A DNA stretch of 64,000 bases from Botryllus schlosseri. Its lineage: Eukaryota. Location of the stretch: assembly GCA_051294905.1 (NCBI GenBank), contig CM119371.1, forward strand, positions 6,076,001 through 6,140,000. Direction: 5' to 3'. Positions 1 to 64,000 of this stretch are shown here, one piece after another (the stretch's first letter is position 1; each line of letters starts with the position of its first letter). The notes under the pieces were generated by a model. It did not search any database and had not been told where the DNA came from. It worked only from the letters and a program-made list of their open reading frames with translations. Both the position numbers and the translations under genes were made by a program.

Positions 1-1138
1 TACAATTGATTATTATCACTGTAGAATAAAAGTTGTTCGGTGTTTGGTTGTGAGTAAAGTAGGATGGTGGTCTAAGTCACATTCACCAAAAGACTTGAAG
101 TCCTCTTTCAAAAGCGACATGACCTTTACTTTGTAGCGACCCTGATACGGCGTCACGTACCTAACAGGGAAGCCGGTGTGTTCCTGGGCTCCGGACCTCG
201 TCTCTCTGCGTTCGCCGCCTGCTGCGCTCTCGCTACACGAAACGCCTAACACAGTACACCCGTCCATACGGTTATAATAAGATTATATTCCACGACACAG
301 TACTCAAAACGGCGTTTCACACTAGACTCATATTACACAATACACACAGCGATACATGCAAACTGATAACGGAACATGCGACCTAACAATACGAGACACA
401 GGCCTACACAGCACACAAGTTCACACAAACCGTATTACGACAGCTAGACCTAAACCTACACCAGCAGCAGCGTTTCCATCTACAGGCGAGGGACTAACTA
501 CGGGACAATATCACTCCCCAGATGCTAGCACAGCATCGTCCGTGATCTTTCCATGCCCCAGTCAATCAATCTGAACACAGATTCCGACAGGATACATCCA
601 CCTCAAGCCTACAAATACAATGCCAACTACCTGCTACTTCACACCCTAACTGTCTAATACTACAACTACTTCCTGCTGCTGTTCCCGACTACTCATACTT
701 CACGCTACCAAACACAGAGACATACTCACTCACATCCAGCTTCAGCCACGCTCTCAGCCAACCCTCTAATCAACTAACTCAACACGCAGTCTCCAACCAT
801 ACCACGTGCAACGTAAATTTCTAAACGGCAAATATCGAACATTCTAGAAACCCCGGGATGCCACAACTTTTACACTGAAGATATAATCAACGCAGTTACG
901 CTGTCAAGATGAGACACCAGAACCTGTGCAATAATGCCTGTCATTATAGAGATGATTTTCATGCTATTGGCGTCATGAAGTGGCTGCTGCTGGAAACGGA
1001 TTTCAAAACCTATAGTTTGGACACGGGGTGAAGATTGTTCTCCACATTATTATTTTAATATTAATATGGTAATAGTTGCCTGTGAGAGGCTGATGTGATA
1101 TTGATCGCTCCTTCCATGCACGACACAGCAAATATATG

Positions 1139-1419
1139 CAGTGGTTCCCAAACTGTGGTCAGCGAGACAATTTTTATGACTGCGTAGTACCTTCCAGAAA
1201 TTCACACGATCCAGAAATTTTCAGAGATTTTAATTCCTTGAGTATAAAAATCTTTAGACAGGTTATTGTCTAAACCAAAATCGAAGTTGCTTAAAATTAT
1301 TTTGTAAATCAACACAAAGTAGGGTTATTCAAATTAAATTTTAATCTCCCCGTGCGAGACAAATGCGACCCGCGGAGGGAAATTGTAAAGGTCTGTCTCG
1401 TAAAGTTTGGGGACCACTG
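1139..1419. mobile_element. hAT-type MITE
   Basis: TIRs CAGTGGTTCCCAAACT / AGTTTGGGGACCACTG; 8-bp flanks only partly match (AATATATG / ATATACAA). Confidence 0.6.
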
Positions 1420-2099
1420 ATATACAATGTTCTGAAGATGAGCGGTAACAACAATTCACTTACAGTTCAATAATATCATCAAAGACACAACTGTCACGCC
1501 ACACAGGCTTAACTTAACAACAAAATTACCTTGCAAGATGCAGCAACAGTTAGAGATCTTGCAACCTGATCTTTAGTTCTTTTATCTGGGATCTCGAGGT
1601 CAGGATGAGTCGATCTGCATGCTCCTAAAAAGAGATATAACTAGATGAAGATGTCCACTGTCCAGTCATGGTATATTATACATCAGACAACGAACAAGTT
1701 TCATTGATATAAGAGACTGTTGGAGGTATAGAATTCCAATATACTATTGAATAATATATTCATATTGCAATATGCATAATGCATATTGCATATTGCAATA
1801 ATATATTCAATTGCAGCTGAATATTTTCTGCTAAAACTCATTAGCAACTAGAGTACTAAAGTAGGTAACTTAGCACATCACGACATCAGTATTCTTATTA
1901 CCAAATATGACGTCAAACGATTAAAATGTTGAAAAATCGAGGCTAGGGCTCAACTTTTTTTTACGTTGATTACGTTTAATTTCCGTCAATAACCGTTGAT
2001 AACTTACGTCTAATAGTCTTTTCAAGTGTCACTCCTGTTGTTTTGACCCTTAAGACTAGGATTTTCATACTTTCTTTACAGCTATGCTGGTCATCATAT

Positions 2100-3400
2100 T
2101 TCCGGCAATTGTACACCCCGGATTCCCATTAGAGCGGCTACCTGTAAAACATTATATTAGTGGTACACAATACAGATGGTACTGCCTTGCATTAATGGTT
2201 TGCACCAGAATTAACAATAACATTTATGGGCATTCTAGATAAAACCATCCACACCATAAATTTCATGGTCACGCTAATCAAAGGCTTGGTTGACTTTGCG
2301 ATTTCGCAATAAATCACATTGGCAATTCAATTTTTGATAATAGAACTAATTTCGAAAAGGACCCCTGCTGTGTCTGAAAATGATTCCTTGGTGTCGGCAT
2401 ACACCCCTGATTCAGACTGTCAATCGCTTTGTTCGAATGAGAAACAAAAACATACCAGCGCAGACTTTGCCGTTGTTCAAAGGTGTTCCAGCTGTGACAA
2501 GGTTTCACAGGGATCTTCAATTATATCTTCCAGCAAAATTGGGGCACTCGATTGAGGTCTTTTAGAGTCATTGTCGATATGATGTCTGAGGAAATCCATC
2601 ATCTGGTTTTTCTGCAACTTTATGTCTTTGATGCACAAGCTAAAAAGGATTCGATTACAAGAAAGTTAGATTGACCATCATATGTGATATACTTACCATT
2701 ACTTTATGACAGGCCACATTGTTGATGGTCAAAATTTTGTAGTTCAACGATGATTTTAAATGAAGGAGCATCTGAAAAACAGAGAGACTTTATTCTCAAA
2801 TTCGAGAACGCATCAAAGTGCTAGGAACTTACTGCAGGACTTAGATCTCTGGCCGTTACATTCAATTCAATGTTGGGATCATAGATCATGCCATTCTTGA
2901 ACACTCTTTTCGCTAAATGATGGCAAACTTGCATTGCGAGCATCATTGATATCACTCCTGCTTGCCACTTTCATTGCCAGAATCATAAGATGACCGCATT
3001 CTTGAAATTGGCATGTTTTGTATCTGAATACTTGGATTACGTTTCTTCCTTGCAGTGCAGGAAAAACATCATCTACAAATTATAAACGTTTTACATATAT
3101 GTACCATATTTCACGGAATAAAAGGGTATACCTTGAGTCCTTGACCATCAGTTGACGCCGAATTATTCAAAAATTGTTTGTTCAGCTGACGTTTTCGTTT
3201 TGGCCGCTGCGCTTCATTTTCAGTCCAGACAATGACAAAGACGTGAGCAAGCCACTACTCTCCGCAGCTTTTATTATATCACTAAAAGCTACCTTCAATA
3301 CATCTAAAACAGATGGATAATGTAGATGGCAAAGGTAGGCCCACTTGGAAAACAGTAGACCTACGCTAATTCTGAGTTTATAACTTACTGGATGAGCATT
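2100..3400 (-). pseudogene. Degenerate spliced gene, possibly DUF4806-type (transposon-associated)
   Basis: Fragments ENEAQRPKRKRQLNKQF, DIIEDPCETLSQLEHL* and FSKLVLLSKI with splice-like junctions and stops; resemble the 35.3-38.3 kb pseudogene. Boundaries approximate. Confidence 0.3.
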
Positions 3401-4441
3401 TCATCTGTATCTTTTATACAGAGACCGATTGCGATTATCATATTATGGTTGCTTTTTATTCTTAGCCTTACTGTGCTATTTGCATTCTTACGCAACCACC
3501 AGACATGCAATACTATTATAGATACAAACAATTTCACACAATTCACAATTCATAAGATATAAGCTAGTCTGAATCAATGAGATCACTTCTACATCGGTTT
3601 TCCAGCTTTTATGTATTACAGCAACAGCAACCGATTGTTCTTGTTCAACAAAAAGCACAACAGCAAATGATTGCTCGATTTATTGATCGACTAATACCCA
3701 CCTATATTCATTTACAGCAAATCCTTAAAGTAAGGTTGGAGTAAGTTGATATCCAGAAAATGTGCTCCTGATTAGCCGCACAAGTTCTATAGTTTATTAG
3801 TTGGTTTGATATGAATCAAAGAATTATATTCAGACATAGCCGCCCAGTTATGATATGGACACTATATTACCAGAAAGACTAGACTAGTTCTATGAAGTTA
3901 CATCGTATTAGCTCAAGTCAAGTCCTTAACTATGATTATATAAGAAGCATAGCCTATACAGTGCAGTTTTCGGTATTCTTCTATAGAAATATGCTTGGAT
4001 TAGCCTCAATTAACTGCGATTTCCCTGAACGCAACTAAAACCAAAACGACAACGATATCTGCACTGAAAGCCGCCATTATCAGAGCGCTTCTGTCTTTTG
4101 TCTGACGATTTGAAACCTGCGCGCCGAAACGGGTGTTCGCGTGGGAGAAAGTGCCTCAAGCCATTGAGTCACTCGGCTCCGACGGCTTGACGGCTAGATG
4201 GTTTTCAGCGTAGCCGGAGTGGATCCGGATTCTGAATTTGCTTTGACAGTCGGATTGTAGCAGGATTTTTCTATTGAACTTTCAAATAGTATAGCATTAT
4301 TTTGGCAGCAGTTTTTCGGATTACCCAGAATTGGAAATTCATAAGACTTTCAAATTGCCGCCTGGAGCCGTAATGGATTCGGATTCCAAAATTTGGGATG
4401 GCCAAGAATCAAAATATCTGCAAAATCACGCGAAAGCGGCG

Positions 4442-5059
4442 TGTGACAAAAGGAAAAACATTCGATCATAGCAATTTACAGCGATGTAAATTGCTATGAT
4501 TCGATAGTGGCAATAATTACGGTGACATATCACCCCAGAAGAGTAAGACATCAATAAAATTGATAGTAGATAAATTATACCATAAAATGAAACAATAATC
4601 GAATTTGATTCCTCACAAATGTATTTTCGGCATTTTGACGAAAGTTGTTGGATAAGAAAAATATGTATTCAAGATACGTTTCCGCACAAGATATGCATAA
4701 ACACAATTTTGAGATAATTAGGATAACAAAAAGATATCCGAACATGTCCTGAATATATCTCGTGTTTGCTGGGTCATTTGTGAGCAGACCTACTATACGT
4801 ATATAACCAACGACTGCCGAACGAGCAGACGCGAACGAAGCGATGAAACTCTCGGCGACGGCCGATGCCGGTTGGGGCACGGCTTTCTGTGCTAGTGTTC
4901 GTCGTGACCCGATCCCGGAAGTGGCCCACCGATCCCAAATCGGCTCGCGCGGCGGAACGTGTTCGCGCGCTGACCGGCGCGCAAGTTCCAGATCAGCGCG
5001 AGACGACGGTTTTCGACGGCGGGCGGGGCGGCTCGATCGAGCTGTGCAAAATTACCACA
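4442..5059 (-). repeat. Putative 3' LTR (different from the 5' LTR)
   Basis: Minus strand: purine tract AGGAAGTAGA then TGTGGTAATT at 5059; GC-rich U3-like part, TATA-like sequence near 4800. Left edge is 4442 (TGTGACA) or 4485. Confidence 0.5.
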
Positions 5060-5369
5060 TCTACTTCCTAAAGCCGCGTTTCGCGGAGCTAGCAAGACCC
5101 GCAGCCCCATCTGACCCGCGCTCGTCTGACGGGCAGTTCAGACCTGTCGGGCGATGACCGCAGCCCGGTTCTGCCACGTCGCCAACCAGTACTACAACGC
5201 GGCAAAAGTCCATTTTGCACTGTTGCACATTAAGCACTGTGCTTGCCTCGCCGCCGCGCCGCGCCGCCGCCGGGGCTCGAATCCCTCCCACCAAAGGCGA
5301 AAATGAAGAGCGAAAAAGTATACGGTATGGTTACGCCCGAAGAATGTAGAAGGGCAAGAAGTGCGAGGG

Positions 5370-7634
5370 TCATTGTTGCGTCATGCCACTGTTACGTTGC
5401 GGCATCCATTTTGGTCTCAAAAGACGCATGTCCGGCCAGAAATGAGAACGGCTGATCAGCTCCGCCGTTGACTTCATTCCTGGGTGAGAAAGATTGTGAA
5501 TCATTTTGAATATACGACGTCTCAAACTGGCGGAAATATACGGCCGGGGCTTTTCCCTATCCGATATTCTGCACCAAATGTGATGTTCATCAAATCTGCG
5601 TTTTACCAATCCAATAGACGTTTCCGGCGGCGCGTCAATCAAGGCTTTCAGCTCCTTGTCGTCCTCCTGCGCTCGTGCTATTTCGCCTGTCGAAACTATA
5701 TCGGCATGGTCAAGAATCACGTTGTTAATGCAAGGGTATGGCTCATTTGGTAATTCATGTTCATCGTCACTCTGCGGCGTGTCATCAATGGAGATCAATT
5801 TGTCAAGCATTAAATCTGGTCGTGATAAACAATCTGCGACCGTGTTCTCCGAACCCGCAAGTAATTTTAAACATGGATGATAGTCCAATATGATGCAGCG
5901 GTATCTATTTTGACGTGCCAGTTTCAAATCACACGTGCTCGAAGTTAGTGTCTGGAACAGCGACTTCGAATCCACAAAAAGATCAAACTCCCTTCCGCGC
6001 AAAAACGTATTAAAATGCACCACGCCATTTTTACATGCCAGTAATTCCTTGTCAAAAATGTCATAAAACTTCTGATTCGCTCGAAAGGCTTTGGAGAAAA
6101 AGCCCAGGGGTACGAGCTTACCGTCAGGTTCATATTGATGCAATGCGGCCGCCATGGCCGTCAGCGAAGCGTCAGTGTATAACGCTAACCTTGCATTTTT
6201 ATTCGGATGTGCTAACGCGGTCGTCTCGGCAAGCAGCGCTTTGATGGTCTGGAAGCTGGTCTCCGATGCTGTCGTCCATTTTAACCGCTCGTCCTTCTTC
6301 GTGCAAGAAGATATCAGGTCATACATAGGTTGTGCTGCTTCGGCAAACCTAGGAATTAAACGATGGTAAAATGCTGCCATTCCACAAAACCGTCTCAGCC
6401 CTTTTAACCGTTCGGGGCGAGCAAAGTCCCTGATTGCCGCAGATTTGTCATTAGTCGGCAATATACCTTCAGGTGTCACCAAATGGCCCAAGAATTCCAC
6501 TGAACTCAGGCCAAATTGACATTTTTCCGCATTGATAGGAATGCCTACCCGTTCCATAATTGAGAAAACTTCAGTCAATGTGCCAAGATGATGGTCCCAA
6601 TCGGAAGATCCTACGAGTATGTCGTCCAGGAACACGAAAGTATCCTTCACATCATGGAATAACTGTCTCAAACAAAAGCTGAAGAAGTTAGGACTACAAC
6701 TGGTCCCCATCGACATGCGTTTAGGGGCATATACGGCAGAATCTACTGCAAAAGCAGCAATCTCTGATGCCCTGTCGCTCATTTTGATGATGTAATAACC
6801 ATCTTTAATGTCAATAGCCGAAAATATGGAACAGCCGTACAACTCATTCGTAAAATCGCGGAGATAACTGATAGGATATGCAGTCTTTACTGTCCATTCA
6901 TTAATCGCACGATAATCAAAGCATATACGACACTCCGCTTTATTTTTCTTTGCGACAATGTGCGCTGGGCTAGAATAAGGCGAGGTACTTTCAACAATCC
7001 AACCACGATCTAGCCAAAGTTTCAATTTCTCCTTTACTTGATCGCGATAGTGAAGCGGTATTTTGCGTGCCGGCAATTTGATGATCGGCGCCCCCGGTTT
7101 GAGGCAAATGTCAAATTCATATCCTTCTAGCGGCGGACGATTCAAGTTAGTATCAAAAAGGACCTGATATCGGGACAACAACGCGGTGAGCTTCTCATTC
7201 TCGCGTTCAATGGTCAGGTTCGAGGCTAATCCTGCCGCTGTAATGCTAGACGTAGCCGTCAAAATTAGGTTACGTTCCTCGTCAGAAATGGTCTGATTTT
7301 TCATATCAATAACCCAACCGAAATGTTTGATAAAATCAGCTCCTATGATGTCATACGGAACCTCAGCTTTCTCAAACGGGAAGGTGTACGTGAAGTCAGA
7401 ACCAAAAGTCAATGAAAGGTCTTCTGTGCCAAAGCCGAATAACCTTGTATTGTTGGGACATCTGAAGGCGACCGTAGGCTTAACAGACGCGCTATCCGTC
7501 ATTTTCTTAAAGCAGCGTTCACTGCCCGAATCAACCAACAACACACATTTAGTAAGCAAATCGCACAAAAACAAAAGATTCGATCCAGTGAATGAAGGGG
7601 GGTTTTCAAGCTTTACTTCATTTATTACAGGCAT
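5370..7634 (-). CDS. pol: Gypsy pol (aspartic protease, RT, RNase H, truncated integrase)
   Basis: LLVDSGS (protease); FSAIDIKDGYY and VFLDDILV (RT); LYTDAS...DKELLA (RNase H); HNLSHPG (integrase HH); homology stops after HFWPDMR (~5423). Confidence 0.93.
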   Translation of the reverse strand: MPVINEVKLENPPSFTGSNLLFLCDLLTKCVLLVDSGSERCFKKMTDSASVKPTVAFRCPNNTRLFGFGTEDLSLTFGSDFTYTFPFEKAEVPYDIIGADFIKHFGWVIDMKNQTISDEERNLILTATSSITAAGLASNLTIERENEKLTALLSRYQVLFDTNLNRPPLEGYEFDICLKPGAPIIKLPARKIPLHYRDQVKEKLKLWLDRGWIVESTSPYSSPAHIVAKKNKAECRICFDYRAINEWTVKTAYPISYLRDFTNELYGCSIFSAIDIKDGYYIIKMSDRASEIAAFAVDSAVYAPKRMSMGTSCSPNFFSFCLRQLFHDVKDTFVFLDDILVGSSDWDHHLGTLTEVFSIMERVGIPINAEKCQFGLSSVEFLGHLVTPEGILPTNDKSAAIRDFARPERLKGLRRFCGMAAFYHRLIPRFAEAAQPMYDLISSCTKKDERLKWTTASETSFQTIKALLAETTALAHPNKNARLALYTDASLTAMAAALHQYEPDGKLVPLGFFSKAFRANQKFYDIFDKELLACKNGVVHFNTFLRGREFDLFVDSKSLFQTLTSSTCDLKLARQNRYRCIILDYHPCLKLLAGSENTVADCLSRPDLMLDKLISIDDTPQSDDEHELPNEPYPCINNVILDHADIVSTGEIARAQEDDKELKALIDAPPETSIGLVKRRFDEHHIWCRISDREKPRPYISASLRRRIFKMIHNLSHPGMKSTAELISRSHFWPDMRLLRPKWMPQRNSGMTQQ

Positions 7635-7654
7635 ATTTTCAAGCTCGTCAACCC

Positions 7655-9307
7655 TTAATGAAAATTTTGACCCTTCGTAGACACGTCAGAGGGGCCATTC
7701 TCTTTTTCCCAGGTACATGTTGGGGCCGTGCATTTAGTAGCTTTTCGACCGTATCGAAAATGAAACCAGCAATACGGGTGTTCCACCTTGGATTTCCCGT
7801 CCCTTTCCCCCGAGTCATTAATTTTGTTCGGCTTCTTACTGTCTTTGTAACGCGAATTGTATTGATTACTGTTACTGTTCACTTTCAATACTTCACGAAA
7901 TTCCGACCGAAGATCTTCAAACATTTTACGAATACCCTCGGAATGATCACATTTATTCCTAGGTTCCCAGGCCTGTTTGTTCACTGCATTAACACGGTCC
8001 GACGCTACAAAAGGTGGGGCCGACGGTGAAAGGTTTGAATGAACTGCATTGACATAACCAGTGCCGGTCGGAAGGCTTTCATCCGCGCGCTGAGCAATCG
8101 TCAATAATTCGTGTGTATCAACGTCATCACCTTGAGTTACTAGCGATGGTCTCAACCTAAGATCCAACATTTGGATAAAGATAGATCGCCATGATCGTCT
8201 GTTGGCCTCACAGTCAACCTGCCCGGACATGTACTCGTTGGTGTAATCGAACGCCTGTTCAGGGGTCCATCCACCCTTCCTAACCAAAGCCATAATGGCT
8301 GCAAAATTATTGGCCAATTTTTTCGATTGTGGCATATACCGCTGAAGCAAAGCGCTCTTGGCCTTCTCGTAACTATTCACGTGTTTCGTGTCTAGTCGGC
8401 CATTGAATGTCTGTTTAATGATGCCTTGGCCAATGTTGAGCATAACAAACGTTGTTCGTGCCTGATTAGAAGTTATACGGAACGCATCGAACATTACTTC
8501 TGCTTGTTCAAAGAATTGCTCAGGATAACGTGTTTCGAATGTGACTTTTTTCAGTTTATTCACAACTTGATGCATTTGACGCTGTAATTCCCGTTCCTGT
8601 GCCGTCAAGGAAATTGGTTCAAAATCCCTATTCTGTTGCGGTAACATAACGGCGTCATTCGAAATTGGTGGTTGCGCTTGACTGGGCCCAACCGATCGCG
8701 ATGCTATACTATGCACCGGAAATTGTTCGTGAACCACGTTCTGCTGCGTCCTAATATGCGGTACGGCGTCTAAACTCGGAACCGCGGAACGCTGGTTAAC
8801 TCTCGTATCAAGAACGGCATTAGGGCCCATATCCCTTGAAGGATCGCGTATTGTATTAGCCGACGGCGCTATCTGCCTGTGCGGTCTTCTGTGAGTTACA
8901 TTAGTCAAATCTCCCAATATTGGTCGTGGCGGAATAGCTATGTCACTTATCACCCCACGATTGACCACGTCACGATCACCACTTGGACGAATGCCATCAT
9001 TCAAATCAATGTCAGGACCCGCATCTAAACTAGACCTTGGGGAATCTCCTTGAGGAAAACCCCCCAGCGGACCTGCGGCGTAACCCGACAATACAGACGC
9101 ACTCTCTGTTTCCGGCTGTTTACGACGAGTACCACCGTGAATTTCAGATTTGGTTTCATTTTTTATGCTAGGAGGAACAGCATCTACACTCTGATCAGAA
9201 GTACCGGGTATCACAGTTTCCTGTGAAACAATTTTGGCGTTACTGTCCTCAGAGTGAGGTGGGTCCTCATCAGACTTAATTGTAGTATCTGCGTTTGCGC
9301 TAGCCAT
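7655..9307 (-). CDS. gag: Gypsy gag with CHCC zinc knuckle
   Basis: Long ORF, first ATG at 9307; capsid-like YPEQFFEQAEVMF region; C-terminal CWFHFRYGRKATKCTAPTC. Confidence 0.85.
   Translation of the reverse strand: MASANADTTIKSDEDPPHSEDSNAKIVSQETVIPGTSDQSVDAVPPSIKNETKSEIHGGTRRKQPETESASVLSGYAAGPLGGFPQGDSPRSSLDAGPDIDLNDGIRPSGDRDVVNRGVISDIAIPPRPILGDLTNVTHRRPHRQIAPSANTIRDPSRDMGPNAVLDTRVNQRSAVPSLDAVPHIRTQQNVVHEQFPVHSIASRSVGPSQAQPPISNDAVMLPQQNRDFEPISLTAQERELQRQMHQVVNKLKKVTFETRYPEQFFEQAEVMFDAFRITSNQARTTFVMLNIGQGIIKQTFNGRLDTKHVNSYEKAKSALLQRYMPQSKKLANNFAAIMALVRKGGWTPEQAFDYTNEYMSGQVDCEANRRSWRSIFIQMLDLRLRPSLVTQGDDVDTHELLTIAQRADESLPTGTGYVNAVHSNLSPSAPPFVASDRVNAVNKQAWEPRNKCDHSEGIRKMFEDLRSEFREVLKVNSNSNQYNSRYKDSKKPNKINDSGERDGKSKVEHPYCWFHFRYGRKATKCTAPTCTWEKENGPSDVSTKGQNFH
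7661..7667 (-). promoter_or_regulatory. -1 ribosomal frameshift slippery site A AAU UUU
   Basis: X XXY YYZ heptamer one codon before the gag stop; the -1 frame is open and continuous with pol. Confidence 0.7.
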
Positions 9308-9529
9308 CTCAGGATTGTAAAATATCCTAGTCTCCACAGATAATAAATCATACACAATAACAACAATATAAGCACACAATAATTATATGTAGCATGCACA
9401 ATCAACTAGGGACTGCCGTATGAAGTCTATATACCAGAACGGAATAAAGAACACGTCACCTGAGTTGCGAAGTTAAGCGTTTCTTGATGGTAATACGTAT
9501 CGAGTCTGTGCTGGCGATATATCCAAATA

Positions 9530-9547
9530 ATCTCGTTCAAAGCACCA
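9530..9547 (-). promoter_or_regulatory. Primer-binding site
   Basis: TGGTGCTTTGAACGAGAT directly after the LTR-terminal CA; has the form of a tRNA 3'-end complement. Confidence 0.65.
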
Positions 9548-9877
9548 TGTGACAGTATGGTTAAATGAGGTATAATAGTCTCTGCAATTAGAACTCAGAC
9601 GAGTAGTTGTCCTGGCGTAGGCTGCACTCTGTCTGTACTTAACTGAGAGATAGAACGTCCTCTTCGACCGCTGTCGTATCGTGAACTCTTCAGACGAATA
9701 TATTGTTCAACACAGTCTATTTATTGTACGTAATTCCAGTAGGTTTAGCATGAATCTCCTCGAAATTGCTCTCGCACGAGTTTATAAATGGTCGATATTA
9801 TCGTAATAGGAAATCACGTCACGTACGCATAAGGCGTGCAATACACTGTTGTGACACGCCTAAGACACACCGTTACA
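9548..9877 (-). repeat. 5' LTR (330 bp)
   Basis: Minus strand TGTAAC...GTCACA, TATA-like TTTATAAA (~9781-9788), AATAAA (~9720-9725), followed by the PBS. Confidence 0.8.
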
Positions 9878-10433
9878 GCGATTAGTATATGTTAATAACA
9901 AATATTGCGGATCGTAAAATTTGTATTGAGTGTAGCTTTATTTTCGGATAATAGAGGCATTACTACACTCGCTTTTATGCTTCAACATGTAGCCTATGTT
10001 CTGCAGACAAACGAACTACAATTAATTAGAACTGAAAGTATGATACTAGCAATTGAAAGCGTAATACAAATACCACCTAAAAAGAGCGGAAAATATATTT
10101 CTTGTCTTTGTACATAAAGCTGCAAAGGTGATCTGCTAGAACAGGTGTAGGTTAAAAAAGCTGGATTTTCCAGATTAGCAGGACACGTCATGGGCTGCTA
10201 GATTTCGATATGCTGGGTAACTGCTAGATTGCGAAACGGTAGTTTCAAACGTTATTGTGGGCCATATTTACTGTGTTGAAATATTTGATATAGGCGACAA
10301 TGCGGTGTGAGCGGGACCAAGCAATCCGGTACCTAAATTATATTCACTGATACTTTCGTGAAAACATATTTGCCACTCCATAACTGCTGTGCGCGAAGCG
10401 CCAAAAATTTCTGGGATTTTATTTGACTTTAAT

Positions 10434-11357
10434 GAATATTAAATGTTGGTACTACGTGAAAACAGTCCCAAAATTTCTCAGGCTATCTTTCGTATTGGGG
10501 GAATAAGCTACTTCTACTTGACAAACTGAAAATAGCGAAAAGTAAGTAAGTAGATTACTAAATATTACGAAGTAGAAGTAGAAGTAGAGAAAATCTTGAT
10601 CAAGTACCAGAAGTAGAGGAAAACTACTTGAGTACTTCCAAAAAGTAGAAGTACATCGTTACTGACCACCTCTGAATATTAAATGAGAAGTACTACGTGA
10701 AAACAGTCCCAAAACTTCTCAGGCTATCTTTCGTATTGGGGGGATAAGCTACTTCTACTTGACAAACTGAAAATAGCGAAAAGTAAGTAAGTAGATTACT
10801 AAATATTACGAAGTAGAAGTAGAAGTAGAGAAAATCTTGATTAAGTACCAGAAGTAGAGGAAAACTACTTGAGTACTTCCAAAAAGTAGAAGTACATCGT
10901 TACTGACCACCTCTGAATATTAAATGTTGGTACTACGTAAAAACAGTCCCAAAATTTCTCAGGCTATCTTTCGTATTGGGGGAATAAGCTACTTCTACTT
11001 GACAAACTGAAAATAGCGAAAAGTAAGTAAGTAGATTACTAAATATTACGAAGTAGAAGTAGAGAAAATCTTGATTAAGTACCAGAAGTAGAGGGAAACT
11101 ACTTGAGTACTTCCAAAAAGTAGAAGTACATCGTTACTGACCACCTCTGAATATTAAATGTTGGTACTACGTGAAAACAGTCCCAAAATTCCTCAGGGGA
11201 TATTTCGTATTGGGGGATTAAACTACTTCTACTTAACAAACTGAAAATAGCGAAAAGTAAGTAAGAGGAAACAAACTGAAAATAGCGAAAAGTAAGTAAG
11301 ACGAAAACTACTTCAGTATTTCCAAAAAGTAGAAGTACTTCGTTACTGATCACCTCT
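10434..11357. repeat. Tandem array of ~240-bp units (3 full, 1 rearranged)
   Basis: Units start at 10434, 10674, 10915, 11149; AGTAGA-rich; each ends GTTACTGACCACCTCT; a dispersed relative is at ~42100-42160. Confidence 0.9.
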
Positions 11358-11436
11358 ACAAGTAATTCAATGATCATGCGTTTTACTGAACCTGCATCAC
11401 AATAAATTGACCGCAAACGAAGTAATCGGAGCTTAC

Positions 11437-11930
11437 AGCGGGGTTGTAACCAAGTCACAAGGTTCAGAGTCACAAGCCAATCTCACTTTTATAGTTTTGT
11501 CGCGGGTCAAGTCGAGTCATTTTCAATTCCCTGCCGAGTCAAGTCCGATTCCAAGTTCAAGTCCGAGTCGCGGATTAGACTGCCGAGTCCGAGTCATAAT
11601 CATTGTGTTAACTGTCCAGTTCCAATTTAATATCATTCGAAACCCACTTTTTCCAACTCTTGCTCGGTGATATCGAAAGCTTCGCATTCATAATATACTT
11701 ATTTTCCTCACTTTTAACTGTTTCTCGTAGCATTTTCAAGTACCAGTACTGATAGACGCAATAATAATAGTGTGATAACTTTACTATTCTTCGAAATTAA
11801 AATGAAATGCATGTGTTGGTAGACCCAGTCTCGGGTCATGTGACCTGATCCGAGTCATGCGCAATGACTCGAGTAGCCTACAAGTCGAGTCAATACAAAA
11901 AGCGACTCAACTCGAGTCGAGTCATTTTTC
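11437..11930. repeat. Degenerate member of the GACTCGAGTC/AAGTC-rich repeat family
   Basis: Many CGAGTC/CAAGTC motifs like those in the elements at 36626 and 38824. Confidence 0.5.
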
Positions 11931-12351
11931 ATTTTTCCGATTCTTAAAGTACGTGGTCGTGTCTTGAAAATCCGCGTCTTCGTTTTGATATGAACGAGGA
12001 GTGCCGAAAACCATTTCCGCAAAGATAGATGGATGCTAATCCAAGATTAACGCATAACGCTTCCGACAATACTTTTGGTGTGATCGCAACATTTAGGGCA
12101 CCAAAATGAAGAAACATATATTTTATGAACATATCACGTCCAGCATCTAGCGCAGGGACAGGCCACATACGGACCGCGGGTCGAATTCGTTGTGCATCAT
12201 CCTTGCACACAATCAATAATTATAGTAAGCTTTTTTCTACATAGCAATCCCACTTGTGTCAAAATTTGTGTGAAGCGTTTTTTAGGTAACCTAGCAATTT
12301 TATCAAGTAGCCAGTACAATTTTTAAAAAAGTCATTTTTGAAACCCCTGGG

Positions 12352-12677
12352 AGTAGTAATAGATAGTGCATCGCGGTGCGGACCAATGGGCTTAGAGTAT
12401 TTAATTACGTGATATCTCTTAGCCAATCAGAACGCAGAACATTATGGGTGTGTTTCCAATACGAGAGAGGTTTTGGTTGTGTGAGAGATAGCATAGTTCC
12501 AGTTCAGTAACGCTGAGATTTTATGACATCATTATTGCGTAAGTTGATTACCTTCATTATTTATTCGCTGTGCGCTGTAGATCGAATATGTCCAAGATTA
12601 CTGCTAATGATATATACGTCATAATGAATCGGATTGACCCGATAAACTGGTATAGGTTCGCACGTGAAAAACTTGAG
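12352..12677 (+). repeat. Left terminal inverted repeat (326 bp)
   Basis: Reverse complement of 30013-30337 with 2 substitutions and 1 single-base indel. Confidence 0.97.
12383..12580 (+). promoter_or_regulatory. TIR-internal Pol II promoter and leader
   Basis: CCAAT boxes at 12383 and 12423 (AGCCAATCAG), Inr-like TCAGT at 12504, GTAAGT donor at 12539, TGTAG acceptor at 12580. Confidence 0.55.
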
Positions 12678-12869
12678 CTATCTGACAATGAAATCGCCGA
12701 ATGTCAATACATGGATTGCTACAACTTAACTGAGCAACGCTATCAAATGATACAGTTATGGATACGTAAAAATGGTCGTTACGCTACGATGAAAAAACTT
12801 GAAGAATTAGTTTACAGTTGTCTGTATCAGATACCTTCGAATAGCAATTCAACTCTTCTGTTGGATTGA
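12588..12869 (+). CDS. Death-domain protein (93 aa)
   Basis: W.RFAREKLELSDNEI...NLTEQRYQMIQLWIRKNGRYATMKKL fits the death-domain pattern (W..L.R.L.LS..EI...EQ..QML..W....G..AT...L). First 30 codons lie in the TIR. Confidence 0.8.
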   Translation: MSKITANDIYVIMNRIDPINWYRFAREKLELSDNEIAECQYMDCYNLTEQRYQMIQLWIRKNGRYATMKKLEELVYSCLYQIPSNSNSTLLLD

Positions 12870-12918
12870 AAGACATAACGTACTAAGCGAAAAATAATAT
12901 TGTGTGGACTGAAGGATA

Positions 12919-13083
12919 ATGAAGATGCTCTCAGAAGACTTCAACATTGGTTTATTCGTAATCATATGCTCGTGTATACGAAACGGGTATTGCTTTTACA
13001 TCGCAAATCAAAAAAAGGACTCTGATATCGAGGAAGTATACCAAGATCTGAAAGAAGCTCTACACCTTCATCTGAACGATTAG
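12919..13083 (+). CDS. Small orphan ORF (54 aa), not in the ORF track
   Basis: ATG...TAG, MKMLSEDFNIGLFVIICSCIRNGYCFYIANQKKDSDIEEVYQDLKEALHLHLND; AATAAA at ~13110. Confidence 0.3.
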   Translation: MKMLSEDFNIGLFVIICSCIRNGYCFYIANQKKDSDIEEVYQDLKEALHLHLND

Positions 13084-13345
13084 TTAATATGCTTGTTCGT
13101 TATTACTTCAAATAAACTGAACATGTGTATTTAATTGTGTAAAATGTGTTATAAAAGTCAGTCTACGGAAGTGAATAGACAAGTCTGAAGCTGTCTATAT
13201 TGCAGCGTATTAGAGATAGATTGTGCAATAACCTCTAAATACGGAGAGTACTGAACTTGAGTCAGTGATCTGCTTATAAACACAATGCCGCGCTCTCTCT
13301 CTCTCAACGGTGCTAACCCTCCTATGTTAGAGCAATTAAATTATT

Positions 13346-13561
13346 ATGCTACCTGGAAGTTTATCAGCACTGAAACTCATTGAACTCGACACAACAATCA
13401 CAATCACAGGAAGCTTTTATTTCGACGCACATAGCAATAAAACGAATACAATTGATATCGCATTGAGCGCGCTTCCGAGACAATTCAAAATTGTTGAGAA
13501 TTGCTTGGCATCCATCTGCGATACCCGTATTGCGTATTACCATTTGGAAAAGCTCCATTAG
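13346..13561 (+). CDS. Possible small orphan (71 aa)
   Basis: ATG start with upstream TATAAA (~13275), but it overlaps the 3' end of the opposite-strand ORF. Confidence 0.2.
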   Translation: MLPGSLSALKLIELDTTITITGSFYFDAHSNKTNTIDIALSALPRQFKIVENCLASICDTRIAYYHLEKLH

Positions 13562-14045
13562 CATTGCTAGCATTCTGGAAACTTGCATTGGCATTTGACA
13601 TGCCACCAGCATTCGAATACCCAGCATTTCCAAAGCCAGCATTGGCATTTGGAAACCCCGCTTTAGCGCGATCCATAGGCTGTATTTGACCATTAGGCGC
13701 AATAAAACGCGACGTGTCTTGTAAAATCCACCCCAGCGGTGAATTTTCTACGTCATTGACGACGTTAGACGGAGAATATAATGTATATTCATCAGCGAGA
13801 TTGATTTGCTGAAAGTATTCGACGCCTTCTCGAGTATAACACGCAACCAGTTTCCCGTTATGACTTAAAGTTGCTTTGAATCTTTGTATGGCACCATTCG
13901 TTGGAAACACACGTAGTTGTCCAGGATCAATCAATTGATCGTCTGCAGTTTCAATTCGAAGCTTCGATACGTTATTGAAAACGTAAACATCTCTCCGAAT
14001 AGCTATTTCTGAGAGTTGCGACTCGGCCCGAATAGCGATAGACAT
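13485..14045 (-). CDS. Orphan protein with N/A/G/F low-complexity C-terminus (186 aa)
   Basis: ATG ORF directly downstream of the BIR gene; beta-rich N-half; tail GFPNANAGFGNAGYSNAGGMSNANASFQNASNANGAFPNGN. Confidence 0.7.
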   Translation of the reverse strand: MSIAIRAESQLSEIAIRRDVYVFNNVSKLRIETADDQLIDPGQLRVFPTNGAIQRFKATLSHNGKLVACYTREGVEYFQQINLADEYTLYSPSNVVNDVENSPLGWILQDTSRFIAPNGQIQPMDRAKAGFPNANAGFGNAGYSNAGGMSNANASFQNASNANGAFPNGNTQYGYRRWMPSNSQQF

Positions 14046-14079
14046 AATTCAATCTAAACAAAACGTATACATTAAAGAT

Positions 14080-14466
14080 TCAACGGAAACTGTTATGCGG
14101 TATACGAATAAGCACGTTGCGAAAGAACTTTGAATCCTTTGCTAATTTCATGATCAGGGGACAGGAAGGATTGAGTGTAGCATGCTCGCTCCAAACATTT
14201 GTACAATTTGTCAAGTTATCAAACAATTGCCCACACATATAGCACTTGGCATGGAAATCGAACCCTAAGTGGAATAGCCCGCAAGTTGCGAGTTCAAAAG
14301 CATCAACTCTGAGATTCTCTTTATGAGATTCGAATGATTGCAAGCGTCGATCGAAATTCATTTTAGGAAAGACAGGGTGATTTAATAAATCACAAGGTTC
14401 ATATAGTATCTCGTCCTCTGAATTCTTCATGCATTGATGCGTTCCACACGGCTTGATCTTTTCCAT
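14080..14466 (-). CDS. Single-BIR IAP/survivin-like protein (128 aa)
   Basis: RRLQSF...ELATCGLF...KCYMC...WSEHATLNPSCP: CxxC...H...C zinc ligands with BIR spacing; TATAAAAA at 14508-14515. Confidence 0.9.
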   Translation of the reverse strand: MEKIKPCGTHQCMKNSEDEILYEPCDLLNHPVFPKMNFDRRLQSFESHKENLRVDAFELATCGLFHLGFDFHAKCYMCGQLFDNLTNCTNVWSEHATLNPSCPLIMKLAKDSKFFRNVLIRIPHNSFR

Positions 14467-14544
14467 GTTTCTTGAATAGAACTGAAATTATGGACTAGCT
14501 ACTGAGGTTTTTATAGAGCTGAGCGTGTGCTTTTCCCTGATTTT

Positions 14545-14885
14545 TTTGAATCTTAAATTTAAAAATGACTGCTTCGAAATCTCGAACGTTGTACAACTGT
14601 TTCGCAACTTTCAACTATCGCAGTTTCAAATTCAAAAAATTCAAAATCACGGCTGTTTCGCAGCTGTTATTTTTGAAATTTAAAAATGATTGATCGATTT
14701 CTCGGTCGTTGCACAACTGTCGACTGCTGCCGATTTAAATTCAACGTTCTGAAATCACGCCTGTTTCACAGCTGTTATTTTTTAAATTTAAAATGATTGA
14801 ATATCACGAATGCAACTGTCGATTACTGCAGTTTCAAATTCATTGAAATCACGGCTGTTACGCAGCTGTTTCGCAGCTGTCAACT
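14545..14885. repeat. Three degenerate ~110-bp tandem repeats in the divergent intergenic region
   Basis: Recurrent AAATTTAAAAATGA(C/T)TG and AAATCACG(G/C)CTGTT(T/A)C(G/A)CAGCTGTT blocks. Confidence 0.75.
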
Positions 14886-15110
14886 AGCGTGGGATAGTTT
14901 CATAGCTGGATACAATCATGTGTTATACTATGATCGCGAACAGTACTGGGGGCTTACAAACTCACGTGAATACCTGTGCATTGGAACTTAAGTCCAAGGC
15001 TCTCAGCCAACCTAGTAGGTATTTACGGCATTTTGCCTCAGCTATGCAAGTAGTATTTAGAGATAGCAGTGATATCCAATAAGTCATTTGCGTTTTTTGA
15101 TATTTTAGAG

Positions 15111-15620
15111 CAGAGGTCTCAAACACGCGTCCTGCGAGGTCATTTTATGCAACCGCGATGGTATTTTGAATTTCGAAGTATTCGACAATATTTAACTTTG
15201 AAAACTGGAAATTCACCCTAAAACAACTCCAGAAGCCTGAAACTACTTATCAAATGTCACTATTACGTCACTTTGAAAAGTTACGACGCAATGGAAGATC
15301 AATGTATACTTCGGCGATAGGACATTATTTCTATTGCTATGACACAGTAATCATTATATTCAAGTTGTTATAGATCTGTTCTAATATTCAGAGGTAAATC
15401 CAATGCTGATTGAATTTGAATTAGGTAATAACATGATCAATACCATCGTTATCCTGAGTATGCACGAAACTCGGATTAGGCTGTAGTGTCCATTAGCTAC
15501 AAAATTATAACGCGACAGCTTTTACGATTAATTATTGATGCTGCGACTCGCGGTGCCATCAAAAAGTAAGAAATTTGCATGCAAATTTGCCCGCGGGCGC
15601 ATATGATTTTGAGTCCTCTG
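15111..15620. mobile_element. Charlie-like hAT MITE inside the Polinton
   Basis: TIRs CAGAGGTCTCAAA / TTTGAGTCCTCTG, subterminal GCCCGCGGG; 8-bp flanks TTTTAGAG / CTGTACGG match only 4/8. Confidence 0.75.
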
Positions 15621-15760
15621 CTGTACGGGATCAACTAAGTTCGTGCAGGTGCGTTTTGTTATTGTTGAGCACAGCTATTATTAGTGAATAGATTTTCAAC
15701 GGTTTAGATACGCTAGATATTCGAATACGCGACTTGACTTTAGTTAGTATCATATTGAGA

Positions 15761-17035
15761 ATGAATACTGTGCAAGTCGCTAACGAGATGAATCAAGTCG
15801 CTAATGACAATGCGAGTTGTAGTACGACTCAAGTTGACGTGATTGACCTCACTGGTGATGATAGCAGTAAAGGTAAATCGACCAACTCGATTGAAAGTTT
15901 TGATTGGCAAAACACGCAACCTTTTGTTAAAATTCATCGTGTGGATGAGAATCTACAGAGTGAAGAACCTCCAGTCAAAATTCGTTGTACGGAAGCGACG
16001 TGTGCAGAGATACGCAAAATTATGAAAGATGGTTATTTTGGTGTAGCGCCTGCAAACAAGCGAGAAGATACACAAACAGCGATGTTAAGTGGCTTGTCTG
16101 ATGATGATGATTCGAGTTCGACGATGATATCGAATATTAGATCGTTAGCTAGTGATCAAAGTGCCTCGTCTGATTCTGATTCAACAAATGACGTATCCTC
16201 GGTTGATAGTGATCGTCGACGCTCTATGATTTCTGTTATTCGACTGTTGCGCGAATCCAATACGAGTGAAATTCTGCCAAGTGAATATAGGAGCGATCGA
16301 AAATTCATTAAAGTGATCGAAAAGTTAAGTCCTCAACCCACGATTCAAAATGCTAGTTGTATGTATTCTGCACTTGAAAAAAATATCACCGAAATTTGGT
16401 ATGCCGGCCAAATGCGTAGTCTTAATTTCCTCAGAGCTGTATTCGTTGTTTGCATCTTTGAAGGTTATGTTCGCCGCAGAGATATAGCCCCGAATTTTTG
16501 GTTTGAGGGTGATTGTCATTCTGGTAAAGACATACTGACTCATATGTTTTTGACTAGAGATGTAGCAAACTATGTATTGAGTACTTTGGAAAAGTTGGAT
16601 GCATTCAGATATTACGATGCTGACAAATCTATTTGCATGTTTCCGAATTGCGGTAGTATTTTCATGAATAATGCTGTTCTCCAAGAAACTATTATGACAG
16701 TACAACGCACAGCTGTGAGCTGTGATTATGGCTTGATTAAGCCTGCCTCTTTCTGGATGTTTTGTGATGTGAAAAATGGTTCTGAGATCATGACTGAAAA
16801 GTATCCACTATCATTTGCCGGAAAAACTATTATCGTAAAATTTGGAAATAAACTTTTCGATCCGTCAGTAGAAGTGTTGAATGATCACGGTCGCGATACT
16901 GTTCTGTATTCGTTATTGAATCTTACTTCAGTAAAAACTCGCGATGCAGGCAATGAAGTAGAAACTGATATGCATGCAACGAGTTTCTATGATAAATTTC
17001 GTGAAATCAAACGTGTTTACGACGAATGTGAATGA
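15761..17035 (+). CDS. Orphan protein (424 aa), acidic/Ser-rich disordered N-half with SIM-like motif
   Basis: Long ORF, first ATG at 15761; VDVIDLTGDD; SDDDDSSS tract; globular-looking C-half. Confidence 0.8.
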   Translation: MNTVQVANEMNQVANDNASCSTTQVDVIDLTGDDSSKGKSTNSIESFDWQNTQPFVKIHRVDENLQSEEPPVKIRCTEATCAEIRKIMKDGYFGVAPANKREDTQTAMLSGLSDDDDSSSTMISNIRSLASDQSASSDSDSTNDVSSVDSDRRRSMISVIRLLRESNTSEILPSEYRSDRKFIKVIEKLSPQPTIQNASCMYSALEKNITEIWYAGQMRSLNFLRAVFVVCIFEGYVRRRDIAPNFWFEGDCHSGKDILTHMFLTRDVANYVLSTLEKLDAFRYYDADKSICMFPNCGSIFMNNAVLQETIMTVQRTAVSCDYGLIKPASFWMFCDVKNGSEIMTEKYPLSFAGKTIIVKFGNKLFDPSVEVLNDHGRDTVLYSLLNLTSVKTRDAGNEVETDMHATSFYDKFREIKRVYDECE

Positions 17036-17133
17036 ATTTGATGCATGTTGATTCAGTACTAATTCAATATTTTGATGCATGCGTGTCGATACAGTGCTAA
17101 TTGGATCTTTTTTTGTGTTGTTTGTAGCTCAGT

Positions 17134-17544
17134 ATGGATAACTTCATTGACATAAGCGACTTGTTAGATATGAACGCACCTCATCAAAGTGTAAATGCTA
17201 CGATGCAGGCTCCAAGAAAAGACTTGAACAAAATATATCAGAGTCAAAAAGAAAGCCGAAAGCGCTCGCGTCAAGACACTATGTCTTTGATCGAAGGTCT
17301 AGTTGACGATGATTTAAAGATGGAAGCTATGTGGAATCAACTTGTTTCGATGGAAGTATTTGACCAAGACTATTCGAAAAATTTTCTGAACATAATTAAA
17401 AATGTCATGAAAGATATTGAAAAACTATCTAGTGACTCGAACGCTTGCATTGTTGAGATTCAGCGTCTTGAAAAAATTAAGTTTGTATTTCTATACGGTG
17501 TAATTAAATGTAAACTGCGCTTGAAATATGGATTCAATTTCTAA
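17134..17544 (+). CDS. Orphan helical protein (136 aa)
   Basis: ATG ORF filling the gap before polB; pyrimidine-tract/AG acceptor 6 nt upstream. Confidence 0.7.
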   Translation: MDNFIDISDLLDMNAPHQSVNATMQAPRKDLNKIYQSQKESRKRSRQDTMSLIEGLVDDDLKMEAMWNQLVSMEVFDQDYSKNFLNIIKNVMKDIEKLSSDSNACIVEIQRLEKIKFVFLYGVIKCKLRLKYGFNF

Positions 17545-17592
17545 TATATGTAGTGACTATTGTCTTGATATTTTTCAGATACTAGTATCTAT

Positions 17593-20500
17593 ATGGCGCG
17601 ACGCAGGCGATATGGAGATCGAGGATTTGTGGTCGACGAAACGCTGGGTTTCGAACAAGACGGCATTGAGGTGATTGAAAGACACTACGATTCCATCATC
17701 GATTCGACCTGGACTTCAAGGAACAATGTGCAAGAAATCATCAACATTCGAATGGTCGGAAGAGCTCCGCTCGAAATTCACGCGCGTATAGCAGACATTT
17801 ACCCCAGAAGATACCGTCAGTTTAAAATGAATCTGGCGTATGGCTTTCTATTATTCAACCGTGAGACATCCAGATATAGTTATTATCATCCTCAGAGTTC
17901 ACAAGCGGTTTTTAATGTCCCTAAAACTATCATATCGCGTGAAGATTTCGATACCGTCACGAATGAGATCGATTTGACAGCGGGTTTTGAATATGCAAAT
18001 CGAGTGCGACCAGATACAAAGTTCTACTGTGCTGATGTGTTGCATATTTCTATTTACATTTATGAAATGGATAGAGCTTTACTCGGTGGAAGTACTTCCA
18101 TTTCCCCGGAGATGCAAGCACTAAGCAAATGTAACTATATCATGACTTTCCTGCGTAATCGCGAAGGCAAAGCATATGCAGATTCTCTGTGCATATTCAG
18201 ATCCATTTCATATGTGATGAAAAAAGCGCGTAATGAAACACATGTTCTGCAATTAGCCGCTCAATTCACAGCTCGTTACGATATCTCAACTGAGAACGGA
18301 GTAGCTTTCGAAGACTTATCAAAAGTTGAGGAATGTTTTCAAGTTCGAATACTGCTTTATGAAAAACGTAATCAAGGCACAGTTATGCTGCGTAATTCTC
18401 GTGCTAATGGATTGACTATACCTATTCATAGACTTGAAAATCACTGTTGCCTGATTAGGGACCTGAAATTGTACACCTCTACCTATATGTGTGATAAGTG
18501 TAAATTTTTCTTTACTAGAAAAGATGCTTTGATGAGGCATATGAAAAGCGTTGATTGTGAGCGTCCCCAAAAACAGCGATACGGTTTCGGTATTTATCGT
18601 CCTAAGATGACGGTGTTTGAGCGAATGGCGGAACAGGGAATTTTGGTTAGTACTGAAAAACGATATTACCCCTTCAGAATCGCTTATGATTTCGAGAGTT
18701 TATTAGAAAAAGAAAATCTTCGAGCTGATACACCGAAAGTCGAAATTGTCAACAAGCATGTTGCGGTATCGGTATCTCTCTCAGATAATGTTACGAATGA
18801 AACGCATACACTCATTTCTAGCGGTGATCCTAACGTTTTAATTAACGATATGGTGGGCAAACTGTATGAGATTCAAAACATCGCATCTTTGCATATGCGA
18901 CGGTTATTTGAAAAAGAATTGAAAGATTTTCGTATGCTAATTGAACGTCGTAATGCGATTGAACCAGGCAAAACTCGCTATTTAGATCGCTTGTATCGTC
19001 ACTTCGAAATTTGGTTGGATCAAATACCTGTGATTGGATTCAACTTGGCTCGTTACGATTTGAATCTTTGTAAAAAATATTTGATTCCTATTCTGCAAGA
19101 AGAAAGTGGATTTTTCGTTTTGAAACGGAACAGCGCATATCTGACTATTAGTACCAACAGATTGAAATTCCTTGACATTTCGCTATTTCTGTCACCGGGA
19201 TATAGTTTGGAAGCGTATTTGAAAATTTATGGAAATGGTGTGGACAACAAATTTTATTTTCCCTATGAGTACATGACTTGTATCGATAAATTGAATGACA
19301 CGCAATTACCTCCACATGAAATGTTCTATAGCAGTCATCGAGGCACTAATATCACCGCGGCGCAATACCAAGAATGTGTCGATATGTGGAATCGTTTGCA
19401 AATGAAAACCATGCGAGACTTCCTAACTTTTTATAACGAAAGTGACGTGATTGGCTTTTTGGTTGCGTTAGGTAATAACGCTGCCTTTTACCAAAACTTG
19501 GGTATTGACATGTTCAAATCTGCTATCAGCTTACCAAACATAGCCAATCAACTCATGTTCGCGGAATGTTACGACATCGCGCTGTTCAGTAAAGCGAATG
19601 CTGATCTCCATCAAACTGTAGTGAACAATCTATTTGGAGGTCTGTCACAGATATGTTCACGATTTGCAATGAAAGACGTAACGAAAATTCGTGAAATGCG
19701 CTACGGAGATGATGCGAAATACGTAAAAAAGATAATAGGATATGACGCAAATTCGCTCTATTTGTCATCCATTGATCAATACATGCCGTGTGGATTTCCA
19801 ATCAGGTGGTTGTATGACGCAACCAAACAAAAATTTCACAGAAAGCCAATTTATCCTGCGATGGCAGAACTCGAATGGCTGACTTATGAAAGTTATCAGC
19901 GCGGTATTTCAATTCAACACGCCTGGAACGGCAAGCAAGCTCGTCTTGGGTCGCGTCAAATTGCGGTCGATGGCTTCTCCCTTGAGCATCAATTGATATT
20001 TCAGTATCAGGGGTGTTTTTTTCATTCGTGCGATCAATGTTATAAGGACGCCGCAAACATTGAGCGACGTATTAAAACAGAAGAAATTACTGCCTATTTC
20101 GAAGAGTTGGGATACACGATAATATCAATACGCGAATGTGAATGGAATCGCATGAAACTCCACCCTGACATTGCGCAGTTTCTTTCGTCACTACAAAGAA
20201 ATGTAACAAAAGAGTATTATCTCACAGCGGACCAACTATTAGATCGCGTATTTCATCAACAGTTCTTTGGCGCATTAGAAGTCGATGCGCACTGCCCTGA
20301 TGAATTAAAAGAAAAATATTCAGAATTTCCGCCATTTTGTAAACATATCTCGGTAGATATATGCGATATCGGCGAACATATGAGCGAATATGCCCGCGAA
20401 AATAATGTGAAATTTCCGAAGACGTTTTTGGGCTCTAGTTATTTCACTGAGAAACAACTAATTACAAGTGATTTGTTGGCTTGGTACATGGATCACGGTA

Positions 20501-21459
20501 TGATTATTTCGCGCATATATCAAGCTGTGGAATTTGAACGCAAACGACCATTTCAAAAGTTTGTGAATTCTGTTGTTACGCAAAGGCGAAAAGGTGATAT
20601 CACGCCTAAAGACCCAGCACGTGAAATAGAGGCCTTAACCTTTAAATTTTTAGGAAATGCCGCTTTTGGGTCTACTATACAGAACCCAACGAAGTACAGA
20701 AATCATACCTATGTAAAAAGTGATAAGTTGAAATCACATATTCAGAAAAAAAACTTTATTGACGTCAATGAACTCTCTGAAGATCTGTTCGAGGTTAGCT
20801 CGTTACCAGATTCCATTAACGTCGATCAACCGATCATTGTAGGTTTATTCATCTTCAATTCGAGTAAATTACGCATTCTTTCGTTTCTGTATGACTTTTT
20901 ACATGAGTATGTAGAGGAATGTGACTTCAGCTACATACAAGGAGATACCGACAGCGAATATTTTAGTATTTCAGCTGATTCAATCTACTCCTTAATTAAA
21001 CCTTCACGAAGGAAAGAATTTTTTCAAGTTCATGATGAATGGCTCATACAGAGAGCTTGCGCGATGCATCGGGCAGACTTTGAGCGTGACCCAATCGCTT
21101 TCAAAACCACCGAACCGTGCTGTATCGCTGCTTACAATTATGCTAAACGAATTCCTGGTCTGTTTAAAGTAGAATGGGAGGGTCTGAAGTTCATTGGATT
21201 GAACTCGAAAACCTATTACTGCGAGGGTGAGACTGATAAATATTCATCCAAAGGTTTGAGTAAATCCGCTTGTAAGACCTTCAAGGATTTTGAAGGAGTG
21301 TTGCAAAACCGTACATCTTGCGGAGGTATTAATTCTGGGTTTCGCACCTTCAATGGGGATATCTATACTTATAAGCAATATCGTTCTTCTTTGTCGTATG
21401 GTTACTATAAAAGAGTTGTTTTGGCAGATGGCATACATACTGTACCGCTTTCATTGTAA
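17593..21459 (+). CDS. polB: Protein-primed family B DNA polymerase (1288 aa)
   Basis: ExoI AYDFES, ExoII GFNLARYD, ExoIII YNESDV, PolA GYDANSLY, PolB KFLGNAAFG, PolC GDTDS; C2H2-like finger and Vsr-like insert. Confidence 0.97.
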   Translation: MARRRRYGDRGFVVDETLGFEQDGIEVIERHYDSIIDSTWTSRNNVQEIINIRMVGRAPLEIHARIADIYPRRYRQFKMNLAYGFLLFNRETSRYSYYHPQSSQAVFNVPKTIISREDFDTVTNEIDLTAGFEYANRVRPDTKFYCADVLHISIYIYEMDRALLGGSTSISPEMQALSKCNYIMTFLRNREGKAYADSLCIFRSISYVMKKARNETHVLQLAAQFTARYDISTENGVAFEDLSKVEECFQVRILLYEKRNQGTVMLRNSRANGLTIPIHRLENHCCLIRDLKLYTSTYMCDKCKFFFTRKDALMRHMKSVDCERPQKQRYGFGIYRPKMTVFERMAEQGILVSTEKRYYPFRIAYDFESLLEKENLRADTPKVEIVNKHVAVSVSLSDNVTNETHTLISSGDPNVLINDMVGKLYEIQNIASLHMRRLFEKELKDFRMLIERRNAIEPGKTRYLDRLYRHFEIWLDQIPVIGFNLARYDLNLCKKYLIPILQEESGFFVLKRNSAYLTISTNRLKFLDISLFLSPGYSLEAYLKIYGNGVDNKFYFPYEYMTCIDKLNDTQLPPHEMFYSSHRGTNITAAQYQECVDMWNRLQMKTMRDFLTFYNESDVIGFLVALGNNAAFYQNLGIDMFKSAISLPNIANQLMFAECYDIALFSKANADLHQTVVNNLFGGLSQICSRFAMKDVTKIREMRYGDDAKYVKKIIGYDANSLYLSSIDQYMPCGFPIRWLYDATKQKFHRKPIYPAMAELEWLTYESYQRGISIQHAWNGKQARLGSRQIAVDGFSLEHQLIFQYQGCFFHSCDQCYKDAANIERRIKTEEITAYFEELGYTIISIRECEWNRMKLHPDIAQFLSSLQRNVTKEYYLTADQLLDRVFHQQFFGALEVDAHCPDELKEKYSEFPPFCKHISVDICDIGEHMSEYARENNVKFPKTFLGSSYFTEKQLITSDLLAWYMDHGMIISRIYQAVEFERKRPFQKFVNSVVTQRRKGDITPKDPAREIEALTFKFLGNAAFGSTIQNPTKYRNHTYVKSDKLKSHIQKKNFIDVNELSEDLFEVSSLPDSINVDQPIIVGLFIFNSSKLRILSFLYDFLHEYVEECDFSYIQGDTDSEYFSISADSIYSLIKPSRRKEFFQVHDEWLIQRACAMHRADFERDPIAFKTTEPCCIAAYNYAKRIPGLFKVEWEGLKFIGLNSKTYYCEGETDKYSSKGLSKSACKTFKDFEGVLQNRTSCGGINSGFRTFNGDIYTYKQYRSSLSYGYYKRVVLADGIHTVPLSL

Positions 21460-21463
21460 TAAA

Positions 21464-22084
21464 ATGAACCGTGCACGTGTTTTATACTCGCCTCTTCGTA
21501 TGATAATTAGTGGAGCTTCGTGCAGTGGAAAAACAGTTTTTGCCTATAGAATCGTACAAAATGCTAACAAGCTAATCGTACCTCGACCGAGAAAGATCAT
21601 CTGGTTATATAATAACTATCAACCGTTGTACGACAAGATGCAAGGAGTGACATTTTACAAGGGCCTAGACAAATTGAAAGATTTACAGAGAGCTAAAGAT
21701 GAACATACGTTAATTGTGTTAGATGACATGATGACAGAAGCAAGTCAAGTACGTGAACTGTTCATTAGAAAAAGTCACCACCTGTCACTCTCAGTTTTAT
21801 ATTTATGTCAAAATCTATTTCACCGAGGAGCAGGCTTCCGTGATATTACGCTGTCTAGCAACTATATAGTCATCATGAAAAATCCTCGTGATTCTGCACA
21901 GATTCGATATCTGTCACGTCAAATGTTCCCAGATAAACCAAACCTTCTCACGGAAGCTTACAAGAGAGCAACTCGTAAGGCTTATTCATATATCCTGGTC
22001 GATTTGACGCAGGAAACATCCGAACAGTATCGACTTCGCAGCAACATTTTTCCAAGCGAACGTATGACCGTGTATTCGGAATAA
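21464..22084 (+). CDS. A32-like DNA packaging ATPase (206 aa)
   Basis: Walker A GASCSGKT, Walker B LIVLDDM, RKSHH, IVIMKNPRD, Y.Y+LVDL.Q. Confidence 0.95.
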   Translation: MNRARVLYSPLRMIISGASCSGKTVFAYRIVQNANKLIVPRPRKIIWLYNNYQPLYDKMQGVTFYKGLDKLKDLQRAKDEHTLIVLDDMMTEASQVRELFIRKSHHLSLSVLYLCQNLFHRGAGFRDITLSSNYIVIMKNPRDSAQIRYLSRQMFPDKPNLLTEAYKRATRKAYSYILVDLTQETSEQYRLRSNIFPSERMTVYSE

Positions 22085-22119
22085 ATAGCGCTGTACTCGA
22101 ACATTCACTATCATTCGCA

Positions 22120-22524
22120 ATGGCGAGGTCACGTGGTGTTTTGAAAAAAACTTTAAATAATCATCTTATCAAGTTGAAGTTGCTAAAGAGTGCTAAAAAG
22201 AAGGAACGTAACGAGCTATTAACTCACAAAGCTTTTACCGCCTGTGTGTGTGAGTGTCTTCGTAACCTTGTCTCGGGCAATATAGCTATTTCAAGTACGA
22301 GTAAGGCACGATTGAAGAAGTATAAAAGTAACATTCGCAAAGTGTTGTGCTGCAAATCTCAAAAACAGAAGCAAAAAACATTACAACAGGGTGGCTTTTT
22401 ATCAGGTGAATATACATGCGATTCGATTCGATTCATGATCTAACTTTAATGATTTATAGCGATCTTAAGTGCTGCGATTCCGATTATTGGAAGTCTGTTA
22501 GGCGGATTGACTAAACATGCGTGA
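22120..22524 (+). CDS. Spliced basic core protein, adenovirus pX/pVII-like (116 aa; exons 22120-22405 and 22460-22524)
   Basis: Removing a 54-nt GT...CTAAC...AG intron gives ...QQGGFLSAILSAAIPIIGSLLGGLTKHA*, like adenovirus pX GGFLPALIPII. Confidence 0.8.
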
Positions 22525-23080
22525 ATTGTACTTTCCTCCTTTACAATCAAAAGACGCCTACGAAAAGAAATTCAATGAACATATCGCTAGCATCAGGGAC
22601 TCTGATTTGACACGCATCGAAAAATTAGCACTATTTCAACACGGCATTAGACTATTGAGAAACCTACGTGCGAATAAGAAATCGATCAAGTCGTCGACCC
22701 GCGCACCGCCAGCGGCCGCTACCAATGAAACAATTAGCGCGTCGAAACCGCCCGGAGCGGCGCTCGCTATTAATAACACATTTGACGCGACACCTCCGTC
22801 GACGCCCGAGATTTGGAGCAATTACGAAGCAGTAACTCCACCCCATACGCCTAAAACTTCAAAGAAAAAGGTTAAAAAGAAGAAGAAAGCCACTCCGTCC
22901 GCAACACCCGAGATTTGGAGCAATTACGAAGCAGTAACTCTACCCCATACGCCTAAAACTTCAAAGAAAAAGGTTAAAAAGAAGAAGAAAGCCAATAAAC
23001 CTCCTGTTAATTGGCAAAGCATTGACGGTCCGCGCAAACGAAAGCCGAATCAACGCTACACAGGAAAGTTATGGACATGA
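22517..23080 (+). CDS. Lys/Pro/Thr-rich protein with 34-aa duplication (187 aa)
   Basis: ATG ORF; repeat TPEIWSNYEAVT(P/L)PHTPKTSKKKVKKKKKA; stop overlaps integrase ATG (ATGA). Confidence 0.8.
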   Translation: MRELYFPPLQSKDAYEKKFNEHIASIRDSDLTRIEKLALFQHGIRLLRNLRANKKSIKSSTRAPPAAATNETISASKPPGAALAINNTFDATPPSTPEIWSNYEAVTPPHTPKTSKKKVKKKKKATPSATPEIWSNYEAVTLPHTPKTSKKKVKKKKKANKPPVNWQSIDGPRKRKPNQRYTGKLWT

Positions 23081-24090
23081 CGCTAGCTAACAAGAGAGAC
23101 TATTTCGATCCCCGCAAACCAAACTCCTATAGAGGAGCTTATTTACAGAATGACAAAGAATGGTTGAAATCAGAACAAAGTTATACCCTGCATTTTCCTA
23201 TACGAAAAAAATTTACTCGCGAGAAGGTGGTGGTCTCTGGAATTGATAGTCAGTTTCAAAGCGATTTGATTGATGTGCAGTCTATTTCTAAATACAATCG
23301 TGGATTTAGATATCTGGCTTTGGTTATTGATACGTTTTCAAAGTTTGTGTGGTTGATTCCAATTAAAGATAAAACTGGTCGCAGTATGATTTCTGCTTTC
23401 CGACAAGTGTTCAATGAGAGGCTGCCTTTAGTGTTGCAGACTGATAGAGGTACAGAATATACCAATCGAGCTTTTCAAAACTTTCTCAAGAAAAATAAAG
23501 TTCGTTACTTTTACACAAAAAGCGAATTGAAATCGTCTCAGGCCGAGCGTTGGATTCGCACTTTCAAGGCAATCTTGTACCGCTATTTCACGAAGAATAA
23601 CACCAGTAAATACATCGACGTGCTGCAGGATTTCGTATATTCCTACAATCACACTAAACATACGTCGTTAGGTATGGCTCCAAGTCAAGTCAATTCACAT
23701 AATCAAGAAGCTATTTGGCAAAAAATGTATGGGTTTCGACAAGCTACACTTCCCACTCTGACGAAAGGAACAGCCGTACGCATTTCGAAAATTCGCGGGC
23801 TTTTTGAAAAGAGCAGTAGACCCAATTGGACAACTGAGATATTTTATATCATTGACGCAATGGCTGGCGACCCTCCGATGTATCGCTTGCGTGACTATAA
23901 TCATGACGTTATCGATGGTAGGTTTTACAGAGAAGAACTACAGCTGGTGACCGAACCTACAGAGTGGCGTATCGAAAAGATTATAAAGACACGTCAACGC
24001 GCCAAACACCGTCAGTATTTAGTTAAATGGATAGGATATGGAGCAGAGTTCAACTCCTGGATCGATCAAAAAGATATCGTCAAACCGTAA
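23071..24090 (+). CDS. int: Retroviral-type (rve) integrase with C-terminal chromodomain
   Basis: QSDLID, LQTDRGTE, AERWIRT (D,D,E); chromodomain IEKII...YLVKWIGYGAEFNSW. Start at 23071 or 23077. Confidence 0.96.
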   Translation: MDMTLANKRDYFDPRKPNSYRGAYLQNDKEWLKSEQSYTLHFPIRKKFTREKVVVSGIDSQFQSDLIDVQSISKYNRGFRYLALVIDTFSKFVWLIPIKDKTGRSMISAFRQVFNERLPLVLQTDRGTEYTNRAFQNFLKKNKVRYFYTKSELKSSQAERWIRTFKAILYRYFTKNNTSKYIDVLQDFVYSYNHTKHTSLGMAPSQVNSHNQEAIWQKMYGFRQATLPTLTKGTAVRISKIRGLFEKSSRPNWTTEIFYIIDAMAGDPPMYRLRDYNHDVIDGRFYREELQLVTEPTEWRIEKIIKTRQRAKHRQYLVKWIGYGAEFNSWIDQKDIVKP

Positions 24091-24250
24091 CTTTTATCAG
24101 TTCATCGCTCAAGTCGTGGTTATACTAATCATAGTGATTTTTTCACTCTACAATTTGACAATCGTTCAAGAAAACAAGGAGCTTTGGGTATCGTTATTAT
24201 CATCGTGTGTGGGTTATATGTTACCAGCTCCAAAAATACCTAAACTATGA
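24038..24250 (+). CDS. Small membrane protein (70 aa)
   Basis: Hydrophobic FIAQVVVILIIVIFSLYNL and WVSLLSSCVGYMLPAP; stop overlaps the next ATG (ATGA). Confidence 0.65.
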   Translation: MEQSSTPGSIKKISSNRNFYQFIAQVVVILIIVIFSLYNLTIVQENKELWVSLLSSCVGYMLPAPKIPKL

Positions 24251-25086
24251 GTTATGTGACGTTATTTTCGAATGGTTCTATGGATATGTTTCCTGACAAT
24301 ACAACCGCACAATATGTCAATGAAATACAGACGGCTAGAAATGTAGAGAGAAATGAGATCGCTCTGACGGAGATCAGTTTTCCTAGAGATTTTGAAAAAC
24401 GTATCGAGTCACGTGCTTCTTTCGGATTCGAAATTACGGGTTTCGAACAAAGCTTTAGGAGATTTAGGTTGAAAACTGGACAATATGACTCGCTCTACGC
24501 CATGTTTAAAACCTTGGAAAGTATCAACCCTGATGTAGCAGTAAACTGTTTTCCTGAGAGCAACACCCTAACTGTGTCAATTCCACACGAAGACAGCACA
24601 GATATCTTATATCCTGGAGTGGATACGCGATATAGTATCGTGACCAGAGAGAACGATTATACAGCAACGTTGAAGAATATAGAAACTCCAGATGCCTACA
24701 CTCTCGCGACTTTCACATTACCAAATACAGCAGCGCTATCCGCATACTCTTTCTCAAAGAAAAAAATACATTTCAATTTCGATATAACACCCGTACCATC
24801 AATTGACTTTGTATACGTTCATTGCGATATTATTGAACCGCAAGAATTCAATGGTACATTACAGCGCCTATTGCGAGTGGTGAAAGTCGAGGGAGATAAG
24901 AAGGCGTTTTCCAAATACTACATAAAGCCTTTCTTCTTCCCTGTAAATATAAATAGATTGGAACGTATAAAAATATCTTTGTTAGATGTCAATGGTGTAA
25001 AAATTCCATTTCGGAGTGCACCGTCTATAGTGCCGTACTGCAATTTCGAAAGCGTGCTATTGCGTTATGAAATACATCCACATTAG
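24247..25086 (+). CDS. Minor capsid (penton-like) protein 1
   Basis: YVTLFSNGS.DMFPDNT, EIALTEISFP, YVHCDIIEPQ, LLRVV, IKISLLDVNG; possible frameshift near 25033. Confidence 0.85.
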   Translation: MSYVTLFSNGSMDMFPDNTTAQYVNEIQTARNVERNEIALTEISFPRDFEKRIESRASFGFEITGFEQSFRRFRLKTGQYDSLYAMFKTLESINPDVAVNCFPESNTLTVSIPHEDSTDILYPGVDTRYSIVTRENDYTATLKNIETPDAYTLATFTLPNTAALSAYSFSKKKIHFNFDITPVPSIDFVYVHCDIIEPQEFNGTLQRLLRVVKVEGDKKAFSKYYIKPFFFPVNINRLERIKISLLDVNGVKIPFRSAPSIVPYCNFESVLLRYEIHPH

Positions 25087-25816
25087 CAGTTCGAAATCGG
25101 ATTTTGTAGTTGACTTAGCACGCCCCATCACTGGAAAATGGGAGTTGGGGCTTGCGGAATTTTCAGTTCGTAATCAGTTTCAAACTACTTTACCGCATTT
25201 CAATGGATTGTTATGGGAATTTCAAGAGGAAAAATCATCTGCTCTGTTGGCAACGCAAAGCAATAATTATTTTTTCTATCCAAATGGGGATTATTATGAT
25301 TTCAAAAGCTTGATCGATAGAATCAATCGTAGTCAGACAAAGGTATGGATAAATCAGCTGTCAAGTTCAACAGCTATGCTAGTCATTCCCCCTAGCGAAG
25401 CAGGTGCCTTTCCGAATTTCCGAAGAAATCCAAAGAGAATCAGAAACCCGGTTTTCGTATATGGGAATCTTAAAGAACAAAATTTACCGCAAGGAAAATA
25501 TTTAACTTCGCAAATGTACCTGCGAAATGATATTGAACCTATCAGTAATTTATTGGTCTATACCGATCTCATTCGACCGCAAACAGTCGGTGATACGAAT
25601 GCACCACTATTGCGAAATATCCCTATAACAGCAGCTAACAATGAATACCAACATCACATTTTTGAGAAAATCTACTTTTTCCCTATGATCACGGAATATG
25701 CCAATCGAATTAGAATTAGTATTAGAGACGATAAAGCGGAATCTATAAATCTGAATGGTTCTGTAGTTCATATCACACTTGCTTTACGTCACGATGAGGG
25801 CACATTACTGTTGTGA
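25067..25816 (+). CDS. Minor capsid (penton-like) protein 2
   Basis: SDFVVDLARPITGKWELGLAEFS, VYTDLIRPQTVGDTNAPLLRNI, IRISIRDD. Confidence 0.85.
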   Translation: MKYIHISSSKSDFVVDLARPITGKWELGLAEFSVRNQFQTTLPHFNGLLWEFQEEKSSALLATQSNNYFFYPNGDYYDFKSLIDRINRSQTKVWINQLSSSTAMLVIPPSEAGAFPNFRRNPKRIRNPVFVYGNLKEQNLPQGKYLTSQMYLRNDIEPISNLLVYTDLIRPQTVGDTNAPLLRNIPITAANNEYQHHIFEKIYFFPMITEYANRIRISIRDDKAESINLNGSVVHITLALRHDEGTLLL

Positions 25817-26162
25817 TCGTGAAGCTTTTCAACACTATTATCGAAATCAAAGCGGAGCGGGCATAAACTACTTTCGAGGTCGAGTGCAAAGAGGTCACGG
25901 TCTAGGTAATCTATTTCGTAGTTTGGGACGTAGTGTGGTTCCCTTGATTTCCAAAGGAGCGAAAGCTCTGGGTAGACAACTACTTCACACTGGGGCTGAA
26001 GTCGCGTCTGATGTATTGGGAGGACAAAACATCGGCGAAAGCTTTAAAATCAGAGGAAATCAAGCTGCTAGTCAAGCACTTGATAATTTCCTGGGAAAGA
26101 GAAAAGCACCTAGAAAGAAAAATACCAAACGGAAAAAACGTCGTCGGGATATTTTTGATTAA
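25794..26162 (+). CDS. pVI-like / membrane-active internal virion protein (122 aa)
   Basis: YYRNQSGAG, QRGHG followed by amphipathic LGNLFRSLGRSVVPLISKGAKALG; basic tail. Confidence 0.75.
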   Translation: MRAHYCCDREAFQHYYRNQSGAGINYFRGRVQRGHGLGNLFRSLGRSVVPLISKGAKALGRQLLHTGAEVASDVLGGQNIGESFKIRGNQAASQALDNFLGKRKAPRKKNTKRKKRRRDIFD

Positions 26163-26212
26163 ATACAAATAGTAAGCCTTCCTCTTTTCATTTACAAGTA
26201 GACTCGCGGAAC

Positions 26213-27490
26213 ATGACGGAGCTGATTCATAGCAAATCTGCTGAAGGTATTCATCCGTCTTTAGATCTTTACCAGATACCACCTACTCAGACGAGTGTAG
26301 AGAAAATACGTATCATCAAGATACCTCCTGTTTCGGACAATGAGAGCGTTATAACTTTCAGATATGAGGGGTGTGGAGATTTCATAGATCTAAGCGAATC
26401 TTATTTTTTATTTCGTCTGAAACTGCTGAACGGCGATGCGGATTTAGTCGCAAATGATGATATTGGTGTTGTCAATAACATTTTAGATTCAATGATTTCA
26501 CAACTTCACATTAAAGTTGGAAATCACACGATCAAGCAGGATATTAAACTACAAGCGTATTCGGCCTACTTGAACTATCTGTTCGCCCCACAAGACGTAC
26601 AAACGTCAACTCTTTTGACACAGGGTTGGGTCAAGGATACCCCTGAGCAATTAGATGATAAAGCTATAGGCGATGATGCAGCTAACAAAGGTCACAACGC
26701 GAGAAGTTTGCCTTATGCAACCAGTAAAGTTGTTGAAATAAGAGGTCGAATACATCACGGATTATGCTTACAAGACCGTTACATTCTGGATGAGGTACCC
26801 TTGGAGTTCGAACTCACTTTGAACCCGAAAAGTTTTTTTCTGTTTGGATTGAATACTAGCAATTTCAAAATAATTAAAAAAGAGCTGCAATTGTGCGGCG
26901 TGAAAGTAAGCGAAGATGTGAAATCCGCAATGATGGTCGATGCTCCAGCTAGATATCCGTACATGGACATGAAACTTCTGAGCAGAACTTTCGCAGCTAA
27001 CACCACTCAAATCGATATTGGTAATCTGTATTCGGGTACTCTACCGACTCGTTTAATCATCGGTATGGTAGCGACTAGCGCATTCCAGGGTGCGTTCGAT
27101 AAAAATCCATACAATTTTATTCATAACAAAATGAAACGTGTCGAATTGAAAGTCAATGGTTTCCTGATACCGGAAGGTGGATACGAACTTGATTTTGAAA
27201 ACAATCACTATTCTGAAGCCTATCTCAACATGGTTCAAGGCATAGGAGCTCTCGAAAAACAGATCGGAGTCCTTACCCCGAAGGAATTCGCTAATGGATA
27301 TACTCTTCTAGTATATAACTTGCGAGCTGATGATCTAGACGACTGTTTCGAACTGCAGAAAAGCGGCACAGTTAGTCTGCGGATCACTTTTCCTGCTGAT
27401 GGTGTTGCGAGCGAAACAACTCTGCTTTGTTTCATGGAATTCCAAAAAATACTAGAAATAAGCCAAGGTCGCACGGTTACTATAATATGA
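26213..27490 (+). CDS. Major capsid protein (double jelly-roll, hexon-like; 425 aa)
   Basis: LDLYQIPPTQTSV, IDLSESY, NNILDSMISQL, PTRLIIGMV...FQG...NPYNF; lies before the protease as in Polintons. Confidence 0.93.
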   Translation: MTELIHSKSAEGIHPSLDLYQIPPTQTSVEKIRIIKIPPVSDNESVITFRYEGCGDFIDLSESYFLFRLKLLNGDADLVANDDIGVVNNILDSMISQLHIKVGNHTIKQDIKLQAYSAYLNYLFAPQDVQTSTLLTQGWVKDTPEQLDDKAIGDDAANKGHNARSLPYATSKVVEIRGRIHHGLCLQDRYILDEVPLEFELTLNPKSFFLFGLNTSNFKIIKKELQLCGVKVSEDVKSAMMVDAPARYPYMDMKLLSRTFAANTTQIDIGNLYSGTLPTRLIIGMVATSAFQGAFDKNPYNFIHNKMKRVELKVNGFLIPEGGYELDFENNHYSEAYLNMVQGIGALEKQIGVLTPKEFANGYTLLVYNLRADDLDDCFELQKSGTVSLRITFPADGVASETTLLCFMEFQKILEISQGRTVTII

Positions 27491-27939
27491 ACGGACTAGA
27501 AATAGATGAAATATTGTATAGTTACGATTCTACCAAACGACATTATCTAGGAAATTTTCCTATTGATCGACTTCCTCGGCGACCGAAACCTCCCTACTCA
27601 TTAATCATTAATTACGATGAGGCCGACGAACCAGGAAGTCACTGGGTATGCATCTACGCTGATGAACATGGAACTCATTTCCACGACAGCTTCGGTATAC
27701 CTCCGTTCAGAAATGAAATACCCTGTTTCCTAGAACCTGAAAAGTATACCAGTTCGATCAAACCATTACAGCACAAACGTTCAGAAGCTTGCGGAGCCCA
27801 CGCAATTTCATTCCTAAGCTGTCGCAGTGATGGCATGAGCACACTGTCTTATTTAGAGCACTTCGGAAAAGATAAGAAACACAACGACAGTATAGTCTGG
27901 GACTTTCTTCAAAAATTAAAACGAAATGCGAGCAAATAG
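27487..27939 (+). CDS. Adenain-like cysteine protease (150 aa)
   Basis: GSHW, HDSFG, LQ...CG (H-D-Q-C); ATG overlaps the MCP stop (ATGA). Confidence 0.95.
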   Translation: MNGLEIDEILYSYDSTKRHYLGNFPIDRLPRRPKPPYSLIINYDEADEPGSHWVCIYADEHGTHFHDSFGIPPFRNEIPCFLEPEKYTSSIKPLQHKRSEACGAHAISFLSCRSDGMSTLSYLEHFGKDKKHNDSIVWDFLQKLKRNASK

Positions 27940-28249
27940 CTTCACTGTCATACAGTACTTTGGTGATGATGAGAAGATTCAACTGAAAATCAGAGAAAAA
28001 GTCATTGTAATGAATCCTGAACGCATTCACAGACTTTCATTCGATAGCTTTCATATACGTATTTATCCACATGACCGAGATATTACATTATTCATTGGAA
28101 CTGATTGCTTACCTGTACGCTTTCCTAACCATTGTATGTACATAGACGTGTTATCGAAACATAGAATTGCTCAACAAATCAGTGAAGAATTTGTTGTTTT
28201 TCGTAGACTAAAAATCTGTGAATTTCTGACTAGAGCATCGCGTATATAA
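27926..28249 (+). CDS. Orphan protein (107 aa)
   Basis: ATG ORF overlapping the protease end; tight packing. Confidence 0.6.
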   Translation: MRANSFTVIQYFGDDEKIQLKIREKVIVMNPERIHRLSFDSFHIRIYPHDRDITLFIGTDCLPVRFPNHCMYIDVLSKHRIAQQISEEFVVFRRLKICEFLTRASRI

Positions 28250-28265
28250 GTCACAATATCTTTCT

Positions 28266-28376
28266 ATGGAACATGTCGATGATATCTTAGCTGTCGTGTT
28301 CATTGTTCTGCTTACTATTTGTTGTATACTGGAATGGATATCGTATTGCTGTCAAGAACAAGCTAGTGAAGCATGA
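28266..28376 (+). CDS. Small single-pass membrane protein (36 aa), not in the ORF track
   Basis: MEHVDDILAVVFIVLLTICCILEWISYCCQEQASEA*; stop overlaps the next ATG (ATGA). Confidence 0.55.
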   Translation: MEHVDDILAVVFIVLLTICCILEWISYCCQEQASEA

Positions 28377-28696
28377 CCATGGCTAGAATTTCCGTTGGTG
28401 CACAGTTTGATTCGAGTCGTAATTATGAAGAAATGATTGTATTACCTAACGTGAGATCAATTACCATTCCCTATACGTGTATACTTTTCCATTATGATAA
28501 TAGAATTGTAGTGAAACCCATAGAAGATTGTGTTACGCACTCGTCGCGTAATATCATTGTCTGTAAAGACGAACATTATCGTGTGCTTTATAAATCACCC
28601 TTAGTTATTGATTTCAAGGGTAAGGCAATTGTTGTTGGTAATATAATCCTATTCCAAGTGTTTTGGGATGGATGTGTTCGATTCATAACTCAATAA
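28373..28696 (+). CDS. Orphan beta-rich protein (107 aa)
   Basis: ATG ORF whose TAA stop is part of an AATAAA signal. Confidence 0.6.
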   Translation: MTMARISVGAQFDSSRNYEEMIVLPNVRSITIPYTCILFHYDNRIVVKPIEDCVTHSSRNIIVCKDEHYRVLYKSPLVIDFKGKAIVVGNIILFQVFWDGCVRFITQ

Positions 28697-28818
28697 ATCA
28701 CTGATTTCGACTCGTGTTCTTTTCTGTTCGGTCGTGTTTATCCTGAGGCGCATCCCTTAGCTAGTAGAGAAATGCAGATTCGTCAATAAACCTTCAGTTA
28801 CGTAGATTCGTCAATAAA
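28692..28818 (+). terminator. Three polyadenylation signals in short repeats
   Basis: AATAAA at 28692, 28785, 28813 within repeated (GATTCG)TCAATAAA(TCACTG). Confidence 0.55.
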
Positions 28819-28982
28819 TCACTGTTTCTAACTCGCGCTATTTATCATATAACCAACAAAGACACATTATGGAGTTTTTATTACAAAAGGTTGCGCGCAG
28901 TCTTTTCAAAGCACACCGTTGTGAGTGACAATCAAAAAATGATGATATTGCGTCAGTCATTAGCAATTCAACGGAAAAATAG

Positions 28983-29054
28983 TGGAGAATACGGGAATTG
29001 AACCCGTGACCTACTGTTTGCAAGACAGCCGCTCTGCCGCTGAGCTAAATCCCC
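28983..29054 (-). tRNA. tRNA-Ala(UGC)
   Basis: GGGGATT TA GCTC AGCGGCA GAGC G GCTGT CTTGCAA ACAGT AGGTC ACGGG TTCAATT CCCGT ATTCTCC A; complete cloverleaf, G3:U70, A73; TTTTT 3 nt downstream. Confidence 0.92.
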
Positions 29055-29077
29055 AAGTGATAGTGACGGCTTAAGTG

Positions 29078-29377
29078 TTAGTTTTCAACAGTAGCATTAG
29101 CAAATTTAAGAGATAGCTCTACTGTAGCCGTTGACTTGAAAACAACTCGATGTTCTTCTTTCGTTACTTCAGTATCGTATATCTTCATTGTTTTTCTTTC
29201 GTCATGATCACATGGTACCAGCTCTGTATAATTACATCCTTCACATTCTACTATAGTGAAAGGATACGATATTTCAACTGAATCCACACCAAGCATTTTC
29301 ATACATTTCGAATATACTATCCATGATACGGTCTTGGATCCAATAAACTTATTACCGTTTATTCGCACGGAACCCAT
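29078..29377 (-). CDS. Orphan protein (99 aa)
   Basis: ATG at 29377 (MGSVRINGNKF...), TATAAA ~40 nt upstream, CEGC/C motif. Confidence 0.55.
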   Translation of the reverse strand: MGSVRINGNKFIGSKTVSWIVYSKCMKMLGVDSVEISYPFTIVECEGCNYTELVPCDHDERKTMKIYDTEVTKEEHRVVFKSTATVELSLKFANATVEN

Positions 29378-29414
29378 GATGTAAATATAACAAATAGTAA
29401 CTGCGATTGAGCCT

Positions 29415-29900
29415 TTATAAGTGATACCACGTGACAAAATGCTTCCATCCGCCATTTTCTTCAATCCACTTTAGTTTCCTAGTAGCAATGTAATTCCCGA
29501 CTGTTTGTATGATAGCATCTATATGCCTGCTATTATTGCGAGCAAGTATGCCGCCAAGCACATAGAGAGACACAATCCGACCCCAATTTTCTTGATTATC
29601 TTTGAACCTTCCATCGGCTATCATCAGGAACATTCGCTCAACGGGTGAATATTCTTTATCTTTCTCATTGACTTCAATATCACTATAACGAATGCGCTTG
29701 GAGACTGCGTTTAGGATGGTTCGATATCGCTCAAATATTTCATTAGCAACTCGTCGTAAGGTTTTCTCCACCTGCGTATTTGCTTTAACGCTTGAGCCGT
29801 CGATTTCATACATGATAAAATTTCTAGCTAAGGAATATGCCGTGGATATAATTTCATCCTTTTCTTCAGTGAGCGCAGGTGATACTCGCAATAACGCCAT
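29415..29900 (-). CDS. Bcl-2 family protein without C-terminal TM anchor (161 aa)
   Basis: BH4-like LARNFIMY, BH3-like LRRVANEI, BH1 NWGRIVSLYVLGG, BH2 WIEENGGWKHF; GCCATGG start context. Confidence 0.93.
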   Translation of the reverse strand: MALLRVSPALTEEKDEIISTAYSLARNFIMYEIDGSSVKANTQVEKTLRRVANEIFERYRTILNAVSKRIRYSDIEVNEKDKEYSPVERMFLMIADGRFKDNQENWGRIVSLYVLGGILARNNSRHIDAIIQTVGNYIATRKLKWIEENGGWKHFVTWYHL

Positions 29901-29954
29901 GGCTCTGAAGATAACAGTGAGCTCATGTGTACCAACCAAGTCAACGCAATACTT

Positions 29955-30012
29955 TTATAAGTGATACTACGCCACAAAATGCTTCCATCCGCCATTTTGT
30001 TCTATTCAATTT
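29955..30012 (-). pseudogene. Remnant C-terminus of a second Bcl-2 paralog
   Basis: 50/57 nt identical to the Bcl-2 3' end; reads N*IEQNGGWKHFVA*YHL*. Confidence 0.8.
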
Positions 30013-30337
30013 CTCAAGTTTTTCACGTGCGAACCTATACCAGTTTATCGGGTCAATCCGATTCATTATGACGTATATATCATTAGCAGTAATCTTGGAC
30101 ATATTCGATCTACAGCGCACAGCGAATAAATAATGAAGGTAATCAACTTACGCAATAATGATGTCATAATATCTCAGCGTTACTGAACTGGAACTATGCT
30201 ATCTCTCACACAACCAAAACCTCTCTCGTTTGGAAACACACCCATAATGTTCTGCGTTCTGATTGGCTAAGAGATGTCACGTAATTAAATACTCTAAGCC
30301 CATTGGTCCGCACCGCGATGCACTATCTATTACTACT
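30013..30337 (-). repeat. Right terminal inverted repeat (325 bp)
   Basis: Inverted copy of 12352-12677. Confidence 0.97.
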
Positions 30338-30343
30338 CCTGGG

Positions 30344-31030
30344 TCTTGCGATCAGCGTTCACGTTTGAGTCATTTGATTTCTTTATTAGATGAAGGGAAG
30401 ACATCAACTGCTGATGGCTGCGGAGGTGAACCTCCATCCTGTAGCACCACTTCGATCAAGTCTAGTCAAGGTGCCTGTGTTATGTAGAAGTGTGCGAGAT
30501 TGACTGTTTCTTGAATTGTAGTGACTACTTGATAGAATTGTTAGGTTACCTAATTTAAGGCTGCTGGTTCAATTTAATCCAATAGCCGCATTGCTAGGAG
30601 AGACGAAAGTTATTCATGACTTGATAATAAATTTCAAAATTTTATTCATAATCCATGAAATTGACATTGACATGTCTGTAGAAACAATGATCACCGAATA
30701 TGGTCCAATTCCGACTAGTGGAAGCGGAGTTATTTTCTAATTAAGAAATTTAGATTTGAAAAAAATAGTTTTTACCCTGGCACATTCCGAAGTATTTACC
30801 AATATAGTTCTTAGTCAAATTCATTAGGTAACCCAACAATTGTAGCAAGTACAATTTGACAGAAAAAGTCCTTTTTGAACACCCTTGTGTCCTGCGATGA
30901 TCATTCACGTTTGAGTCATTTGATTTCTTTATTAGATGAAGGGAAGACATCAACTGCTGATGGATGCGAAGGTGAACCTGCATCCTGTAGCACCACTGTG
31001 ATCAAGTCTATTCAAGGTGGGGTGTTCTGA
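30344..31030. repeat. Local duplication (~545-bp offset) of the Polinton target region
   Basis: 30344-30480 closely resembles 30889-31025, and 30800-30888 resembles the left flank 12270-12351. Confidence 0.8.
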
Positions 31031-31953
31031 AGGAGTGTGCAAATATGACTTTTTTTTTTAAAATTTTAGTGGCTACTTAACTACAACGTGATCTAAGCTA
31101 TCAATAGATTCCGATATTGCGTGTTCTCGAGCAATATGGAAAGAAGCTTCCAACAGCTCCCACGACTTACTAAACAATTTGTTGTGATTGAATTCTATTC
31201 ATTGATCATCATTTTTCCAAAATCTGGTTTTCCCAAACCCTAATCCATGTGAATGTCTGATCGTTGTCACGCTTTTCTTTCTTGAAGAAATTGACTGCCC
31301 ATGCAGTTTATACTCTGTTTCTGCGCGGTGGAATCGAGTTAAATTAGCTTTGCATCGTTTTTGATCACAAATCAACAATTTCGTGGGATTGACAGAAATT
31401 TTTTAATAATATAATTTAAATTGGCTCTGCTGCGGCTTATTCTAGGATTGAATGAAATTTGGTGTGCAGCGTTTTAAGGGTAACCTAGTAATTTGATCAA
31501 TGAATGGCTATAATTCCGAAAAAAAAATCCTTTTTAACGTCTCTAATACTGACCAGGAATCTGAAAGCAACATACCTTCTTATCGCAAATTACATGGAGT
31601 TGCATTTAAATATCTCTCTCAAAATTTGGCGTCGTTCTGAACAATTGCAACCACTTTAGCGTTGCTTTTATAGATTGGTGATCAGTATTAGGGTCGTTAA
31701 AAATAGGCAGTGGCTATTCGTCCGGAACCGGATGAATAGCCCACAGCCATAGTCCAGGCTAGTCGTCCGGAACTTTGTGACGTAACTAAGCACCGCCAGC
31801 ATATGATGTGTGACGTAATTATGCGCCGCCAGCATACTGACGTTGCTGAGTTGACGGACATCGGCTCGGCTGCGTTTGCGTTTAGTTTATCGCTGTATAT
31901 TACCGAAACATAACACCGTCGCTGGTTACCTATCTCTACTAATGTCCAAACAA

Positions 31954-32100
31954 GGGAACTCTAGCGTAATGGTGACTTCCGCCACCTACAACGCTAGCGG
32001 TTTGGGTTCAATTACCAGAGGATTATTTGGGCTACTTTAGTTAGCCCAGTGTTACTCGGTCCTAAGTCGTCGATAAGCGCAGAGAGAGACTAGTTGAAGG
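31954..32100 (+). repeat. tRNA-derived SINE-like head
   Basis: A-box-like TAGCGTAATGG and B-box-like GGTTCAATT without a valid cloverleaf. Confidence 0.35.
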
Positions 32101-32482
32101 ACCGGAACTATAGAGATTGTACAATCCTACAATCTCTATACCGGAACAAAGAATCGAATGAAAACGAGAAAGTAAGGGCTATCTGAAAATGGAAGACGCG
32201 ACAAGATCAAGATCATGCCTACACGAAGCTGAGGTGAAAACCGGATTGAGATACTATGGTCTTCCGGCATCCTAATGTCTGTTCTGTTCATTACATCGCA
32301 TTATGTCCTGTATATCGCATTTTACGTGTGTGTATTTGAAAATGTATGACCCGACGATAATTACTACGAAATTGAATTACAAGCACCGCGTGATCAAATA
32401 TAACGTGCATTCTATACTTCATAAAATTGACAGATTGGATTGGCGATTGGAGGATCCACGTAGGACGTAGGTACACTACGAG

Positions 32483-33494
32483 CAGAGATGCCACTCCTGT
32501 TTTTTTCCACCCAGATCTGGGTTTTTTGAGCATCACGTGGGTTTCTGGATTTCTATCCTTGAAATTTGGGTTTTTTCAACATCCAGTTCGCCATTGTCGA
32601 TGGATTTTGCTGTTATTGTAACGACAAAGTGTTGAGAATCTATTTCACTACTAAAATAAGAGGCTTCCGCTTGATGCGATGGAGCTTCATTGAATGGTAA
32701 CTTCCAGGTCGCAGAAAGTCATGTTCATATCGGACGATTGTCAGTAGCGAACTCGGCACTTGGTGAACAATTCGGCATGTATCGATAAATATCATGTAAC
32801 TGTATGGTATGCACAAGCACAGGAACAGACCAAGTGATGATTCGACTAATATAATCCTATTGTTATCTGAGTATATTTATAGTTCCAACAGGGACACTCA
32901 GAGAGAGAGAGAGAGTTAGTTAGTTGGACACCCCTAGCAAGTTAATCAGAGGCATTGGTTGTCAGCACATTCGAACCCTAACCCTAACCCTGAATTTAAT
33001 GATTTGGCAGTTACGGTATTTATTTTCACTATACGTTGGTCTGTGATTATTCCAAATAAAAGTGATTGCCGTAGGATTGATCAATCGAAAGCTACTTTCA
33101 ATCTGTCCAGGTCGCTGAAAATACATGAAATCATCCTTAGAAATAGGGAATGGATGGCATTGCATTGAACTTTCGCAGCGCGATGATATAATTAGTACCG
33201 GTACACTATTAAGTATTCACGCTGCGCCCCAATTGTTTCATTGCGATGTGTCGAGAGGAAAACAACATTTTTTTGTGCGATTCGCAGTATTAACCAAGCA
33301 AAATGTGTATTATGAACTGTTGTAAATTCAATATCAAAGGCTTCAATGACTATGTATGAGTATATTCGACGACTATCAGGCTCCACTTTCACAGCTATCT
33401 CGTGTCTTTTGAGTGAAATATAGGATCTGGGTTTTTCTGGGTTTATTTCGCCTCCACATCTGGGTTTTTCCGAAATATATCAGTGGCATCTCTG
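32483..33494. mobile_element. hAT MITE nested in the 31706 element
   Basis: TIRs CAGAGATGCCACT / AGTGGCATCTCTG; perfect 8-bp TSD ACTACGAG. Confidence 0.9.
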
Positions 33495-35327
33495 ACTACG
33501 AGTAGTAAGAAGACTCTGGCAGTTATCGCAGTTGCTCTTTATCACAATACCATCTAATAACTCCTGCATGAACTGAACACTGATTATTTCGCATTCGTTT
33601 CTATGATGATCTCAGGATCCTTTCGCTACAGCGCGACTGTAGACTTTTGTCTTTGCTTGCGATAGTTTTTGTATACTTTTTGTTGATCCTAATGTGTAAT
33701 TGTATGGCAACGTGTCTGTAATACCATCGAGATGCCGTCATCAGTCAATGAAGAGGAATTGGTCGTTGTACATGAGGTACTGAATACAGTCATCCACAAC
33801 GCGATATATCCCGGGTTACGATATATATCTTCATCTTTTAGCAGACGTGCTGGACTGGAAAGATAGAGATTAAAACAGGTCGAGTTGAACCAGTGTCCAA
33901 ATATCAGGTCTAATATCAGTTCAGTTCGGTTTATTAGCATTTTTTATCAGTTCAATGCACTACAAAAATTGATTTTGGGAGAAGACGGCGATTATTTATT
34001 GTTAAGTCTGCAAAGCAGAGGTAGCATAGCAGAGATGCGGTACTTTGCTTAAATTTTTCTTCGGATGGTAGCCTACCATCGCATAGCAGAGGACAATGTT
34101 GGACTGGAAATCATTGCACTGCACAATGTACCGCGTGCTCACTGCTCATGCTCACGCATCGTGTACTGTGTCTTTTAGATTCACTGTGTGCTGCCATATA
34201 AACAACGTATTAGATATATTTAAGAGCATGGCGCTATTGTGTACCGATAACCTAAACACATGAACAGCCGAAGTCTGTCAATACTCAATCATGCCAGTAT
34301 GCAGTATGTTGGTTTTTAACAGTTACGTCACACAAAGCATTTATTTCGAATAGTTACGTCACACGGTTCCGGACGAATAGGCTGGACTATGGCTGCGGGC
34401 TATTCGTCCGGTTCCGGACGAATAGCCACTGCCTTAAAAATAATCTTTTTCTTGATTTCTTCAAGAAGTGAAGACGGAGTTGCGTATCTGTCCTTATAGG
34501 TTCGTTATCTTTAGTAAAGTGGGTCACTGCTAAAAGAAAGTTTGGCTTTTCGCTTTTTTTTATCCGTTTAGTCATTTGGACTATCAACACGCAAATAAAG
34601 TTGGTTGCTAAATTGAATCAATGATTTATACCAATATTCGCTGAGGATTTGTGAGGTATGAGAACCTGTTTGGAGGGCTCGAGGTTGGAGATATGTATGC
34701 ACCGAGTAGACCAACATCGACAGGCGGACATTGTTACGCCACAATACGAGCGCCGACTTCACTTCTCCGTTTTCACGAGATGTTGCTAAGTTACGTCAGA
34801 CAAAGAGCGCAAAGAGTGGCCGTGGGACAAAGAACGCAGCTGATGTAAGCTACTGCAAAGTGTACCTGAATGCTACGCCATATTTCAAGTCTCCCATGGA
34901 TTCCCGGTTAATTGGTTCACTCCCGACAATATGTAATTAAATCTGTACGAAATTGTGATATTAGAACACCGGCTATCCGTATAAAGCAAAGTGATTTTCA
35001 TATACTATTTTTATCAATATTGCATGTTTGAGATTTATATCATGAATTTGCGAAAAATATGTGAAATTCGTCCTAACAAAATAATATATATTTTCAGGTT
35101 TCCTAAATCTTCTCAAGTTCTGGATTTCATGACAATGCGGTTTTCTGTGGTAGAATTTATAATAGATTGCTCATGTGCAATTGTATCCAGCGAGTGGTTA
35201 TTTCAATCTGATGCTGATAAAGTAAGTTTGTCTTATGGCTAGCTAGCTCTGACGATCCTCACCTTCTAATTTTTTAGACATTGTGCTGTCATTGGCCAGG
35301 GACAGTTAAATCCGCTCAGTATGCTCA

Positions 35328-38262
35328 GAAGGATATCCTGCCCAATGCGCAGACATGGGATAATTATACAGTTCGCAAATTATATGAGACTGAGAGCTTA
35401 TGATATAGTGTATACAATATATACATGCAGTTAATAACAAGCAGTAGTATTGATTTCGATTTGCGTACTTTAAACAAGTAGATGGGTTGCATGACCACAG
35501 AAGAGGTGGCTTATTTTGTAACTGCTATGTGCATTTTCGCGACACGTGTATCATGATTAATGACTCTACAAATAGGTGCTGGTGCTGATCTGCATATGCA
35601 TAGTTGTTATCTACAGAGTGGAAGTACTCTGTATCCTCTGCCTATCCTTGATTAATTAGTGCAAGTAGGCCAGGCTTACTCGGACGCTTTAGGAAAGTAC
35701 AAGTACATGGTTGCTGACCACTTCTGTGTCTATACTTCGTCCACTCTGTTCCACTTTTTTTCAGACACGTACGCTGCTGCACTCGTAGCGAATAAGAGAG
35801 CGGAGTCCACATCCGCACTCGAGAGTGATACGTTAATATCGCGAAAGAGAAAAATTAAAAAGAAAAAGCATCCTGAATTTTCCTATGGGTTGGCAAATAC
35901 ATCCACAGGTTTGTGGTATTCTTGTCAATAGTCCAGGTTCCCAGTTCAACCACCTTCATATCCTATAATAATTACTGACCACAGCCTGGATTACAATCAA
36001 ATCTACATTTAACTTTATATTTTATCTTGATTTAAAATGTTCAGATGTCGATGACGAGGAAGCCAACCAACAACCTTTGCCACTTAAGCGCCAGAATACC
36101 GCTGATTCATCTGATAGTGCGGCACCGATATGGCCTCAGTTACCTGAAAGCATCAGTGAACCAGAGATGAAACAGAGAAAAATGAATTCTTCTGGAGACG
36201 CAGAAATTCTAGATAGCGATTCCTCTGGTATGCTAAAATCATATTATTTTTGATTTTATGCTTCTATGTGTCTACCTTCATTTGTAGTATAAAAATAAAT
36301 AATGAATCCATAATGTCAGTGTTATTCCAATTACTACTTCTGCAGATGATGAAGATCCTGACAATGAGGTAGCTCCTGCTGATACTTCAGTTCAGTCGCA
36401 ACCATCATTGTCTACTTCAAAACAACGTTCACAGTTACCCTCCAAGGAGAAACGGGGAGTTTTGTGTTATAATTTTTTTTAAAAACCATTCGATATGCGA
36501 CTTTGTACTTTCTTCAGTCACATCAACACCAAGACGTACTGATCGCCACCGAATAGAAACGATGTTGGAAGGTTCGTTTGAAATATTTCTATTCCGGAGC
36601 TGTTTACTGCAGTAAGTATAATTACCACTGTTGGGATGACTCGAGTCATGACTTGACTCGAGTCAACTTTTTCGGATGACTTGACTTGACTCGAGTCACT
36701 TCGGGAAAATCACTTGACTTGACTTGACTCGGAGCTTCAAAAATGGGCATTGACTCGTGACTCGGAGCAAAATCTACGAGTCAATTTCAAGTCATCAAGT
36801 AAACGGTGTCGAATAAATCACTGTATACTGTGTATGTTCGGATTGTTCGAGATACGCCGGTGTCGCAAACTAAACGATCACAGCTTACGTTGTCGAAGTT
36901 GTAGTACATGATTAATCTATACAGCAATGTATCTCCGTTTCTTAGACGACTCAATGCTTACGTTGCACAGTGCTCACATTTACCAACCCTCTTGTATGAT
37001 GTAAATCGAACAAATATAGTTTTTGCGTTTATATTCTCACGGATGTGTAGAGGGGTAGTGTATTAGGATGTTGTACCATATCAATTTGTTCCAACTTCTC
37101 GAAGCTTCGTATTAGGTCCTATATTTTGGCTGATAATAACTGACCGTAGCACGTAGATGTACAGTTACTCGCGTATTTTATTAGCACTTCCACGTGTGCG
37201 TTGAGGAATACAACGTCTTTTTGCATGTTTATCTAGAGGACGTATGGTAAAAGCCTAGTTTAACTAGATATTCGTCATTTGATACAAGATAACTGGTCAA
37301 TTATTCTGTCTTTCAAACAGCTAGCAAAATGTAATGACTTTGAATCATCACTCATAATTCGAAAATTCAATTTGACTTGAATTGTGACTTGACTCGTGAC
37401 TTGACTTGACTTGACTCGAGTCACTTCCAAAAAACGAGTGACTTGACTTGACTCGAGTCAACTTTGAAAATCAATTGACTTGACTTGACTCGAGTCAAAA
37501 TCTGCAGTGACTCGATATGACTCGTGACTCGAAGGTAGTGACTTGATCCCAACACTGATAATTGCTAAAGCCACTGGTTTTCAAACAAGTATGCAATTGC
37601 TAATATATAATGTCAAGTGATCAATTTACCGAATGTCTCTTTGTGTAATTGTTCGTTCACTGGAAAATGCTACTAGAACTTCAATTTCCAAGGATTATAA
37701 TTTGAATAGCTGGTTCGTGGTACAGAACTTGAATATAGCTTTCAATACAACATCCATTGTAACAGAATATTTATTACACTCGAAGACTTTTCGTTAACTC
37801 TTGAAAAGAGGCACCCGAAAAGTCTTCGAGTTTAATAAATATTCTGTTGCAATGGATGTTGTATTGAAAGATATAATTTGAGATCTATTTTCATTATTTT
37901 TTCCATTACTTGTTTTGCCAGGTATCGTATTTGTCGCTGGTTGGTGGACGAGATGTAAAGGCTACAATTCGAGAGGTGCTGAAAAAGATTGCAACAAAAC
38001 GTCTTCTCATTCAATATTCCAAGAATGGACAGAAAGGAAAGAAACGCTTTAAGACCATAAGATCATCTATAGCCTTTTGCTCTGTAAGTATTGAATTTTT
38101 AGGGCAAGGACCCAGACAGCGGGAATTGTAATTAAGCAGCTCTAACCCTATATTCCTGTCACTGTAGGTACATGCAGAAAGGCCCACGGCAAAGCAACGA
38201 TGCAAGAAATAGAAACTGCGATTAGTGAAGTCCTGAAGTCCTACAATCGTTTTTTCGAGAAG
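35328..38262 (+). pseudogene. Multi-exon DUF4806-like gene, probably defective
   Basis: Exon peptides TWDNYTVRKLYET, TYAAAL...ESTSALESD...RKRKIKK, LSLVGGRDVKATIREVLKK...YSKNGQKGKKRF, ATMQEIETAISEVLK; splice-phase conflict between the last two exons. Confidence 0.55.
36626..37557. mobile_element. hAT non-autonomous element, AAGTC/GACTC-rich ends
   Basis: TIRs CA(C)TGTTGGGAT / ATCCCAACACTG; TSD ATAATTAC / ATAATTGC. Confidence 0.88.
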
Positions 38263-38823
38263 GTACGCAGTTCGCTGTTGGTTAATCATTCTGTTATACC
38301 CCAGCTGGTGTTAAGTGCATTAAATTACAATGAATAAAATGTTCATTGGTGCTCGATAGTATTAAATTATTCTGCTGTACACAAGATTTAGGTCATTGTA
38401 TTGTTTTTGAAGTTAGTCGTACATATATACTGTTCTACGAAGTCCTAGTCCGTAACAATGAACTTCTTGCAGAAATCAAGATCACCTAATGGAAGCATGG
38501 CCGATGAAGAATTAGTGGTGGATGAGGTATGCATTGCCTGGTTTTAATATGAAATCATGCTGAATTTTACAATGTTGGTCCTTTTTGCACTTTAACACCT
38601 GATGGAGTGGCATTTCGAAAGCTTGTGTAATAAATAAAAATATTACTTTGCAAATGGACGTTAAATAATGTCTCTAAAAGCAACCAAGATCTGAATGTTG
38701 GTCCTGTCACACCATTTCCTTGCATATTCTTGCTATGGGATTCTATTTTTTCTGCTTTGCTTTTGAAACACAGCTCCTTTATCTCAATTTGATATGACAT
38801 AGTACAAGCTGGTCACCTATTTC

Positions 38824-39747
38824 CAGTGTTGGGATCAAGTCATTACCTTCGAGTCACGAGTCATTGCACATTTTGACTCGAGTCAAGTCAAGTCAATCGA
38901 TTTTCAAAGGTGACTCGAGTCAAGTTAAGTCACTCGATTTTTGGAGGTGACTCGAGTCAAGTCGAGTAAAGTCAAGTCAAGTCACGAGTCAAGTCATATT
39001 TCAAGTCAAGTTGCCTATAAGTATGAGGCATGATTACGTCATTGCAATTTGCTAGCTGTCTGAAATACAGATTGAGTGGTCATTGATTCCGAACCGATGA
39101 ACAAATATAGAGTTGAATACGCACGCAAGAAGACGCTGCGTCGCTCACATATACGTAGAACTATTAAACTACGTCATAACTGCATAGCCTCAGTTTATAG
39201 TTACCAGCCAAAATAGAGAATAGAGAAACGAATTGATAAGATGCAATACAATACCCATTTACAAATAGATATGATATAATTCGAGCATGCGTTGAGGACA
39301 ATATAAACTATATTCGAATTCATTCAAATAAAACAAGAGGTTTGGTAAAGGTAAAAGAACAGAGAACGGAAATAGACATTTTGCTATTTTATTGCTTTAC
39401 TACTAGAGTGAACGACAACGTAAGCTGTAAGCTTCGATCACTTCGTTTGCGGTCAATTTATTTATGAGAGAACAATCGCGGCTCAGTGAAACGCTCGATC
39501 ATTGAATGATTGGTCGCTTTCAAAGGTTACACCAGCGTTTCGCGAACAATCCGAACATATGCAAGATACAATGATTTTTATCGACACCGATTACTTGATG
39601 ACTTGTGGATTGACTCGTGACTCGGAGCAAAATTCACGTTTCAATCCACATTTCTGATATGTCAAGTCAAGTCAAGTCATTTTAGCAAAGTGACTCGAGT
39701 CAAGTCATGTGATACAAAAAAAAGTGACTCGAGTCATCCCAACACTG
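38824..39747. mobile_element. Second copy of the same hAT family, inverted
   Basis: TIRs CAGTGTTGGGAT / ATCCCAACACTG; perfect TSD CCTATTTC; interior is a diverged reverse complement of 36626-37557. Confidence 0.92.
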
Positions 39748-40399
39748 CCTATTTCTGAATTACCAATGATCACTTTTTCATTTCAGGAATGAAAATGATA
39801 AGATTTGGTGAGCTTGTTCTCATGTTAAGAAGAATGAAGTGGGCGATTGAGCTTAAAAGTCGCGTTTGTAGTCTCAGGGAAGACGACAGTTTCTTCATTT
39901 TTCATGTACAGTAACGAGCGATTGGCACAGGGTAAAGCTTTTCAAGTTTCTGCTTGGTAAAAAATGTAAATAAGTGATTTTGCTAACATTTTTCATGTAT
40001 CAGTAACGTGCGATTGGCTTAGGGTAAAGTGTTTCCCCAACCAATACTGGAATTTCTTCACTATATTGTCATGTCATTTTCTTGTTGAAAAATACTGAAA
40101 TAGGTATAATTTGTAATGACTGTGATGTAATACTGTTCCATTTGCTACACCTTCCTCTGTTGTCGTTATTGTTGAAAAATACTGTCATGGTCCATGATTT
40201 GCATTCACTGTGATGTAATACTGTTCCACTTGGTTAGTCTTCATTGTTCTTGCTTTGCTGCATATTTTTGCTGTGCACACTGTGCATTGTGTACCAGTAC
40301 TGTGCTTGGATGCTTACTGCTGATTTTCCATGACTTTTATCTTTTGTTTATTTTTATGTCCATTGGTTAACTGTCATAATCGTTAGTATTGATCTTGCC

Positions 40400-40535
40400 A
40401 TATTTACTCATTTATAACTCCGCTGGGTGGCGACTGAATCTAAGACCTACCGGTCCCCCGTCGTCTCCCAATCTATACCAATTTACATGTGTTTGTTGGT
40501 GAGATGAATAAAAGCATACTGACTGACTGACTGTC
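40400..40535 (+). repeat. Probable LINE/SINE 3' end
   Basis: GC-rich stem-like tract, AATAAA, then an (ACTG)n tail. Confidence 0.4.
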
Positions 40536-40860
40536 TATCAACACGTCCTACACTGTTGAATAAAAACGACCATGATCTACTAGTACAACCGAGATTACTC
40601 CTGATCAGGTGCACCTTTCATGTTTTTTATTCCTGAGGTTTGTTGCTCAAAACTGAACCTTGAAGTTGTCGAAGTAGTCCGTTGGGATTCCTAGCAATCT
40701 GATTGCTATATTTAATATTTTTTGATATCGCAATGAGGGGGCGCAGGAATTTTTACGATCACAAAGCGGGGGTGTCGAAAAAAGAAGCAGCCATATACAA
40801 GGCATGGTTAAGTTAAGTCGAGTAGAAATGAAAAAAGAAGGCAGTCAAATTACTATAGTG

Positions 40861-41868
40861 CAGTGGTTCCCAACCTTTTTCCACCCGCGTACCATTTCGA
40901 GGTTTTATGCGGTGCTAGCGTACCATCTACATAAGTTACTCGACCCAAAGGCAGCCAAGAAATGTTTCCACCGGGTTGTGGTGCCGAAAGAAGCGAAAGA
41001 GAAAATAAACTGCCAATTTTAAGGTGCAGTATATAATTTCTGTAGTGGATCCATTTGGAATTCTTGTGGTCAAATATACTAAAACGGAATTTGGTTAGGT
41101 AAGAATTCGAAGGCTTTACGACTCGATCTCTTCGCCGTAAGCCAGGGGTGGCCAACCTTTTTGCCATTCACGGCCGCATTTCAATCACTCATGTAGCTCA
41201 CGGCCGCATCCAGGGCATAGTAGTAATAAACTATGGGCGGGCGCCAAATGATTTACTGAAAGATTTATAAATTTCGTGAATAATATTAGTAGTTTTATAT
41301 ATTACTATCGAACATTTATCTTTCCTATGTCCATGGATGTGGTCAGATTCAGGGTCGGTGGAGGGGGTGTTTTCGAAAATTTAGGGCAAGTTATAAATGA
41401 TGATGCATCTTCGGGTGGGCCAATAGTTATTAGTAACTTTGCTGCATGCTGTTATTTCTTGACCTCCCATCAGCATTGTCGGTATAGTGAGGTGTACACG
41501 ATTCTGAGTTGGTATTTCAATATGGGGTGCATCATATTCCTTTACTCTTCGAATCTGAAATATTAGGCTCTAATTGCAAAGGGCCATTAAAATCGAAAAC
41601 TAAAGAGACCTTGAATCGCGCGCAGCGCGAAGAAAATTTAAAGAATAATTATAATGTGTCAAGAAATCGGGAGTCAATTGGTTGGTTGGCCACCCCTGCC
41701 GTAGACCGTCATTGGTGGGATTACCCCTAACCACGACGACGACGGCTTCAACAAAATTATTGTTAACCCTACTTGAACTAATAACTCCCTTCGGTCGAAA
41801 AAAAACAAACAGAATCTACTCGCGTACCACATGGAAGACCTTCGCGTACCACAGGTTGGGAACTACTG
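40861..41868. mobile_element. hAT MITE with a nested second hAT MITE (41143-41698)
   Basis: Outer TIRs CAGTGGTTCCCAACC / GGTTGGGAACTACTG, perfect TSD CTATAGTG; inner TIRs CAGGGGTGGCCAACC, TSD 6/8. Confidence 0.88.
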
Positions 41869-42669
41869 CTATAGTGGATAGTTATCGGTACTTGAGATTC
41901 GCCCTAGCTGTTGCCATTAATAAGAGGTGGCTGCTCTCGAAAATATATTCAGTTACATATTCATGCGATAAGGATAAAATTTAGACCAGTTATTCAGAGA
42001 ACAATACAAATATGTCCCAAAACTAATTCTAATTTACAATATCCTCAATGTAAAATGTAAGTAAAAGAAATGATGAAGCATGGCTACTTGGGTAATTAGT
42101 GCAAGTAGCCAAAAAACCGGTTCTCCAAAAAGTAGAAGTTCTTCGCTACTGACCACCTCTGATAAATGTGCATGCGTGTTATATTGCAGTAATTGCAACC
42201 CTAGTGTTATGCTTTGATACAGTAGTCCTGTGATTTTTATCTAATACCCATGAGCTGGTATTCTGCAATATTTCAATTTTACCTCCGAGTTCGGCAACTT
42301 GATTATAATAGACTGCAATGTTGTTGTTTAAACTCGCACAATGCTTGCCTTTTACTCTTTGTACCATTATTTACTATGCGTGGAATGGTCCATGTTTCTT
42401 GTGTGATTATTCGTGAACGTTTGGTAATAAACTCATTTTCCTGAAATTTTCCACTGCAATTTTGTGACTCAGCATTCGCACAGCCAGAACGTAGAAATTG
42501 GTGGAAAGGTGACGTATCAGGAACGTATTGCGGGACCAACATGGAGGATAGCTGTACGTATCACCACGTGACGTTCCTAAGTATACACAGAATTACGTCG
42601 GGGAGGACGATACAGCGTCACGTTACGGTCCCCAATTTCCACCAAATATATACGTCGACGATACGTATT

Positions 42670-43035
42670 TTTGTTTGCGGGGTTGTCCTCTTTTTTTAAA
42701 GTGTCCTCGGAGGGCGCCCTTTTGTCCTCTTTTTTGAAAATTTAGGCAGATTTAGAGCAAATTGTGAGTGATATGCCGCACAGAAGTGACGCTCCGGCGG
42801 GTATTGCGGAGTGAAAAACGGTGATTTTAGCTTCGAGCGAAAAGATGACCTTTTTTTCAAGTCATCCACCTGGCAATGTGGAGTAAAAAACGATTTTTTT
42901 TTTTTTTTTTTAGTCAACCGATCACAAAATGGGAAAAATTAACCGGTTTTTGAGAATTTTACTCCGGTTTTGCAAGTTGCAAATTTATGAAAAAGTGTCC
43001 TCTTTTTGGATTTCCAAAATATGGTAAGCCTATAT
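42670..43035. mobile_element. Partial copy of the TAGGCTTACCATA MITE family
   Basis: Similar to 61683-62217; only the right end TATGGTAAGCCTA is intact. Confidence 0.7.
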
Positions 43036-44081
43036 GAGGGGGTCGGGTCTCAAAGAGTTAAATGGATAATCTCGTCGAAAATGATTAGAATATATACACC
43101 GGAACATTTCCACACATCAAAAATAGAATATCACTTGAGACGTTGGTCAAGTTGCGAAAGTATGGAAAAAATATCAAATATGGTATGGAAGAATGTTGGT
43201 ATTGTATGGAAAATTGTCAAGTATGGTATGGAACAATTGGGCAGGTATGCAGTATGGAAGATTCCCATTCCATGCCCTGATGATAAGTACACAATTCTGA
43301 GTTGGTATTTCTACATCGGGCGCATCATTTTCCTATGCTGTTCGAATCTGTGATGTGGGGCTCCAATTGCTAAGGGTCAAATTATATTAAAATCGAAAAT
43401 GAAGTCACATTGAATTGCGCGCAGCGGGAAGAAAATTTCAAGATTAAAGAAAGTCTATCAAGAATCTACAGTCAATTCGCAAATTCAAATTGCATGTCAA
43501 CGGGCCCCAACACATACTAATTTAATTGCGTGTCCATGACCGTACAAATTCCCGGCCACCCCTGGCCTAGGCCAAGGTGGGTGTCTGATCTCCAGGTTGT
43601 TCCGACACCTTCCTATCTTTTCATTGTATTGCAGTTTTGTGGTGTTTCGAAATGATGAAAATATTAATAAACCGATACTCATGAATATTTTGACTTGCTT
43701 TGACACTCACTAGTGCGTCAGTGCTACAATATAATTATGTCTTCCCTTAAAAGACATGATAAATGAAGGATTGCATATTCAGTGAATTACATAATTGAAT
43801 TGAACAATGTAAGGTAACAAAATTGGCACATGGAAATTGCACTTATGAACTGCAACGAGCATTGAAACAGTCATACATTGGAATTCACTTGAGGCTAATA
43901 GAAAAGAGCCGAACAACAGAATCGAAACTCCATCAGAAAAGTCTTACAATGAATGGATTGGACAAACAGAACGGAAAGACAACACAAACAACACATTCTG
44001 TGGAGATGATTCACACACAGTCTATGGCGGTTAAATTGAGTAAGTATGATGAAACGATAGCGATTCAATAGCATCAAATGA

Positions 44082-47000
44082 TCAATTAGCGAAAGTAACA
44101 CCCATCGGCAGCCAGATATTCTTGCATTGTGTCGCGTGATATAAAAATTCCTCGCCCTGTCCTTGTGCCGAATCACTCCAATCTCTTGCCTTGCCGTAGC
44201 TCACCCACGTTCTTTTCACGTTCTCGGCCGAGGTGTATTCCACAAATTTCGAACCCTACAACGGTATTTCAGTAGTTATATAGCTAGATCATGCCCAAAT
44301 ACGGCCCGGGATCGGACTTCGACTAGCCCACGAAAAGTAGCTTATTAAAAAAACCTGCTTTTGAATGTTGTTCAGTGGAATGAAACCATGGGCAATAGAA
44401 ATTGAACCGGAAATGCGTTTACATTGAAGCCAGTTTTTGTAGAGTTTGGCTTGTGCGTAGCCTACTTAGATATCTTATGAGTAATCCAGATTCAAAATAA
44501 AAATCATATAGTAAAGTATGCTGTATACAATTTGAAATCTTGCAGCAAACAATACGTTCATATTGTTAAATTTATTCCACTGGAAGCTTTTCGACTGGCT
44601 CTCTTCAGCACCCCAAACCCCTCCCCCCAGCCGAGCTCGAAGAGGGCCCAAAATTATTTCGTGAATTAGCATAAAATATAGAGTATTTTTTGAAAATTGA
44701 CGTAACTATTTCAAAAATTTTTCGTGCTAGGCGCAATTTCAAATTGCCTAATATATGATTATTGGGTACTCTTCCTCCAAGGGAAAATACGCAAGAGTTA
44801 TAGAAATGGGCATATCGGCGTTGGCCAATGGCCATTATCACGCCGCGACGCACAAACATATTCAGAGTTTTAGGCCAGGTAACCTGCGACTTGAAGAAGT
44901 GTGCCAGATCGATCGGCAGCGAGAAACCGTGGCCGAAAAGGAATGCCCTTATGCTGACCGAAGACTTCGTTATATATACAAAATACACATAGGTTTAATT
45001 GTGGTGTCTAAAGGACTGGCGCCGAATGTTCCTGTCTTGGTAATCTGAACCTGGCACGAGAAATACCATCCAACAGGTAAAATTTATATGCCAGTGAAGA
45101 AGTACCAATTTAAAATCGTGTGATCTTTTAGTTTAGTACGTTTGGCATATTCTATATTTTTTGATACAGCGGACAGGTCACGAAATAACATCATGTAACG
45201 AAGTCATACAAACGGGCTCTACAGTTTCAAAGACCCCTTTTCTGAGCTCTACCAGTAAATCTGATTACGTGAGTAGAGACGACAAGAAATTAATAGCAAT
45301 ATATATGCAATTCCCGATCTTATTGACCGATTTTATCATTAATTATCAAAAATTTTTGCGCTTTGCTCTGGCTTGGCACACGGTACAACTGTAATTTCGA
45401 TGCAATAGCGAACAACTTGATGGGGGGGGGGGTCGGTTTATCACCCTATGGGAGCCCAAGACTCAAGTTTTTTGGGTGGGCCTGACAAAGTTCTTATAGA
45501 ATTTTATTAACAAAATTCCCAATAACGATCAGCGACTTGCATACGGATAAATCAAAGTCAAGACGAGAAATTACTCCACCACCTCACACCGTGAGAGTTT
45601 AAATACGATGCCGTCTCAGCCCGCAATAGTCTTCGAAACGTGTCAATTCGGCGCTTCGTTCAATAAAGATAACCGTCGTACCCAGAACTCAAAAACGAAC
45701 TGGCTTACAAAGCACAAACCTAACATACACCTAACACGCACTAGTCGGTTGGAACCTATTCGGCTTGCGTATCGCACGACCACTTGACGTTCGCTTTACA
45801 ACATCCTCCTCTCCCTGACTTACTTCGGAGTTAGTCAGAACCGGTTCCCGTTTAACAGACATTGTTGATATCTATTCGGACACAAAATCATTCTGTACAT
45901 CTGGACTCAAATCCATCGATTCCAGAATATGAAGTCTTTGCACAGGGCGACAAATGATTGCCTTCTGCGTTTTCACCTGCGCAGTTCTGACCAATCTGTC
46001 TTTACCAGAAAATACATCAGTGACACGACCAAGAGGCCATTTTGGTCGTGACGTGTTTTCTTCAGTGACCAAAACGACGTCACCAATCTTGATCGGCGAT
46101 TCTTCTACTTGCTTCTTTGCTGCAATTTAGGCAAATATTCATTGCTCCATCGCTTCCAAAACGATTGAAGTAAGCTTTGTAGATATCGGAAACGCTTGCC
46201 GACAGACAGGTTAACGCTTCCACGAATCACAGGCAATTGTTGTAGATTCCGTCCGATAGTTAATTGACTCGACGTCATTGGTGTCGGATCCAAAGGATTA
46301 GAGCCGTGGTATGCTAGGGGACGCTGATTAAGAGCCGCTTCAATGTACATCAGTATTGTGTATAACTCGGTATAGCGCAATAAGGCATTCCCCAAAATCT
46401 TTCGTAGAGGCTCTTTCAAACTTCTGTTCATCCTTTCCCAACATGCTCCTCTGAACGGACTTCTCTCGGTGATAAATCTCCAAGTAAAACCGTTCTCCGC
46501 CATGAACCGCTTTATTTTTACGGAGTTCATCTTCTCAAATAACTTGCCGGCGAATTTCATTTCGAATTTCATTTCGCCTTCTGGGACGTTCGTTGATTGT
46601 ATGACTGAATAGTCTTGCACCAACCGCGTCTGTTCATGAATCTCCCCAAAGCTTGAAGAAATTCGTCGGTTGTCATGTCTAGGCAAAGCTCAAAGTGGAT
46701 CATCCGACTGTGAGGGCACGTGAAAACAAGAATATACCCTTTCTTTACAACTTCACCATCTCGTATCAGCAAGGCACCGGCGTAATCCAAGCCCACGTCG
46801 CAAAATGCAGGAGCCTGAACCACGCGATGAGATGGAAGACCTCCCATTTTTTGAATGACTGGCTTCGTACGGTAACGCTTGCAGATGCTGCACTTGAGTA
46901 TTACACGTCCTACGACTTGTCGAGAGCGTACCACGTAGAATCTCTGACGCAAGAGTGACAAAGTGGTTTCGGCAGCCGCGTGCTGGCTTGAAATATGGTG

Positions 47001-50000
47001 GTCTTCAACTATGCGTTCCGTGAGTAGATCCTGGTCCGGTAGAATAATCGGGTGTTTAGGCATTTCCGGTAAGTTGGAATGCCGTAGTCGCCCACCAACA
47101 CGCAATAGACCAGTTTCCTCGTCGATGAACGGATCGTAGCTGATTAACAGACTTTTCTCTGGCAAACGCTTCGCCGCCTTGAGCAATGCAATTTCCACGT
47201 TGAAATGTCGTCTTTGCAAATCACGGAGAAGACCGAACTCCGCACGTTACAGCTCCTTAGCGGTTAGCTCATAAGGAATTTCGTTCGAGGTGCTTGATTG
47301 AGATTGCGCGCTCACACGTTTCGCTTTCGGATCTAGATATCTGAGCATCCAAGCCAGCAGCCGTCTCGTTTTGCGATAACTTGAACATTTCGTTATGACG
47401 TTCGGCGGCAATTCAACTTCCCTTTGACTGGCGATCAAAGCTCTTGGTGCTCTTTCCATTTCAAATGCAATAGTGTCTGCAGAGCTCACGTCGATTCTAA
47501 CCTGGTTTGTCAGCCAGTCCGTCTGAATTGCGACAATCCACAGCGGCCCATTCCAGTACAAATCTGAGGCCTTCAATTCATGCAGAGTCACCCCACGGCT
47601 AACTACATCAGCCGGATTCTCTTTACCCGGGCAATGACCCCACGCATTTGCGTCGAATAAGCTGTGAATCTCTTCAACACGGTTTCTGACGAAGATTTTC
47701 CATGTCGAACTCGGTTTGTTGATCCATGCGAGAACGATTTCAGAAATCGGTCCAAAGACGCGTGCATTCTACAGCAAGATGTAATTGATCAATGACGTAA
47801 TTTGTCAATCTCGCGAGAATTACTGCTCCCATGAGTTCAAGACGAGCGATGGTTTGAGACTTTAAGGGCGCAACTCTTGCTTTAGCCATGACCAAAATGG
47901 AATTTTTCTTTCCACTGCCGTTGTGATATACAATGTATACCATCGCGCCATATGCCTTTTCGGAGGCGTCGCACTATCCATGAATTTGAACCTTCTGTTT
48001 GTCATTCCCTCGGAAAAGATGGCGAGGAACGGCAATCGACGATATGTCCTCTAGTTCCTCCGCCCATTTGCCAAACTCGATTGCTTCCGCGCCTGGTAAT
48101 GCCTCGTCCCAATCGATTTGTATCTTCGGAACAATTGTATATCCAGCGAGAAAACCAAACACGTCATATATCGAACTCAACGTGCTGAGAACAATGCGCT
48201 TCGATGGCACATGTGGTGGGATGTTGACCAGTTTATCGGAAACGTTGATGAAGAAGGTATCAGATGCCGTATTCCATCGTAGTCCAAGCGCAGTTGGTGT
48301 GATCACATCGTCTGTTCGGTCGAAAGCAATCACTGAATGCGGATGACGATCGCGTGACGGTGTAACATCTATCGCCTCTTCGGAATTCGATACAAACTTT
48401 GTCATGTGCCATCCGCCGGACTCAAGAACCGCAACTGCGTCGCGATGCAGATTAACGACTTCTGTAACACTGTTACCACCTGTGTGAAGATCGTCTACGT
48501 ATAGCGATTCCCTAAGTTCTTCACAAAGTCTGGGATATTGGCGTCTCATGTCTTCTCGGTCGGCATGCTTGTGCGTGCAAGAAATTGCCCACACGGAGAA
48601 TAGTTTACCCCGAACATCAGGGAAGTCATCACCATTTTCCTTGGTTCACAACTTGCATCGCAATCTCGCCAAAGGAAGAGTTGGTATCTGTAATACTGAG
48701 GCCGAATCTTTGTCTGTGGAAACATCTTCTGAATATCACCACTCAAAGCAATACGGTGTGTGCGGAACCGCAGTAGAACCCCACCCAAATCAGGTTGTGG
48801 ACCAGGACCAGGTAAAAGACAATCATTTAACGAATTGCCGCTTTTATCAGGATGGCTTGCATTGAACACCAACCGAAATTTGGTCGATACGCTTGACTCC
48901 TTGACCACGCCATGGTGTGGAATGAAATAGCAATCACCATCACGTTTGAAGCGATCTCTCTTTCTCTCGCGGTAAGCCCCCAGGCAAACTTGTGATCGAC
49001 CAGTTCGTGCATTGCTCGGATGTACTTTTCCCTAATTTCTGGCCTTTTCTCGAGTCTTCTTTCTGTAGACTCAAGCAACTTCTTCGCAGTTCTGTAATTG
49101 TTGCGTCCTGTCGATATGGCAGTGGGATTTCGTACCGTACCCCGTTAAATATTGTTTCTGCTTCAAACATCGCAACCGCTCTCTCTTCATCTGCGGTCAT
49201 TTTAACACAGCTGTCGTTGATAGCGATGGCGTCAGGACTCCAAAATATCTCAATATCGCCATTCAGTACGCAGGTCTTGGTCTGATTGCTCTCACCATCA
49301 GCAGCCATACTCGGGGCATGGACAAAAACACACGACGGTTTTGGATCGCCGCGTCCTGAAATTGGTTCCAGCAGTGCGTAACCAAATATTGGCTTGAACG
49401 CAGTTAAACGAGATTCTCCTCCCTTGGCCTGATGACTCCGCTCAGCATAATTTCACTCAGTAATGCACTGCCGACCAGGATATCTATCTCAGCTCCCGCA
49501 GACACGTTGGGGTCTGCCAGGTGAACGCCCTTCAAGTGCGGGTGATCTTCAAGCTGAATTTTCACTGGATGTAATGGTGCTCCGAGCGGCCCAGACTTGA
49601 TGTAGGCTTCAAATGCGATAGTCGGTTCCTTAGCTATCAAGGGGACAAGCTCCATCTCGGCTACCGATACCTCCGTTTTGGTTTCGTGTCCACCAAACCC
49701 TTGTACCGCAATGTGCTTTATTGCGCTTGGAATCAACATTCAAATGAAACAAATAGGTTGACATGGTGTTATGCTCAACGTACCGCAATATCCCAACTGA
49801 AGCATTGTATAGTTCTTATATCAAGAAGCGCATGATGAAAATTGTGATGTAGACACTATTGCCAGAATGAAGCAACACGGTTTGTCACCAGCAGTGTACG
49901 CACAACTTCAGCGTTGTCAGTCAACAATTGCTGCTGTTGAACGTTCTTTCTTCATTATTGCCAAGCTACTTAGTAAGGACTGACACTTTCTATCCGAGAA

Positions 50001-53000
50001 TGTAGGAAAGTATCTTTTTAATTATTTCTATCATAATGCGTAATGAAACTCCTGGAATTCTTCATAGGGCCAGATTTCGTTGAAATAAAGTTTTTTCATT
50101 TAAAAATTTGTCAGTTTTTGAGGGCAAAATTTTTTTTTCATGCCAAACTGCTTGGTAAGGACAGACAGTTTCAACCAGAAATGAAGATAAGTAAGTAGTA
50201 CAATTCCAACATTATGTGGGAAAGCACCTAATTTGCATACATTAGGTAAAAATCAAGAATTTTTATGTGAAAAAATGTCAAAATGTTCCGTTTTTCAGGT
50301 AAAAAAAATCGCCCTAGTAATCACCTTTTTAAATGCTTCTATGTGGGTGAGTTGGCGTTCAAATGGCTTTGACAGTGGAGGCCCAGCTTGATTCTGCGCA
50401 GTAGCTTTATCTAAGATTCTCCTTCCCTAAGTTGCTTGAGCTTACAACGGACTTACAACGGATGCTCAGATCAGGGGCGAATTCAAGGAATATAAAGAAA
50501 TGAGGGAGGGAGCCTAAAACAAGGGAGATCAATATCGAACACCGCTACATTAGGCATACGCTAAGATGCCGGCATTTTGGGAAGTTACCGTATTTGGTCA
50601 TTTTGACATTCTCCTATCTTTTCGTGACATCACATTCTGCATTGTGTGTTTTTAGCGGTTATAAATAACAAACCACAGACTATGCCATACTCAGAACTTG
50701 GATTCCTGAATTTTTGCTCTACTAGATAGATACCACTCCGCAAAAACAAAATCTAGTTTTAGAAATAGATAGAATTTCAGTGACGCAAGAGCTTGTAATA
50801 CCTGAGGTGAGCCAAAATACCACATAGCGTTCACATCTTGATGCTCAGCCAGATAATTGGTCAGGTGATCTCGGCCTCCGCTCAGAATGTTCACGACACC
50901 TCCGGGCAGGTCAGACGTGTCAAAAACCTTCAAAACAAGACATTCAAGGTTGTCCAATTGCTGAGACACTGGTTCTCCAATCGTGCCAATCTTGGCTTTG
51001 AAAGTTTTTATGGGTAAAATCACCATAAGCAATTCATCTCACGTAGTAGCTATTCACACATGACATGCAGCACTGATAGCTATTCTATATTGGTCCATGT
51101 TTTTAGGAGACATTGATCAGTAAAAATCTTTTCAAAGATATTTACTCAACCCATTATCAATTTTTCTTCTTGGATTCCGGTACAATTCAACAGTAATTCC
51201 ACCTCCAATGGAATAGCACCAAGTAATTTAACCACAACTCTACTCTATACGCGAATAGTATTTCATCAGTTGAAGAGCTTCTTGGAGGTACAGAGTATAT
51301 TCATATTGAAATAGGGTTACCATATTTCAGCAACCCAAATTCGGGACACTCTTTAGCGCCCACTAGTGAATTTCAAATTGCATTATGACGTCACACTAGC
51401 AACGCTTTGCTCATAGACCCGAAGTTGTCACGGTCCGGTATGTGGCTGTGTGTTGTGTAACCGGGACCAAAAGTACATGTTTTAGCCCCCTCGCGCCCAA
51501 ATAAACAATTATTTTGAGCCCACACTATGTGGTATTCGATGCAACTTCTGGTCGACTCCGCCTCCAATTTGAAAAAGTTCTGTGGCCCAGATCAGAATTT
51601 TCCAATATTAAGATGCCGAAGGCAGCATAGCGAGAAAAACTAATAGCTATGCCCGTAAGGGCGTAGTACAGAGTTTCCGCAATGGATCCAATGGACCACA
51701 GTTCTTGTTCAGATTTAAGGCATGATATAATATATACATTTAAGATATATATATATTGGTAGGAATTTAGTGAACAAGACATTCTGGCGTTTTAGCCAAA
51801 GGATCTTCATCCGTAAGCTGTCATAGGCGGGCTCGACCCTACCGACAAGAATTCAAAGCATGGGTGTTTTGGGTAGATATTATGTAATATAAAATCTGGT
51901 AGTATATAGGATAAAGAGTTCTTATGGGAAGATAAAGTATAAATGAAGGTAAAGTCATAATAAGGAAATAAGACTAACAAAATAATTTATAGTTTAAGCA
52001 GAGGGTAATAATATAGTAGCATGAATATGACTCAGTCCAAAGCAACTCTACCATAGCATATCACGTCGTCAGGGGTGGTAAAGATGTAGGTATAGGGCGT
52101 ATTAGCCTCTACTTTTCTGTAGCAAATACCGGTAATGCTTACGGCAGAGAGATTATAACAATTTTGAGTGAGTTTGAATAAATGAACTTGTATGGGGGTG
52201 AATTTCTACGAAAATGGTTGATTTCAAATCGTATTTTAACATACTTCTACTTCGAGATCAGACAAAAGAACTAGTTTCATACTTTAGGATTCTGCAATAA
52301 ATAAAAATTTGGAAAATTTTGTTAGTTCAGCAGCACCTTACGGCCTTAAAAAGCGGGACGTTTGGCTGACTGGTCGGGACAAGACGCTAAAAAGCGGGAC
52401 TATTCCGCCTAAAACGGGACGTATGGTAAGCCTATATTGAAATAAACCAGAATATTTTTGGCTGACACTCGTCAGCAGCTAGTACAGAATTGGAAAGAAT
52501 ATTGTATATCAACAATCCTATCACCGGATATGACATCACCGGCATATTTTGTGATACGATTGTTGATACACAATGTTCTGTAATTGCCTACTAGTTGCTC
52601 ACGATTATCCCTGACAAGTGTCAGTTAAAGATTTTTGGGTTTATGGATAATCATTTGTATATTTCACCAGTTGTTATTTTACGGTCAAATTTACCTACCG
52701 TCAATCCTAATATTAGGATTTCCACATATACTTGTAGACATATTGATTAAAGAGAGTATTTCTTAAATATGAACCACTGCATAGGCCTATATTGCTCCTC
52801 ATGGGCACAAACCTGGTAAAAGTCCAACGCCGGTATTGGGAATTTTTCGCTTGGAATGATAACAACGCAGTTGGCCCGAACCACAGCAGGAGCAAATAAA
52901 GACACAAAAGACAACAACGGATCCTCATCTGGACAGGCAATCCCAATAACTCCCATTGCTTCTCGAATCATCACTGTGCATCCGTATAAAGTGGTTTCCT

Positions 53001-56000
53001 TTAAATAATACAAGAAGGTTATTCAAAGCGTAAAATTGATGCACTCGTATTTGTTCTTATACTACGGAATCTGTGCTTTGGTGTACAACTGATGCGCAGA
53101 AACTCAAAGTTGGGTTGGTTGTTAGTTCTTCTGGGTGGCTTGTATTTTTGGAACATTTCCTTAAGAATGATATGATAACTCTAAAACGCTTTTTGATACA
53201 TACTGTATTCACAGCATTGGCTAGTTTCTTTCAGGTCGCTTTTTTAATGAAGATCATTTGCAGCGGAAGTTGATATTAGTAAGACATGTAGAGCAGATGC
53301 GGCTAGCTAACTATCTCGGACAGGTTTTGCCAGTCGGTATACTGTCCTATAGTCACAAACTTGACAAATGAAGCAACACTGTGCTAAGGGGTTCGAGTCT
53401 CGGAAACTGGTTCTTTTTCTTAATTTCACAACTGCATTTTTGGTCTCGATATAGCAGGGGTGTCAAACTCGACTTTGGTAGCCGGCAGGACTGAAATTTT
53501 TGATGGCTGGTCAGTCGGACCAGTCAAATGATTACCAAATGTTACCTCCAATCCATACCCTTAATTGTAACTTGAAAGGCTTTATTATCATACCTATTAA
53601 TAACCGTAGATTCCATTGCATTACGGTTGATAGGGGCTCTATCCCAGCACCACCTTCTCTCGCAGTATTCAAAATTGGCAAAATTACGACAATTGACTAT
53701 GCGTTTCGATTGCGAGGAATGAAAGAGATTTTACCTGTATATGCAGACATTACAATTTACCGGTAGTTCATTATTAATAAATCACCATTCGGGTTTCTCA
53801 GGAGACCGGGAACCTTTTGAGTTTGAATTATGTATCAGTACAAAGTATGACCACAGATATTTGCATTATATTCTTTGTGTAACTATTATATTCTCCATGT
53901 ATCCTAAATACAAAGGTTTGCACATTTGCGCTTTCGCCTCTGTGGATAAATATGCCTACTTTACTTTTTGGTCCATTTTTCTAGAAAACTCCGAACTGAG
54001 TTTGTACTTTTTATGCTTTTTTTGGGATTTAGTGAAAATGTCACCAGCTTGCTCTCAATGGTCACTGGAGTGAGTACTCAATGGATGGTTATAACGTGGC
54101 TCATGAACATGCTCGACATTTTCTATCTTGTGGGATTATTTAACATGAAGGTATTTCCTCATAGATAGAAATATGCTCGATCATACAAGCCTCTTTTAAT
54201 CTACCCAGAATTGCTTCGCGGGCAAGTTGAAACCGTTTTGCGGGTCATAAGTTTGACACCCCTGATATATAGCATGAGTGGGTTAGCCAGGTTGGGTATT
54301 AATCAATGAAATACAGTAGTTTGAAGGAGCTTTGGACACATTTGGCATAGGAAATGTATGGTATCAACTAGGTGTCATATTCAACAGATGCATACTTGCA
54401 CATTTCCACCATATTTGTCAGCATAAGCACCCCAATAAAACAGCCTTTGGATCGACAGGTCAACTTCATTTCTAGCGCTCTCGAGGGATTGACCTGTTGA
54501 AGAATAATCAATCAGTGAGCTACAAACAGTGTGCGAAAATCAATTTTACTACCAGTCAGAAGCGAGAGTCTTGCAGCCACCTCTTTGCGTCTGGTTGCAA
54601 GGTTTTCCGCCATATAGTACACAATTTGTGCCCTGAAAATAGAGGTTCAGCATTCAGCAAACTATGAGATTCGGATAAGTTTCAATCTAAATAAATATTA
54701 CACCATTCTTTTTGCAATTCATAAAAAAATACACAGAAAATCTGAACGTTTTTCAAGTTGGCCTCACAATGATGACTTGCCATGAAATAAACGAGAAAGG
54801 CTGCATCTGTACACCTGTATGCGGAGTTCATCAGTATCAAATTACTAGTGCTTTTTGAGTACTTAAGTAGGTGTTATCTACTTCTATTCATTGCTTAAAC
54901 AGATATGATTTTACACTTCTCGGTGCATCGCAGTTTTGATTTGTTATGCAAAACTTGGCCTAAAATGCCTCGGTTGGTTCTTACTTGGAATCCATTACTT
55001 CTGCTTGAGCAGAAATTTACGGCGCTGCTTTTACCTCTACTAGAGTACCAACGATAACTACTTCGACGACCTCTGTCTGTCAGCGATAATAAATTGATGA
55101 ATATTCCCGCATAGCATTCACAGATGCTAGTTTTCCGACAACCTAGTATCATGTTGTGATGTCACAAACATTGACGATATTTTTAGCCTCACATGGTCGA
55201 TACGAATAGCCCATCAAAGTGTGATATCGTCTCGATATGATCGGTTAACCCAACATTTAATCGGTCCCACTCTCGTTGTATTGTAGATGAGCATTAGGGT
55301 TGTCTAAAATTTGGAAAATCTTAAAAAGTCTCCGTGATTGTGTCTCATTCTATAGATTATTGATAAAAAACAACAATTAGCCTGAAAGAAGCTTACAGGA
55401 AAGCCGTTAAGATTTCGGGCAAAGCGTTTGAAAGTAGCTGCTTAAGAATGGGCGCGCCACCGACCATAGAACGGCGAGAAGACTAGTAATCAAATAACCA
55501 CGGCACTTGATTGGCTAATCGGCTATGCTTCAATGATCACGACAGCAGCAGCTTGCTGATTATGTGTTCAAGAAGTCTGCTACCGGCGTGGATTCAGAGT
55601 GCGTATTGTTAGTAGTTTGTCAGGTGATGATTTTAGATTAATTGAGGACATGTTGAGTTACGAAATACATGATGAACAAACAACACTTGCTTCACAGAAA
55701 CTTTTACAGCATGACTGCTTTATTATGAAGGAAACAGCTGAAGCCTACATGCCGTGTTTTCATCGAGAGAAAGCAAAGGCGCTTCAGCAAGTGTTGAGCG
55801 AATTCACCGTTTCAGTACGAATCCATCATCAGTGAATACAAATATAGAAAGCTTAACAATGACACTATACTTTGTGTGATCTTATTTGGCTGAAGCTGTA
55901 GTATATAGGTGACGCTTTGAATGCTCTAGGGATCGGCGGGATCAGCCGGTTATGCTTGGCATTTATCAGATGCTTACAGCAAATTGAATGCACTTGTAGG

Positions 56001-57658
56001 CGTTGTTAAAGTCCTTAATGATAACTCAGAAAAGAGGTGGTAATGTACGCACACTCGCACAGGCCATGCTGGATATGGTATGTGAAAGTCCTTATTGATC
56101 CCGCAGAAAAGAGGTGTAAAGAAAAGCACTGACTATGCTGCATATAGTATCCAGCATAGTTTGGATATCATATCCAGCATAGCCTGTGCTTACCTTACAC
56201 CGCTTTTCTGCAGCATCATTAAGGACTTTGACAACTCTTCTAAGTGAATTCAATTTGCTGTAAGTATAGCTGCCAAGCATAACCGGCCGATTCAGTCGAT
56301 CCCTAGAACCTTCAAAACTTCAACTATATACTACAACTTGGGTCCAATAAGATCACACAAAGTATATTGTCATAGTCAAGCTTTATATTTGTATTCACTG
56401 ATGATGGATCCCTTCTTAAACAGGGAATTCGTTCACCGCTTGCATAAGCGCCTTTGCTTTTCATCAATGAAAACACGGCATGTAGGCTACAGCCGCTTTC
56501 TTCACAATAAAGCAGTCATGCTGTAAAAGGTTTTGTGAAGCAGCTGTTGTTTGTTCATCATGTATTTCATACCTCAACATGTTCTGAATTAATTTTAAAT
56601 CGTCATCTGCGAACCTACCAACAATGCACTTGCAGAGCCCCCGCCGGTAGCAGACTCCTTGAACACCTAATCAGCAAGCTGCTGCAGCCGTGATCATTGA
56701 AGCATAGCCAATTAGCCAATCAAGAGCTGTGGTTTTGTGATTACTAGTCTTCTCGCCGTTCTATGGTCGGTGGCACGCCCATTCTTAAGCAGCTACTTTC
56801 AAACGCTTTGCCCGAAATCTTAACGGCTTTCCTGTAAGATTCTTTCGGGCTAATTGTTGTTTTTTATCAATAATCTATAGAATGAGACACAATCACGGAG
56901 ATTTTCTAAATTTTGGACAACCCTAATGAGCATATTTATCAAGAGTAGGTCAAAGTAGTCAGCATTTCTACTGAAGTAGAAGTAAATTTCTATTTAATTA
57001 CACATTGAAATATAAATAAAGGTTCTGCAAAATACTCAAAAAGTTTCATAAAAGTATAATTGGCTGAGATCGCTTACTTGTAGCGCTTTATCGAACGGTG
57101 GCCACCATAAAAATTGCAAGATGTATCTTCGTGAAAAATGAAAAATTCCTAATGACATTGCAAGTAGGAAGAATCTTCCAAACTATATTCAGTTTCTGGA
57201 GACAGGGGCTAAATCCCGTGGTTCTTATGACAGTCACACTTGTAAAAGTGACAAGTACTTGGATAGAGCACAAGTACTTCATTATCGCCCACCTATGTAT
57301 ATTCATCTCGCATGCTCCGAGTCCAGTCACTAATACTGTTAGAAAATAGATGCTGTATATCAGAACTTGTCAACAAATTACCTATTATGAGCTGCTCTTT
57401 TAGCCCATCCTGGTGCGGCTTTATGAGCAGCTTCCACAGCATTTCGAACATCCTTCCGATTGGAGTCAGAAACGTATGCCAAAATCTTAGACTTGTCCCC
57501 AGAACCTAGAGTTTCAGTAAGGTAACTTCATATGAACAACACTATTTTTGACAAAGCTCTGCTTACCGTCACTCGAATGAATAAAAACGGGTCTTGAGTA
57601 ACCACCATCCGGCCACTTCTGGGCGCCACCATAATACAATTTGTAAGTACGATCAACT
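44082..57658 (-). CDS. ALDH16A1: ALDH16-like aldehyde dehydrogenase, 3' exons
   Basis: Seven GT-AG exons in consistent phase: 57567-57658, 57382-57505, 54553-54632, 54396-54493, 52813-52998, 50802-50927, 44082-44255 ([11 protein letters not shown]...[13 protein letters not shown]). Confidence 0.88.
45483..49740 (-). mobile_element. Decayed, 5'-truncated BEL/Pao LTR retrotransposon
   Basis: Frameshifted pol: protease region, RT ([25 protein letters not shown]), RNase H, integrase (GLDYAG, WERM), [15 protein letters not shown]; PPT GGGAGAGGAGGA; 3' LTR ~45483-45803. Confidence 0.93.
49822..50043 (+). pseudogene. hAT-like transposase C-terminal remnant
   Basis: [38 protein letters not shown]. 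Confidence 0.6.
52462..52624. repeat. Short palindromic MITE-like repeat
   Basis: Ends CTGACACTCGTCAG / CTGACAAGTGTCAG with a self-complementary interior; relative at ~59540-59640. Confidence 0.5.
53455..54264. mobile_element. Charlie-like hAT MITE
   Basis: TIRs CAGGGGTGTCAAACT / AGTTTGACACCCCTG; TSD CGATATAG / ATATATAG. Confidence 0.85.
55295..56925. mobile_element. 1.6-kb foldback hAT-derived element
   Basis: Two ~800-bp inverted arms, TAGGGTTGTC ends, perfect TSD ATGAGCAT, transposase-like VKVLND(A)AE remnants near the centre. Confidence 0.9.
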
Positions 57659-58567
57659 CTGAAATATGCATTCAAATTAGATTCTTACATGGAAAATTAC
57701 TCAAATTGCATGCCTAGTCTTCATAATATTACGGTAAATATATTTAGAGATGGTCAAGGCAGCAGTACTCAATTAGAAGAAGAACAAGTACCGGCATGAA
57801 TTTCTGTTTACAAGTAGAAGTGAGAAGATGTGGGATGTGAGAAAGTGCAATGATGTAGACTTGAAAAATTATGTTTTTCATATTAAAATGGTGTTAAATC
57901 ATATCGTACATAACTAAGTAAATTATGCATAGTAGGTCTGAAAACGATGAATCATGGAACAGGTGTAAATACCATCACATTAGGAACCACACACAACAGT
58001 TACTGCTGATAAATATTTAATGCAGTCAGCTTACGGCGAGAGAAAAATCAGACAGCAACAGTAACGGATCATTTTCTGACCGTAAATTATCATCATATTT
58101 ATTAAATCATTCATGAACCACATCATTTCCTCATGGAATAATTTACTAGTTGGACTAAATTATGAATATGGCAAAATTTCAATATATTTGAGATTCAATT
58201 GAAAGACTAACAATGCATCCATGGACCAAGAAATTTTGGCTTTGCTAAATATTCCAGTATCTGTTTATAGAGTCCAAACAGAACAAAATTCTCTGGCACC
58301 TCAGAATGAATTATGATCGACTGCAATTCGTTTACTAGATAGATGACAGTGAAATGAATATTCACAAGCTCAACTCACACCTCTGATGTTCCAATCAATA
58401 ATACATTATTCTTGAAAGTTTAGAATTGAAAAATTCTCAAGACATAATGAATAGTCACAAAACGATGACAAGTTGGAGAATGGCATGGAGATGTGAAAAA
58501 GGCTAACAGGGCACTCCTGAAGATTATCACGGCTTCTTCATTCCATCAAACACCAACAGGGAAAATC

Positions 58568-61115
58568 ATGGTAGCGGTTTCAGCCCGTGGTCTCTGTTTA
58601 TTGACAGCTTGGATTCTAGGTTTGACTCGAGAAAGTGGGTGTGGTAAAACGGCCACAAAAGTGGGGTTGGCTGGAATCGCTGCAGTTAGTACCCTTGGCT
58701 TTTTGTAAGCCTGTACATTTCTTATAATGTCAGTATGCAGACAGCAGGAGGCAACTTGGGTGGATATCATCCAGAAACGATTGCAAAATCTTCAACAGTG
58801 GGGAGCCAAGACGGAAATATCACCATAGCCTTCAAAAATGATATGGAAAGGTTACATCATGATCTTTTAATCAAAGGAAGTAAGTGTAAACAATTTCTCG
58901 CGCTTCTTTTTAAGCTGTCGTTTTGTAAGTCATTCAGTAAATCGAGCTATAAATGTATTGTAATGAAAACAATCTTCAAGGTCTGTACCACGAACCGGCT
59001 ATATTGATATGCACTGGCTTGTAAAACAGTCCATTGTTGTAGTTATTGTGAAACTAAATATTCAAATTAATTCAATGTACCATACTTTTATCAAAATCAG
59101 CCAAACTAGTTAGAGTGCAAACAAGAAGAGTTCGTGTCCTATCTAAAGATAGTACATTGCGCATAAACCATTTGTTTGCCTTGATCACTCGGAATTTTAT
59201 GCGGGTGACGTCATATTTGGTGATGCAATAGTTGATAGGCAATGTTCTTTTCAATTCTCTACTAGATGCTGACGATCACTCCTGATGAGTTTTAGCCGAA
59301 AAATATTTGGGTTTATTTCAATATGAATATAATATTCAATTACAACAGGTACAGTACCGTGGTGTAAAATGCCAAACAATAAAGACTTTTCTTTTTATAC
59401 ACCTAGTATACCCATAGCTTTTATCTCAAGCAGTGCATCATGAAAGAGCATATTATATTTAAAGTTTTTTTTGGAGGTACAGAACTTCAATATATAATTG
59501 AATAACATACGTTCGCATTGAAATAGACCCGATATTTCCGAGTGACACTCGTCAGGGGCAATAGTTAGCAACTAGAGCAGAATTGGAATGAATATTGTAT
59601 ATCAACAATCTCATCACCAAATATGACGTCATCGGGATGGAATTCTGAATAAACATGGTAAAATGTGTTGTCTAGGTAATTTTTCACGCGAATAGAATGA
59701 TCCAACAAATGTTTGCAAACGGCAATTTCTATGCCCTAATTACTTTACATTTTATGCCGGAAATATTTGGGTTTATTTCAATACAAACAGATTATTCAAT
59801 ATTATATTTTTGGAAGAGGTGAATTCAATTCCAGCGATTACAAAATGTAACTAAAATATTTTTATTTGCTATCGTATTCGAGTTGCCGCATACTCGTGTG
59901 CCATCCATTTTGAAGGATTCATAGGAAAATGAAAAATCCCAATCCATGTTTCCTAGATTACGACCGCAGCTTGCGGCCAGTGAGAGATCCTAAAGACATC
60001 ACGTCTGTCATACTGGATGTTACGATACGCCAGGTAAAATACAGTAGGACATGCTAATGAAAATAATGACAGTCACAATATCAGATCATGGGCCTTGATG
60101 AAAAAAATCAAGTATTGAAAGCATACTTCTGGATAAAGCAACGCTGGACCGATGAATTTCTCATGTGGAATGAAACTCAATATGATGGAACAGAAGACAG
60201 TAAGTGCTTTCCAATTGAGTGGGGTGGCCAAACTTCTTTTTTTTCGTCGAGTCACATTTTTCTATTCGCATGTCTTCGGGGGCAGTACAAATTCAGAGGG
60301 GGTTCAGTAACCAGGTACTTCTATTTTTACTGAATACTAGAGCATTTTTGAGTAATGCAATACTAAGCCAAGTATTTATGTTGTAAGACTACTGTCAAGT
60401 CTTATTCCTCAAGTGAAGATCATGGTTGGCCTTTTCTCTTTCAAGGTTAATGAACTTGACGATGCACCAGTGGACAACGTTCAGTGACAAAACAAATCTT
60501 TGGAAATGGTATTAATACGCAACACAAAGAAAAATAATTAGATCAAAGTGAACCCCCCACCCCACTGCCTTTGCTTTTGTTTCGACACGCCCTGAGTGTT
60601 GCATAACTGGCACTTTCCCTTTGTGGTCACAACGAAGCGCTTCATGCACCAGTCATACTGTTATGACATTGGATTCAGTGATACCCCCATACTCGACTCG
60701 AAATCAAAATAGTAAGATAATTGATTTTTACCAACCCTAGTAAGTATACATAACTTAGTCACAAAGTTCATCATGTACAAGGATACAAATCTGAGGTCAG
60801 TCACTTTGGGACTAAGATGTTGCGAAGATGAATGTTGCAGTTTTGAATGCTCTCACTGATATACACATTAAAATTATCACTTCGTAGAAAGTTTGATTAA
60901 GTAAACTTCTCTCTGCTTCAACTCCCAGTATGGCTACCTACACATCAACTTTGGAGACCGGATATTGTTATTTATGAAGACACCGCTCAAAGAGATTTAA
61001 CCCCAAACTACCATACTTCCGTATTTCTCACGAAGGAAAAGTAACCGTATCGGAGCCATTGATACTTGAAACCACGTGTAGCGTTGATATATTGTTCTTT
61101 CCGTTCGATTTCCAG
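58568..61115 (+). pseudogene. Cys-loop receptor (nAChR/5-HT3-like) extracellular-domain fragment, nested antisense to ALDH16
   Basis: Exons ...ERLHHDLLIKG|NYDRSLRPV...|IMGLDEKNQVL...WTDEFLMWN...|LWRPDIVIYE...TTCSVDILFFPFDFQ; 1-nt frameshift ~60997; second Cys and TM exons not found. Confidence 0.75.
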
Positions 61116-61682
61116 GACAGACTTAACAATAAATTATTTCACTACTTGTACATGGAGGTGCTGTACTTTTCACCTGACTTTCATCCTCCCAAATTACAAA
61201 TTTTACAGATGTTATGACATTATCAATCTACCGACTCTGAAGATATTATTAGAAGTTCGTGCTATATTCTGAGTCTGTATATTGATAGTGCCATAAGACT
61301 CGCAACATCTGCTGTAAAATTCGTAATTTTGGGGGATGAAAGTCAGAGTACTCTGATTACAATAGTTCTGTAAATCTACTCAGAGAGTGATACGCTTATT
61401 ACAGTCAACTTATTTCTGAATTACTGATTCCTAATATTGGTAATTCTGCCTTTGCAGTATTCTATTAAAACAGATCTTTGCAATTATTCCCTTGATGGCA
61501 ATGAATACCCGAATTACTGTCCAAATGAATTTCAATCAACCTACAAAATTTCAGACACAAGTCTATGAGAAAACATGAGTCATGATCCTATTCTACAGTA
61601 GTACTCATAATCACAATCGATATGTGGCAGTGAAAACAAATTAAGTTGCTGAAAGTGGCAAGGGATCTACTGATATGTAAGC

Positions 61683-62217
61683 TAGGCTTACCATACGTCC
61701 TCTTTTAAGAGGATTTGTCCTCTTTTTTGACTTTTTTGAAAGTGTCCTCGGAGGACGCCCTTTTGTCCTCTTTTTTGAGATTTTGTCCTCTTTTTTGAAA
61801 ATTTAGGTCAGATTTAGAGGAAATTGCGAGTGATATGCCGCAAATTAGCGCAGAAGTGAAGCTCAGGCGGGTATTACGGAGGGAAAAGTGGTGATTTCAG
61901 CTCTGAGCGAAAAGAAGACCTTTTTTTTTTTTTTATTTAGTCATCCACCTAGCAATGTAGAGTAAAAAACGTTATTTTGAGATCTGAGCGGAAGTGATGA
62001 CCTTTTTTTTTAGTCATCCACCTAGCAATGTAGAGTAAAAAACGTTATTTTGAGATCTGAGCGGAAGTGATGACCTTTTTTTTTTTTTTTTTTTTTAGTC
62101 AACCGACCGCAAAGTGGGGAAAATTCACCGGTTTTTGAGAATTCTACTCCGGTTTTGTATCTTGCAAATTTCTGAAAAAGTGTCCTCTTTTGGCATTTTC
62201 AAAATATGGTAAGCCTA
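61683..62217. mobile_element. MITE with TAGGCTTACCATA TIRs
   Basis: TIRs TAGGCTTACCATA / TATGGTAAGCCTA; flanks TGTAAGC / TGTGAGC; internal ~80-bp tandem duplication. Confidence 0.8.
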
Positions 62218-62662
62218 TGTGAGCCCACACACACTGGGTGATGTAGGTATACAATGGTGGGTACAAACACGATATGAATTTAAATAGTTTAACGCAGAGC
62301 GAATGTTTGTAGTTGTATAATTGTATATCTGACTCCAAGATGTATTATTGACTCCAAGAAGGTCTTCTTGGCCTTCACATAATTAGTCTCAAACGAATTT
62401 TAGGCCACTTTCAAGCAGTTCGGTGTAACACTTGCAGCATCGTGTCACATAAGAATGCGTTTCGAGTTCTTTTCTAAATATATGAATCGGTTTAAAATTT
62501 GGTGTTGTATCTCTAATGAATGGACAAGACTTTGCCCTCTTACATTCTGGAATTTAGAATAAAATTAAAATGGATATTTTGGACTGTCGAGAAGATTGAC
62601 GTTGAACGGTACGGCATGGCGACTGAGAACCCCTGATACAGCCTATAGACTAGCAACAATAC

Positions 62663-63798
62663 CTCTTCGCGTACAATTTTCGAGACAGTTTGCACGTTTG
62701 TAACCAGAGTCGGAGGATAATACAAGCCAGATTCTTGAGTTGGACAAGGGGCTTGGTAGATCTCGGCACCTTCTGCCCTTGCTTCCTCAACAAATTCGTT
62801 GATCGTTTTCAGCTGAGACTCACTCACGATTGCACCCATGTCAATTGTCTGAAATCAATGCATTTGATGATGCTGTAGTAACACCAAAGATGATTCCCTA
62901 TCAGAATTCAAGCAGAGACTACATTCTAGGGCTGAGCTCGTAATGAGTCGAGGACGCCTTGAACCCTGATTTGTTGTGTCACATCATTCAACTCATTAAG
63001 CACAAAGCTATGTAATTGAGTAAAATACCATGACTGTGAAAACGTGATCAACGCACAGCATGATCACAAAGCGAAATGAAATAGTTGTGATCGAAATTGT
63101 GCCAATTTAGCTTTAATGTGGCGTAGAACTAGTAAGGTTTCCATTGAGACAAATGCCGTCATAATGAGTGATACTTGAATGCTAGGATCAGAGCAAAATA
63201 CTCGATTCGGCATCTCATCAACCAGGTGCTTGATTTTGCTCGGCCCTTTCAGGGGTATAAGAACTCGCATAAATAAGTCAAAAACCACAAGAAGAACGTT
63301 TACCGACATTCATGCTTCAATATGAATTTAAACTCTTGGAATCTTAGGAATATCAGAGCATCAGATCATTCGAAACCAGACTCATACCTTGTCCAGTGAA
63401 TGACCAATTCGAAAATGAGTCAACCGCTCCTTGATGCGATTGATCACTTCGGCATAGATATTTTCTTGAATTAGAAGTCTGGAGCCAGCACTACACACCT
63501 AAAAAGATGTCCCCTGATCAAAAATGGTTCATTGATTTTGCATGTGTGATGTAATGATGTCAAAAACAAACTACCAGTAGTCGATTTGGTAAACAACAAA
63601 TTCGGTTATACGCAGCAAGGAACATTGGCGAATAAGCAAAAATACCTGTCCTTGATTGAACCAAACAGCATCAACAACTCCTTCCACAGTACTATCCAAG
63701 TCGGCCGAGTCAAAAACAATGACAGGAGACTTGCCTCCAAGTTCTAAAGACAACTTCTTGCCAGAGCCTGCTGTCAAACGTCTCAGAGTTTGTCCAAC
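62663..63798 (-). CDS. ALDH16A1: ALDH16-like aldehyde dehydrogenase, catalytic-region exons
   Basis: Phase-0 exons 63646-63798 (LELGGKSP...FNQGQ), 63388-63498 (VCSAGSR), 62663-62848 (DMGAIVS...YYPPTL...REE); catalytic Glu and Cys present. Confidence 0.9.
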
Positions 63799-64000
63799 CT
63801 ATTCATCAATCAAAATATTCACAGCAATGTAATATAACCAAATCTTTTCATACAGAAAAGTAAACGAAGAAGATGATTATCAAACCATGAACATAAAGAG
63901 GTTTCATGGAGATAATACTCTTCAGTCATATTATTGTCAATTGTCGTCAATTTCATGTTCATCTAGCATAGGCGCAGAACGCTAATTTTCCTTAGGTATG

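Follow-up and report, generated by a model that had tools for sequence, protein, structure and literature searches.

Maverick/Polinton elements of vertebrates are the closest described systems. The available sections of PMC8097293 give 134 intact copies in 17 vertebrates, with terminal inverted repeats (TIRs) and target-site duplications (TSDs) of 6 bp. They end in (AGT)2//(ACT)2, span 12,723-24,620 bp, have TIRs of 46-1,447 nt, and share the gene order pol-atp-pm-pz and int-mcp-pw-Mcp-pro, with accessory regions at both ends. In the Xenopus tropicalis Maverick, both modules lie on one strand. The same sections put degraded loci at 96% of vertebrate Mavericks, saw no introns in intact copies, describe particles as not observed, and treat virion production by animal Mavericks as an open question. 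Since intact Mavericks are an established category, intactness alone is no surprise, and an unbroken copy is not rare.

A second point of comparison is the Beta adintoviruses. In the available part of PMC8502044 they have a divergent PolB without pfam03175, an rve integrase, an FtsK-type ATPase, adenain, hexon and penton, and some are already known to carry Bcl2 and IAP cargo. tRNA flags appear in that part only in a legend, where they concern MELD viruses, which have other replicases. In corals, about half of 49 polintoviruses express hallmark genes (PMC11131425).

The window analysed here is a 64,000-nt stretch of Botryllus schlosseri DNA (GCA_051294905.1, contig CM119371.1, 6,076,001-6,140,000). 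It contains a Maverick/Polinton element of 17,986 bp at 12352-30337 (Table 1), recognizable by its (AGT)2...(ACT)2 termini and 6-bp TSD. Its length and TIRs fall within the vertebrate ranges, its modules follow the common order on one strand, and accessory regions lie at both ends. Judged by sequence, it is a Beta-type element (adintovirus), with the genes listed above for that group, the pentons as putative ones. It is unlike vertebrate Mavericks, as described in the available text of PMC8097293, in its two penton-like ORFs, tRNA gene and predicted pm-position intron. It is unlike Beta adintoviruses in its death-domain-only gene; "death" is absent from the portion of the PMC8502044 supplement examined.

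The best explanation, with a probability of about 0.6, is a full-length Beta-type Maverick/Polinton, likely a recent insertion and a latent provirus, whose family transcribes the end genes and polymerase and is seemingly silent on the capsid side. The structure, gene set, motifs and strand-specific family reads were observed directly.

Table 1. Features of the element, in window positions
Feature	Position	Strand	Remarks
Left TSD	12346..12351	+	CCTGGG
Left TIR	12352..12677	+	326 nt; AGTAGT end; three CCAAT boxes; death-domain gene's first 30 codons
Death-domain-only ORF	12588..12869	+	93 aa; starts inside left TIR; Pfam Death E 1.3e-10
ORF186	13485..14045	-	186 aa; family's deepest sense RNA signal (34.1, run X23)
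Single-BIR IAP-like ORF	14080..14466	-	128 aa; Pfam BIR E 1.6e-9; intact C-x2-C-x16-H-x6-C
Tandem repeat	14555..14870	.	about three degenerate 120-bp copies; varies in sister copies
MITE-like repeat	15111..15620	.	510 bp; intergenic; short inverted ends; flanking 8-mers differ
ORF424	15761..17035	+	424 aa; as a lead only, a possible SF3-helicase-like domain in degenerate form
ORF136	17134..17544	+	136 aa; no family found
PolB	17593..21459	+	1288 aa; relatives' alignment and motifs; no PF03175 match
Packaging ATPase	21464..22084	+	206 aa from likely start; longest ORF from 21353; Pfam Pox_A32 E 4.7e-8
pm/"Cupiennin"-position gene	22120..22524	+	basic ORF to 22443; predicted exon 2 from 22460
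Predicted intron	22406..22459	+	54 nt; phase-1; GT-AG; branch-point-like CTAAC at 22440
pz/"Adintoc2"-position ORF	22517..23080	+	187 aa; in-frame 102-bp tandem duplication
rve integrase	23071..24090	+	339 aa; C-terminal chromodomain; Pfam rve, Chromo
Small hydrophobic ORF	24038..24250	+	70 aa
Penton-like ORF A	24247..25086	+	279 aa; inferred
Penton-like ORF B	25067..25816	+	249 aa; inferred
Basic core-protein ORF, pw/"GasderminX" position	25794..26162	+	122 aa; Q-x-G-x-G motifs; name from gene order
Major capsid protein (MCP)	26213..27490	+	425 aa; weak Pfam DJR-like match
Adenain-type cysteine protease	27487..27939	+	150 aa
ORF	27926..28249	+	107 aa; no family found
ORF	28373..28696	+	107 aa; no family found
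tRNA-Ala(UGC) gene	28982..29054	-	69 bits; complete; G3:U70 pair; A and B boxes
ORF	29078..29455	-	125 aa; no family found
Bcl-2-family ORF	29415..29900	-	161 aa; Pfam Bcl-2 E 7e-18
Degenerate duplicate of Bcl-2 3' end	29954..30012	-	59 bp; two stops in that frame; abuts TIR
Right TIR	30013..30337	-	325 nt
Right TSD	30338..30343	+	CCTGGG

The polymerase is collinear with relatives of 1281-1300 aa and has all of the Exo I-III and Pol A-C motifs, as expected of a protein-primed family B polymerase. It departs from its relatives at 7 of the 85 columns with 90% or more conservation (45 of 150 matches aligned), none of the 7 being catalytic. Profile searches matched neither PF03175, as in Beta adintoviruses, nor an OTU-like domain at the N-terminus, where Cys and His motifs common to relative P0009 can be seen by eye. 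The ATPase keeps Walker A and B, the integrase scores above the PF00665 cut-off with D65/D125/E159 in place, and the protease retains H52/D67/Q95/C102 and matches ASFV S273R (E 0.002). The capsid protein is full length compared with six relatives and matches one named major capsid protein (E 3.5e-40), which points to a double jelly-roll MCP. Logan/ENA relatives include P0001 (MCP, 69%), P0009 (PolB, 50%), P0159 (pm-position protein, 69%) and P0008 (Bcl-2, 41%). The pm, pz and pw assignments are by gene order only, following the available parts of PMC8097293 and PMC8502044.

The initial annotation described core ORFs that were uninterrupted and carried catalytic motifs, and this holds: the motifs were found in PolB, ATPase, integrase and protease, and the MCP is unbroken. 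It also named two pentons. Both ORFs are unbroken, resemble each other (E 3e-6) and lie at a distance of one gene from the MCP, as PX does; the name itself is weaker, as profile and family searches gave no library match and the fold prediction for ORF B (pLDDT 31) is too poor for a fold search. ORF424 has Atlas feature matches to Parvo_NS1/RNA_helicase clusters at 0.90 and a Walker-A-like motif at residue 250. An acidic Walker B is not evident by eye, an SF3 helicase finds no support in Pfam, PHROGs or PDB, and the predicted fold of residues 161-424 (pLDDT 34) is again too poor to search. ORF186 has no match in Atlas, Pfam or PHROGs.

Several observations bear on the age of the copy. The TSD is perfect, and the TIRs differ by two substitutions and one 1-nt indel over 326 columns, both as first reported. 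This amounts to 0.46% per copy (0.09-1.3%), so that the copy is young, though not demonstrably current. The 11 core ORFs (10,230 nt) contain no stops, which bounds neutral drift below about 0.6% substitution (95% upper bound 0.58%), and no frameshifts. All eight ORFs by which PMC8097293, in its available text, defines an intact Maverick are unbroken, with pm, pz and pw placed by gene order. Sister sequences in run X2 have deletions of 1-11 nt in the polymerase, integrase and penton ORFs, at depths of about 205-380, none of which occurs in the 12352-30337 copy. The earlier description of a near-intact, young insertion can thus be kept in its first part, and youth is plausible.

A copy could look intact and still be a dead or fixed fossil, with missense and regulatory damage, the family RNA coming from other copies or satellites. 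Such damage may be hidden, because of 25 coding differences that set this copy apart from its sisters, 15 are replacements and 10 silent (test against neutrality, p 0.056; the 25 coding rows are among 40 listed of 1132 differences). The three TIR differences, the 510-bp repeat, the broken right-end remnant and the absence of the 102-bp duplication from the X10 contig fit a fossil too, as does the predominance of degraded loci in vertebrates. At the TIR rate, however, the core ORFs should hold roughly 1.6 stops and, taken at face value, some 16 indels (95% 0.4-87); they hold none of either, and every catalytic residue is kept. A fossil is rather unlikely. Neither the 510-bp repeat, which has excess read depth, nor the 59-bp remnant was mentioned in the initial annotation.

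An intact appearance could also result from an assembly that merged several family copies. The family is multi-copy, read mapping places both flanks in high-copy repeats, and the source reads are not among the runs found. But the TSDs match, and the host repeat at 30824-31078 has a paralogue that aligns without a break over both flanks, in the manner of an empty site. Letters private to this copy are missing from nearly all mapped contigs, the opposite of a merged majority. Such an artefact is very improbable. Loose read ends at 12322 and 12342 derive from host-repeat paralogues and were rejected as an empty-site signal.

The exact 12352-30337 copy was found in none of the runs searched (best share 0.40; shares under 0.2 were left out). 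Related sequence at shares of 0.20-0.40 occurs in runs labelled with three organisms and a marine metagenome; among these, reads were mapped for X2 and X10 only. None of the runs listed with related sequence is recorded as RNA, which says nothing about expression. Transcription was read from run X23, single-cell RNA of other individuals and the sole raw RNA run with useful reads, of which 3 in 100 were used. Counts are low and such libraries are 3'-biased. From 12688 onward, 7 of 28 bins exceed a depth of 1, nearly all in gene-sense orientation: death domain 6.7, ORF186 34.1, BIR 4.2, ORF424 4.8, ORF136 1.3, PolB 3' end 3.3 and ATPase 1.2. Over penton, capsid and protease the sense depth is 0 in six bins (24449-28162). 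With flank repeats counted, 940 of 1779 reads are 90-95% identical and 39 are at least 99% identical, so the RNA is that of sister copies or derivatives, and none of it can be assigned with certainty to this copy.

These reads are relevant to whether the lineage now excises, replicates and produces particles. Its complete gene set and host-control cargo would suit such a life, as would the spread of related sequence over differently labelled runs and the expression seen in corals. Against it stand the empty X23 bins, a single read from the 12 in 100 used of run X21, RNA of organism B, mapped reads without free linear ends, scans of viral contigs (with MCP and ATPase) and metagenome contigs (with MCP) that found no relatives, and the lack of observed particles in Mavericks. 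A currently active lineage is quite improbable. The earlier suggestion that the element might excise or make virions finds no direct support in these data; in the RNA-seq check proposed with it, family sense reads lie on end genes and polymerase and none on penton, capsid and protease bins. The host's public single-cell data already contain strand-specific early-gene reads, so the early/late question is accessible for each cell type with no further experiment.

In run X2, the end bins reach depths of 7702 and 4502, and the interior outside the internal repeat about 350-1475. Far deeper coverage at the ends fits end-bearing satellites, for which copies like this one would likely supply enzymes.

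In adenoviruses the linear genome has inverted ends and is copied by a protein-primed polymerase, early genes at either end point inward, and transcripts are spliced. E1B-19K is their Bcl-2-type gene, VA RNA the product of a Pol III gene, and protein VI an amphipathic lytic protein that the protease releases. The likeness to the present element is one of working only, no sequence test tying its extras to theirs, and unlike adenoviruses it has an integrase and a TSD. By analogy with Maverick and adenovirus biology, the integrase would insert a linear, TIR-ended genome into host DNA and so create the 6-bp duplication. Protein-primed synthesis by the polymerase would copy a freed genome, starting from its AGT ends, and packaging and maturation would fall to ATPase, capsid, pentons and protease.

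The cargo would act on the host cell. The best solved structure match of the death-domain ORF is the TNFR1 death domain (E 1e-5). The BIR ORF has no RING match, and the Bcl-2-family ORF has intact NWGR and BH2 and ends without a membrane tail. The death-domain protein may block death signals at the receptor, the Bcl-2 protein at the mitochondrion and the BIR protein at the caspases, allowing the cell to survive. The identical TIRs likely serve as a pair of promoters pointing inward, the left one for the death-domain gene and the right one for the Bcl-2 gene. The Bcl-2 bin of X23 is nearly without reads (0.23), which speaks against that idea.

Taken together, these features could describe an animal virus that resembles adenoviruses, stays latent and follows a staged programme: TIR promoters driving an early death-domain decoy, BIR and Bcl-2; its own Pol III tRNA gene; a conserved host-type intron gating a membrane-lytic virion peptide; and intact copies as helpers mobilising many end-bearing satellites. 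This fuller scheme is speculative and improbable as a whole. The death-domain-only gene, tRNA gene and splice-dependent lytic helix would widen the known accessory set. No literature title was found for an animal Maverick with a core intron or with a gene for a tRNA or a death-domain protein, or joining polinton with bcl-2 and inhibitor of apoptosis, in a search to which most subscription papers and all figures were closed. The death-domain-only gene, the tRNA gene, the predicted intron and the deep end coverage are absent from the initial annotation.

The tRNA-Ala(UGC) gene is followed by a T5 run. A phage origin was rejected, the phage matches reaching just about 80% over most of the length, a generic tRNA likeness; codon need was rejected too, as GCA makes up 70 of 265 Ala codons.

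Removal of the 54-nt intron is predicted to add a 20-residue amphipathic helix, encoded by exon 2, to the pm-position core protein. The late protein would gain this membrane-active helix only through host splicing, and the protease could free it at a Q-x-G-G site. No spliced reads over 22406-22459 were seen in the RNA reads, and an X10 contig, possibly from DNA, retains the predicted intron. The pm-position protein of relative P0159, 69% identical, has a stop at the matching place. If the intron is true, ORF-only annotation cuts the pm-position protein short in relatives too.

The element at 12352-30337 (17,986 bp) is probably (at roughly 0.6) a young, coding-complete and latent Maverick. On this reading its family shows early-type transcription with silent structural genes, and the copy likely serves as helper for derivatives that bear its ends. 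It would then act in the manner of an integrating adenovirus-type virus. The element is of the Maverick/Polinton (Beta adintovirus) kind, and only its extras show new features.

The element is bounded on both sides by CCTGGG, and its termini read AGTAGT and ACTACT. The terminal inverted repeats (TIRs) align over 326 columns with two substitutions and one 1-nt indel. The initial annotation was thus right in claiming a perfect target-site duplication and TIRs differing at 3 of ~326 positions. The insertion site lies within a small repeat of the host, which has inverted ends and extends from 12282 to 30553. A paralogue of this repeat at 30824-31078 matches the left flank and then runs uninterrupted into the right flank, an alignment that an unoccupied site would be expected to give. 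A merge of separate sequences during assembly is a very improbable origin for the element. Its ends, size and gene order agree with those of intact vertebrate Mavericks, the comparison set in the available text of PMC8097293; pm, pz and pw are named by order alone. Twenty open reading frames (ORFs) take up 81% of the element's length, a share that rises to 98.5% in the core, 17593-27939. The element's CpG observed/expected ratio of 1.25, against 1.09 and 0.92 in the flanks, shows no CpG depletion.

The core genes had been described as uninterrupted and carrying their catalytic motifs. The frames are unbroken, those of the major capsid protein (MCP) and the two penton-like ORFs included, and PolB, ATPase, integrase and protease have their catalytic motifs. 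PolB (1288 aa) is collinear in one stretch with relatives of 1281-1300 aa, and its best match reaches 50% across residues 4-1195 of a 1200-residue query. Every exonuclease and polymerase motif is present. When aligned with 45 relatives (the first of 1150-1450 aa among 150 matches), it departs at 7 of the 85 columns that are at least 90% conserved, none of them catalytic. A profile search found no PF03175 match in PolB, so that the element falls in the Beta class as the available text of PMC8502044 defines it, by a PolB lacking this domain. The ATPase, the chromodomain-bearing integrase and the protease keep their catalytic residues, and comparison with six relatives shows a full-length MCP. 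The penton labels fared less well: the two ORFs are similar to each other and occupy the PX position, and neither a profile match nor a predicted fold confirmed them as pentons. ORF424, a 424-aa ORF, has a borderline match to SF3 helicases that other searches did not confirm.

TIR divergence is 0.46% per copy (95% 0.09-1.3%). This rate predicts ~1.6 stops across the 10,230 nt of core coding sequence, which has none (P 0.2); taken by itself, that absence sets an upper limit of 0.58% on neutral substitution. Because the sole indel lies in the TIRs and not in the core (P 0.06), it may be older than the insertion or reflect a mistake in the assembly. Signs of wear are few and may themselves predate insertion: an intergenic 510-bp repeat with short inverted ends (15111-15620), a second, broken copy of the 3' end of Bcl-2 (59 bp) adjoining the right TIR, and a 102-bp in-frame duplication that is absent from the copy in run X10 (possibly DNA). 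Silent changes make up 10 of 25 coding differences from sister copies (p 0.056 against 0.24; from a selected 40 of 1132 rows). That the copy is already dead is unlikely.

Parts of 20400-30000 occur in 20 of the 24 listed sequencing runs. The best share of words is 0.40 and none reaches half, so no run contains this exact copy. Sequences from four of the 24 runs were aligned over 11450-30012, a stretch that ends before the right TIR and right flank. In DNA run X2 all 30 bins have coverage. This run contains short contigs with 0-1 differences from the element at a depth of ~20, and contigs at ~205-380 with 1-11-nt deletions in the polymerase, integrase and penton ORFs, which are broken sister copies. 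X10 contigs are ~5-8% diverged, with few gaps. X2 depth directly inside the ends is 7702 and 4502, against ~350-1475 in the interior outside the internal repeat. Depth here does not equal copy number, and the excess fits derivatives retaining only the ends; the left flank is a high-copy repeat. X2 contigs also skip 15714-16720 and 16765-17118, which means that most of ORF424 is missing from some sister copies.

RNA evidence for the family can be found in single-cell run X23, of which 3 in 100 raw reads were read. Reads within the element match gene orientation, under a strand convention that rests partly on agreement with genes on both strands. Depth, nearly all sense, is 6.7 for the death-domain gene, 34.1 for ORF186 (186 aa), 4.2 for BIR, 4.8 for ORF424, 1.3 for ORF136 (136 aa), 3.3 for the PolB 3' end and 1.2 for ATPase. 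ORF186 (13485-14045, minus strand), the family's strongest transcript in X23, has a repetitive, Asn/Ala/Gly-rich C-terminus. In the same sample, bins over 21973-23210 have no reads, two bins over 23211-24448 have a depth of 0.2, and bins over 24449-28162 have no sense reads, with antisense at 0.15 and 0.47. The Bcl-2 bin stands at 0.23, and RNA run X21 gave one read. Since most placed reads are 90-95% alike, the signal is expression of the family; reads on the end genes may derive from satellites. On the earlier suggestion of possible virions, with RNA as a check, this sample shows family reads on end genes and polymerase, and none in sense over 24449-28162. A lineage producing particles at present is quite improbable. 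Polinton expression as such is already known: in the available texts, coral elements express hallmark genes in about half of 49 (PMC11131425), and nematode Mavericks gave no detected expression (10.1101/2022.07.12.499685).

Three extras of the element concern cell death. The nearest solved structure to the death-domain-only protein is the TNFR1 domain, the single-BIR protein has intact zinc ligands, and the Bcl-2 protein keeps BH1 and BH2 and has no tail. The first 30 codons of the death-domain gene lie within the TIR, and the sequence upstream of them contains three CCAAT boxes; the same upstream sequence therefore faces the Bcl-2 gene at the opposite end, with a 53-codon frame intervening. 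The element also has a tRNA-Ala(UGC) gene (69 bits), with A and B boxes, a downstream T5 run and the G3:U70 pair, an alanine identity element. Bcl2 and IAP cargo is already described for adintoviruses in the available text of PMC8502044. No death-domain gene was found in searchable adintovirus text; bioRxiv supplements and map figures, outside that search, may already show such extras.

The ORF starting at 22120, at the pm position, terminates soon after a Q-x-G-G motif. Splice signals predict a 54-nt, phase-1 intron (70% A+T) here: the donor is CAG|GTGAAT at 22406, the acceptor lies at 22459, and CTAAC at 22440 resembles a branch point. An alternative donor upstream, at 22391, leaves the downstream frame unchanged. 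The sequence beyond the intron would encode an amphipathic helix of 20 residues (hydrophobic moment 1.5), and the available text of PMC8502044 places a membrane-active 'Cupiennin' gene of Beta adintoviruses in this position. The sole relative found, P0159 (69% identical), ends at the protein level after G-G-F-L-S-G-K, as a G|GTAAGT donor at the matching place would predict. Counting against the intron, an X10 contig is unspliced across it. No RNA reads cover the site, and the available text of PMC8097293 reports that no introns were observed in intact elements.

Other repeats and mobile elements around the Maverick (window positions)
Feature	Position	Strand	Details
Gypsy-type LTR retrotransposon	5370-9382	-	open gag-like 575 aa; pol 771 aa (RT, RNase H, integrase zinc finger)
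Tandem array, about four copies of a 240-bp unit	10433-11357		70-99% alike
Nested inverted-repeat element	36630-39720		TGACT/GACTCGAGTC units abundant
Two-copy repeat, 19 kb apart	42730-43038 and 61697-62223		64-90% alike over listed pieces
Fragmented BEL/Pao retrotransposon	46105-49452	-	Peptidase_A17, Integrase_H2C2, DUF5641
1.6-kb fold-back	55316-56914		531-nt arms at 89%, nested inverted arms, spacer ~160 nt

Follow-up and report, generated by a model that had tools for sequence, protein, structure and literature searches.

A Polinton with death-regulator genes at its ends

An 18.0-kb Polinton occupies positions 12352-30337 of the window, by which we mean the whole 64-kb stretch of DNA that was analysed (Table 1). 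It is bounded by TIRs of 326 nt, which lie at 12352-12677 and 30013-30337 and differ by two substitutions and one indel, and by a 6-bp TSD, CCTGGG, in both flanks. The TIR ends (AGTAGT//ACTACT), the TSD, and Pfam matches to an rve integrase (PF00665, 1.8e-13) and an A32-like ATPase (PF04665, 4.7e-08) identify the element as a Polinton/Maverick. Its TIR length is within the range of 46-1447 bp given for Polintons in passages of two sources (PMC8097293, PMC8502044), and Bcl-2 and IAP homologues are already known in adintoviruses according to a passage of the second (PMC8502044).

Pfam recognised a death domain (PF00531, 1.3e-10) in the ORF next to the left end, hereafter DD, and a Bcl-2 domain (PF00452, 7.1e-18) in the ORF next to the right end; a search with the Bcl-2 protein returned one unnamed match. 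The capsid candidate matches PF21738 weakly, with an E value of 0.046 that is below the cut-off. A 1288-aa ORF at 17593..21459 on the plus strand is a putative protein-primed PolB, as judged by eye from its motifs, and no polymerase match for it was found in Pfam, PDB sequences or PHROGs. Neither ORF186 nor a 150-aa ORF matches a Pfam or PHROG profile; the letters between the AG and the ATG of ORF186 nearly match those preceding the DD ATG. A 54-codon ORF (12919-13083; 52 codons in siblings) lies behind DD, and a 125-codon ORF (29078-29455), kept in siblings, begins inside the 3' end of Bcl-2 in another frame. In sibling elements a ubiquitin-conjugating E2 ORF (L017:2739-3167 and L019; PF00179, 1.9e-47) stands behind ORF125; none is among the ORFs listed there in the window copy.

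Over 75 aa, the DD protein (93 aa) shares 60% identity with the N-terminal death domain of a host DD-caspase; the named relatives of this caspase are those of Styela and Clavelina, which makes an ascidian the likely host. Long open frames with a death domain and a caspase are clustered in the host genome (L074:4338-6047 and L074:380-1945; G000:C8, ~2.35-2.40 Mb), and the Polinton DD is 60% identical to the prodomain of the first of these. The Polinton gene is likely a captured caspase prodomain, and, because of its 60% identity to the host prodomain, it likely acts as a decoy.

Outside the element, a 53-nt inverted repeat present in both flanks (12282-12334 and 30501-30553) is a high-copy host repeat that dominates the reads of the end bins. 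Further along the window, fragmented ORFs at 46105-49452 look by eye like the pol of an LTR retrotransposon, and there are large fold-back repeats at 55316-56914 and 36647-39721 (531-nt arms; nested TGACTCGAGTCA-rich arms).

Table 1. Features of the element and its ends (window coordinates).
Feature	Position	Strand	Remarks
Left TSD, CCTGGG	12346..12351	.	right copy 30338-30343
Left TIR	12352..12677	+	begins AGTAGT; family-shared core about the first 205 nt
Start of DD gene in left TIR		+	last 90 nt of the TIR
CCAAT, TIR position 32	12383..12387	+	28/30 arms; at ~+30 in more distant families
E-box position	12406..12411	+	TACGTG in left arm; CACGTG at ~55 in 29/32 distinct arms
CCAAT, TIR position 72, in AGCCAATCAG context	12423..12427	+	30/30 arms
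Third CCAAT	12456..12460	+	left arm only in window copy; 28/32 distinct arms
Inr-like TCAGT	12504..12508	+	10/32 distinct arms; CCAGT in most
Upstream ATG within proposed leader	12523..12525	+	3/32 arms; nearly private
Proposed 42-nt intron	12539..12580	+	GTAAGT to weak TAG
Death-domain-only ORF (DD), 93 aa	12588..12869	+	Pfam
ORF186, 186 aa	13485..14045	-	AG 8 nt before ATG; family RNA present
BIR-only IAP-like ORF	14080..14466	-	TATA at -49, AG at -4
A32-like packaging ATPase	21353..22084	+	Pfam
rve integrase with chromodomain	23071..24090	+	Pfam
Putative double-jelly-roll capsid protein	26213..27490	+	E 0.046, below cut-off
Bcl-2-family ORF, 161 aa	29415..29900	-	Pfam
Acceptor-like site TTATCTTCAG	29905..29914	-	best-scoring of 16 AGs downstream of right donor
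DD-derived ORF, 53 codons	29941..30102	-	first 30 DD codons in right TIR, then unrelated sequence
Duplicated piece of Bcl-2 3' end	29952..30012	-	carries TATAAAAG; also in L008/L009
Right TIR	30013..30337	-	mirror motifs of left TIR
Right-arm mirror motifs	CCAAT 30306, 30266; TCAGT 30186; ATG 30167; GTAAGT 30151; AG 30110	-	

Moving borders and fixed motifs of the TIRs

The TIR has at least 88 matches in G000 (40 of 198 candidates were scored), Bcl-2 has at least 150 and DD 145, many of them as inverted pairs. Besides 30 TIR arms, the comparison covered the upstream regions of 25 other Bcl-2 genes (the 11 best matches, 12 chosen within the 68-74% group, and L008/L009) and those of 34 further close DD genes. 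The TSD is perfect in 11 of 13 arm pairs. TIR length is 326 nt in the window copy, about 251 nt in two sibling elements and at least 1700 nt in ten pairs. Among the long pairs, the DD start stands in both arms of L003-L007 and L010 and the Bcl-2 start in both arms of L008/L009; the borders of the TIR are thus mobile, and the window copy shows one such shift, which brought the beginning of DD into its right arm.

Several copies depart further from this layout. L003-L012, L018 and L021-L029 are long-TIR or palindromic derivatives, in which the two arms are identical for 1700 nt or more and both contain a truncated beginning of DD or Bcl-2. In L037 and L042 a tandem duplication of the whole TIR core (positions 32-202) precedes Bcl-2. 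One non-TIR block, shared by L044, L045, L054, L055-L057, L060 and L063, stands upstream of DD in some of these copies and of Bcl-2 in others, the Bcl-2 version having a GTAAGT at -81; this sharing suggests gene swapping behind one promoter.

The first-pass annotation had proposed that both TIRs carry the same inward promoter and spliced leader, serving DD on the left and Bcl-2 on the right, and the CCAAT, TCAGT, GTAAGT, AG and ATG positions on which it built are all right in both arms. Host-factor motifs are found at fixed distances from the terminus, as in an ITR-type end promoter. The counts for the CCAAT boxes at 32 and 72 come from 30 arms, since the arms of the 32-arm set were picked by those motifs, which makes that set unusable for them. 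The terminus, a CCAAT near +30 and, to some extent, the E-box are retained in more distant families that carry DD; GTRAGT is absent between the candidate terminus and the DD ATG in five of seven such families (L067, L069, L071, L072 and L073). The TCAGT read earlier as the initiator of the promoter is present but occurs in only 10 of 32 distinct arms, and we rejected it as a conserved Inr. A scan of 2552 overlapping 236-nt windows (64 kb, both strands, TIRs included) for CCAAT..CCAAT..TCAGT..GTAAGT in this order gave 3 that contain it, and it occurs in 2e-5 of Markov resamples, a significance that is overstated because the pattern was chosen after the sequence had been seen. That both arms have the set counts as a single observation.

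The donor-like GTAAGT at ~188 is found in all 32 distinct arms. Against a background of 107 invariant columns among the 161 of the core (66%), six invariant donor columns have a chance probability of about 0.09, and as a sign of a real donor the invariance is suggestive only. The GTAAGT overlaps TTGCGTAA, presumably a bZIP-type site, inside a unit that is repeated through a 200-600-nt array in other arms. In these arrays of sibling arms TGCGTA is followed by AGT 45 times, by TTG 41 times and by GTT 34 times, so that the donor is one variant of the repeated unit. There are 2-10 bZIP-like 8-mers per 600 nt in 28 other arms, one in each arm of the window copy, and 0.26 per kb outside the element. 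It is plausible, judging from the sequence, that the TIR holds an inward promoter.

Splice sites, TATA boxes and RNA at the two ends

The left intron proposed in the first-pass annotation joins the GTAAGT to an AG that ends at 12580, seven nt before the DD ATG at 12588. In 15 sibling arms the donor is distal: a stretch of 220-479 nt containing 5-16 ATGs separates it from the DD acceptor, and all 15 have a TATA at -48 to -55 of the DD ATG; over all 35 DD arms the TATA is found in 26 and a YAG, in four variant contexts, in 32. Compared with its nearest relatives, the window copy is without ~210 nt that comprise the repeat array and the TATA, and it is this loss that brought donor and AG to within 42 nt. 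The yardstick for host introns was a single gene, Prp8, on which the mapping of homologous proteins gave 34 distinct introns (a 35th call, of 338 nt, represented one of these introns a second time and was left out). The shortest are 56 and 62 nt, the next 119 nt and longer, and the 42 nt fall below all 34. The peak of short introns in Ciona is at 58-59 nt, as given in a passage of PMC10573349.

Splice sites were scored with matrices from the 34 host introns, leave-one-out for the host sites. At 4.4 bits the left donor falls below 32 of 34 host donors and ranks 123rd among the 1992 GTs of the element; the acceptor at 12580, at 1.6 bits, falls below 33 of 34 host acceptors (rank 358 of 1922). 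The ATG within the leader (12523/30167), which had been overlooked, is out of frame with DD whether the leader is spliced or not. The proposed 42-nt intron is a deletion product private to this copy.

At the right end, TTATCTTCAG would close a 247-nt intron at 29905, four nt before the Bcl-2 ATG at 29900. The site proposed earlier for a splice from 30151 is a good one: its AG scores 6.0 bits, within the host range (rank 72 of 1922), and an AG that good within 15 nt accompanies 16 of the 662 ATGs in the element. The CAG, however, is absent from 25 of 25 other copies, all of which have CAA. A cis-spliced leader common to both genes would have a conserved donor, which is found in 32 of 32 arms, and a conserved acceptor before each gene, which is not: the DD arms have YAG in 32 of 35, the other Bcl-2 copies CAG in 0 of 25. 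Instead of marking a shared spliced leader, the two junctions proposed for the window copy are probably accidental by-products of recent changes in that copy.

Among the other Bcl-2 arms, the 11 closest have their ATG at 272-578 nt from the terminus; the 80 nt before it contain no TATA and the 15 nt before it no AG. These sibling genes have no upstream sequence of the element other than the TIR and its array, and this is the strongest argument that the TIR is a promoter. For sibling Bcl-2 arms, an intron of 60 nt running from GTAAGT to GCGTAG would match the short introns of the host in size; we set it aside, since its acceptor reaches -5.6 bits (rank 1379 of 1922). In the window copy, TATAAAAG places a TATA at 29959, 59 nt before the Bcl-2 ATG, which the first-pass annotation had missed and which would offer Bcl-2 an unspliced route.

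RNA reads from three raw runs, sampled at 6, 13 and 3%, were mapped to 12000-30700 at 85% identity, giving 531, 393 and 1104 mapped reads; the X1 contigs were treated as DNA since their depth is flat over silent genes. Bin depth over DD is 10.1/7.3 (X10) and 0/7.1 (X4), over Bcl-2 2.2/3.1 (X6) and 2.1/0.4 (X4), and over ORF186, the most strongly covered element gene in X4, 37.8/0 (X4). The capsid and integrase genes are nearly silent, bins 21984-28223 having a depth of at most 0.46. The strand bias of X4 presumably reflects sense RNA, provided that second mates are sense. X10 depth rises between 12740 (5) and 12985 (42), a stretch that holds a strong AG (8.9 bits) at 12830. No RNA data set was listed as containing 29400-30337, a result that we do not count as evidence.

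With a listing threshold of three reads and low power, the three runs gave no joint at 12538>12581, 30152>30109 or 30152>29904. Leader depth is 8, 2 and 6 at 30157-30167 and 0 at 30229. The reads carry the window-copy allele at 0 of 21 sites; they match 15 of 15 alleles of the DD copies L044-L054, which have no TIR core within 1500 nt of DD, and 17 of 21 alleles of L014-L016. The RNA shows that the family's terminal genes are expressed, not where the window copy starts or how it is spliced, and it does not show TIR-driven transcription because the reads match DD copies without the TIR core. Of the first-pass annotation, the inward TIR promoter remains likely, with family anatomy and, weakly, family RNA in its favour; the shared cis-spliced leader finds no support.

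Possible routes of expression and known systems

We lean, somewhat above an even chance, towards a reading in which the TIR core is an ITR-like origin combined with an inward promoter, the splice junctions of the window copy are accidental, Bcl-2 is transcribed from its own TATA, and DD is made unspliced or trans-spliced, and more weakly. According to this model, a TIR block with CCAAT, E-box and bZIP-like repeats at fixed positions would fire inward at both ends, and in siblings the TIR would drive Bcl-2 directly, and DD by way of the array and a TATA. The window copy has neither the array nor the DD TATA, its right TIR contains a copy of the beginning of DD, and a separate TATA stands before Bcl-2. 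Bcl-2 would then start at this TATA without splicing, and DD would be made unspliced or through the AG at 12580 as an unpaired acceptor, probably at a lower level than in siblings. The DD decoy, the IAP and Bcl-2 would be expected to damp host cell death. Against this model, the invariant donor, the DD YAG and the 5-16 ATGs between them in siblings have the look of a real 5' intron, the AG at 29905 is of host quality and the best of 16 downstream AGs, and the conserved CCAAT boxes could serve replication alone.

The other readings are not all mutually exclusive. The AG before DD may be a trans-splice acceptor for a host spliced leader, in which case the stretch from TIR to AG would be discarded as an outron and the 42-nt spacing would be irrelevant; we regard this as a minority possibility. 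About half of Ciona genes are trans-spliced according to a passage of PMC1488885, 6 of 7 left-side and terminal genes (a set picked post hoc) have an acceptor-like AG no more than 15 nt from the ATG, as against 109 of 662 in the background, and ORF186 and BIR have such AGs with no TIR donor upstream. On the other hand, no host-leader read was found at 12581 among the read ends listed, the acceptor is weak, the donor upstream in siblings would favour cis-splicing, and the mechanism is inapplicable to sibling Bcl-2 genes, which lack the AG. Less likely again is that the leader is cis-spliced to DD over 220-479 nt in siblings, with Bcl-2 unspliced and the window copy damaged. Introns of this length are within the host size range, donor (32/32) and YAG (32/35) are conserved around the intervening ATGs, and paired acceptors prefer cis-splicing (a passage of PMC1488885). 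The donor, however, is kept even where DD is truncated or absent and overlaps the repeated bZIP-like unit, all 15 such arms have a TATA at 48-55 nt from the ATG on its upstream side, and the sibling acceptors score -2.3 to 2.0 bits. Reads from such transcripts would map as 12538>12581, and none are listed despite the depth of 8, 2 and 6 at 30157-30167.

We consider it doubtful, more so than either of these, that the TIR core is a replication and integration end only, with CCAAT and E-box as auxiliary origin sites and the genes driven by their own TATA or by read-through. The motif positions are indeed fixed from the terminus, like NF-I at nt 23-36 of the adenovirus origin (a passage of PMC6410123), the motifs are kept in gene-poor palindromic copies, and the DD reads in the RNA agree with copies that have no TIR core. 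For sibling Bcl-2 genes, however, the element offers nothing else upstream, and the 80 nt before the ATG are free of a TATA; the rise in RNA depth between 30229 and 30157-30167 is compatible with a start in between, with the caveat that this unit recurs elsewhere in the family. Still less probable is that the TIR is a true shared first exon, with one promoter and donor for both ends and with creeping borders, and that in the window copy a newly arisen acceptor allows Bcl-2 to be spliced past the piece of DD which the advancing border left in front of it; if true, it would be a case of compensatory splicing evolution in a virus-like element whose captured anti-death programme of DD decoy, IAP and Bcl-2 is run from its ends. 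Least probable of all is the full model of the first-pass annotation, with one TIR promoter and one leader exon cis-spliced to DD over 42 nt and to Bcl-2 over 247 nt. All its motifs are in place, its donor is invariant, and the AG at 29905 is the best in the right arm, of a quality met near only 16 of 662 element ATGs. Yet it needs an intron shorter than all 34 of the host, a low-scoring donor and 12580 acceptor, and a Bcl-2 CAG private to the window copy. Within 326 nearly identical nt the proximal AG must serve on the left and be skipped on the right; were it skipped on the left too, the best AG would be that at 12830, which removes most of DD. The spliced leaders would still hold an overlapping out-of-frame ATG, with A at -3 on the right, and neither junction is among the joints listed, at low power.

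The terminal genes recall known cargo. Prodomain-only caspase decoys and viral FLIPs are likewise lone death-fold domains closely related to a host caspase prodomain, and the window gene differs from them in being a death domain, not a CARD or DED, its decoy action being putative. BCL2-like cargo is described for planarian retrotransposons in a passage of PMC6431247. The acceptor AGs just before several start codons of the element resemble those of spliced-leader trans-splicing in Ciona (a passage of PMC1488885); unlike there, DD has only a candidate acceptor, and a donor lies upstream in most arms.

The transcription start of animal Polintons is barely described. The window element agrees with Polintons/Mavericks (adintoviruses) in its AGTAGT//ACTACT ends (PMC8097293), 6-bp TSD, 18.0-kb size, integrase and ATPase; passages of PMC8097293 and PMC8502044 are silent on TIR promoters or leaders and on a DD-only gene from a host DD-caspase. 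No paper on TIR promoters or leaders of animal Polintons was found in the open-licence literature at the level of listings, without supplements, and the supplementary gene maps of PMC8502044 may show similar terminal genes. The idea of an ITR-like promoter is directly testable, because the family has dozens of natural promoter variants and expressed terminal genes. The window copy also illustrates that single-copy splice motifs can be private accidents.

The host-factor origin sites of the adenovirus ITR are reportedly connected with work by Hatfield and Hearing in 1991. The ITR holds such sites, with NF-I at nt 23-36, according to a passage of PMC6410123, and in a passage on Ad2 ITR-initiated mRNAs have a donor at nt 146 and E4 joins a common 5' leader exon to alternative acceptors (PMC7851563). 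The likeness to the ITR and the E1A/E4 end promoters lies in host-factor sites near both ends, inward transcription and early genes at the ends. The window element differs in that it is integrated, carries CCAAT, E-box and bZIP-like motifs instead of NF-I and NF-III, and has a TIR that absorbed coding sequence, and its start and junction are predictions. If the ITR-like promoter is real, the known adenovirus design would extend to an integrated relative, a result that would be useful rather than surprising.

What the first reader, a model, noticed from the sequence alone, without database searches (positions are those of the whole stretch)
12352..30337. Endogenous Polinton/adintovirus carrying three cell-death modules (death domain, BIR, Bcl-2)
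Seen: the element carries a death-domain protein (12588), a single-BIR protein (14080) and a Bcl-2-fold protein (29415), all in the terminal accessory regions flanking the core virus genes. Known: DD decoys act at death-receptor/innate-immune adaptors, BIR domains at caspases, Bcl-2 folds at mitochondrial permeabilisation; large DNA viruses use these classes. Inference: a layered anti-death system, which fits a bona fide virus lifestyle and echoes adenovirus terminal early regions. I recall single anti-apoptotic accessory genes being reported in some animal Polinton-like elements; I cannot confirm whether this triple set plus tRNA has been described.
Basis: partly seen in the sequence, partly recalled or inferred. 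Interest (0 to 1): 0.9.

Follow-up and report, generated by a model that had tools for sequence, protein, structure and literature searches.

The report
Polinton virus-like element with three cell-death genes
An intact, recently inserted 18-kb Polinton/adintovirus-like element carries a death-domain-only gene, a single-BIR gene and a Bcl-2 gene; the death domain most resembles the recruitment domain of invertebrate "DD-caspases", so it may be a decoy that blocks activation of a host suicide protease.

Summary
Window 12352-30337 is a 17,986-bp element with a 6-bp target duplication (CCTGGG) and 326-bp terminal inverted repeats that are 98-99% identical. It carries a family-B-type polymerase ORF, an A32-like ATPase, an rve+chromo integrase, a capsid gene and a protease-like ORF. 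I saw no broken gene.

Three accessory ORFs pass Pfam's curated cut-offs: Death (12588-12869 +), BIR (14080-14466 -) and Bcl-2 (29415-29939 -). A tRNA-Ala(UGC) gene lies at 28982-29054.

New points:
- The best cellular relatives of the death domain are the N-terminal prodomains of DD-caspases (Styela clava and unnamed assemblies), not receptor or adaptor death domains.
- No caspase domain follows it.
- Against a 92%-identical copy in aquaculture metagenomes it shows purifying selection (dN/dS about 0.11).
- Its first 30 codons lie inside the terminal repeat.
- The BIR keeps its zinc ligands, but one segment conserved in the compared NAIP BIRs is altered.
- The Bcl-2 has BH1 and BH2 but no membrane anchor.

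Bcl2 and IAP homologues in adintoviruses are already published. I found no report of a death-domain gene in such elements. An anti-death function is inferred, not shown. I rate this a new variant of a known kind.

The parts
12346..12351 (.). left target-site duplication CCTGGG
12352..12677 (+). left terminal inverted repeat (326 nt). It holds CCAAT boxes (12383, 12423, 12456), TATTTAA (12398), a GTAAGT donor-like site (12539), and the start codon plus the first 30 codons of the DD gene.
12588..12869 (+). death-domain-only gene (93 aa from the ATG); no caspase or other domain follows
13485..14045 (-). ORF186, unknown function, Asn/Ala/Gly-rich C-terminus; lies directly downstream of the BIR gene on the same strand
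   Evidence: no family; model failed, pLDDT 38
14080..14466 (-). single-BIR gene (128 aa), no RING; C-x2-C-x16-H-x6-C zinc ligands present
14467..15733 (.). non-coding spacer between the divergent BIR and ORF433 genes, with three degenerate ~105-nt repeats (14576-14890)
15734..17035 (+). ORF433 upstream of the polymerase; one IxCxE motif and acidic/Ser-rich tracts; no family hit
17134..17544 (+). ORF136, unknown
17593..21459 (+). 1288-aa polymerase ORF. Exo I-III and polymerase A, B, C motif patterns occur in canonical order. No profile or PDB hit.
   Evidence: negative
21461..22084 (+). packaging ATPase (Pox_A32 family)
22120..23080 (+). two small basic ORFs (107 and 187 aa); the second holds a 102-nt tandem coding repeat
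23071..24090 (+). integrase (rve core + chromodomain)
24247..26162 (+). three virion-module ORFs (279, 249 and 127 aa), unassigned; the last two are conserved in relative L003
26213..27490 (+). major capsid protein. Relatives are 69% and 46% identical in Logan assemblies and 29% identical to a Patella caerulea protein that UniRef names major capsid protein. Weak double-jelly-roll Pfam hit.
27427..27939 (+). cysteine-protease-like ORF (weak match to the core of the S273R protease)
   Evidence: E 0.0023
27926..28696 (+). two 107-aa ORFs, unknown; the first is conserved (47% aa) in L003
28982..29054 (-). tRNA-Ala(UGC) gene followed by a T5 run
29078..29464 (-). ORF128, unknown, Cys-rich; overlaps the 3' end of the Bcl-2 gene by 50 nt
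29415..29939 (-). Bcl-2-family gene (first ATG at 29900). A BH3-like region, BH1 and BH2 align; no C-terminal anchor.
29954..30012 (-). 59-nt remnant copy (88%) of the 3' end of the Bcl-2 gene, abutting the right repeat
30013..30337 (-). right terminal inverted repeat. It has the same promoter-like motifs and the same ATG plus 30 codons, here running into the remnant as a 53-aa chimeric ORF upstream of the Bcl-2 gene.
30338..30343 (.). right target-site duplication CCTGGG

Best explanation
Window 12352-30337 is a young, apparently intact germline insertion of a Polinton/Maverick (adintovirus-like) virus element in a marine invertebrate genome, probably an ascidian. Besides the replication, integration and virion modules, it carries three small genes taken from animal cell-death machinery, in the arms next to its terminal repeats. 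Proposed mechanism (inferred): these genes are expressed early from promoters in or near the terminal repeats and keep the infected cell alive. The DD-only protein is a copy of the N-terminal recruitment domain of a host DD-caspase with the protease part missing. Through DD-DD contacts it would occupy the activating platform, or cap the caspase's own prodomain. The platform would be a FADD-like adaptor, as reported for Hydra, or a DD-NLR, as reported for a sea cucumber. Either way the caspase would not be brought together and activated. This is the DD counterpart of DED-only vFLIPs and of CARD-only or PYD-only decoys. The multi-BH Bcl-2 protein would hold BH3 or Bax/Bak-type proteins, but as a soluble protein, since it has no anchor. 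The single BIR more likely acts as an interaction module than as a classical inhibitor that binds IAP-binding motifs. Shown: the element's anatomy, the three folds, the relationship of the DD to DD-caspase prodomains, and purifying selection on the DD. Inferred: expression, binding partners and the direction of the effect on death.
For: Anatomy: TSD, TIRs and intact ORFs. ATPase, integrase and capsid assignments. Polymerase motif order. Folds. DD origin: an exhaustive HMMER search of 1.84 billion representatives gave 16 hits. Besides the 94% twin, the best are Death+Peptidase_C14 proteins: P0009 at 51 bits and 46% identity, and Styela clava XP_039251078, XP_039254012 and LOC120330782. The alignments start at residue 1-3 of both partners. 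A neighbour-joining tree places the element's DD with the P0009, P0010 and P0015 prodomains and apart from TNFR-type DDs. No caspase domain follows the DD in the window or in L001, L002 or L005. Selection: against L001 and L002 there are 9 (L001; 8 against L002) synonymous and 5 non-synonymous changes, dN/dS 0.11-0.12, binomial P 1.8e-4. Coding identity is 94.7% against 90.9% in the non-coding DNA downstream. DD-caspase biology: the Hydra DD-caspase is recruited by HyFADD (bioRxiv 10.1101/2019.12.13.875351). A sea-cucumber DD-NLR acts with a DD-caspase in lytic death (PMC13673367 citing Liu et al. 2025). Precedent: Bcl2 and IAP homologues in adintoviruses (PMC8502044). Bcl-2: the best PDB matches are pro-survival members, and the BH3-like stretch aligns with that of Bcl-2 but has Ala-Asn where Bcl-2 has Gly-Asp.
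Against: No expression or binding data exist. The DD is only 41-46% identical to any DD-caspase, and the tree has no support values and rests on ~80 columns. The DD model shows five helices, not six, and the Pfam match stops at profile position 72 of 86. Over-expressed death domains can also nucleate death complexes. The BIR segment between the second Cys and the His, conserved in the compared NAIP BIRs, is altered. The Bcl-2 lacks an anchor, and Bax scores nearly as well as pro-survival members (35.2 against 36-41 bits). I found no relatives of the BIR or Bcl-2 genes, so selection on them is untested. On the right arm a 53-aa chimeric upstream ORF precedes the Bcl-2 start, which would hinder translation unless the leader is spliced. 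The host species is not identified.
Confidence: 0.55

Rival explanations
1. One reading: the DD protein is a decoy at the level of death receptors or their adaptors (TNFR1, FADD or RIPK1 type), the BIR blocks caspases directly, and the Bcl-2 blocks mitochondrial permeabilisation.
For: The best solved-structure matches of the DD are the TNFR1, RIPK1 and FADD death domains. The BIR matches XIAP BIR2 and ML-IAP. If DD-caspases are recruited by FADD, as in Hydra, a decoy would act at the adaptor anyway, so this rival and the best explanation overlap.
Against: DD-caspase prodomains score far higher than any receptor or adaptor DD (46-51 against 17-29 bits), with the same N-terminal register. The PDB holds no DD-caspase, so its ranking is biased. 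In the BIR, the Trp and acidic residues conserved in the compared NAIP BIRs are replaced.
Confidence: 0.2
2. The three proteins modulate innate-immune or NF-kB-type signalling rather than death. On this view the DD disturbs the assembly of signalling complexes, and the BIR acts like a type-I BIR that binds adaptor proteins.
For: The BIR lacks the Trp and acidic run seen in the compared NAIP BIRs, and it also matches cIAP BIR1 domains (3m1d, 3m0a; E about 1e-5). Death domains serve in both kinds of pathway. The sea-cucumber DD-NLR/DD-caspase pair is an immune sensor.
Against: The DD is not closest to MyD88/IRAK-type DDs, none of which appear. A Bcl-2 protein has no obvious place in such a scheme.
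Confidence: 0.12
3. The genes promote death or lysis, for example to help release particles or as a selfish addiction-like module, rather than block it.
For: Adintoviruses carry other death-related and membrane-active genes, such as gasdermin C-terminal-domain homologues and PLA2 (PMC8502044). Isolated death domains can seed death complexes. Bax scores close to the pro-survival Bcl-2 members.
Against: The BH3-like stretch has Ala-Asn where Bcl-2 has Gly-Asp in the printed alignment. There is no membrane anchor. A BIR has no known pro-death role. The genes sit next to the terminal repeats, outside the virion-gene block (by analogy an early-gene position, which is inference).
Confidence: 0.08
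4. Passenger genes: host fragments picked up by recombination that do nothing for the element.
For: The remnant of a second Bcl-2 copy and the chimeric ORF at the right repeat show that the arms are recombination-prone. The relative L003 shares the virion module, but that contig does not reach the arms.
Against: All three ORFs are intact. The DD is under purifying selection between copies that are 8% diverged. The element's coding density is 80%.
Confidence: 0.05

Closest known systems
Adintoviruses / animal Polintons (Mavericks) with Bcl2 and IAP homologues (Starrett et al. 2021, PMC8502044)
   Same: Both have terminal repeats, a protein-primed-type polymerase, an rve integrase, an A32-like ATPase, a capsid gene and a protease. 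Both carry accessory genes that include Bcl2 and IAP homologues, have an ORF with an LxCxE-like motif upstream of the polymerase, and show tRNA genes flagged in related viruses.
   Different: The text of that paper mentions no death-domain gene, and its supplements were not available here. Here all three classes occur in one element, the DD start codon lies inside the terminal repeat, and the probable host group (tunicates) is not mentioned there. Assignment to the Alpha or Beta genus could not be tested.
Death-fold decoys: viral DED-only FLIPs, cellular CARD-only proteins, viral and cellular PYD-only proteins (own knowledge)
   Same: Each is a stand-alone copy of the recruitment domain of a caspase or adaptor without the effector part. 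Here the copy is most similar to a caspase prodomain and starts at the same N-terminal position.
   Different: The subfamily is DD proper, for which I found no viral example: Foldseek against BFVD gave no DD-like viral protein (best E 0.9), and the papers held none. Binding and inhibition are untested.
African swine fever virus pairing of a Bcl-2 homologue with a single-BIR IAP homologue; baculovirus and other large-DNA-virus IAPs (own knowledge)
   Same: One virus genome carries both a Bcl-2-fold gene and a one-BIR gene. The element's protease-like ORF also gives its only PDB hit to that virus's S273R protease.
   Different: This genome is far smaller and integrates. No relationship of the BIR or Bcl-2 genes to those viral genes was found (searches list cellular proteins only). 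A DD gene is added.
Burro giant Gypsy retrotransposons of planarians with BIR and BCL2-like motifs (PMC6431247)
   Same: A mobile element of an invertebrate that carries apoptosis-regulator domains.
   Different: Burro is a retroelement in which the domains are embedded in a giant polyprotein. Here the element is a DNA virus-like element with separate small genes.
Adenovirus terminal early regions
   Same: A linear genome with terminal repeats and death-control genes near the ends, transcribed inward.
   Different: This is an analogy only. No sequence relationship was found, and the timing of expression here is unknown.

Membership tests
Polinton/Maverick | Element of 15-20 kb bounded by terminal inverted repeats | tested here: met
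   17,986 bp; 326-nt repeats 98-99% identical
Polinton/Maverick | 6-bp target-site duplication | tested here: met
   CCTGGG on both sides
Polinton/Maverick | Protein-primed family-B DNA polymerase | tested here: inconclusive
   Pfam, PHROGs, NCBIfam and PDB gave no hit. Exo I-III and polymerase A/B/C motif patterns are present in canonical order in a 1288-aa ORF (the patterns come from general knowledge).
Polinton/Maverick | Retrovirus-like (rve) integrase | tested here: met
   PF00665 51 bits plus chromodomain
Polinton/Maverick | Packaging ATPase, double-jelly-roll capsid protein, cysteine protease | tested here: met
   Pox_A32 33 bits, above cut-off. The capsid has homologues including a Patella protein named major capsid protein. 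The protease has weak support only (E 0.0023).
Adintoviridae (Alpha/Beta) | Polymerase and virion proteins cluster with named adintoviruses | not tested
   No named adintovirus protein came back from any search, and no comparator was fetched.
Death domain (PF00531) | Profile match above the curated cut-off | tested here: met
   41.5 bits against 22.6
Death domain (PF00531) | Six-helix death fold | tested here: inconclusive
   The model has five helices and a disordered tail, and the profile is covered to position 72 of 86. All top Foldseek matches are death domains, TM 0.6-0.7.
Caspase-prodomain decoy (vFLIP / CARD-only type) | Recruitment domain alone, without an effector domain | tested here: met
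   93-aa ORF; no caspase domain downstream in the window or in relatives
Caspase-prodomain decoy (vFLIP / CARD-only type) | Closest relatives are caspase prodomains | tested here: met
   5 of the 8 best cellular hits are Death+Peptidase_C14 proteins; tree (no support values)
Caspase-prodomain decoy (vFLIP / CARD-only type) | Binds the platform or caspase and blocks activation | not testable with these tools
IAP / BIR | BIR profile and C-C-H-C zinc ligands | tested here: met
   38.6 bits against 22.9; C-x2-C-x16-H-x6-C read from the ORF
IAP / BIR | Peptide-binding groove residues of caspase- or IBM-binding BIRs | tested here: inconclusive
   In the printed alignments with NAIP BIR2 and BIR3, the conserved Trp aligns with Leu and the acidic run with Thr/Asn/Cys. 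Linking these columns to the groove rests on my own knowledge, and no structure was made.
IAP / BIR | RING E3 domain (many IAPs) | tested here: not met
   128-aa ORF with one BIR only
Bcl-2 family | Bcl-2 profile with BH1 and BH2 | tested here: met
   65.2 bits against 31.4; BH1 and BH2 stretches align with BCL2L10 and Bcl-2
Bcl-2 family | C-terminal membrane anchor | tested here: not met
   The ORF stops 9 residues after the BH2 Trp

The most novel reading that the evidence does not exclude
A virus-like element has taken the prodomain of a host initiator DD-caspase and uses it as a stand-alone decoy. This would be the missing DD member of the set of death-fold decoys known for DED, CARD and PYD. 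The identical terminal repeats, each holding a promoter and a leader, would drive death-control genes inward from both genome ends (DD on the left, Bcl-2 on the right). It would also point to DD-caspases as a frontline antiviral death pathway in tunicates and other invertebrate deuterostomes.
Probability: 0.35. Interest if true: 0.75.

Novelty: new variant of a known kind. Interest (0 to 1): 0.6.

Why it matters
Polintons/adintoviruses are thought to be real viruses of animals, but little is known about how they deal with the host cell. An intact copy carrying three death-pathway genes gives concrete, testable candidates. The DD-only gene is the most informative part. It links the element to DD-caspases, an invertebrate caspase class whose role is only starting to be described (FADD recruitment in Hydra, a DD-NLR partner in a sea cucumber). 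It also suggests that this pathway matters enough in antiviral defence for a virus to copy its recruitment domain. If confirmed, it would extend the principle of a viral decoy of a caspase prodomain to the death-domain subfamily proper.

Tried and rejected
- Exact look-ups of 14 window proteins in the 15-billion-protein collection found nothing, so the source genome was not identified.
- A word-index search with the Bcl-2 protein found nothing.
- IMG/VR scans with the capsid, polymerase, Bcl-2, BIR and DD alignment found nothing.
- The JGI metagenome scan with a capsid alignment gave only 25%-identical relatives without DD, BIR or Bcl-2.
- Polymerase identity could not be confirmed with Pfam, PHROGs, NCBIfam or PDB.
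- A single-sequence model of ORF186 was unusable (pLDDT 38), so no fold search was run on it.
- A 21-kb Styela clava locus shares no repeat with the window, so Styela clava is neither shown nor excluded as the source.
- Run and project accessions: only PRJEB22134 could be traced (Shandong aquaculture metagenomes).
- I considered that the DD might continue into a caspase exon and rejected it, because no caspase similarity exists anywhere in the window.
- I considered that the Bcl-2 might gain an anchor from the overlapping ORF128 and rejected it, because the hydrophobic stretch of ORF128 lies at its N-terminus, not at a C-terminal tail.
- A link between tRNA-Ala(UGC) and codon use is not evident: GCA is 27% of the element's Ala codons.
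- Slip: while reasoning about the BIR groove I began to write a short stretch of a human BIR domain from memory. The BIR comparison rests only on the alignments printed.

Full report
OBSERVATION

The element runs from 12352 to 30337 (17,986 bp). It starts with AG and ends with CT, and it is flanked by the 6-bp direct repeat CCTGGG. Its terminal inverted repeats, 12352-12677 and 30013-30337, are 98-99% complementary with one 1-nt indel. The window has no N. No second copy of any element gene occurs in the rest of the window. The neighbourhood is rich in transposons: Gypsy-type and Pao-type ORFs and one possible aldehyde-dehydrogenase exon.

CORE GENES

All of these lie on the + strand.
- A 1288-aa ORF (17593-21459) carries the exonuclease I-III and polymerase A, B, C motif patterns of family-B polymerases in canonical order. 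No profile library or PDB sequence matched it, so I call the polymerase assignment probable, not proven.
- An ATPase of the Pox_A32 family follows (33 bits, above cut-off).
- Next is an integrase with an rve core and a chromodomain.
- The capsid gene (26213-27490) has relatives 69% and 46% identical in Logan assemblies. It is 29% identical to a Patella caerulea protein that UniRef names major capsid protein.
- A protease-like ORF gives one weak hit to a viral cysteine protease (E 0.0023).

A 3-kb relative (L003) is colinear across the virion module, and a distant Patella element (L004) has the same gene order. Coding density is 80%. I saw no stop or frameshift interrupting any of these genes, so the count of breaks is zero. 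The only degenerate piece is a 59-nt remnant, described under "Arrangement at the ends".

THE THREE DEATH-RELATED GENES

All three pass Pfam's curated cut-offs:

| Gene | Coordinates | Pfam family | E-value |
|---|---|---|---|
| DD | 12588-12869 (+) | Death PF00531 | 1.5e-10 |
| BIR | 14080-14466 (-) | BIR PF00653 | 1.6e-9 |
| Bcl-2 | 29415-29939 (-) | Bcl-2 PF00452 | 8.5e-18 |

PDB sequence searches agree. An AlphaFold model of the DD protein, built on 13 sequences, has pLDDT 77.7. Its first ~38 Foldseek matches in the PDB are all death domains, with TM 0.6-0.7. Chance is not a tenable explanation.

WHAT THE DEATH DOMAIN IS

The word-index search found one relative. It is a 94%-identical 83-aa protein on two short contigs from ENA metagenomes. 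One of these belongs to PRJEB22134, aquaculture systems in Shandong.

The exhaustive HMMER search of 1.84 billion representatives returned only 16 proteins.
- After the twin, the best are proteins of 480-640 aa with an N-terminal death domain and a C-terminal caspase domain. These are P0009 (51 bits, 46% identity), three Styela clava proteins and P0016.
- The alignments begin at residue 1-3 in both partners.
- For comparison, the best receptor or adaptor DDs in the PDB score 17-29 bits.
- A neighbour-joining tree of the DD segments groups the element's DD with three of these prodomains and apart from TNFR-type DDs. It has no support values and a short alignment.

No caspase similarity follows the DD in the window or in L001, L002 or L005.

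Between the window and L001/L002 the gene has 9 (L001; 8 against L002) synonymous and 5 non-synonymous differences. That gives dN/dS 0.11-0.12 and binomial P 1.8e-4. Coding identity is 94.7%, against 90.9% in the DNA just downstream. The DD-only gene is therefore a conserved, selected gene of this element lineage, and it looks like a caspase prodomain without its protease.

DD-CASPASES

- In Styela clava they are intron-less and tandemly clustered (L010). A simple capture of the 5' part of such a gene is therefore plausible.
- In Hydra a DD-caspase is recruited by FADD homologues.
- In a sea cucumber a DD-NLR is reported to act with a DD-caspase in lytic cell death.
- P0009 comes from run SRR25569784. 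Related capsid genes come from SRR25569780, 83 and 84.

Together with the Styela hits and the Shandong aquaculture source, this points to an ascidian-like host. The host is not identified.

BIR AND BCL-2

The BIR ORF (128 aa, no RING) keeps the C-x2-C-x16-H-x6-C ligands. In the printed alignments with NAIP BIR2 and BIR3, the conserved Trp aligns with Leu, and the acidic run before the His aligns with Thr/Asn/Cys. From general knowledge, this segment lines the peptide-binding groove. Classical binding of caspases or IAP-binding motifs is therefore doubtful.

The Bcl-2 ORF aligns through a BH3-like stretch, BH1 and BH2 with BCL2L10, Bcl-2 and Bcl-xL. It ends 9 residues after the BH2 Trp, so it has no anchor. 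It reads straight through the position just after the BH2 Trp; from my own knowledge, many animal Bcl-2 genes have an intron there. I found no relatives of either gene.

ARRANGEMENT AT THE ENDS

The left repeat contains CCAAT boxes, a TATTTAA, a GTAAGT site, and the ATG plus the first 30 codons of the DD gene. The right repeat therefore carries the same signals, pointing inward toward the Bcl-2 gene.

There the 30 codons run into a 59-nt, 88%-identical remnant of the 3' end of the Bcl-2 gene (29954-30012). This gives a 53-aa chimeric ORF upstream of the real Bcl-2 start. I read this as follows (inference). A former second Bcl-2 copy was overwritten when the repeat was extended from the left end. 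If the right repeat drives Bcl-2, the leader would need splicing or re-initiation.

The BIR gene and ORF186 point outward on the left arm, from a 1.27-kb spacer that carries three ~105-nt repeats. The tRNA-Ala(UGC) gene, with its T5 terminator, lies between ORF128 and the virion module. Its anticodon does not match any marked codon preference.

MECHANISM

The best-supported reading is a set of host-derived genes that delay cell death.
- The DD-only protein would act as a decoy of DD-caspase recruitment.
- The Bcl-2 would act as a soluble binder of BH3 or Bax-type proteins.
- The BIR would act as an interaction module of uncertain target.

The anatomy, the folds, the relationship of the DD and selection on the DD are shown. 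Everything about expression, partners and direction of effect is inferred.

The rival explanations are: action at receptors or adaptors; immune-signalling control rather than death control; promotion of death; and passenger genes. They are scored in their own sections.

COMPARISON WITH WHAT IS KNOWN

- Starrett et al. 2021 already state that adintoviruses encode Bcl2 and IAP homologues. They also flag LxCxE-type ORFs upstream of the polymerase, and tRNA genes in related viruses.
- Planarian Burro retroelements carry BIR and BCL2-like motifs.
- No paper in the library combines Polinton with death domain, and searches for DD-only viral proteins found none.
- Foldseek of the DD model against the viral structure library BFVD found no DD-like protein (best E 0.9).

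So the element is a new variant of a known kind. The DD-only gene, its caspase-prodomain affinity and the three-gene combination are the new parts.

LIMITS AND A SLIP

- The host species is unknown.
- The polymerase is not confirmed by any profile.
- No relatives were found for two of the three genes.
- The tree has no support values.
- ORF186 could not be modelled.
- While thinking about the BIR groove I began to write a stretch of a human BIR domain from memory. I stopped and did not use it.

Noticed in passing
window 12282-12334 and 30501-30553: A 53-nt inverted repeat (83%) brackets the insertion site just outside the target duplications. The element may have landed inside a small foldback or MITE-like repeat.
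   Followed up: no
window 5370-9379 (-) and 46105-48594 (-): Gypsy-type pol ORFs (RT, RNase H, integrase zinc domain) and, further right, Pao/BEL-type pieces split over several ORFs. Both lie in GC-richer stretches (0.44-0.48 against about 0.39).
   Followed up: partly
window 14576-14890: Three degenerate ~105-nt repeats in the 1.27-kb non-coding spacer between the divergent BIR gene and ORF433. They could be regulatory; there is no Rfam hit.
   Followed up: no
window 22805-22994: A 102-nt tandem repeat (1.9 copies, 98%) inside the basic ORF187 duplicates a 34-aa Pro/Lys-rich segment.
   Followed up: no
window 15734-17035: ORF433 upstream of the polymerase has one IxCxE motif followed by acidic/Ser-rich tracts. 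This is the position and motif style of the 'Oncoid' ORFs described for adintoviruses. It has no family hit.
   Followed up: partly
window 29954-30012 and 30013-30102: A 59-nt remnant of the 3' end of the Bcl-2 gene abuts the right repeat. The repeat's ATG reads into it as a 53-aa chimeric ORF. This is evidence of past duplication and repeat extension.
   Followed up: yes
window 12496-12587; L001 and L002: Only the last ~90 nt of the repeat before the DD start (including the GTAAGT site) are conserved in the 92%-identical metagenome copies. Their sequence further upstream is unrelated to this element's repeat.
   Followed up: partly
L010 (Styela clava OZ123517.1, 18835355-18856797): A tandem cluster of at least three intron-less Death+caspase genes: an expanded DD-caspase family in this ascidian.
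   Followed up: partly
L005:1420-1725 (ENA ERZ23491400): Another stand-alone DD ORF (101 aa, 39% identical to the element's DD) with no caspase domain on a 2.3-kb metagenome contig. Its context is unknown.
   Followed up: partly
window 50694-51038 (-): A short ORF with a weak aldehyde-dehydrogenase match (23.6 bits). It is possibly the only host exon seen in the window.
   Followed up: no

Follow-up and report, generated by a model that had tools for sequence, protein, structure and literature searches.

The window that we analyzed, a 64,000-nucleotide (64-kb) stretch of Botryllus schlosseri DNA, contains a Polinton/Maverick element of 17,986 bp at 12352..30337. The element has AGTAGT...ACTACT ends and terminal inverted repeats (left, 12352..12677, plus strand; right, 30013..30337, minus strand) that differ at 3 positions in 326 nt, and a 6-bp target duplication, CCTGGG, flanks it at 12346-12351 and 30338-30343. 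Terminal inverted repeats, (AGT)2//(ACT)2 ends, and a 6-bp target duplication identify a Polinton/Maverick in the available text of PMC8097293, and we found all three. On the plus strand we found a family B DNA polymerase-like ORF of 1288 aa (17593..21459), an A32-like packaging ATPase (21353..22084; PF04665, Pox_A32, E 4.7e-8), a retroviral-type integrase with a chromodomain (23071..24090; PF00665, rve, and PF00385, Chromo), a double jelly-roll major capsid protein (26213..27490), and a likely maturation cysteine protease (27487..27939). The polymerase-like ORF was assigned by motifs only; its exonuclease and polymerase motifs occur in order, and a Pfam/PDB sequence search returned no polymerase match. 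The capsid was assigned from a predicted model of modest confidence (pLDDT 54.6) that matches the PBCV-1, Sputnik, and mavirus capsids (E 3e-12 to 8e-12). The protease ORF has no Pfam match and contains His, Asp, Gln, and Cys motifs in an order that we take to be the protease signature. The accessory arms carry cell-death-control genes recognized by Pfam: a Death-domain ORF that begins in the left inverted repeat (12588..12869, plus strand; PF00531, E 1.3e-10), a BIR (inhibitor of apoptosis) ORF (14080..14466, minus strand; PF00653, E 1.6e-9), and a Bcl-2 family ORF (29415..29900, minus strand; PF00452, E 7e-18). A 125-aa ORF with no Pfam family above the cutoff (29078..29455, minus strand) stops 24 nt upstream of the tRNA gene described below.

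Other repeats are present in the window. An LTR retrotransposon lies outside the Polinton on the minus strand (5370-9307) and contains Gag-like and pol ORFs with reverse transcriptase, RNase H, and integrase zinc domains. Long inverted-repeat structures, foldback or MITE-like, occupy 55316-56914 and 36650-39720 in the host flank. Within the Polinton, about 520 nt at 15110-15631 are extra relative to one sister copy and resemble a small element that has been inserted and whose short ends are inverted.

A tRNA-Ala(UGC) gene of 72 nt, without an intron and without an encoded CCA, lies on the minus strand at 28983..29054, 1.3 kb inward from the right end of the Polinton. The first-pass annotation had proposed a Polinton-borne tRNA-Ala(UGC) here, and two programs agree with it inside the inverted repeats: ARAGORN called tRNA-Ala(tgc), minus strand, 28982-29054, as the sole tRNA in the 64 kb, and the only Rfam match within the window is a full-model RF00005 match at exactly 28983-29054 (69.3 bits, E 4.8e-13). 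The individual elements that had been claimed could each be read in the sequence. The anticodon is at 29022-29020 and the acceptor end has G1:C72, G2:C71, G3:U70, and A73. We take 29037..29047 and 28994..29004 to be the A box and B box, respectively, of an internal Pol III type 2 promoter, judging by the generally known consensus. A T5 run at 28975..28979, 3 nt past A73, is the predicted Pol III terminator. The cloverleaf, described as complete, matches the whole of RF00005 and forms 20/21 stem pairs but has one mismatch, U6/U67. In the available text of PMC9976931, G3:U70 is a conserved alanine determinant and G1:C72, G2:C71, G3:U70, and A73 form the conserved alanine set. Six of six distinct Polinton Ala variants retain G3, U70, A73, and the UGC anticodon.

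Comparison with host tRNA-Ala genes gave no sign of a pseudogene score. With Rfam bits standing in for the tRNAscan-SE score, the Polinton gene (69.3) lies at the level of the three host Ala(UGC) genes scored (68.3, 67.7, and 59.8). The gene thus has what characterizes a cytosolic tRNA-Ala gene, namely a host-like cloverleaf score, the Ala identity set, and A and B boxes with an oligo-T run. A tRNA-derived SINE or retrocopy was rejected; there is no A-rich tail in the sequence at 28983-29054, and each of the 25 genes of this type is found no more than about 3.5 kb from a Polinton capsid locus.

A search of the genome (495 Mb in 219 contigs) for capsid genes gave 277 candidates, of which we scored 99 and grouped these into families by identity. 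Family A has 12 loci (at least 97%), family B 14 (82-85%), family C about 45 (65-75%), and D1/D2 26 among those listed (32-34%). We fetched 42 capsid loci, a few of them in part (12 A, 11 B, 10 C, and 9 D), and ran ARAGORN on them. Ala(UGC) was found in 12/12 A copies, 10/11 B copies, 0/10 C copies, and 0/9 D copies; one host-like Phe tRNA gene lies just beyond a D repeat. A genome-wide pattern search returned 88 Ala genes, consisting of 12 A-type, 13 B-type (for 14 B capsid loci), and 63 host genes, and by exact pattern the host genes divide into 12 UGC, 13 CGC, and 38 AGC. In the A and B copies displayed, a T run (4-6 T) is similarly close to the tRNA, except that one B copy has 3 T. Judged by this distribution, the tRNA-Ala is Polinton cargo rather than debris, since it is carried by 12/12 A copies, 13/14 B copies, and 0/19 fetched copies of three more distant lineages. 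The earlier concern that it might be absent from other family copies and bear a SINE-like tail can therefore be set aside. We conclude that the tRNA-Ala(UGC) gene is real, conserved, and probably functional.

Two other tRNA genes occur in family A: Pro(UGG) in 11/12 copies, and Leu(UAA), which is intact in 8/12 and a decayed remnant in 4/12. All Polinton tRNA genes are on the strand opposite to the capsid gene. The only tRNA common to the window copy, the other A copies, and family B is Ala. The window copy is an outlier of family A; its fourfold-degenerate sites are 86% identical to those of other A copies, compared with 95% between two other A copies. What remains of its Leu(UAA) gene is a remnant at 14944..15016 (minus strand) with deletions in the D loop and T arm, which matches the family A gene at 57/83 positions and was called by neither ARAGORN nor Rfam. 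Because the inverted repeats differ at only 3/326 positions, this decay most likely predates the insertion and took place in the replicating lineage. Of the Pro(UGG) gene of sister copies, only the final 9 nt are left (28776..28784, minus strand), the remainder having been deleted. At the deletion (28776-28820), two short identical words have been brought together, and a short duplication comes next, which suggests that the loss was microhomology mediated. About 515 nt are also missing at 28895..28898, the junction where sister copies have a ubiquitin-conjugating (E2) gene. The tRNA-Ala of the window copy has 4-5 differences from that of sister A copies, two of which make for better pairing of the anticodon stem. 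By this comparison, Ala has been kept more constantly than the other two tRNAs, as the window copy deleted Pro and let Leu decay.

The copies also bear on selection. Between families A and B, the tRNA-Ala is identical at 62/72 positions and fourfold-degenerate sites at 41% (binomial P 5e-15), and between the window copy and other A copies it is identical at 68/72, compared with 86% of fourfold sites (P 0.02); these tests assume independent sites, and an old exchange of the Ala gene between A and B is compatible with them. Aligned between A and B, the 150-nt flanks of the Ala gene do not outscore shuffled sequence (the observed scores were reached by 17 and 275 of 300 shuffles). An alignment of 7 Polinton and 5 host rows has 96.8% of its stem cells paired, and 8/21 pairs in it have changed at both positions (acceptor stem, 3; anticodon stem, 4; T stem, 1), with a shuffle control that is inflated by the relatedness of the rows. 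Fifteen stem changes relative to a host gene leave 20/21 pairs, compared with 11.5 for random changes (0 of 20,000 trials). The Leu gene of the window copy serves as an internal control, having decayed to 57/83 in an element whose repeats differ at 3/326. Selection is likely to act on the Ala RNA, and since the acceptor and anticodon stems fall outside the promoter boxes, the constraint is most simply placed on the RNA.

The first-pass annotation had noted an anticodon arm resembling that of tRNA-Thr(UGU) and suggested a mosaic or diverged gene. The resemblance is there but modest: positions 27-43 match host Thr(UGU) at 10/17 and host Ala(UGC) at 6/17. Ala(UGC) genes of bacterial/phage tRNA arrays are closer (15/17 at the two loci compared), so a Thr mosaic is unnecessary, and we rejected it. 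The arm thus occurs in ordinary Ala(UGC) genes, and the gene as a whole is nearer to host Ala (52 matches to the best) than to host Thr (44). The best of 14 array pattern matches reaches 60/72 (L341), a similarity that is partly by construction, as the pattern was built from the Polinton arm with about 28 positions fixed and 596 Gb were scanned. A phage blastn search with the tRNA-Ala gave generic tRNA matches only, the best at 85% over 65 nt. Host Ala genes sampled match the Polinton gene at 50-55 positions; these identities do not come from the alignment in which one host row is shifted by a base. The other two cargo tRNAs are close to host genes (Pro, 65/72; Leu, 74/83), and Pro has two both-sided changes in its acceptor stem. 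The Ala gene may come from an old capture followed by compensated divergence, from capture in another host, or from a prokaryotic source.

Families and related elements differ in their remaining cargo. All 11 fetched B copies contain a caspase-domain ORF (PF00656, 246 aa; L023:2084-2824), which family A does not have, and Bcl-2 is absent from family B. One B copy (L111:4435-4509; G000:C9, near 5684440) has a family A-type tRNA-Pro beside its left inverted repeat, identical at 71/72 positions, which we read as a sign of cargo exchange between the families. In two copies (L031-L033 and L147-L148), one arm has been replaced by the other arm inverted (repeats of 838-934 nt, 99.9-100% identical); these are a possible step towards palindromic satellites. 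Such nonautonomous palindromic elements (L208-L213, L214-L216, and L220-L227; G000:C7:23111500-23130499 and others) have, in both arms, a tRNA-Leu(UAA) gene together with a complete or partial Bcl-2 gene. We found Leu and Bcl-2 arms in 9/9 palindromic elements fetched, which had been chosen by their Leu match, and almost no other Polinton gene in those examined. In the five longest, the arms are up to 99.6-99.96% identical over 5.5-12.6 kb. Flanked by a 6-bp target duplication and with AGTAGT ends, one palindromic element is 94-97% identical to part of the left arm of family C. Genome-wide, 145 Leu(UAA)-like sites match a loose pattern, with 6 of host type among the first 100 listed, and the one satellite Leu gene scored gave 36.1 Rfam bits. 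A further Leu(UAA) variant with a different 1:72 pair (L217-L219; G000:C4, near 20320900) has family A flanks, adjoins family C right-arm sequence, and is without core genes.

We propose that the Ala gene is transcribed by Pol III, charged with alanine, and used to supplement a scarce host U34 tRNA during synthesis of element proteins. On the sequence features, we consider this prediction somewhat better than an even bet. According to this model, host TFIIIC and Pol III would recognize both promoter boxes, with transcription ending at T5, and host enzymes would trim the ends, add CCA, and modify U34. Host AlaRS would charge the tRNA via G3:U70, and it would then decode GCA, plus GCG by wobble, on viral mRNAs. 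The benefit would arise when one nucleus contains many element genomes. Ala would be a member of a small exchangeable set (Ala-UGC, Pro-UGG, and Leu-UAA) kept in the accessory arms beside cell-death-control genes.

All three cargo tRNAs have U as the first anticodon base and read codons ending in A. The host has few genes with these anticodons (12/63 for Ala(UGC), 17/81 for Pro(UGG), and 6 found for Leu(UAA)), as counted by exact-pattern matches, which are lower bounds. GCA makes up 52/173 Ala codons in family A core genes compared with 41/266 in a host HSP70 set, and TTA 57/274 compared with 19/263 Leu codons, a two- to threefold higher use of both, the host sample being small (3,423 codons from one gene family). 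In families A and B together, GCA is also more frequent than in C and D (93/328 versus 83/427, P 0.005). The expected viral excess of GCA over the host was thus seen, but the excess over C and D belongs to a general A-ending shift of A and B in which GGA, GAA, CAA, and AAA rise too, and it is not significant against D2, a lineage of equal GC3 (P 0.23). We found no enrichment of CCA in family A over the host HSP70 sample or the other lineages. TTA use is equal in lineages with and without the Leu gene, and the window copy, which is without Pro and Leu genes, has unchanged CCA and TTA use. Lineage-specific codon compensation was therefore rejected for Pro and Leu, as CCA and TTA do not track gene presence. 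Lineage C, the most numerous, is tRNA-less in 10/10 fetched copies. Of the three roles offered by the first-pass annotation, translation support fits best, but codon usage backs it only in part.

A working decoder could also serve as a replacement that resists a host tRNA-cutting defense and is not matched to codon demand. The weak codon matching fits this, as do the differences from host genes in the anticodon loop (Ala 32 and 38, Pro 38, and family A Leu 32), the neighboring Bcl-2, BIR, Death-domain, E2, and caspase-like genes, and the 15/17 identity of the Ala arm to phage/mobile tRNA arrays, although the last is partly by construction because the pattern was derived from the Polinton arm. 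We know of no host nuclease for tRNA-Ala. Phage tRNAs provide a precedent in the available text of PMC10264068, and SAMD9, Schlafen, and RNase L are given as animal anticodon nucleases in that of PMC13191261. A genome search with the Schlafen AlbA_2 family, a weak exon-by-exon test, returned 0 candidates, the satellite Leu gene retains the host loop, and a broad cut could not be offset by three tRNAs. Nuclease escape as the role of the gene therefore seems unlikely to us, but taking it jointly with codon supply, we consider it quite probable from the sequence that the Ala gene is a working decoder. The RNA might instead be made without decoding, as a fragment source or as a decoy in the shape of a tRNA that engages cytochrome c during apoptosis or a stress kinase. 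tRNA binds cytochrome c, the Ala gene sits in an arm of cell-death-control genes, and the satellites keep the Leu tRNA and a whole or partial Bcl-2 gene per arm and almost nothing else of the Polinton. A decoy would not need the match between anticodon and amino acid identity that all variants maintain, but a mismatched tRNA-Ala would be toxic and also removed. The single satellite Leu gene that we scored reaches only 36.1 bits, and the terminator leaves no space for an appended hairpin, and we hold this reading to be quite doubtful. The more specific proposal of a Pol III decoy like VA RNA fails, as a predicted terminator 3 nt past A73 fits neither a VA-like RNA nor a tRNA plus hairpin; a tRNA-miRNA fusion was rejected with it, the tRNA being the sole Rfam match in the window.

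Another reading is a neutral passenger, taken up from a host and retained by chance or through a recent exchange between families. Exchange does occur, as the A-type Pro gene in one B copy (71/72) indicates, and Pro, Leu, and E2 have been lost or have decayed in several copies and Ala is missing in 1/14 B copies. However, A and B Ala genes differ at 10 positions in unrelated flanks, which argues against a recent swap. The gene has only 50-55 matches to the host Ala genes sampled, yet it is paired and has a host-like score, and a neutral tRNA gene (Leu) in the same element decayed. A passenger is thus very unlikely. Alternatively, the gene could act as DNA, either as a boundary bound by TFIIIC or as a mark for transcript processing, where the plus-strand core meets the minus-strand accessory genes. 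In the window copy and family B, no minus-strand gene lies between Ala and the point of convergence (in other A copies, Pro is the one next to it), and the first AATAAA found downstream of the 125-aa ORF is about 100 nt beyond the tRNA (28882-28877), so the mRNA of this ORF may run through the tRNA. However, Ala lies between two codirectional genes in 11/12 A copies, and G3:U70 would not be needed. Moreover, 7/8 pairs that changed on both sides belong to stems that the A and B boxes do not cover, and a role purely as boundary or promoter, such as the chromatin boundary between convergent units that had been suggested, does not explain these changes. We consider this reading the most improbable of all.

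Polintons are related to adenoviruses. Adenovirus VA RNA and the tRNA-like RNAs of gammaherpesviruses are products of nuclear DNA viruses of animals and take the form of a long hairpin RNA or a tRNA-miRNA fusion. Like them, the Polinton Ala is a Pol III type 2 gene; unlike them, it has a full cloverleaf, intact identity elements, and an immediate terminator. Phage tRNA arrays contain the same Ala arm, and phage tRNAs predicted to evade anticodon nucleases (available text of PMC10264068 and PMC11464382) share with the Polinton genes their anticodon-loop changes relative to the host. The phage case differs in that the Polinton tRNA is a eukaryotic Pol III gene, comes as one to three genes rather than as an array, and had no matching host nuclease in our Schlafen-family search. 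The protist polinton-like viruses (PLVs) of PMC12220804, like this Polinton, are small integrating double-stranded DNA elements with a double jelly-roll capsid and tRNA genes. The available text of that report counts 558 Rfam tRNA matches in about 8,300 PLV and virophage genomes, with 10 found by ARAGORN in cryptophyte PLVs, and proposes both codon compensation and defense against tRNA depletion. In contrast to the protist PLVs, the element here is a canonical integrase-bearing Polinton in an animal host, and beyond what that text provides, we have three named genes, copy-level evidence of selection, a loss series, and a comparison with host genes. Virophages are of the same size class and capsid type. 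They carry tRNAs in 18 high-quality genomes and 12 further sequences, according to the available text of PMC6905037, and two of their anticodons, Leu-TAA and Pro-TGG, are common to the Polintons; they differ in that no Ala is named there and in depending on giant viruses. The authors of that report consider capture at integration sites, whereas the Polinton Ala is 1.3 kb inside the right end and common to copies at many loci. The nearest described virus group is the MELD viruses/adintoviruses, and tRNA genes are drawn on their relatives. In the available main text of PMC8502044 there is a single mention, within a section devoted to nonanimal data sets, where the legend of Figure 6 marks predicted tRNA genes on MELD viruses that have other replicases.

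We found no literature report of tRNA cargo in animal Polintons in a search of article main texts, few of them from subscription papers, and the word "tRNA" is absent from the available main text of the Polinton papers PMC8097293, PMC11131425, and PMC6431247. IMG/VR returned no relatives for the capsid protein, its alignment, or a tight tRNA pattern. Among 80 metagenome capsid relatives at 25-32% identity, mostly fragments (15/80 are at least 8 kb), ARAGORN at its default threshold found no convincing tRNA cargo; calls at a lowered threshold were noise and were ignored. Only L299 has tRNAs, and we rejected these as cargo, as they are host-like Asp- and Tyr-type genes at the end without the polymerase and ATPase. 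Because these 80 distant, mostly fragmentary relatives are without convincing tRNA cargo, the cargo looks lineage restricted. As far as the available texts go, tRNAs are thus known in polinton-like viruses, virophages, and some MELD viruses; new are their presence in an animal Polinton and a window copy that shows which tRNA is kept.

A broader proposal, which we advance tentatively and think unlikely, is that animal Polintons both carry host-divergent, nuclease-resistant tRNAs as a counterdefense and reshape the host U34 tRNA pool when unsilenced. The second half was suggested by the numbers, as element genes outnumber host genes by 25 to 12 for Ala-UGC and by well over 100 to 6 for Leu-UAA-like genes. 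If the proposal is true, Polinton tRNAs would be the animal counterpart of those phage tRNAs that restore translation once host tRNAs have been cleaved, and the Leu-UAA-like genes, mostly on palindromic satellites, could serve a tRNA-less helper family in trans.

For annotation, two-thirds of the Ala(UGC) genes found by pattern are element borne and would distort estimates of host tRNA supply. The natural series of three tRNAs, one, and none within one genome makes codon supply and nuclease escape testable in an animal. The Ala gene has about 20 differences from each of the host Ala genes sampled, so Pol III activity of Polintons can be read unambiguously from ordinary tRNA-seq. The gene also bears on whether animal Polintons still act as viruses. 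A tRNA under selection at the RNA level would pay mainly for an element that translates proteins in bulk, and the Ala gene would thus give indirect support for a viral phase of Polintons.
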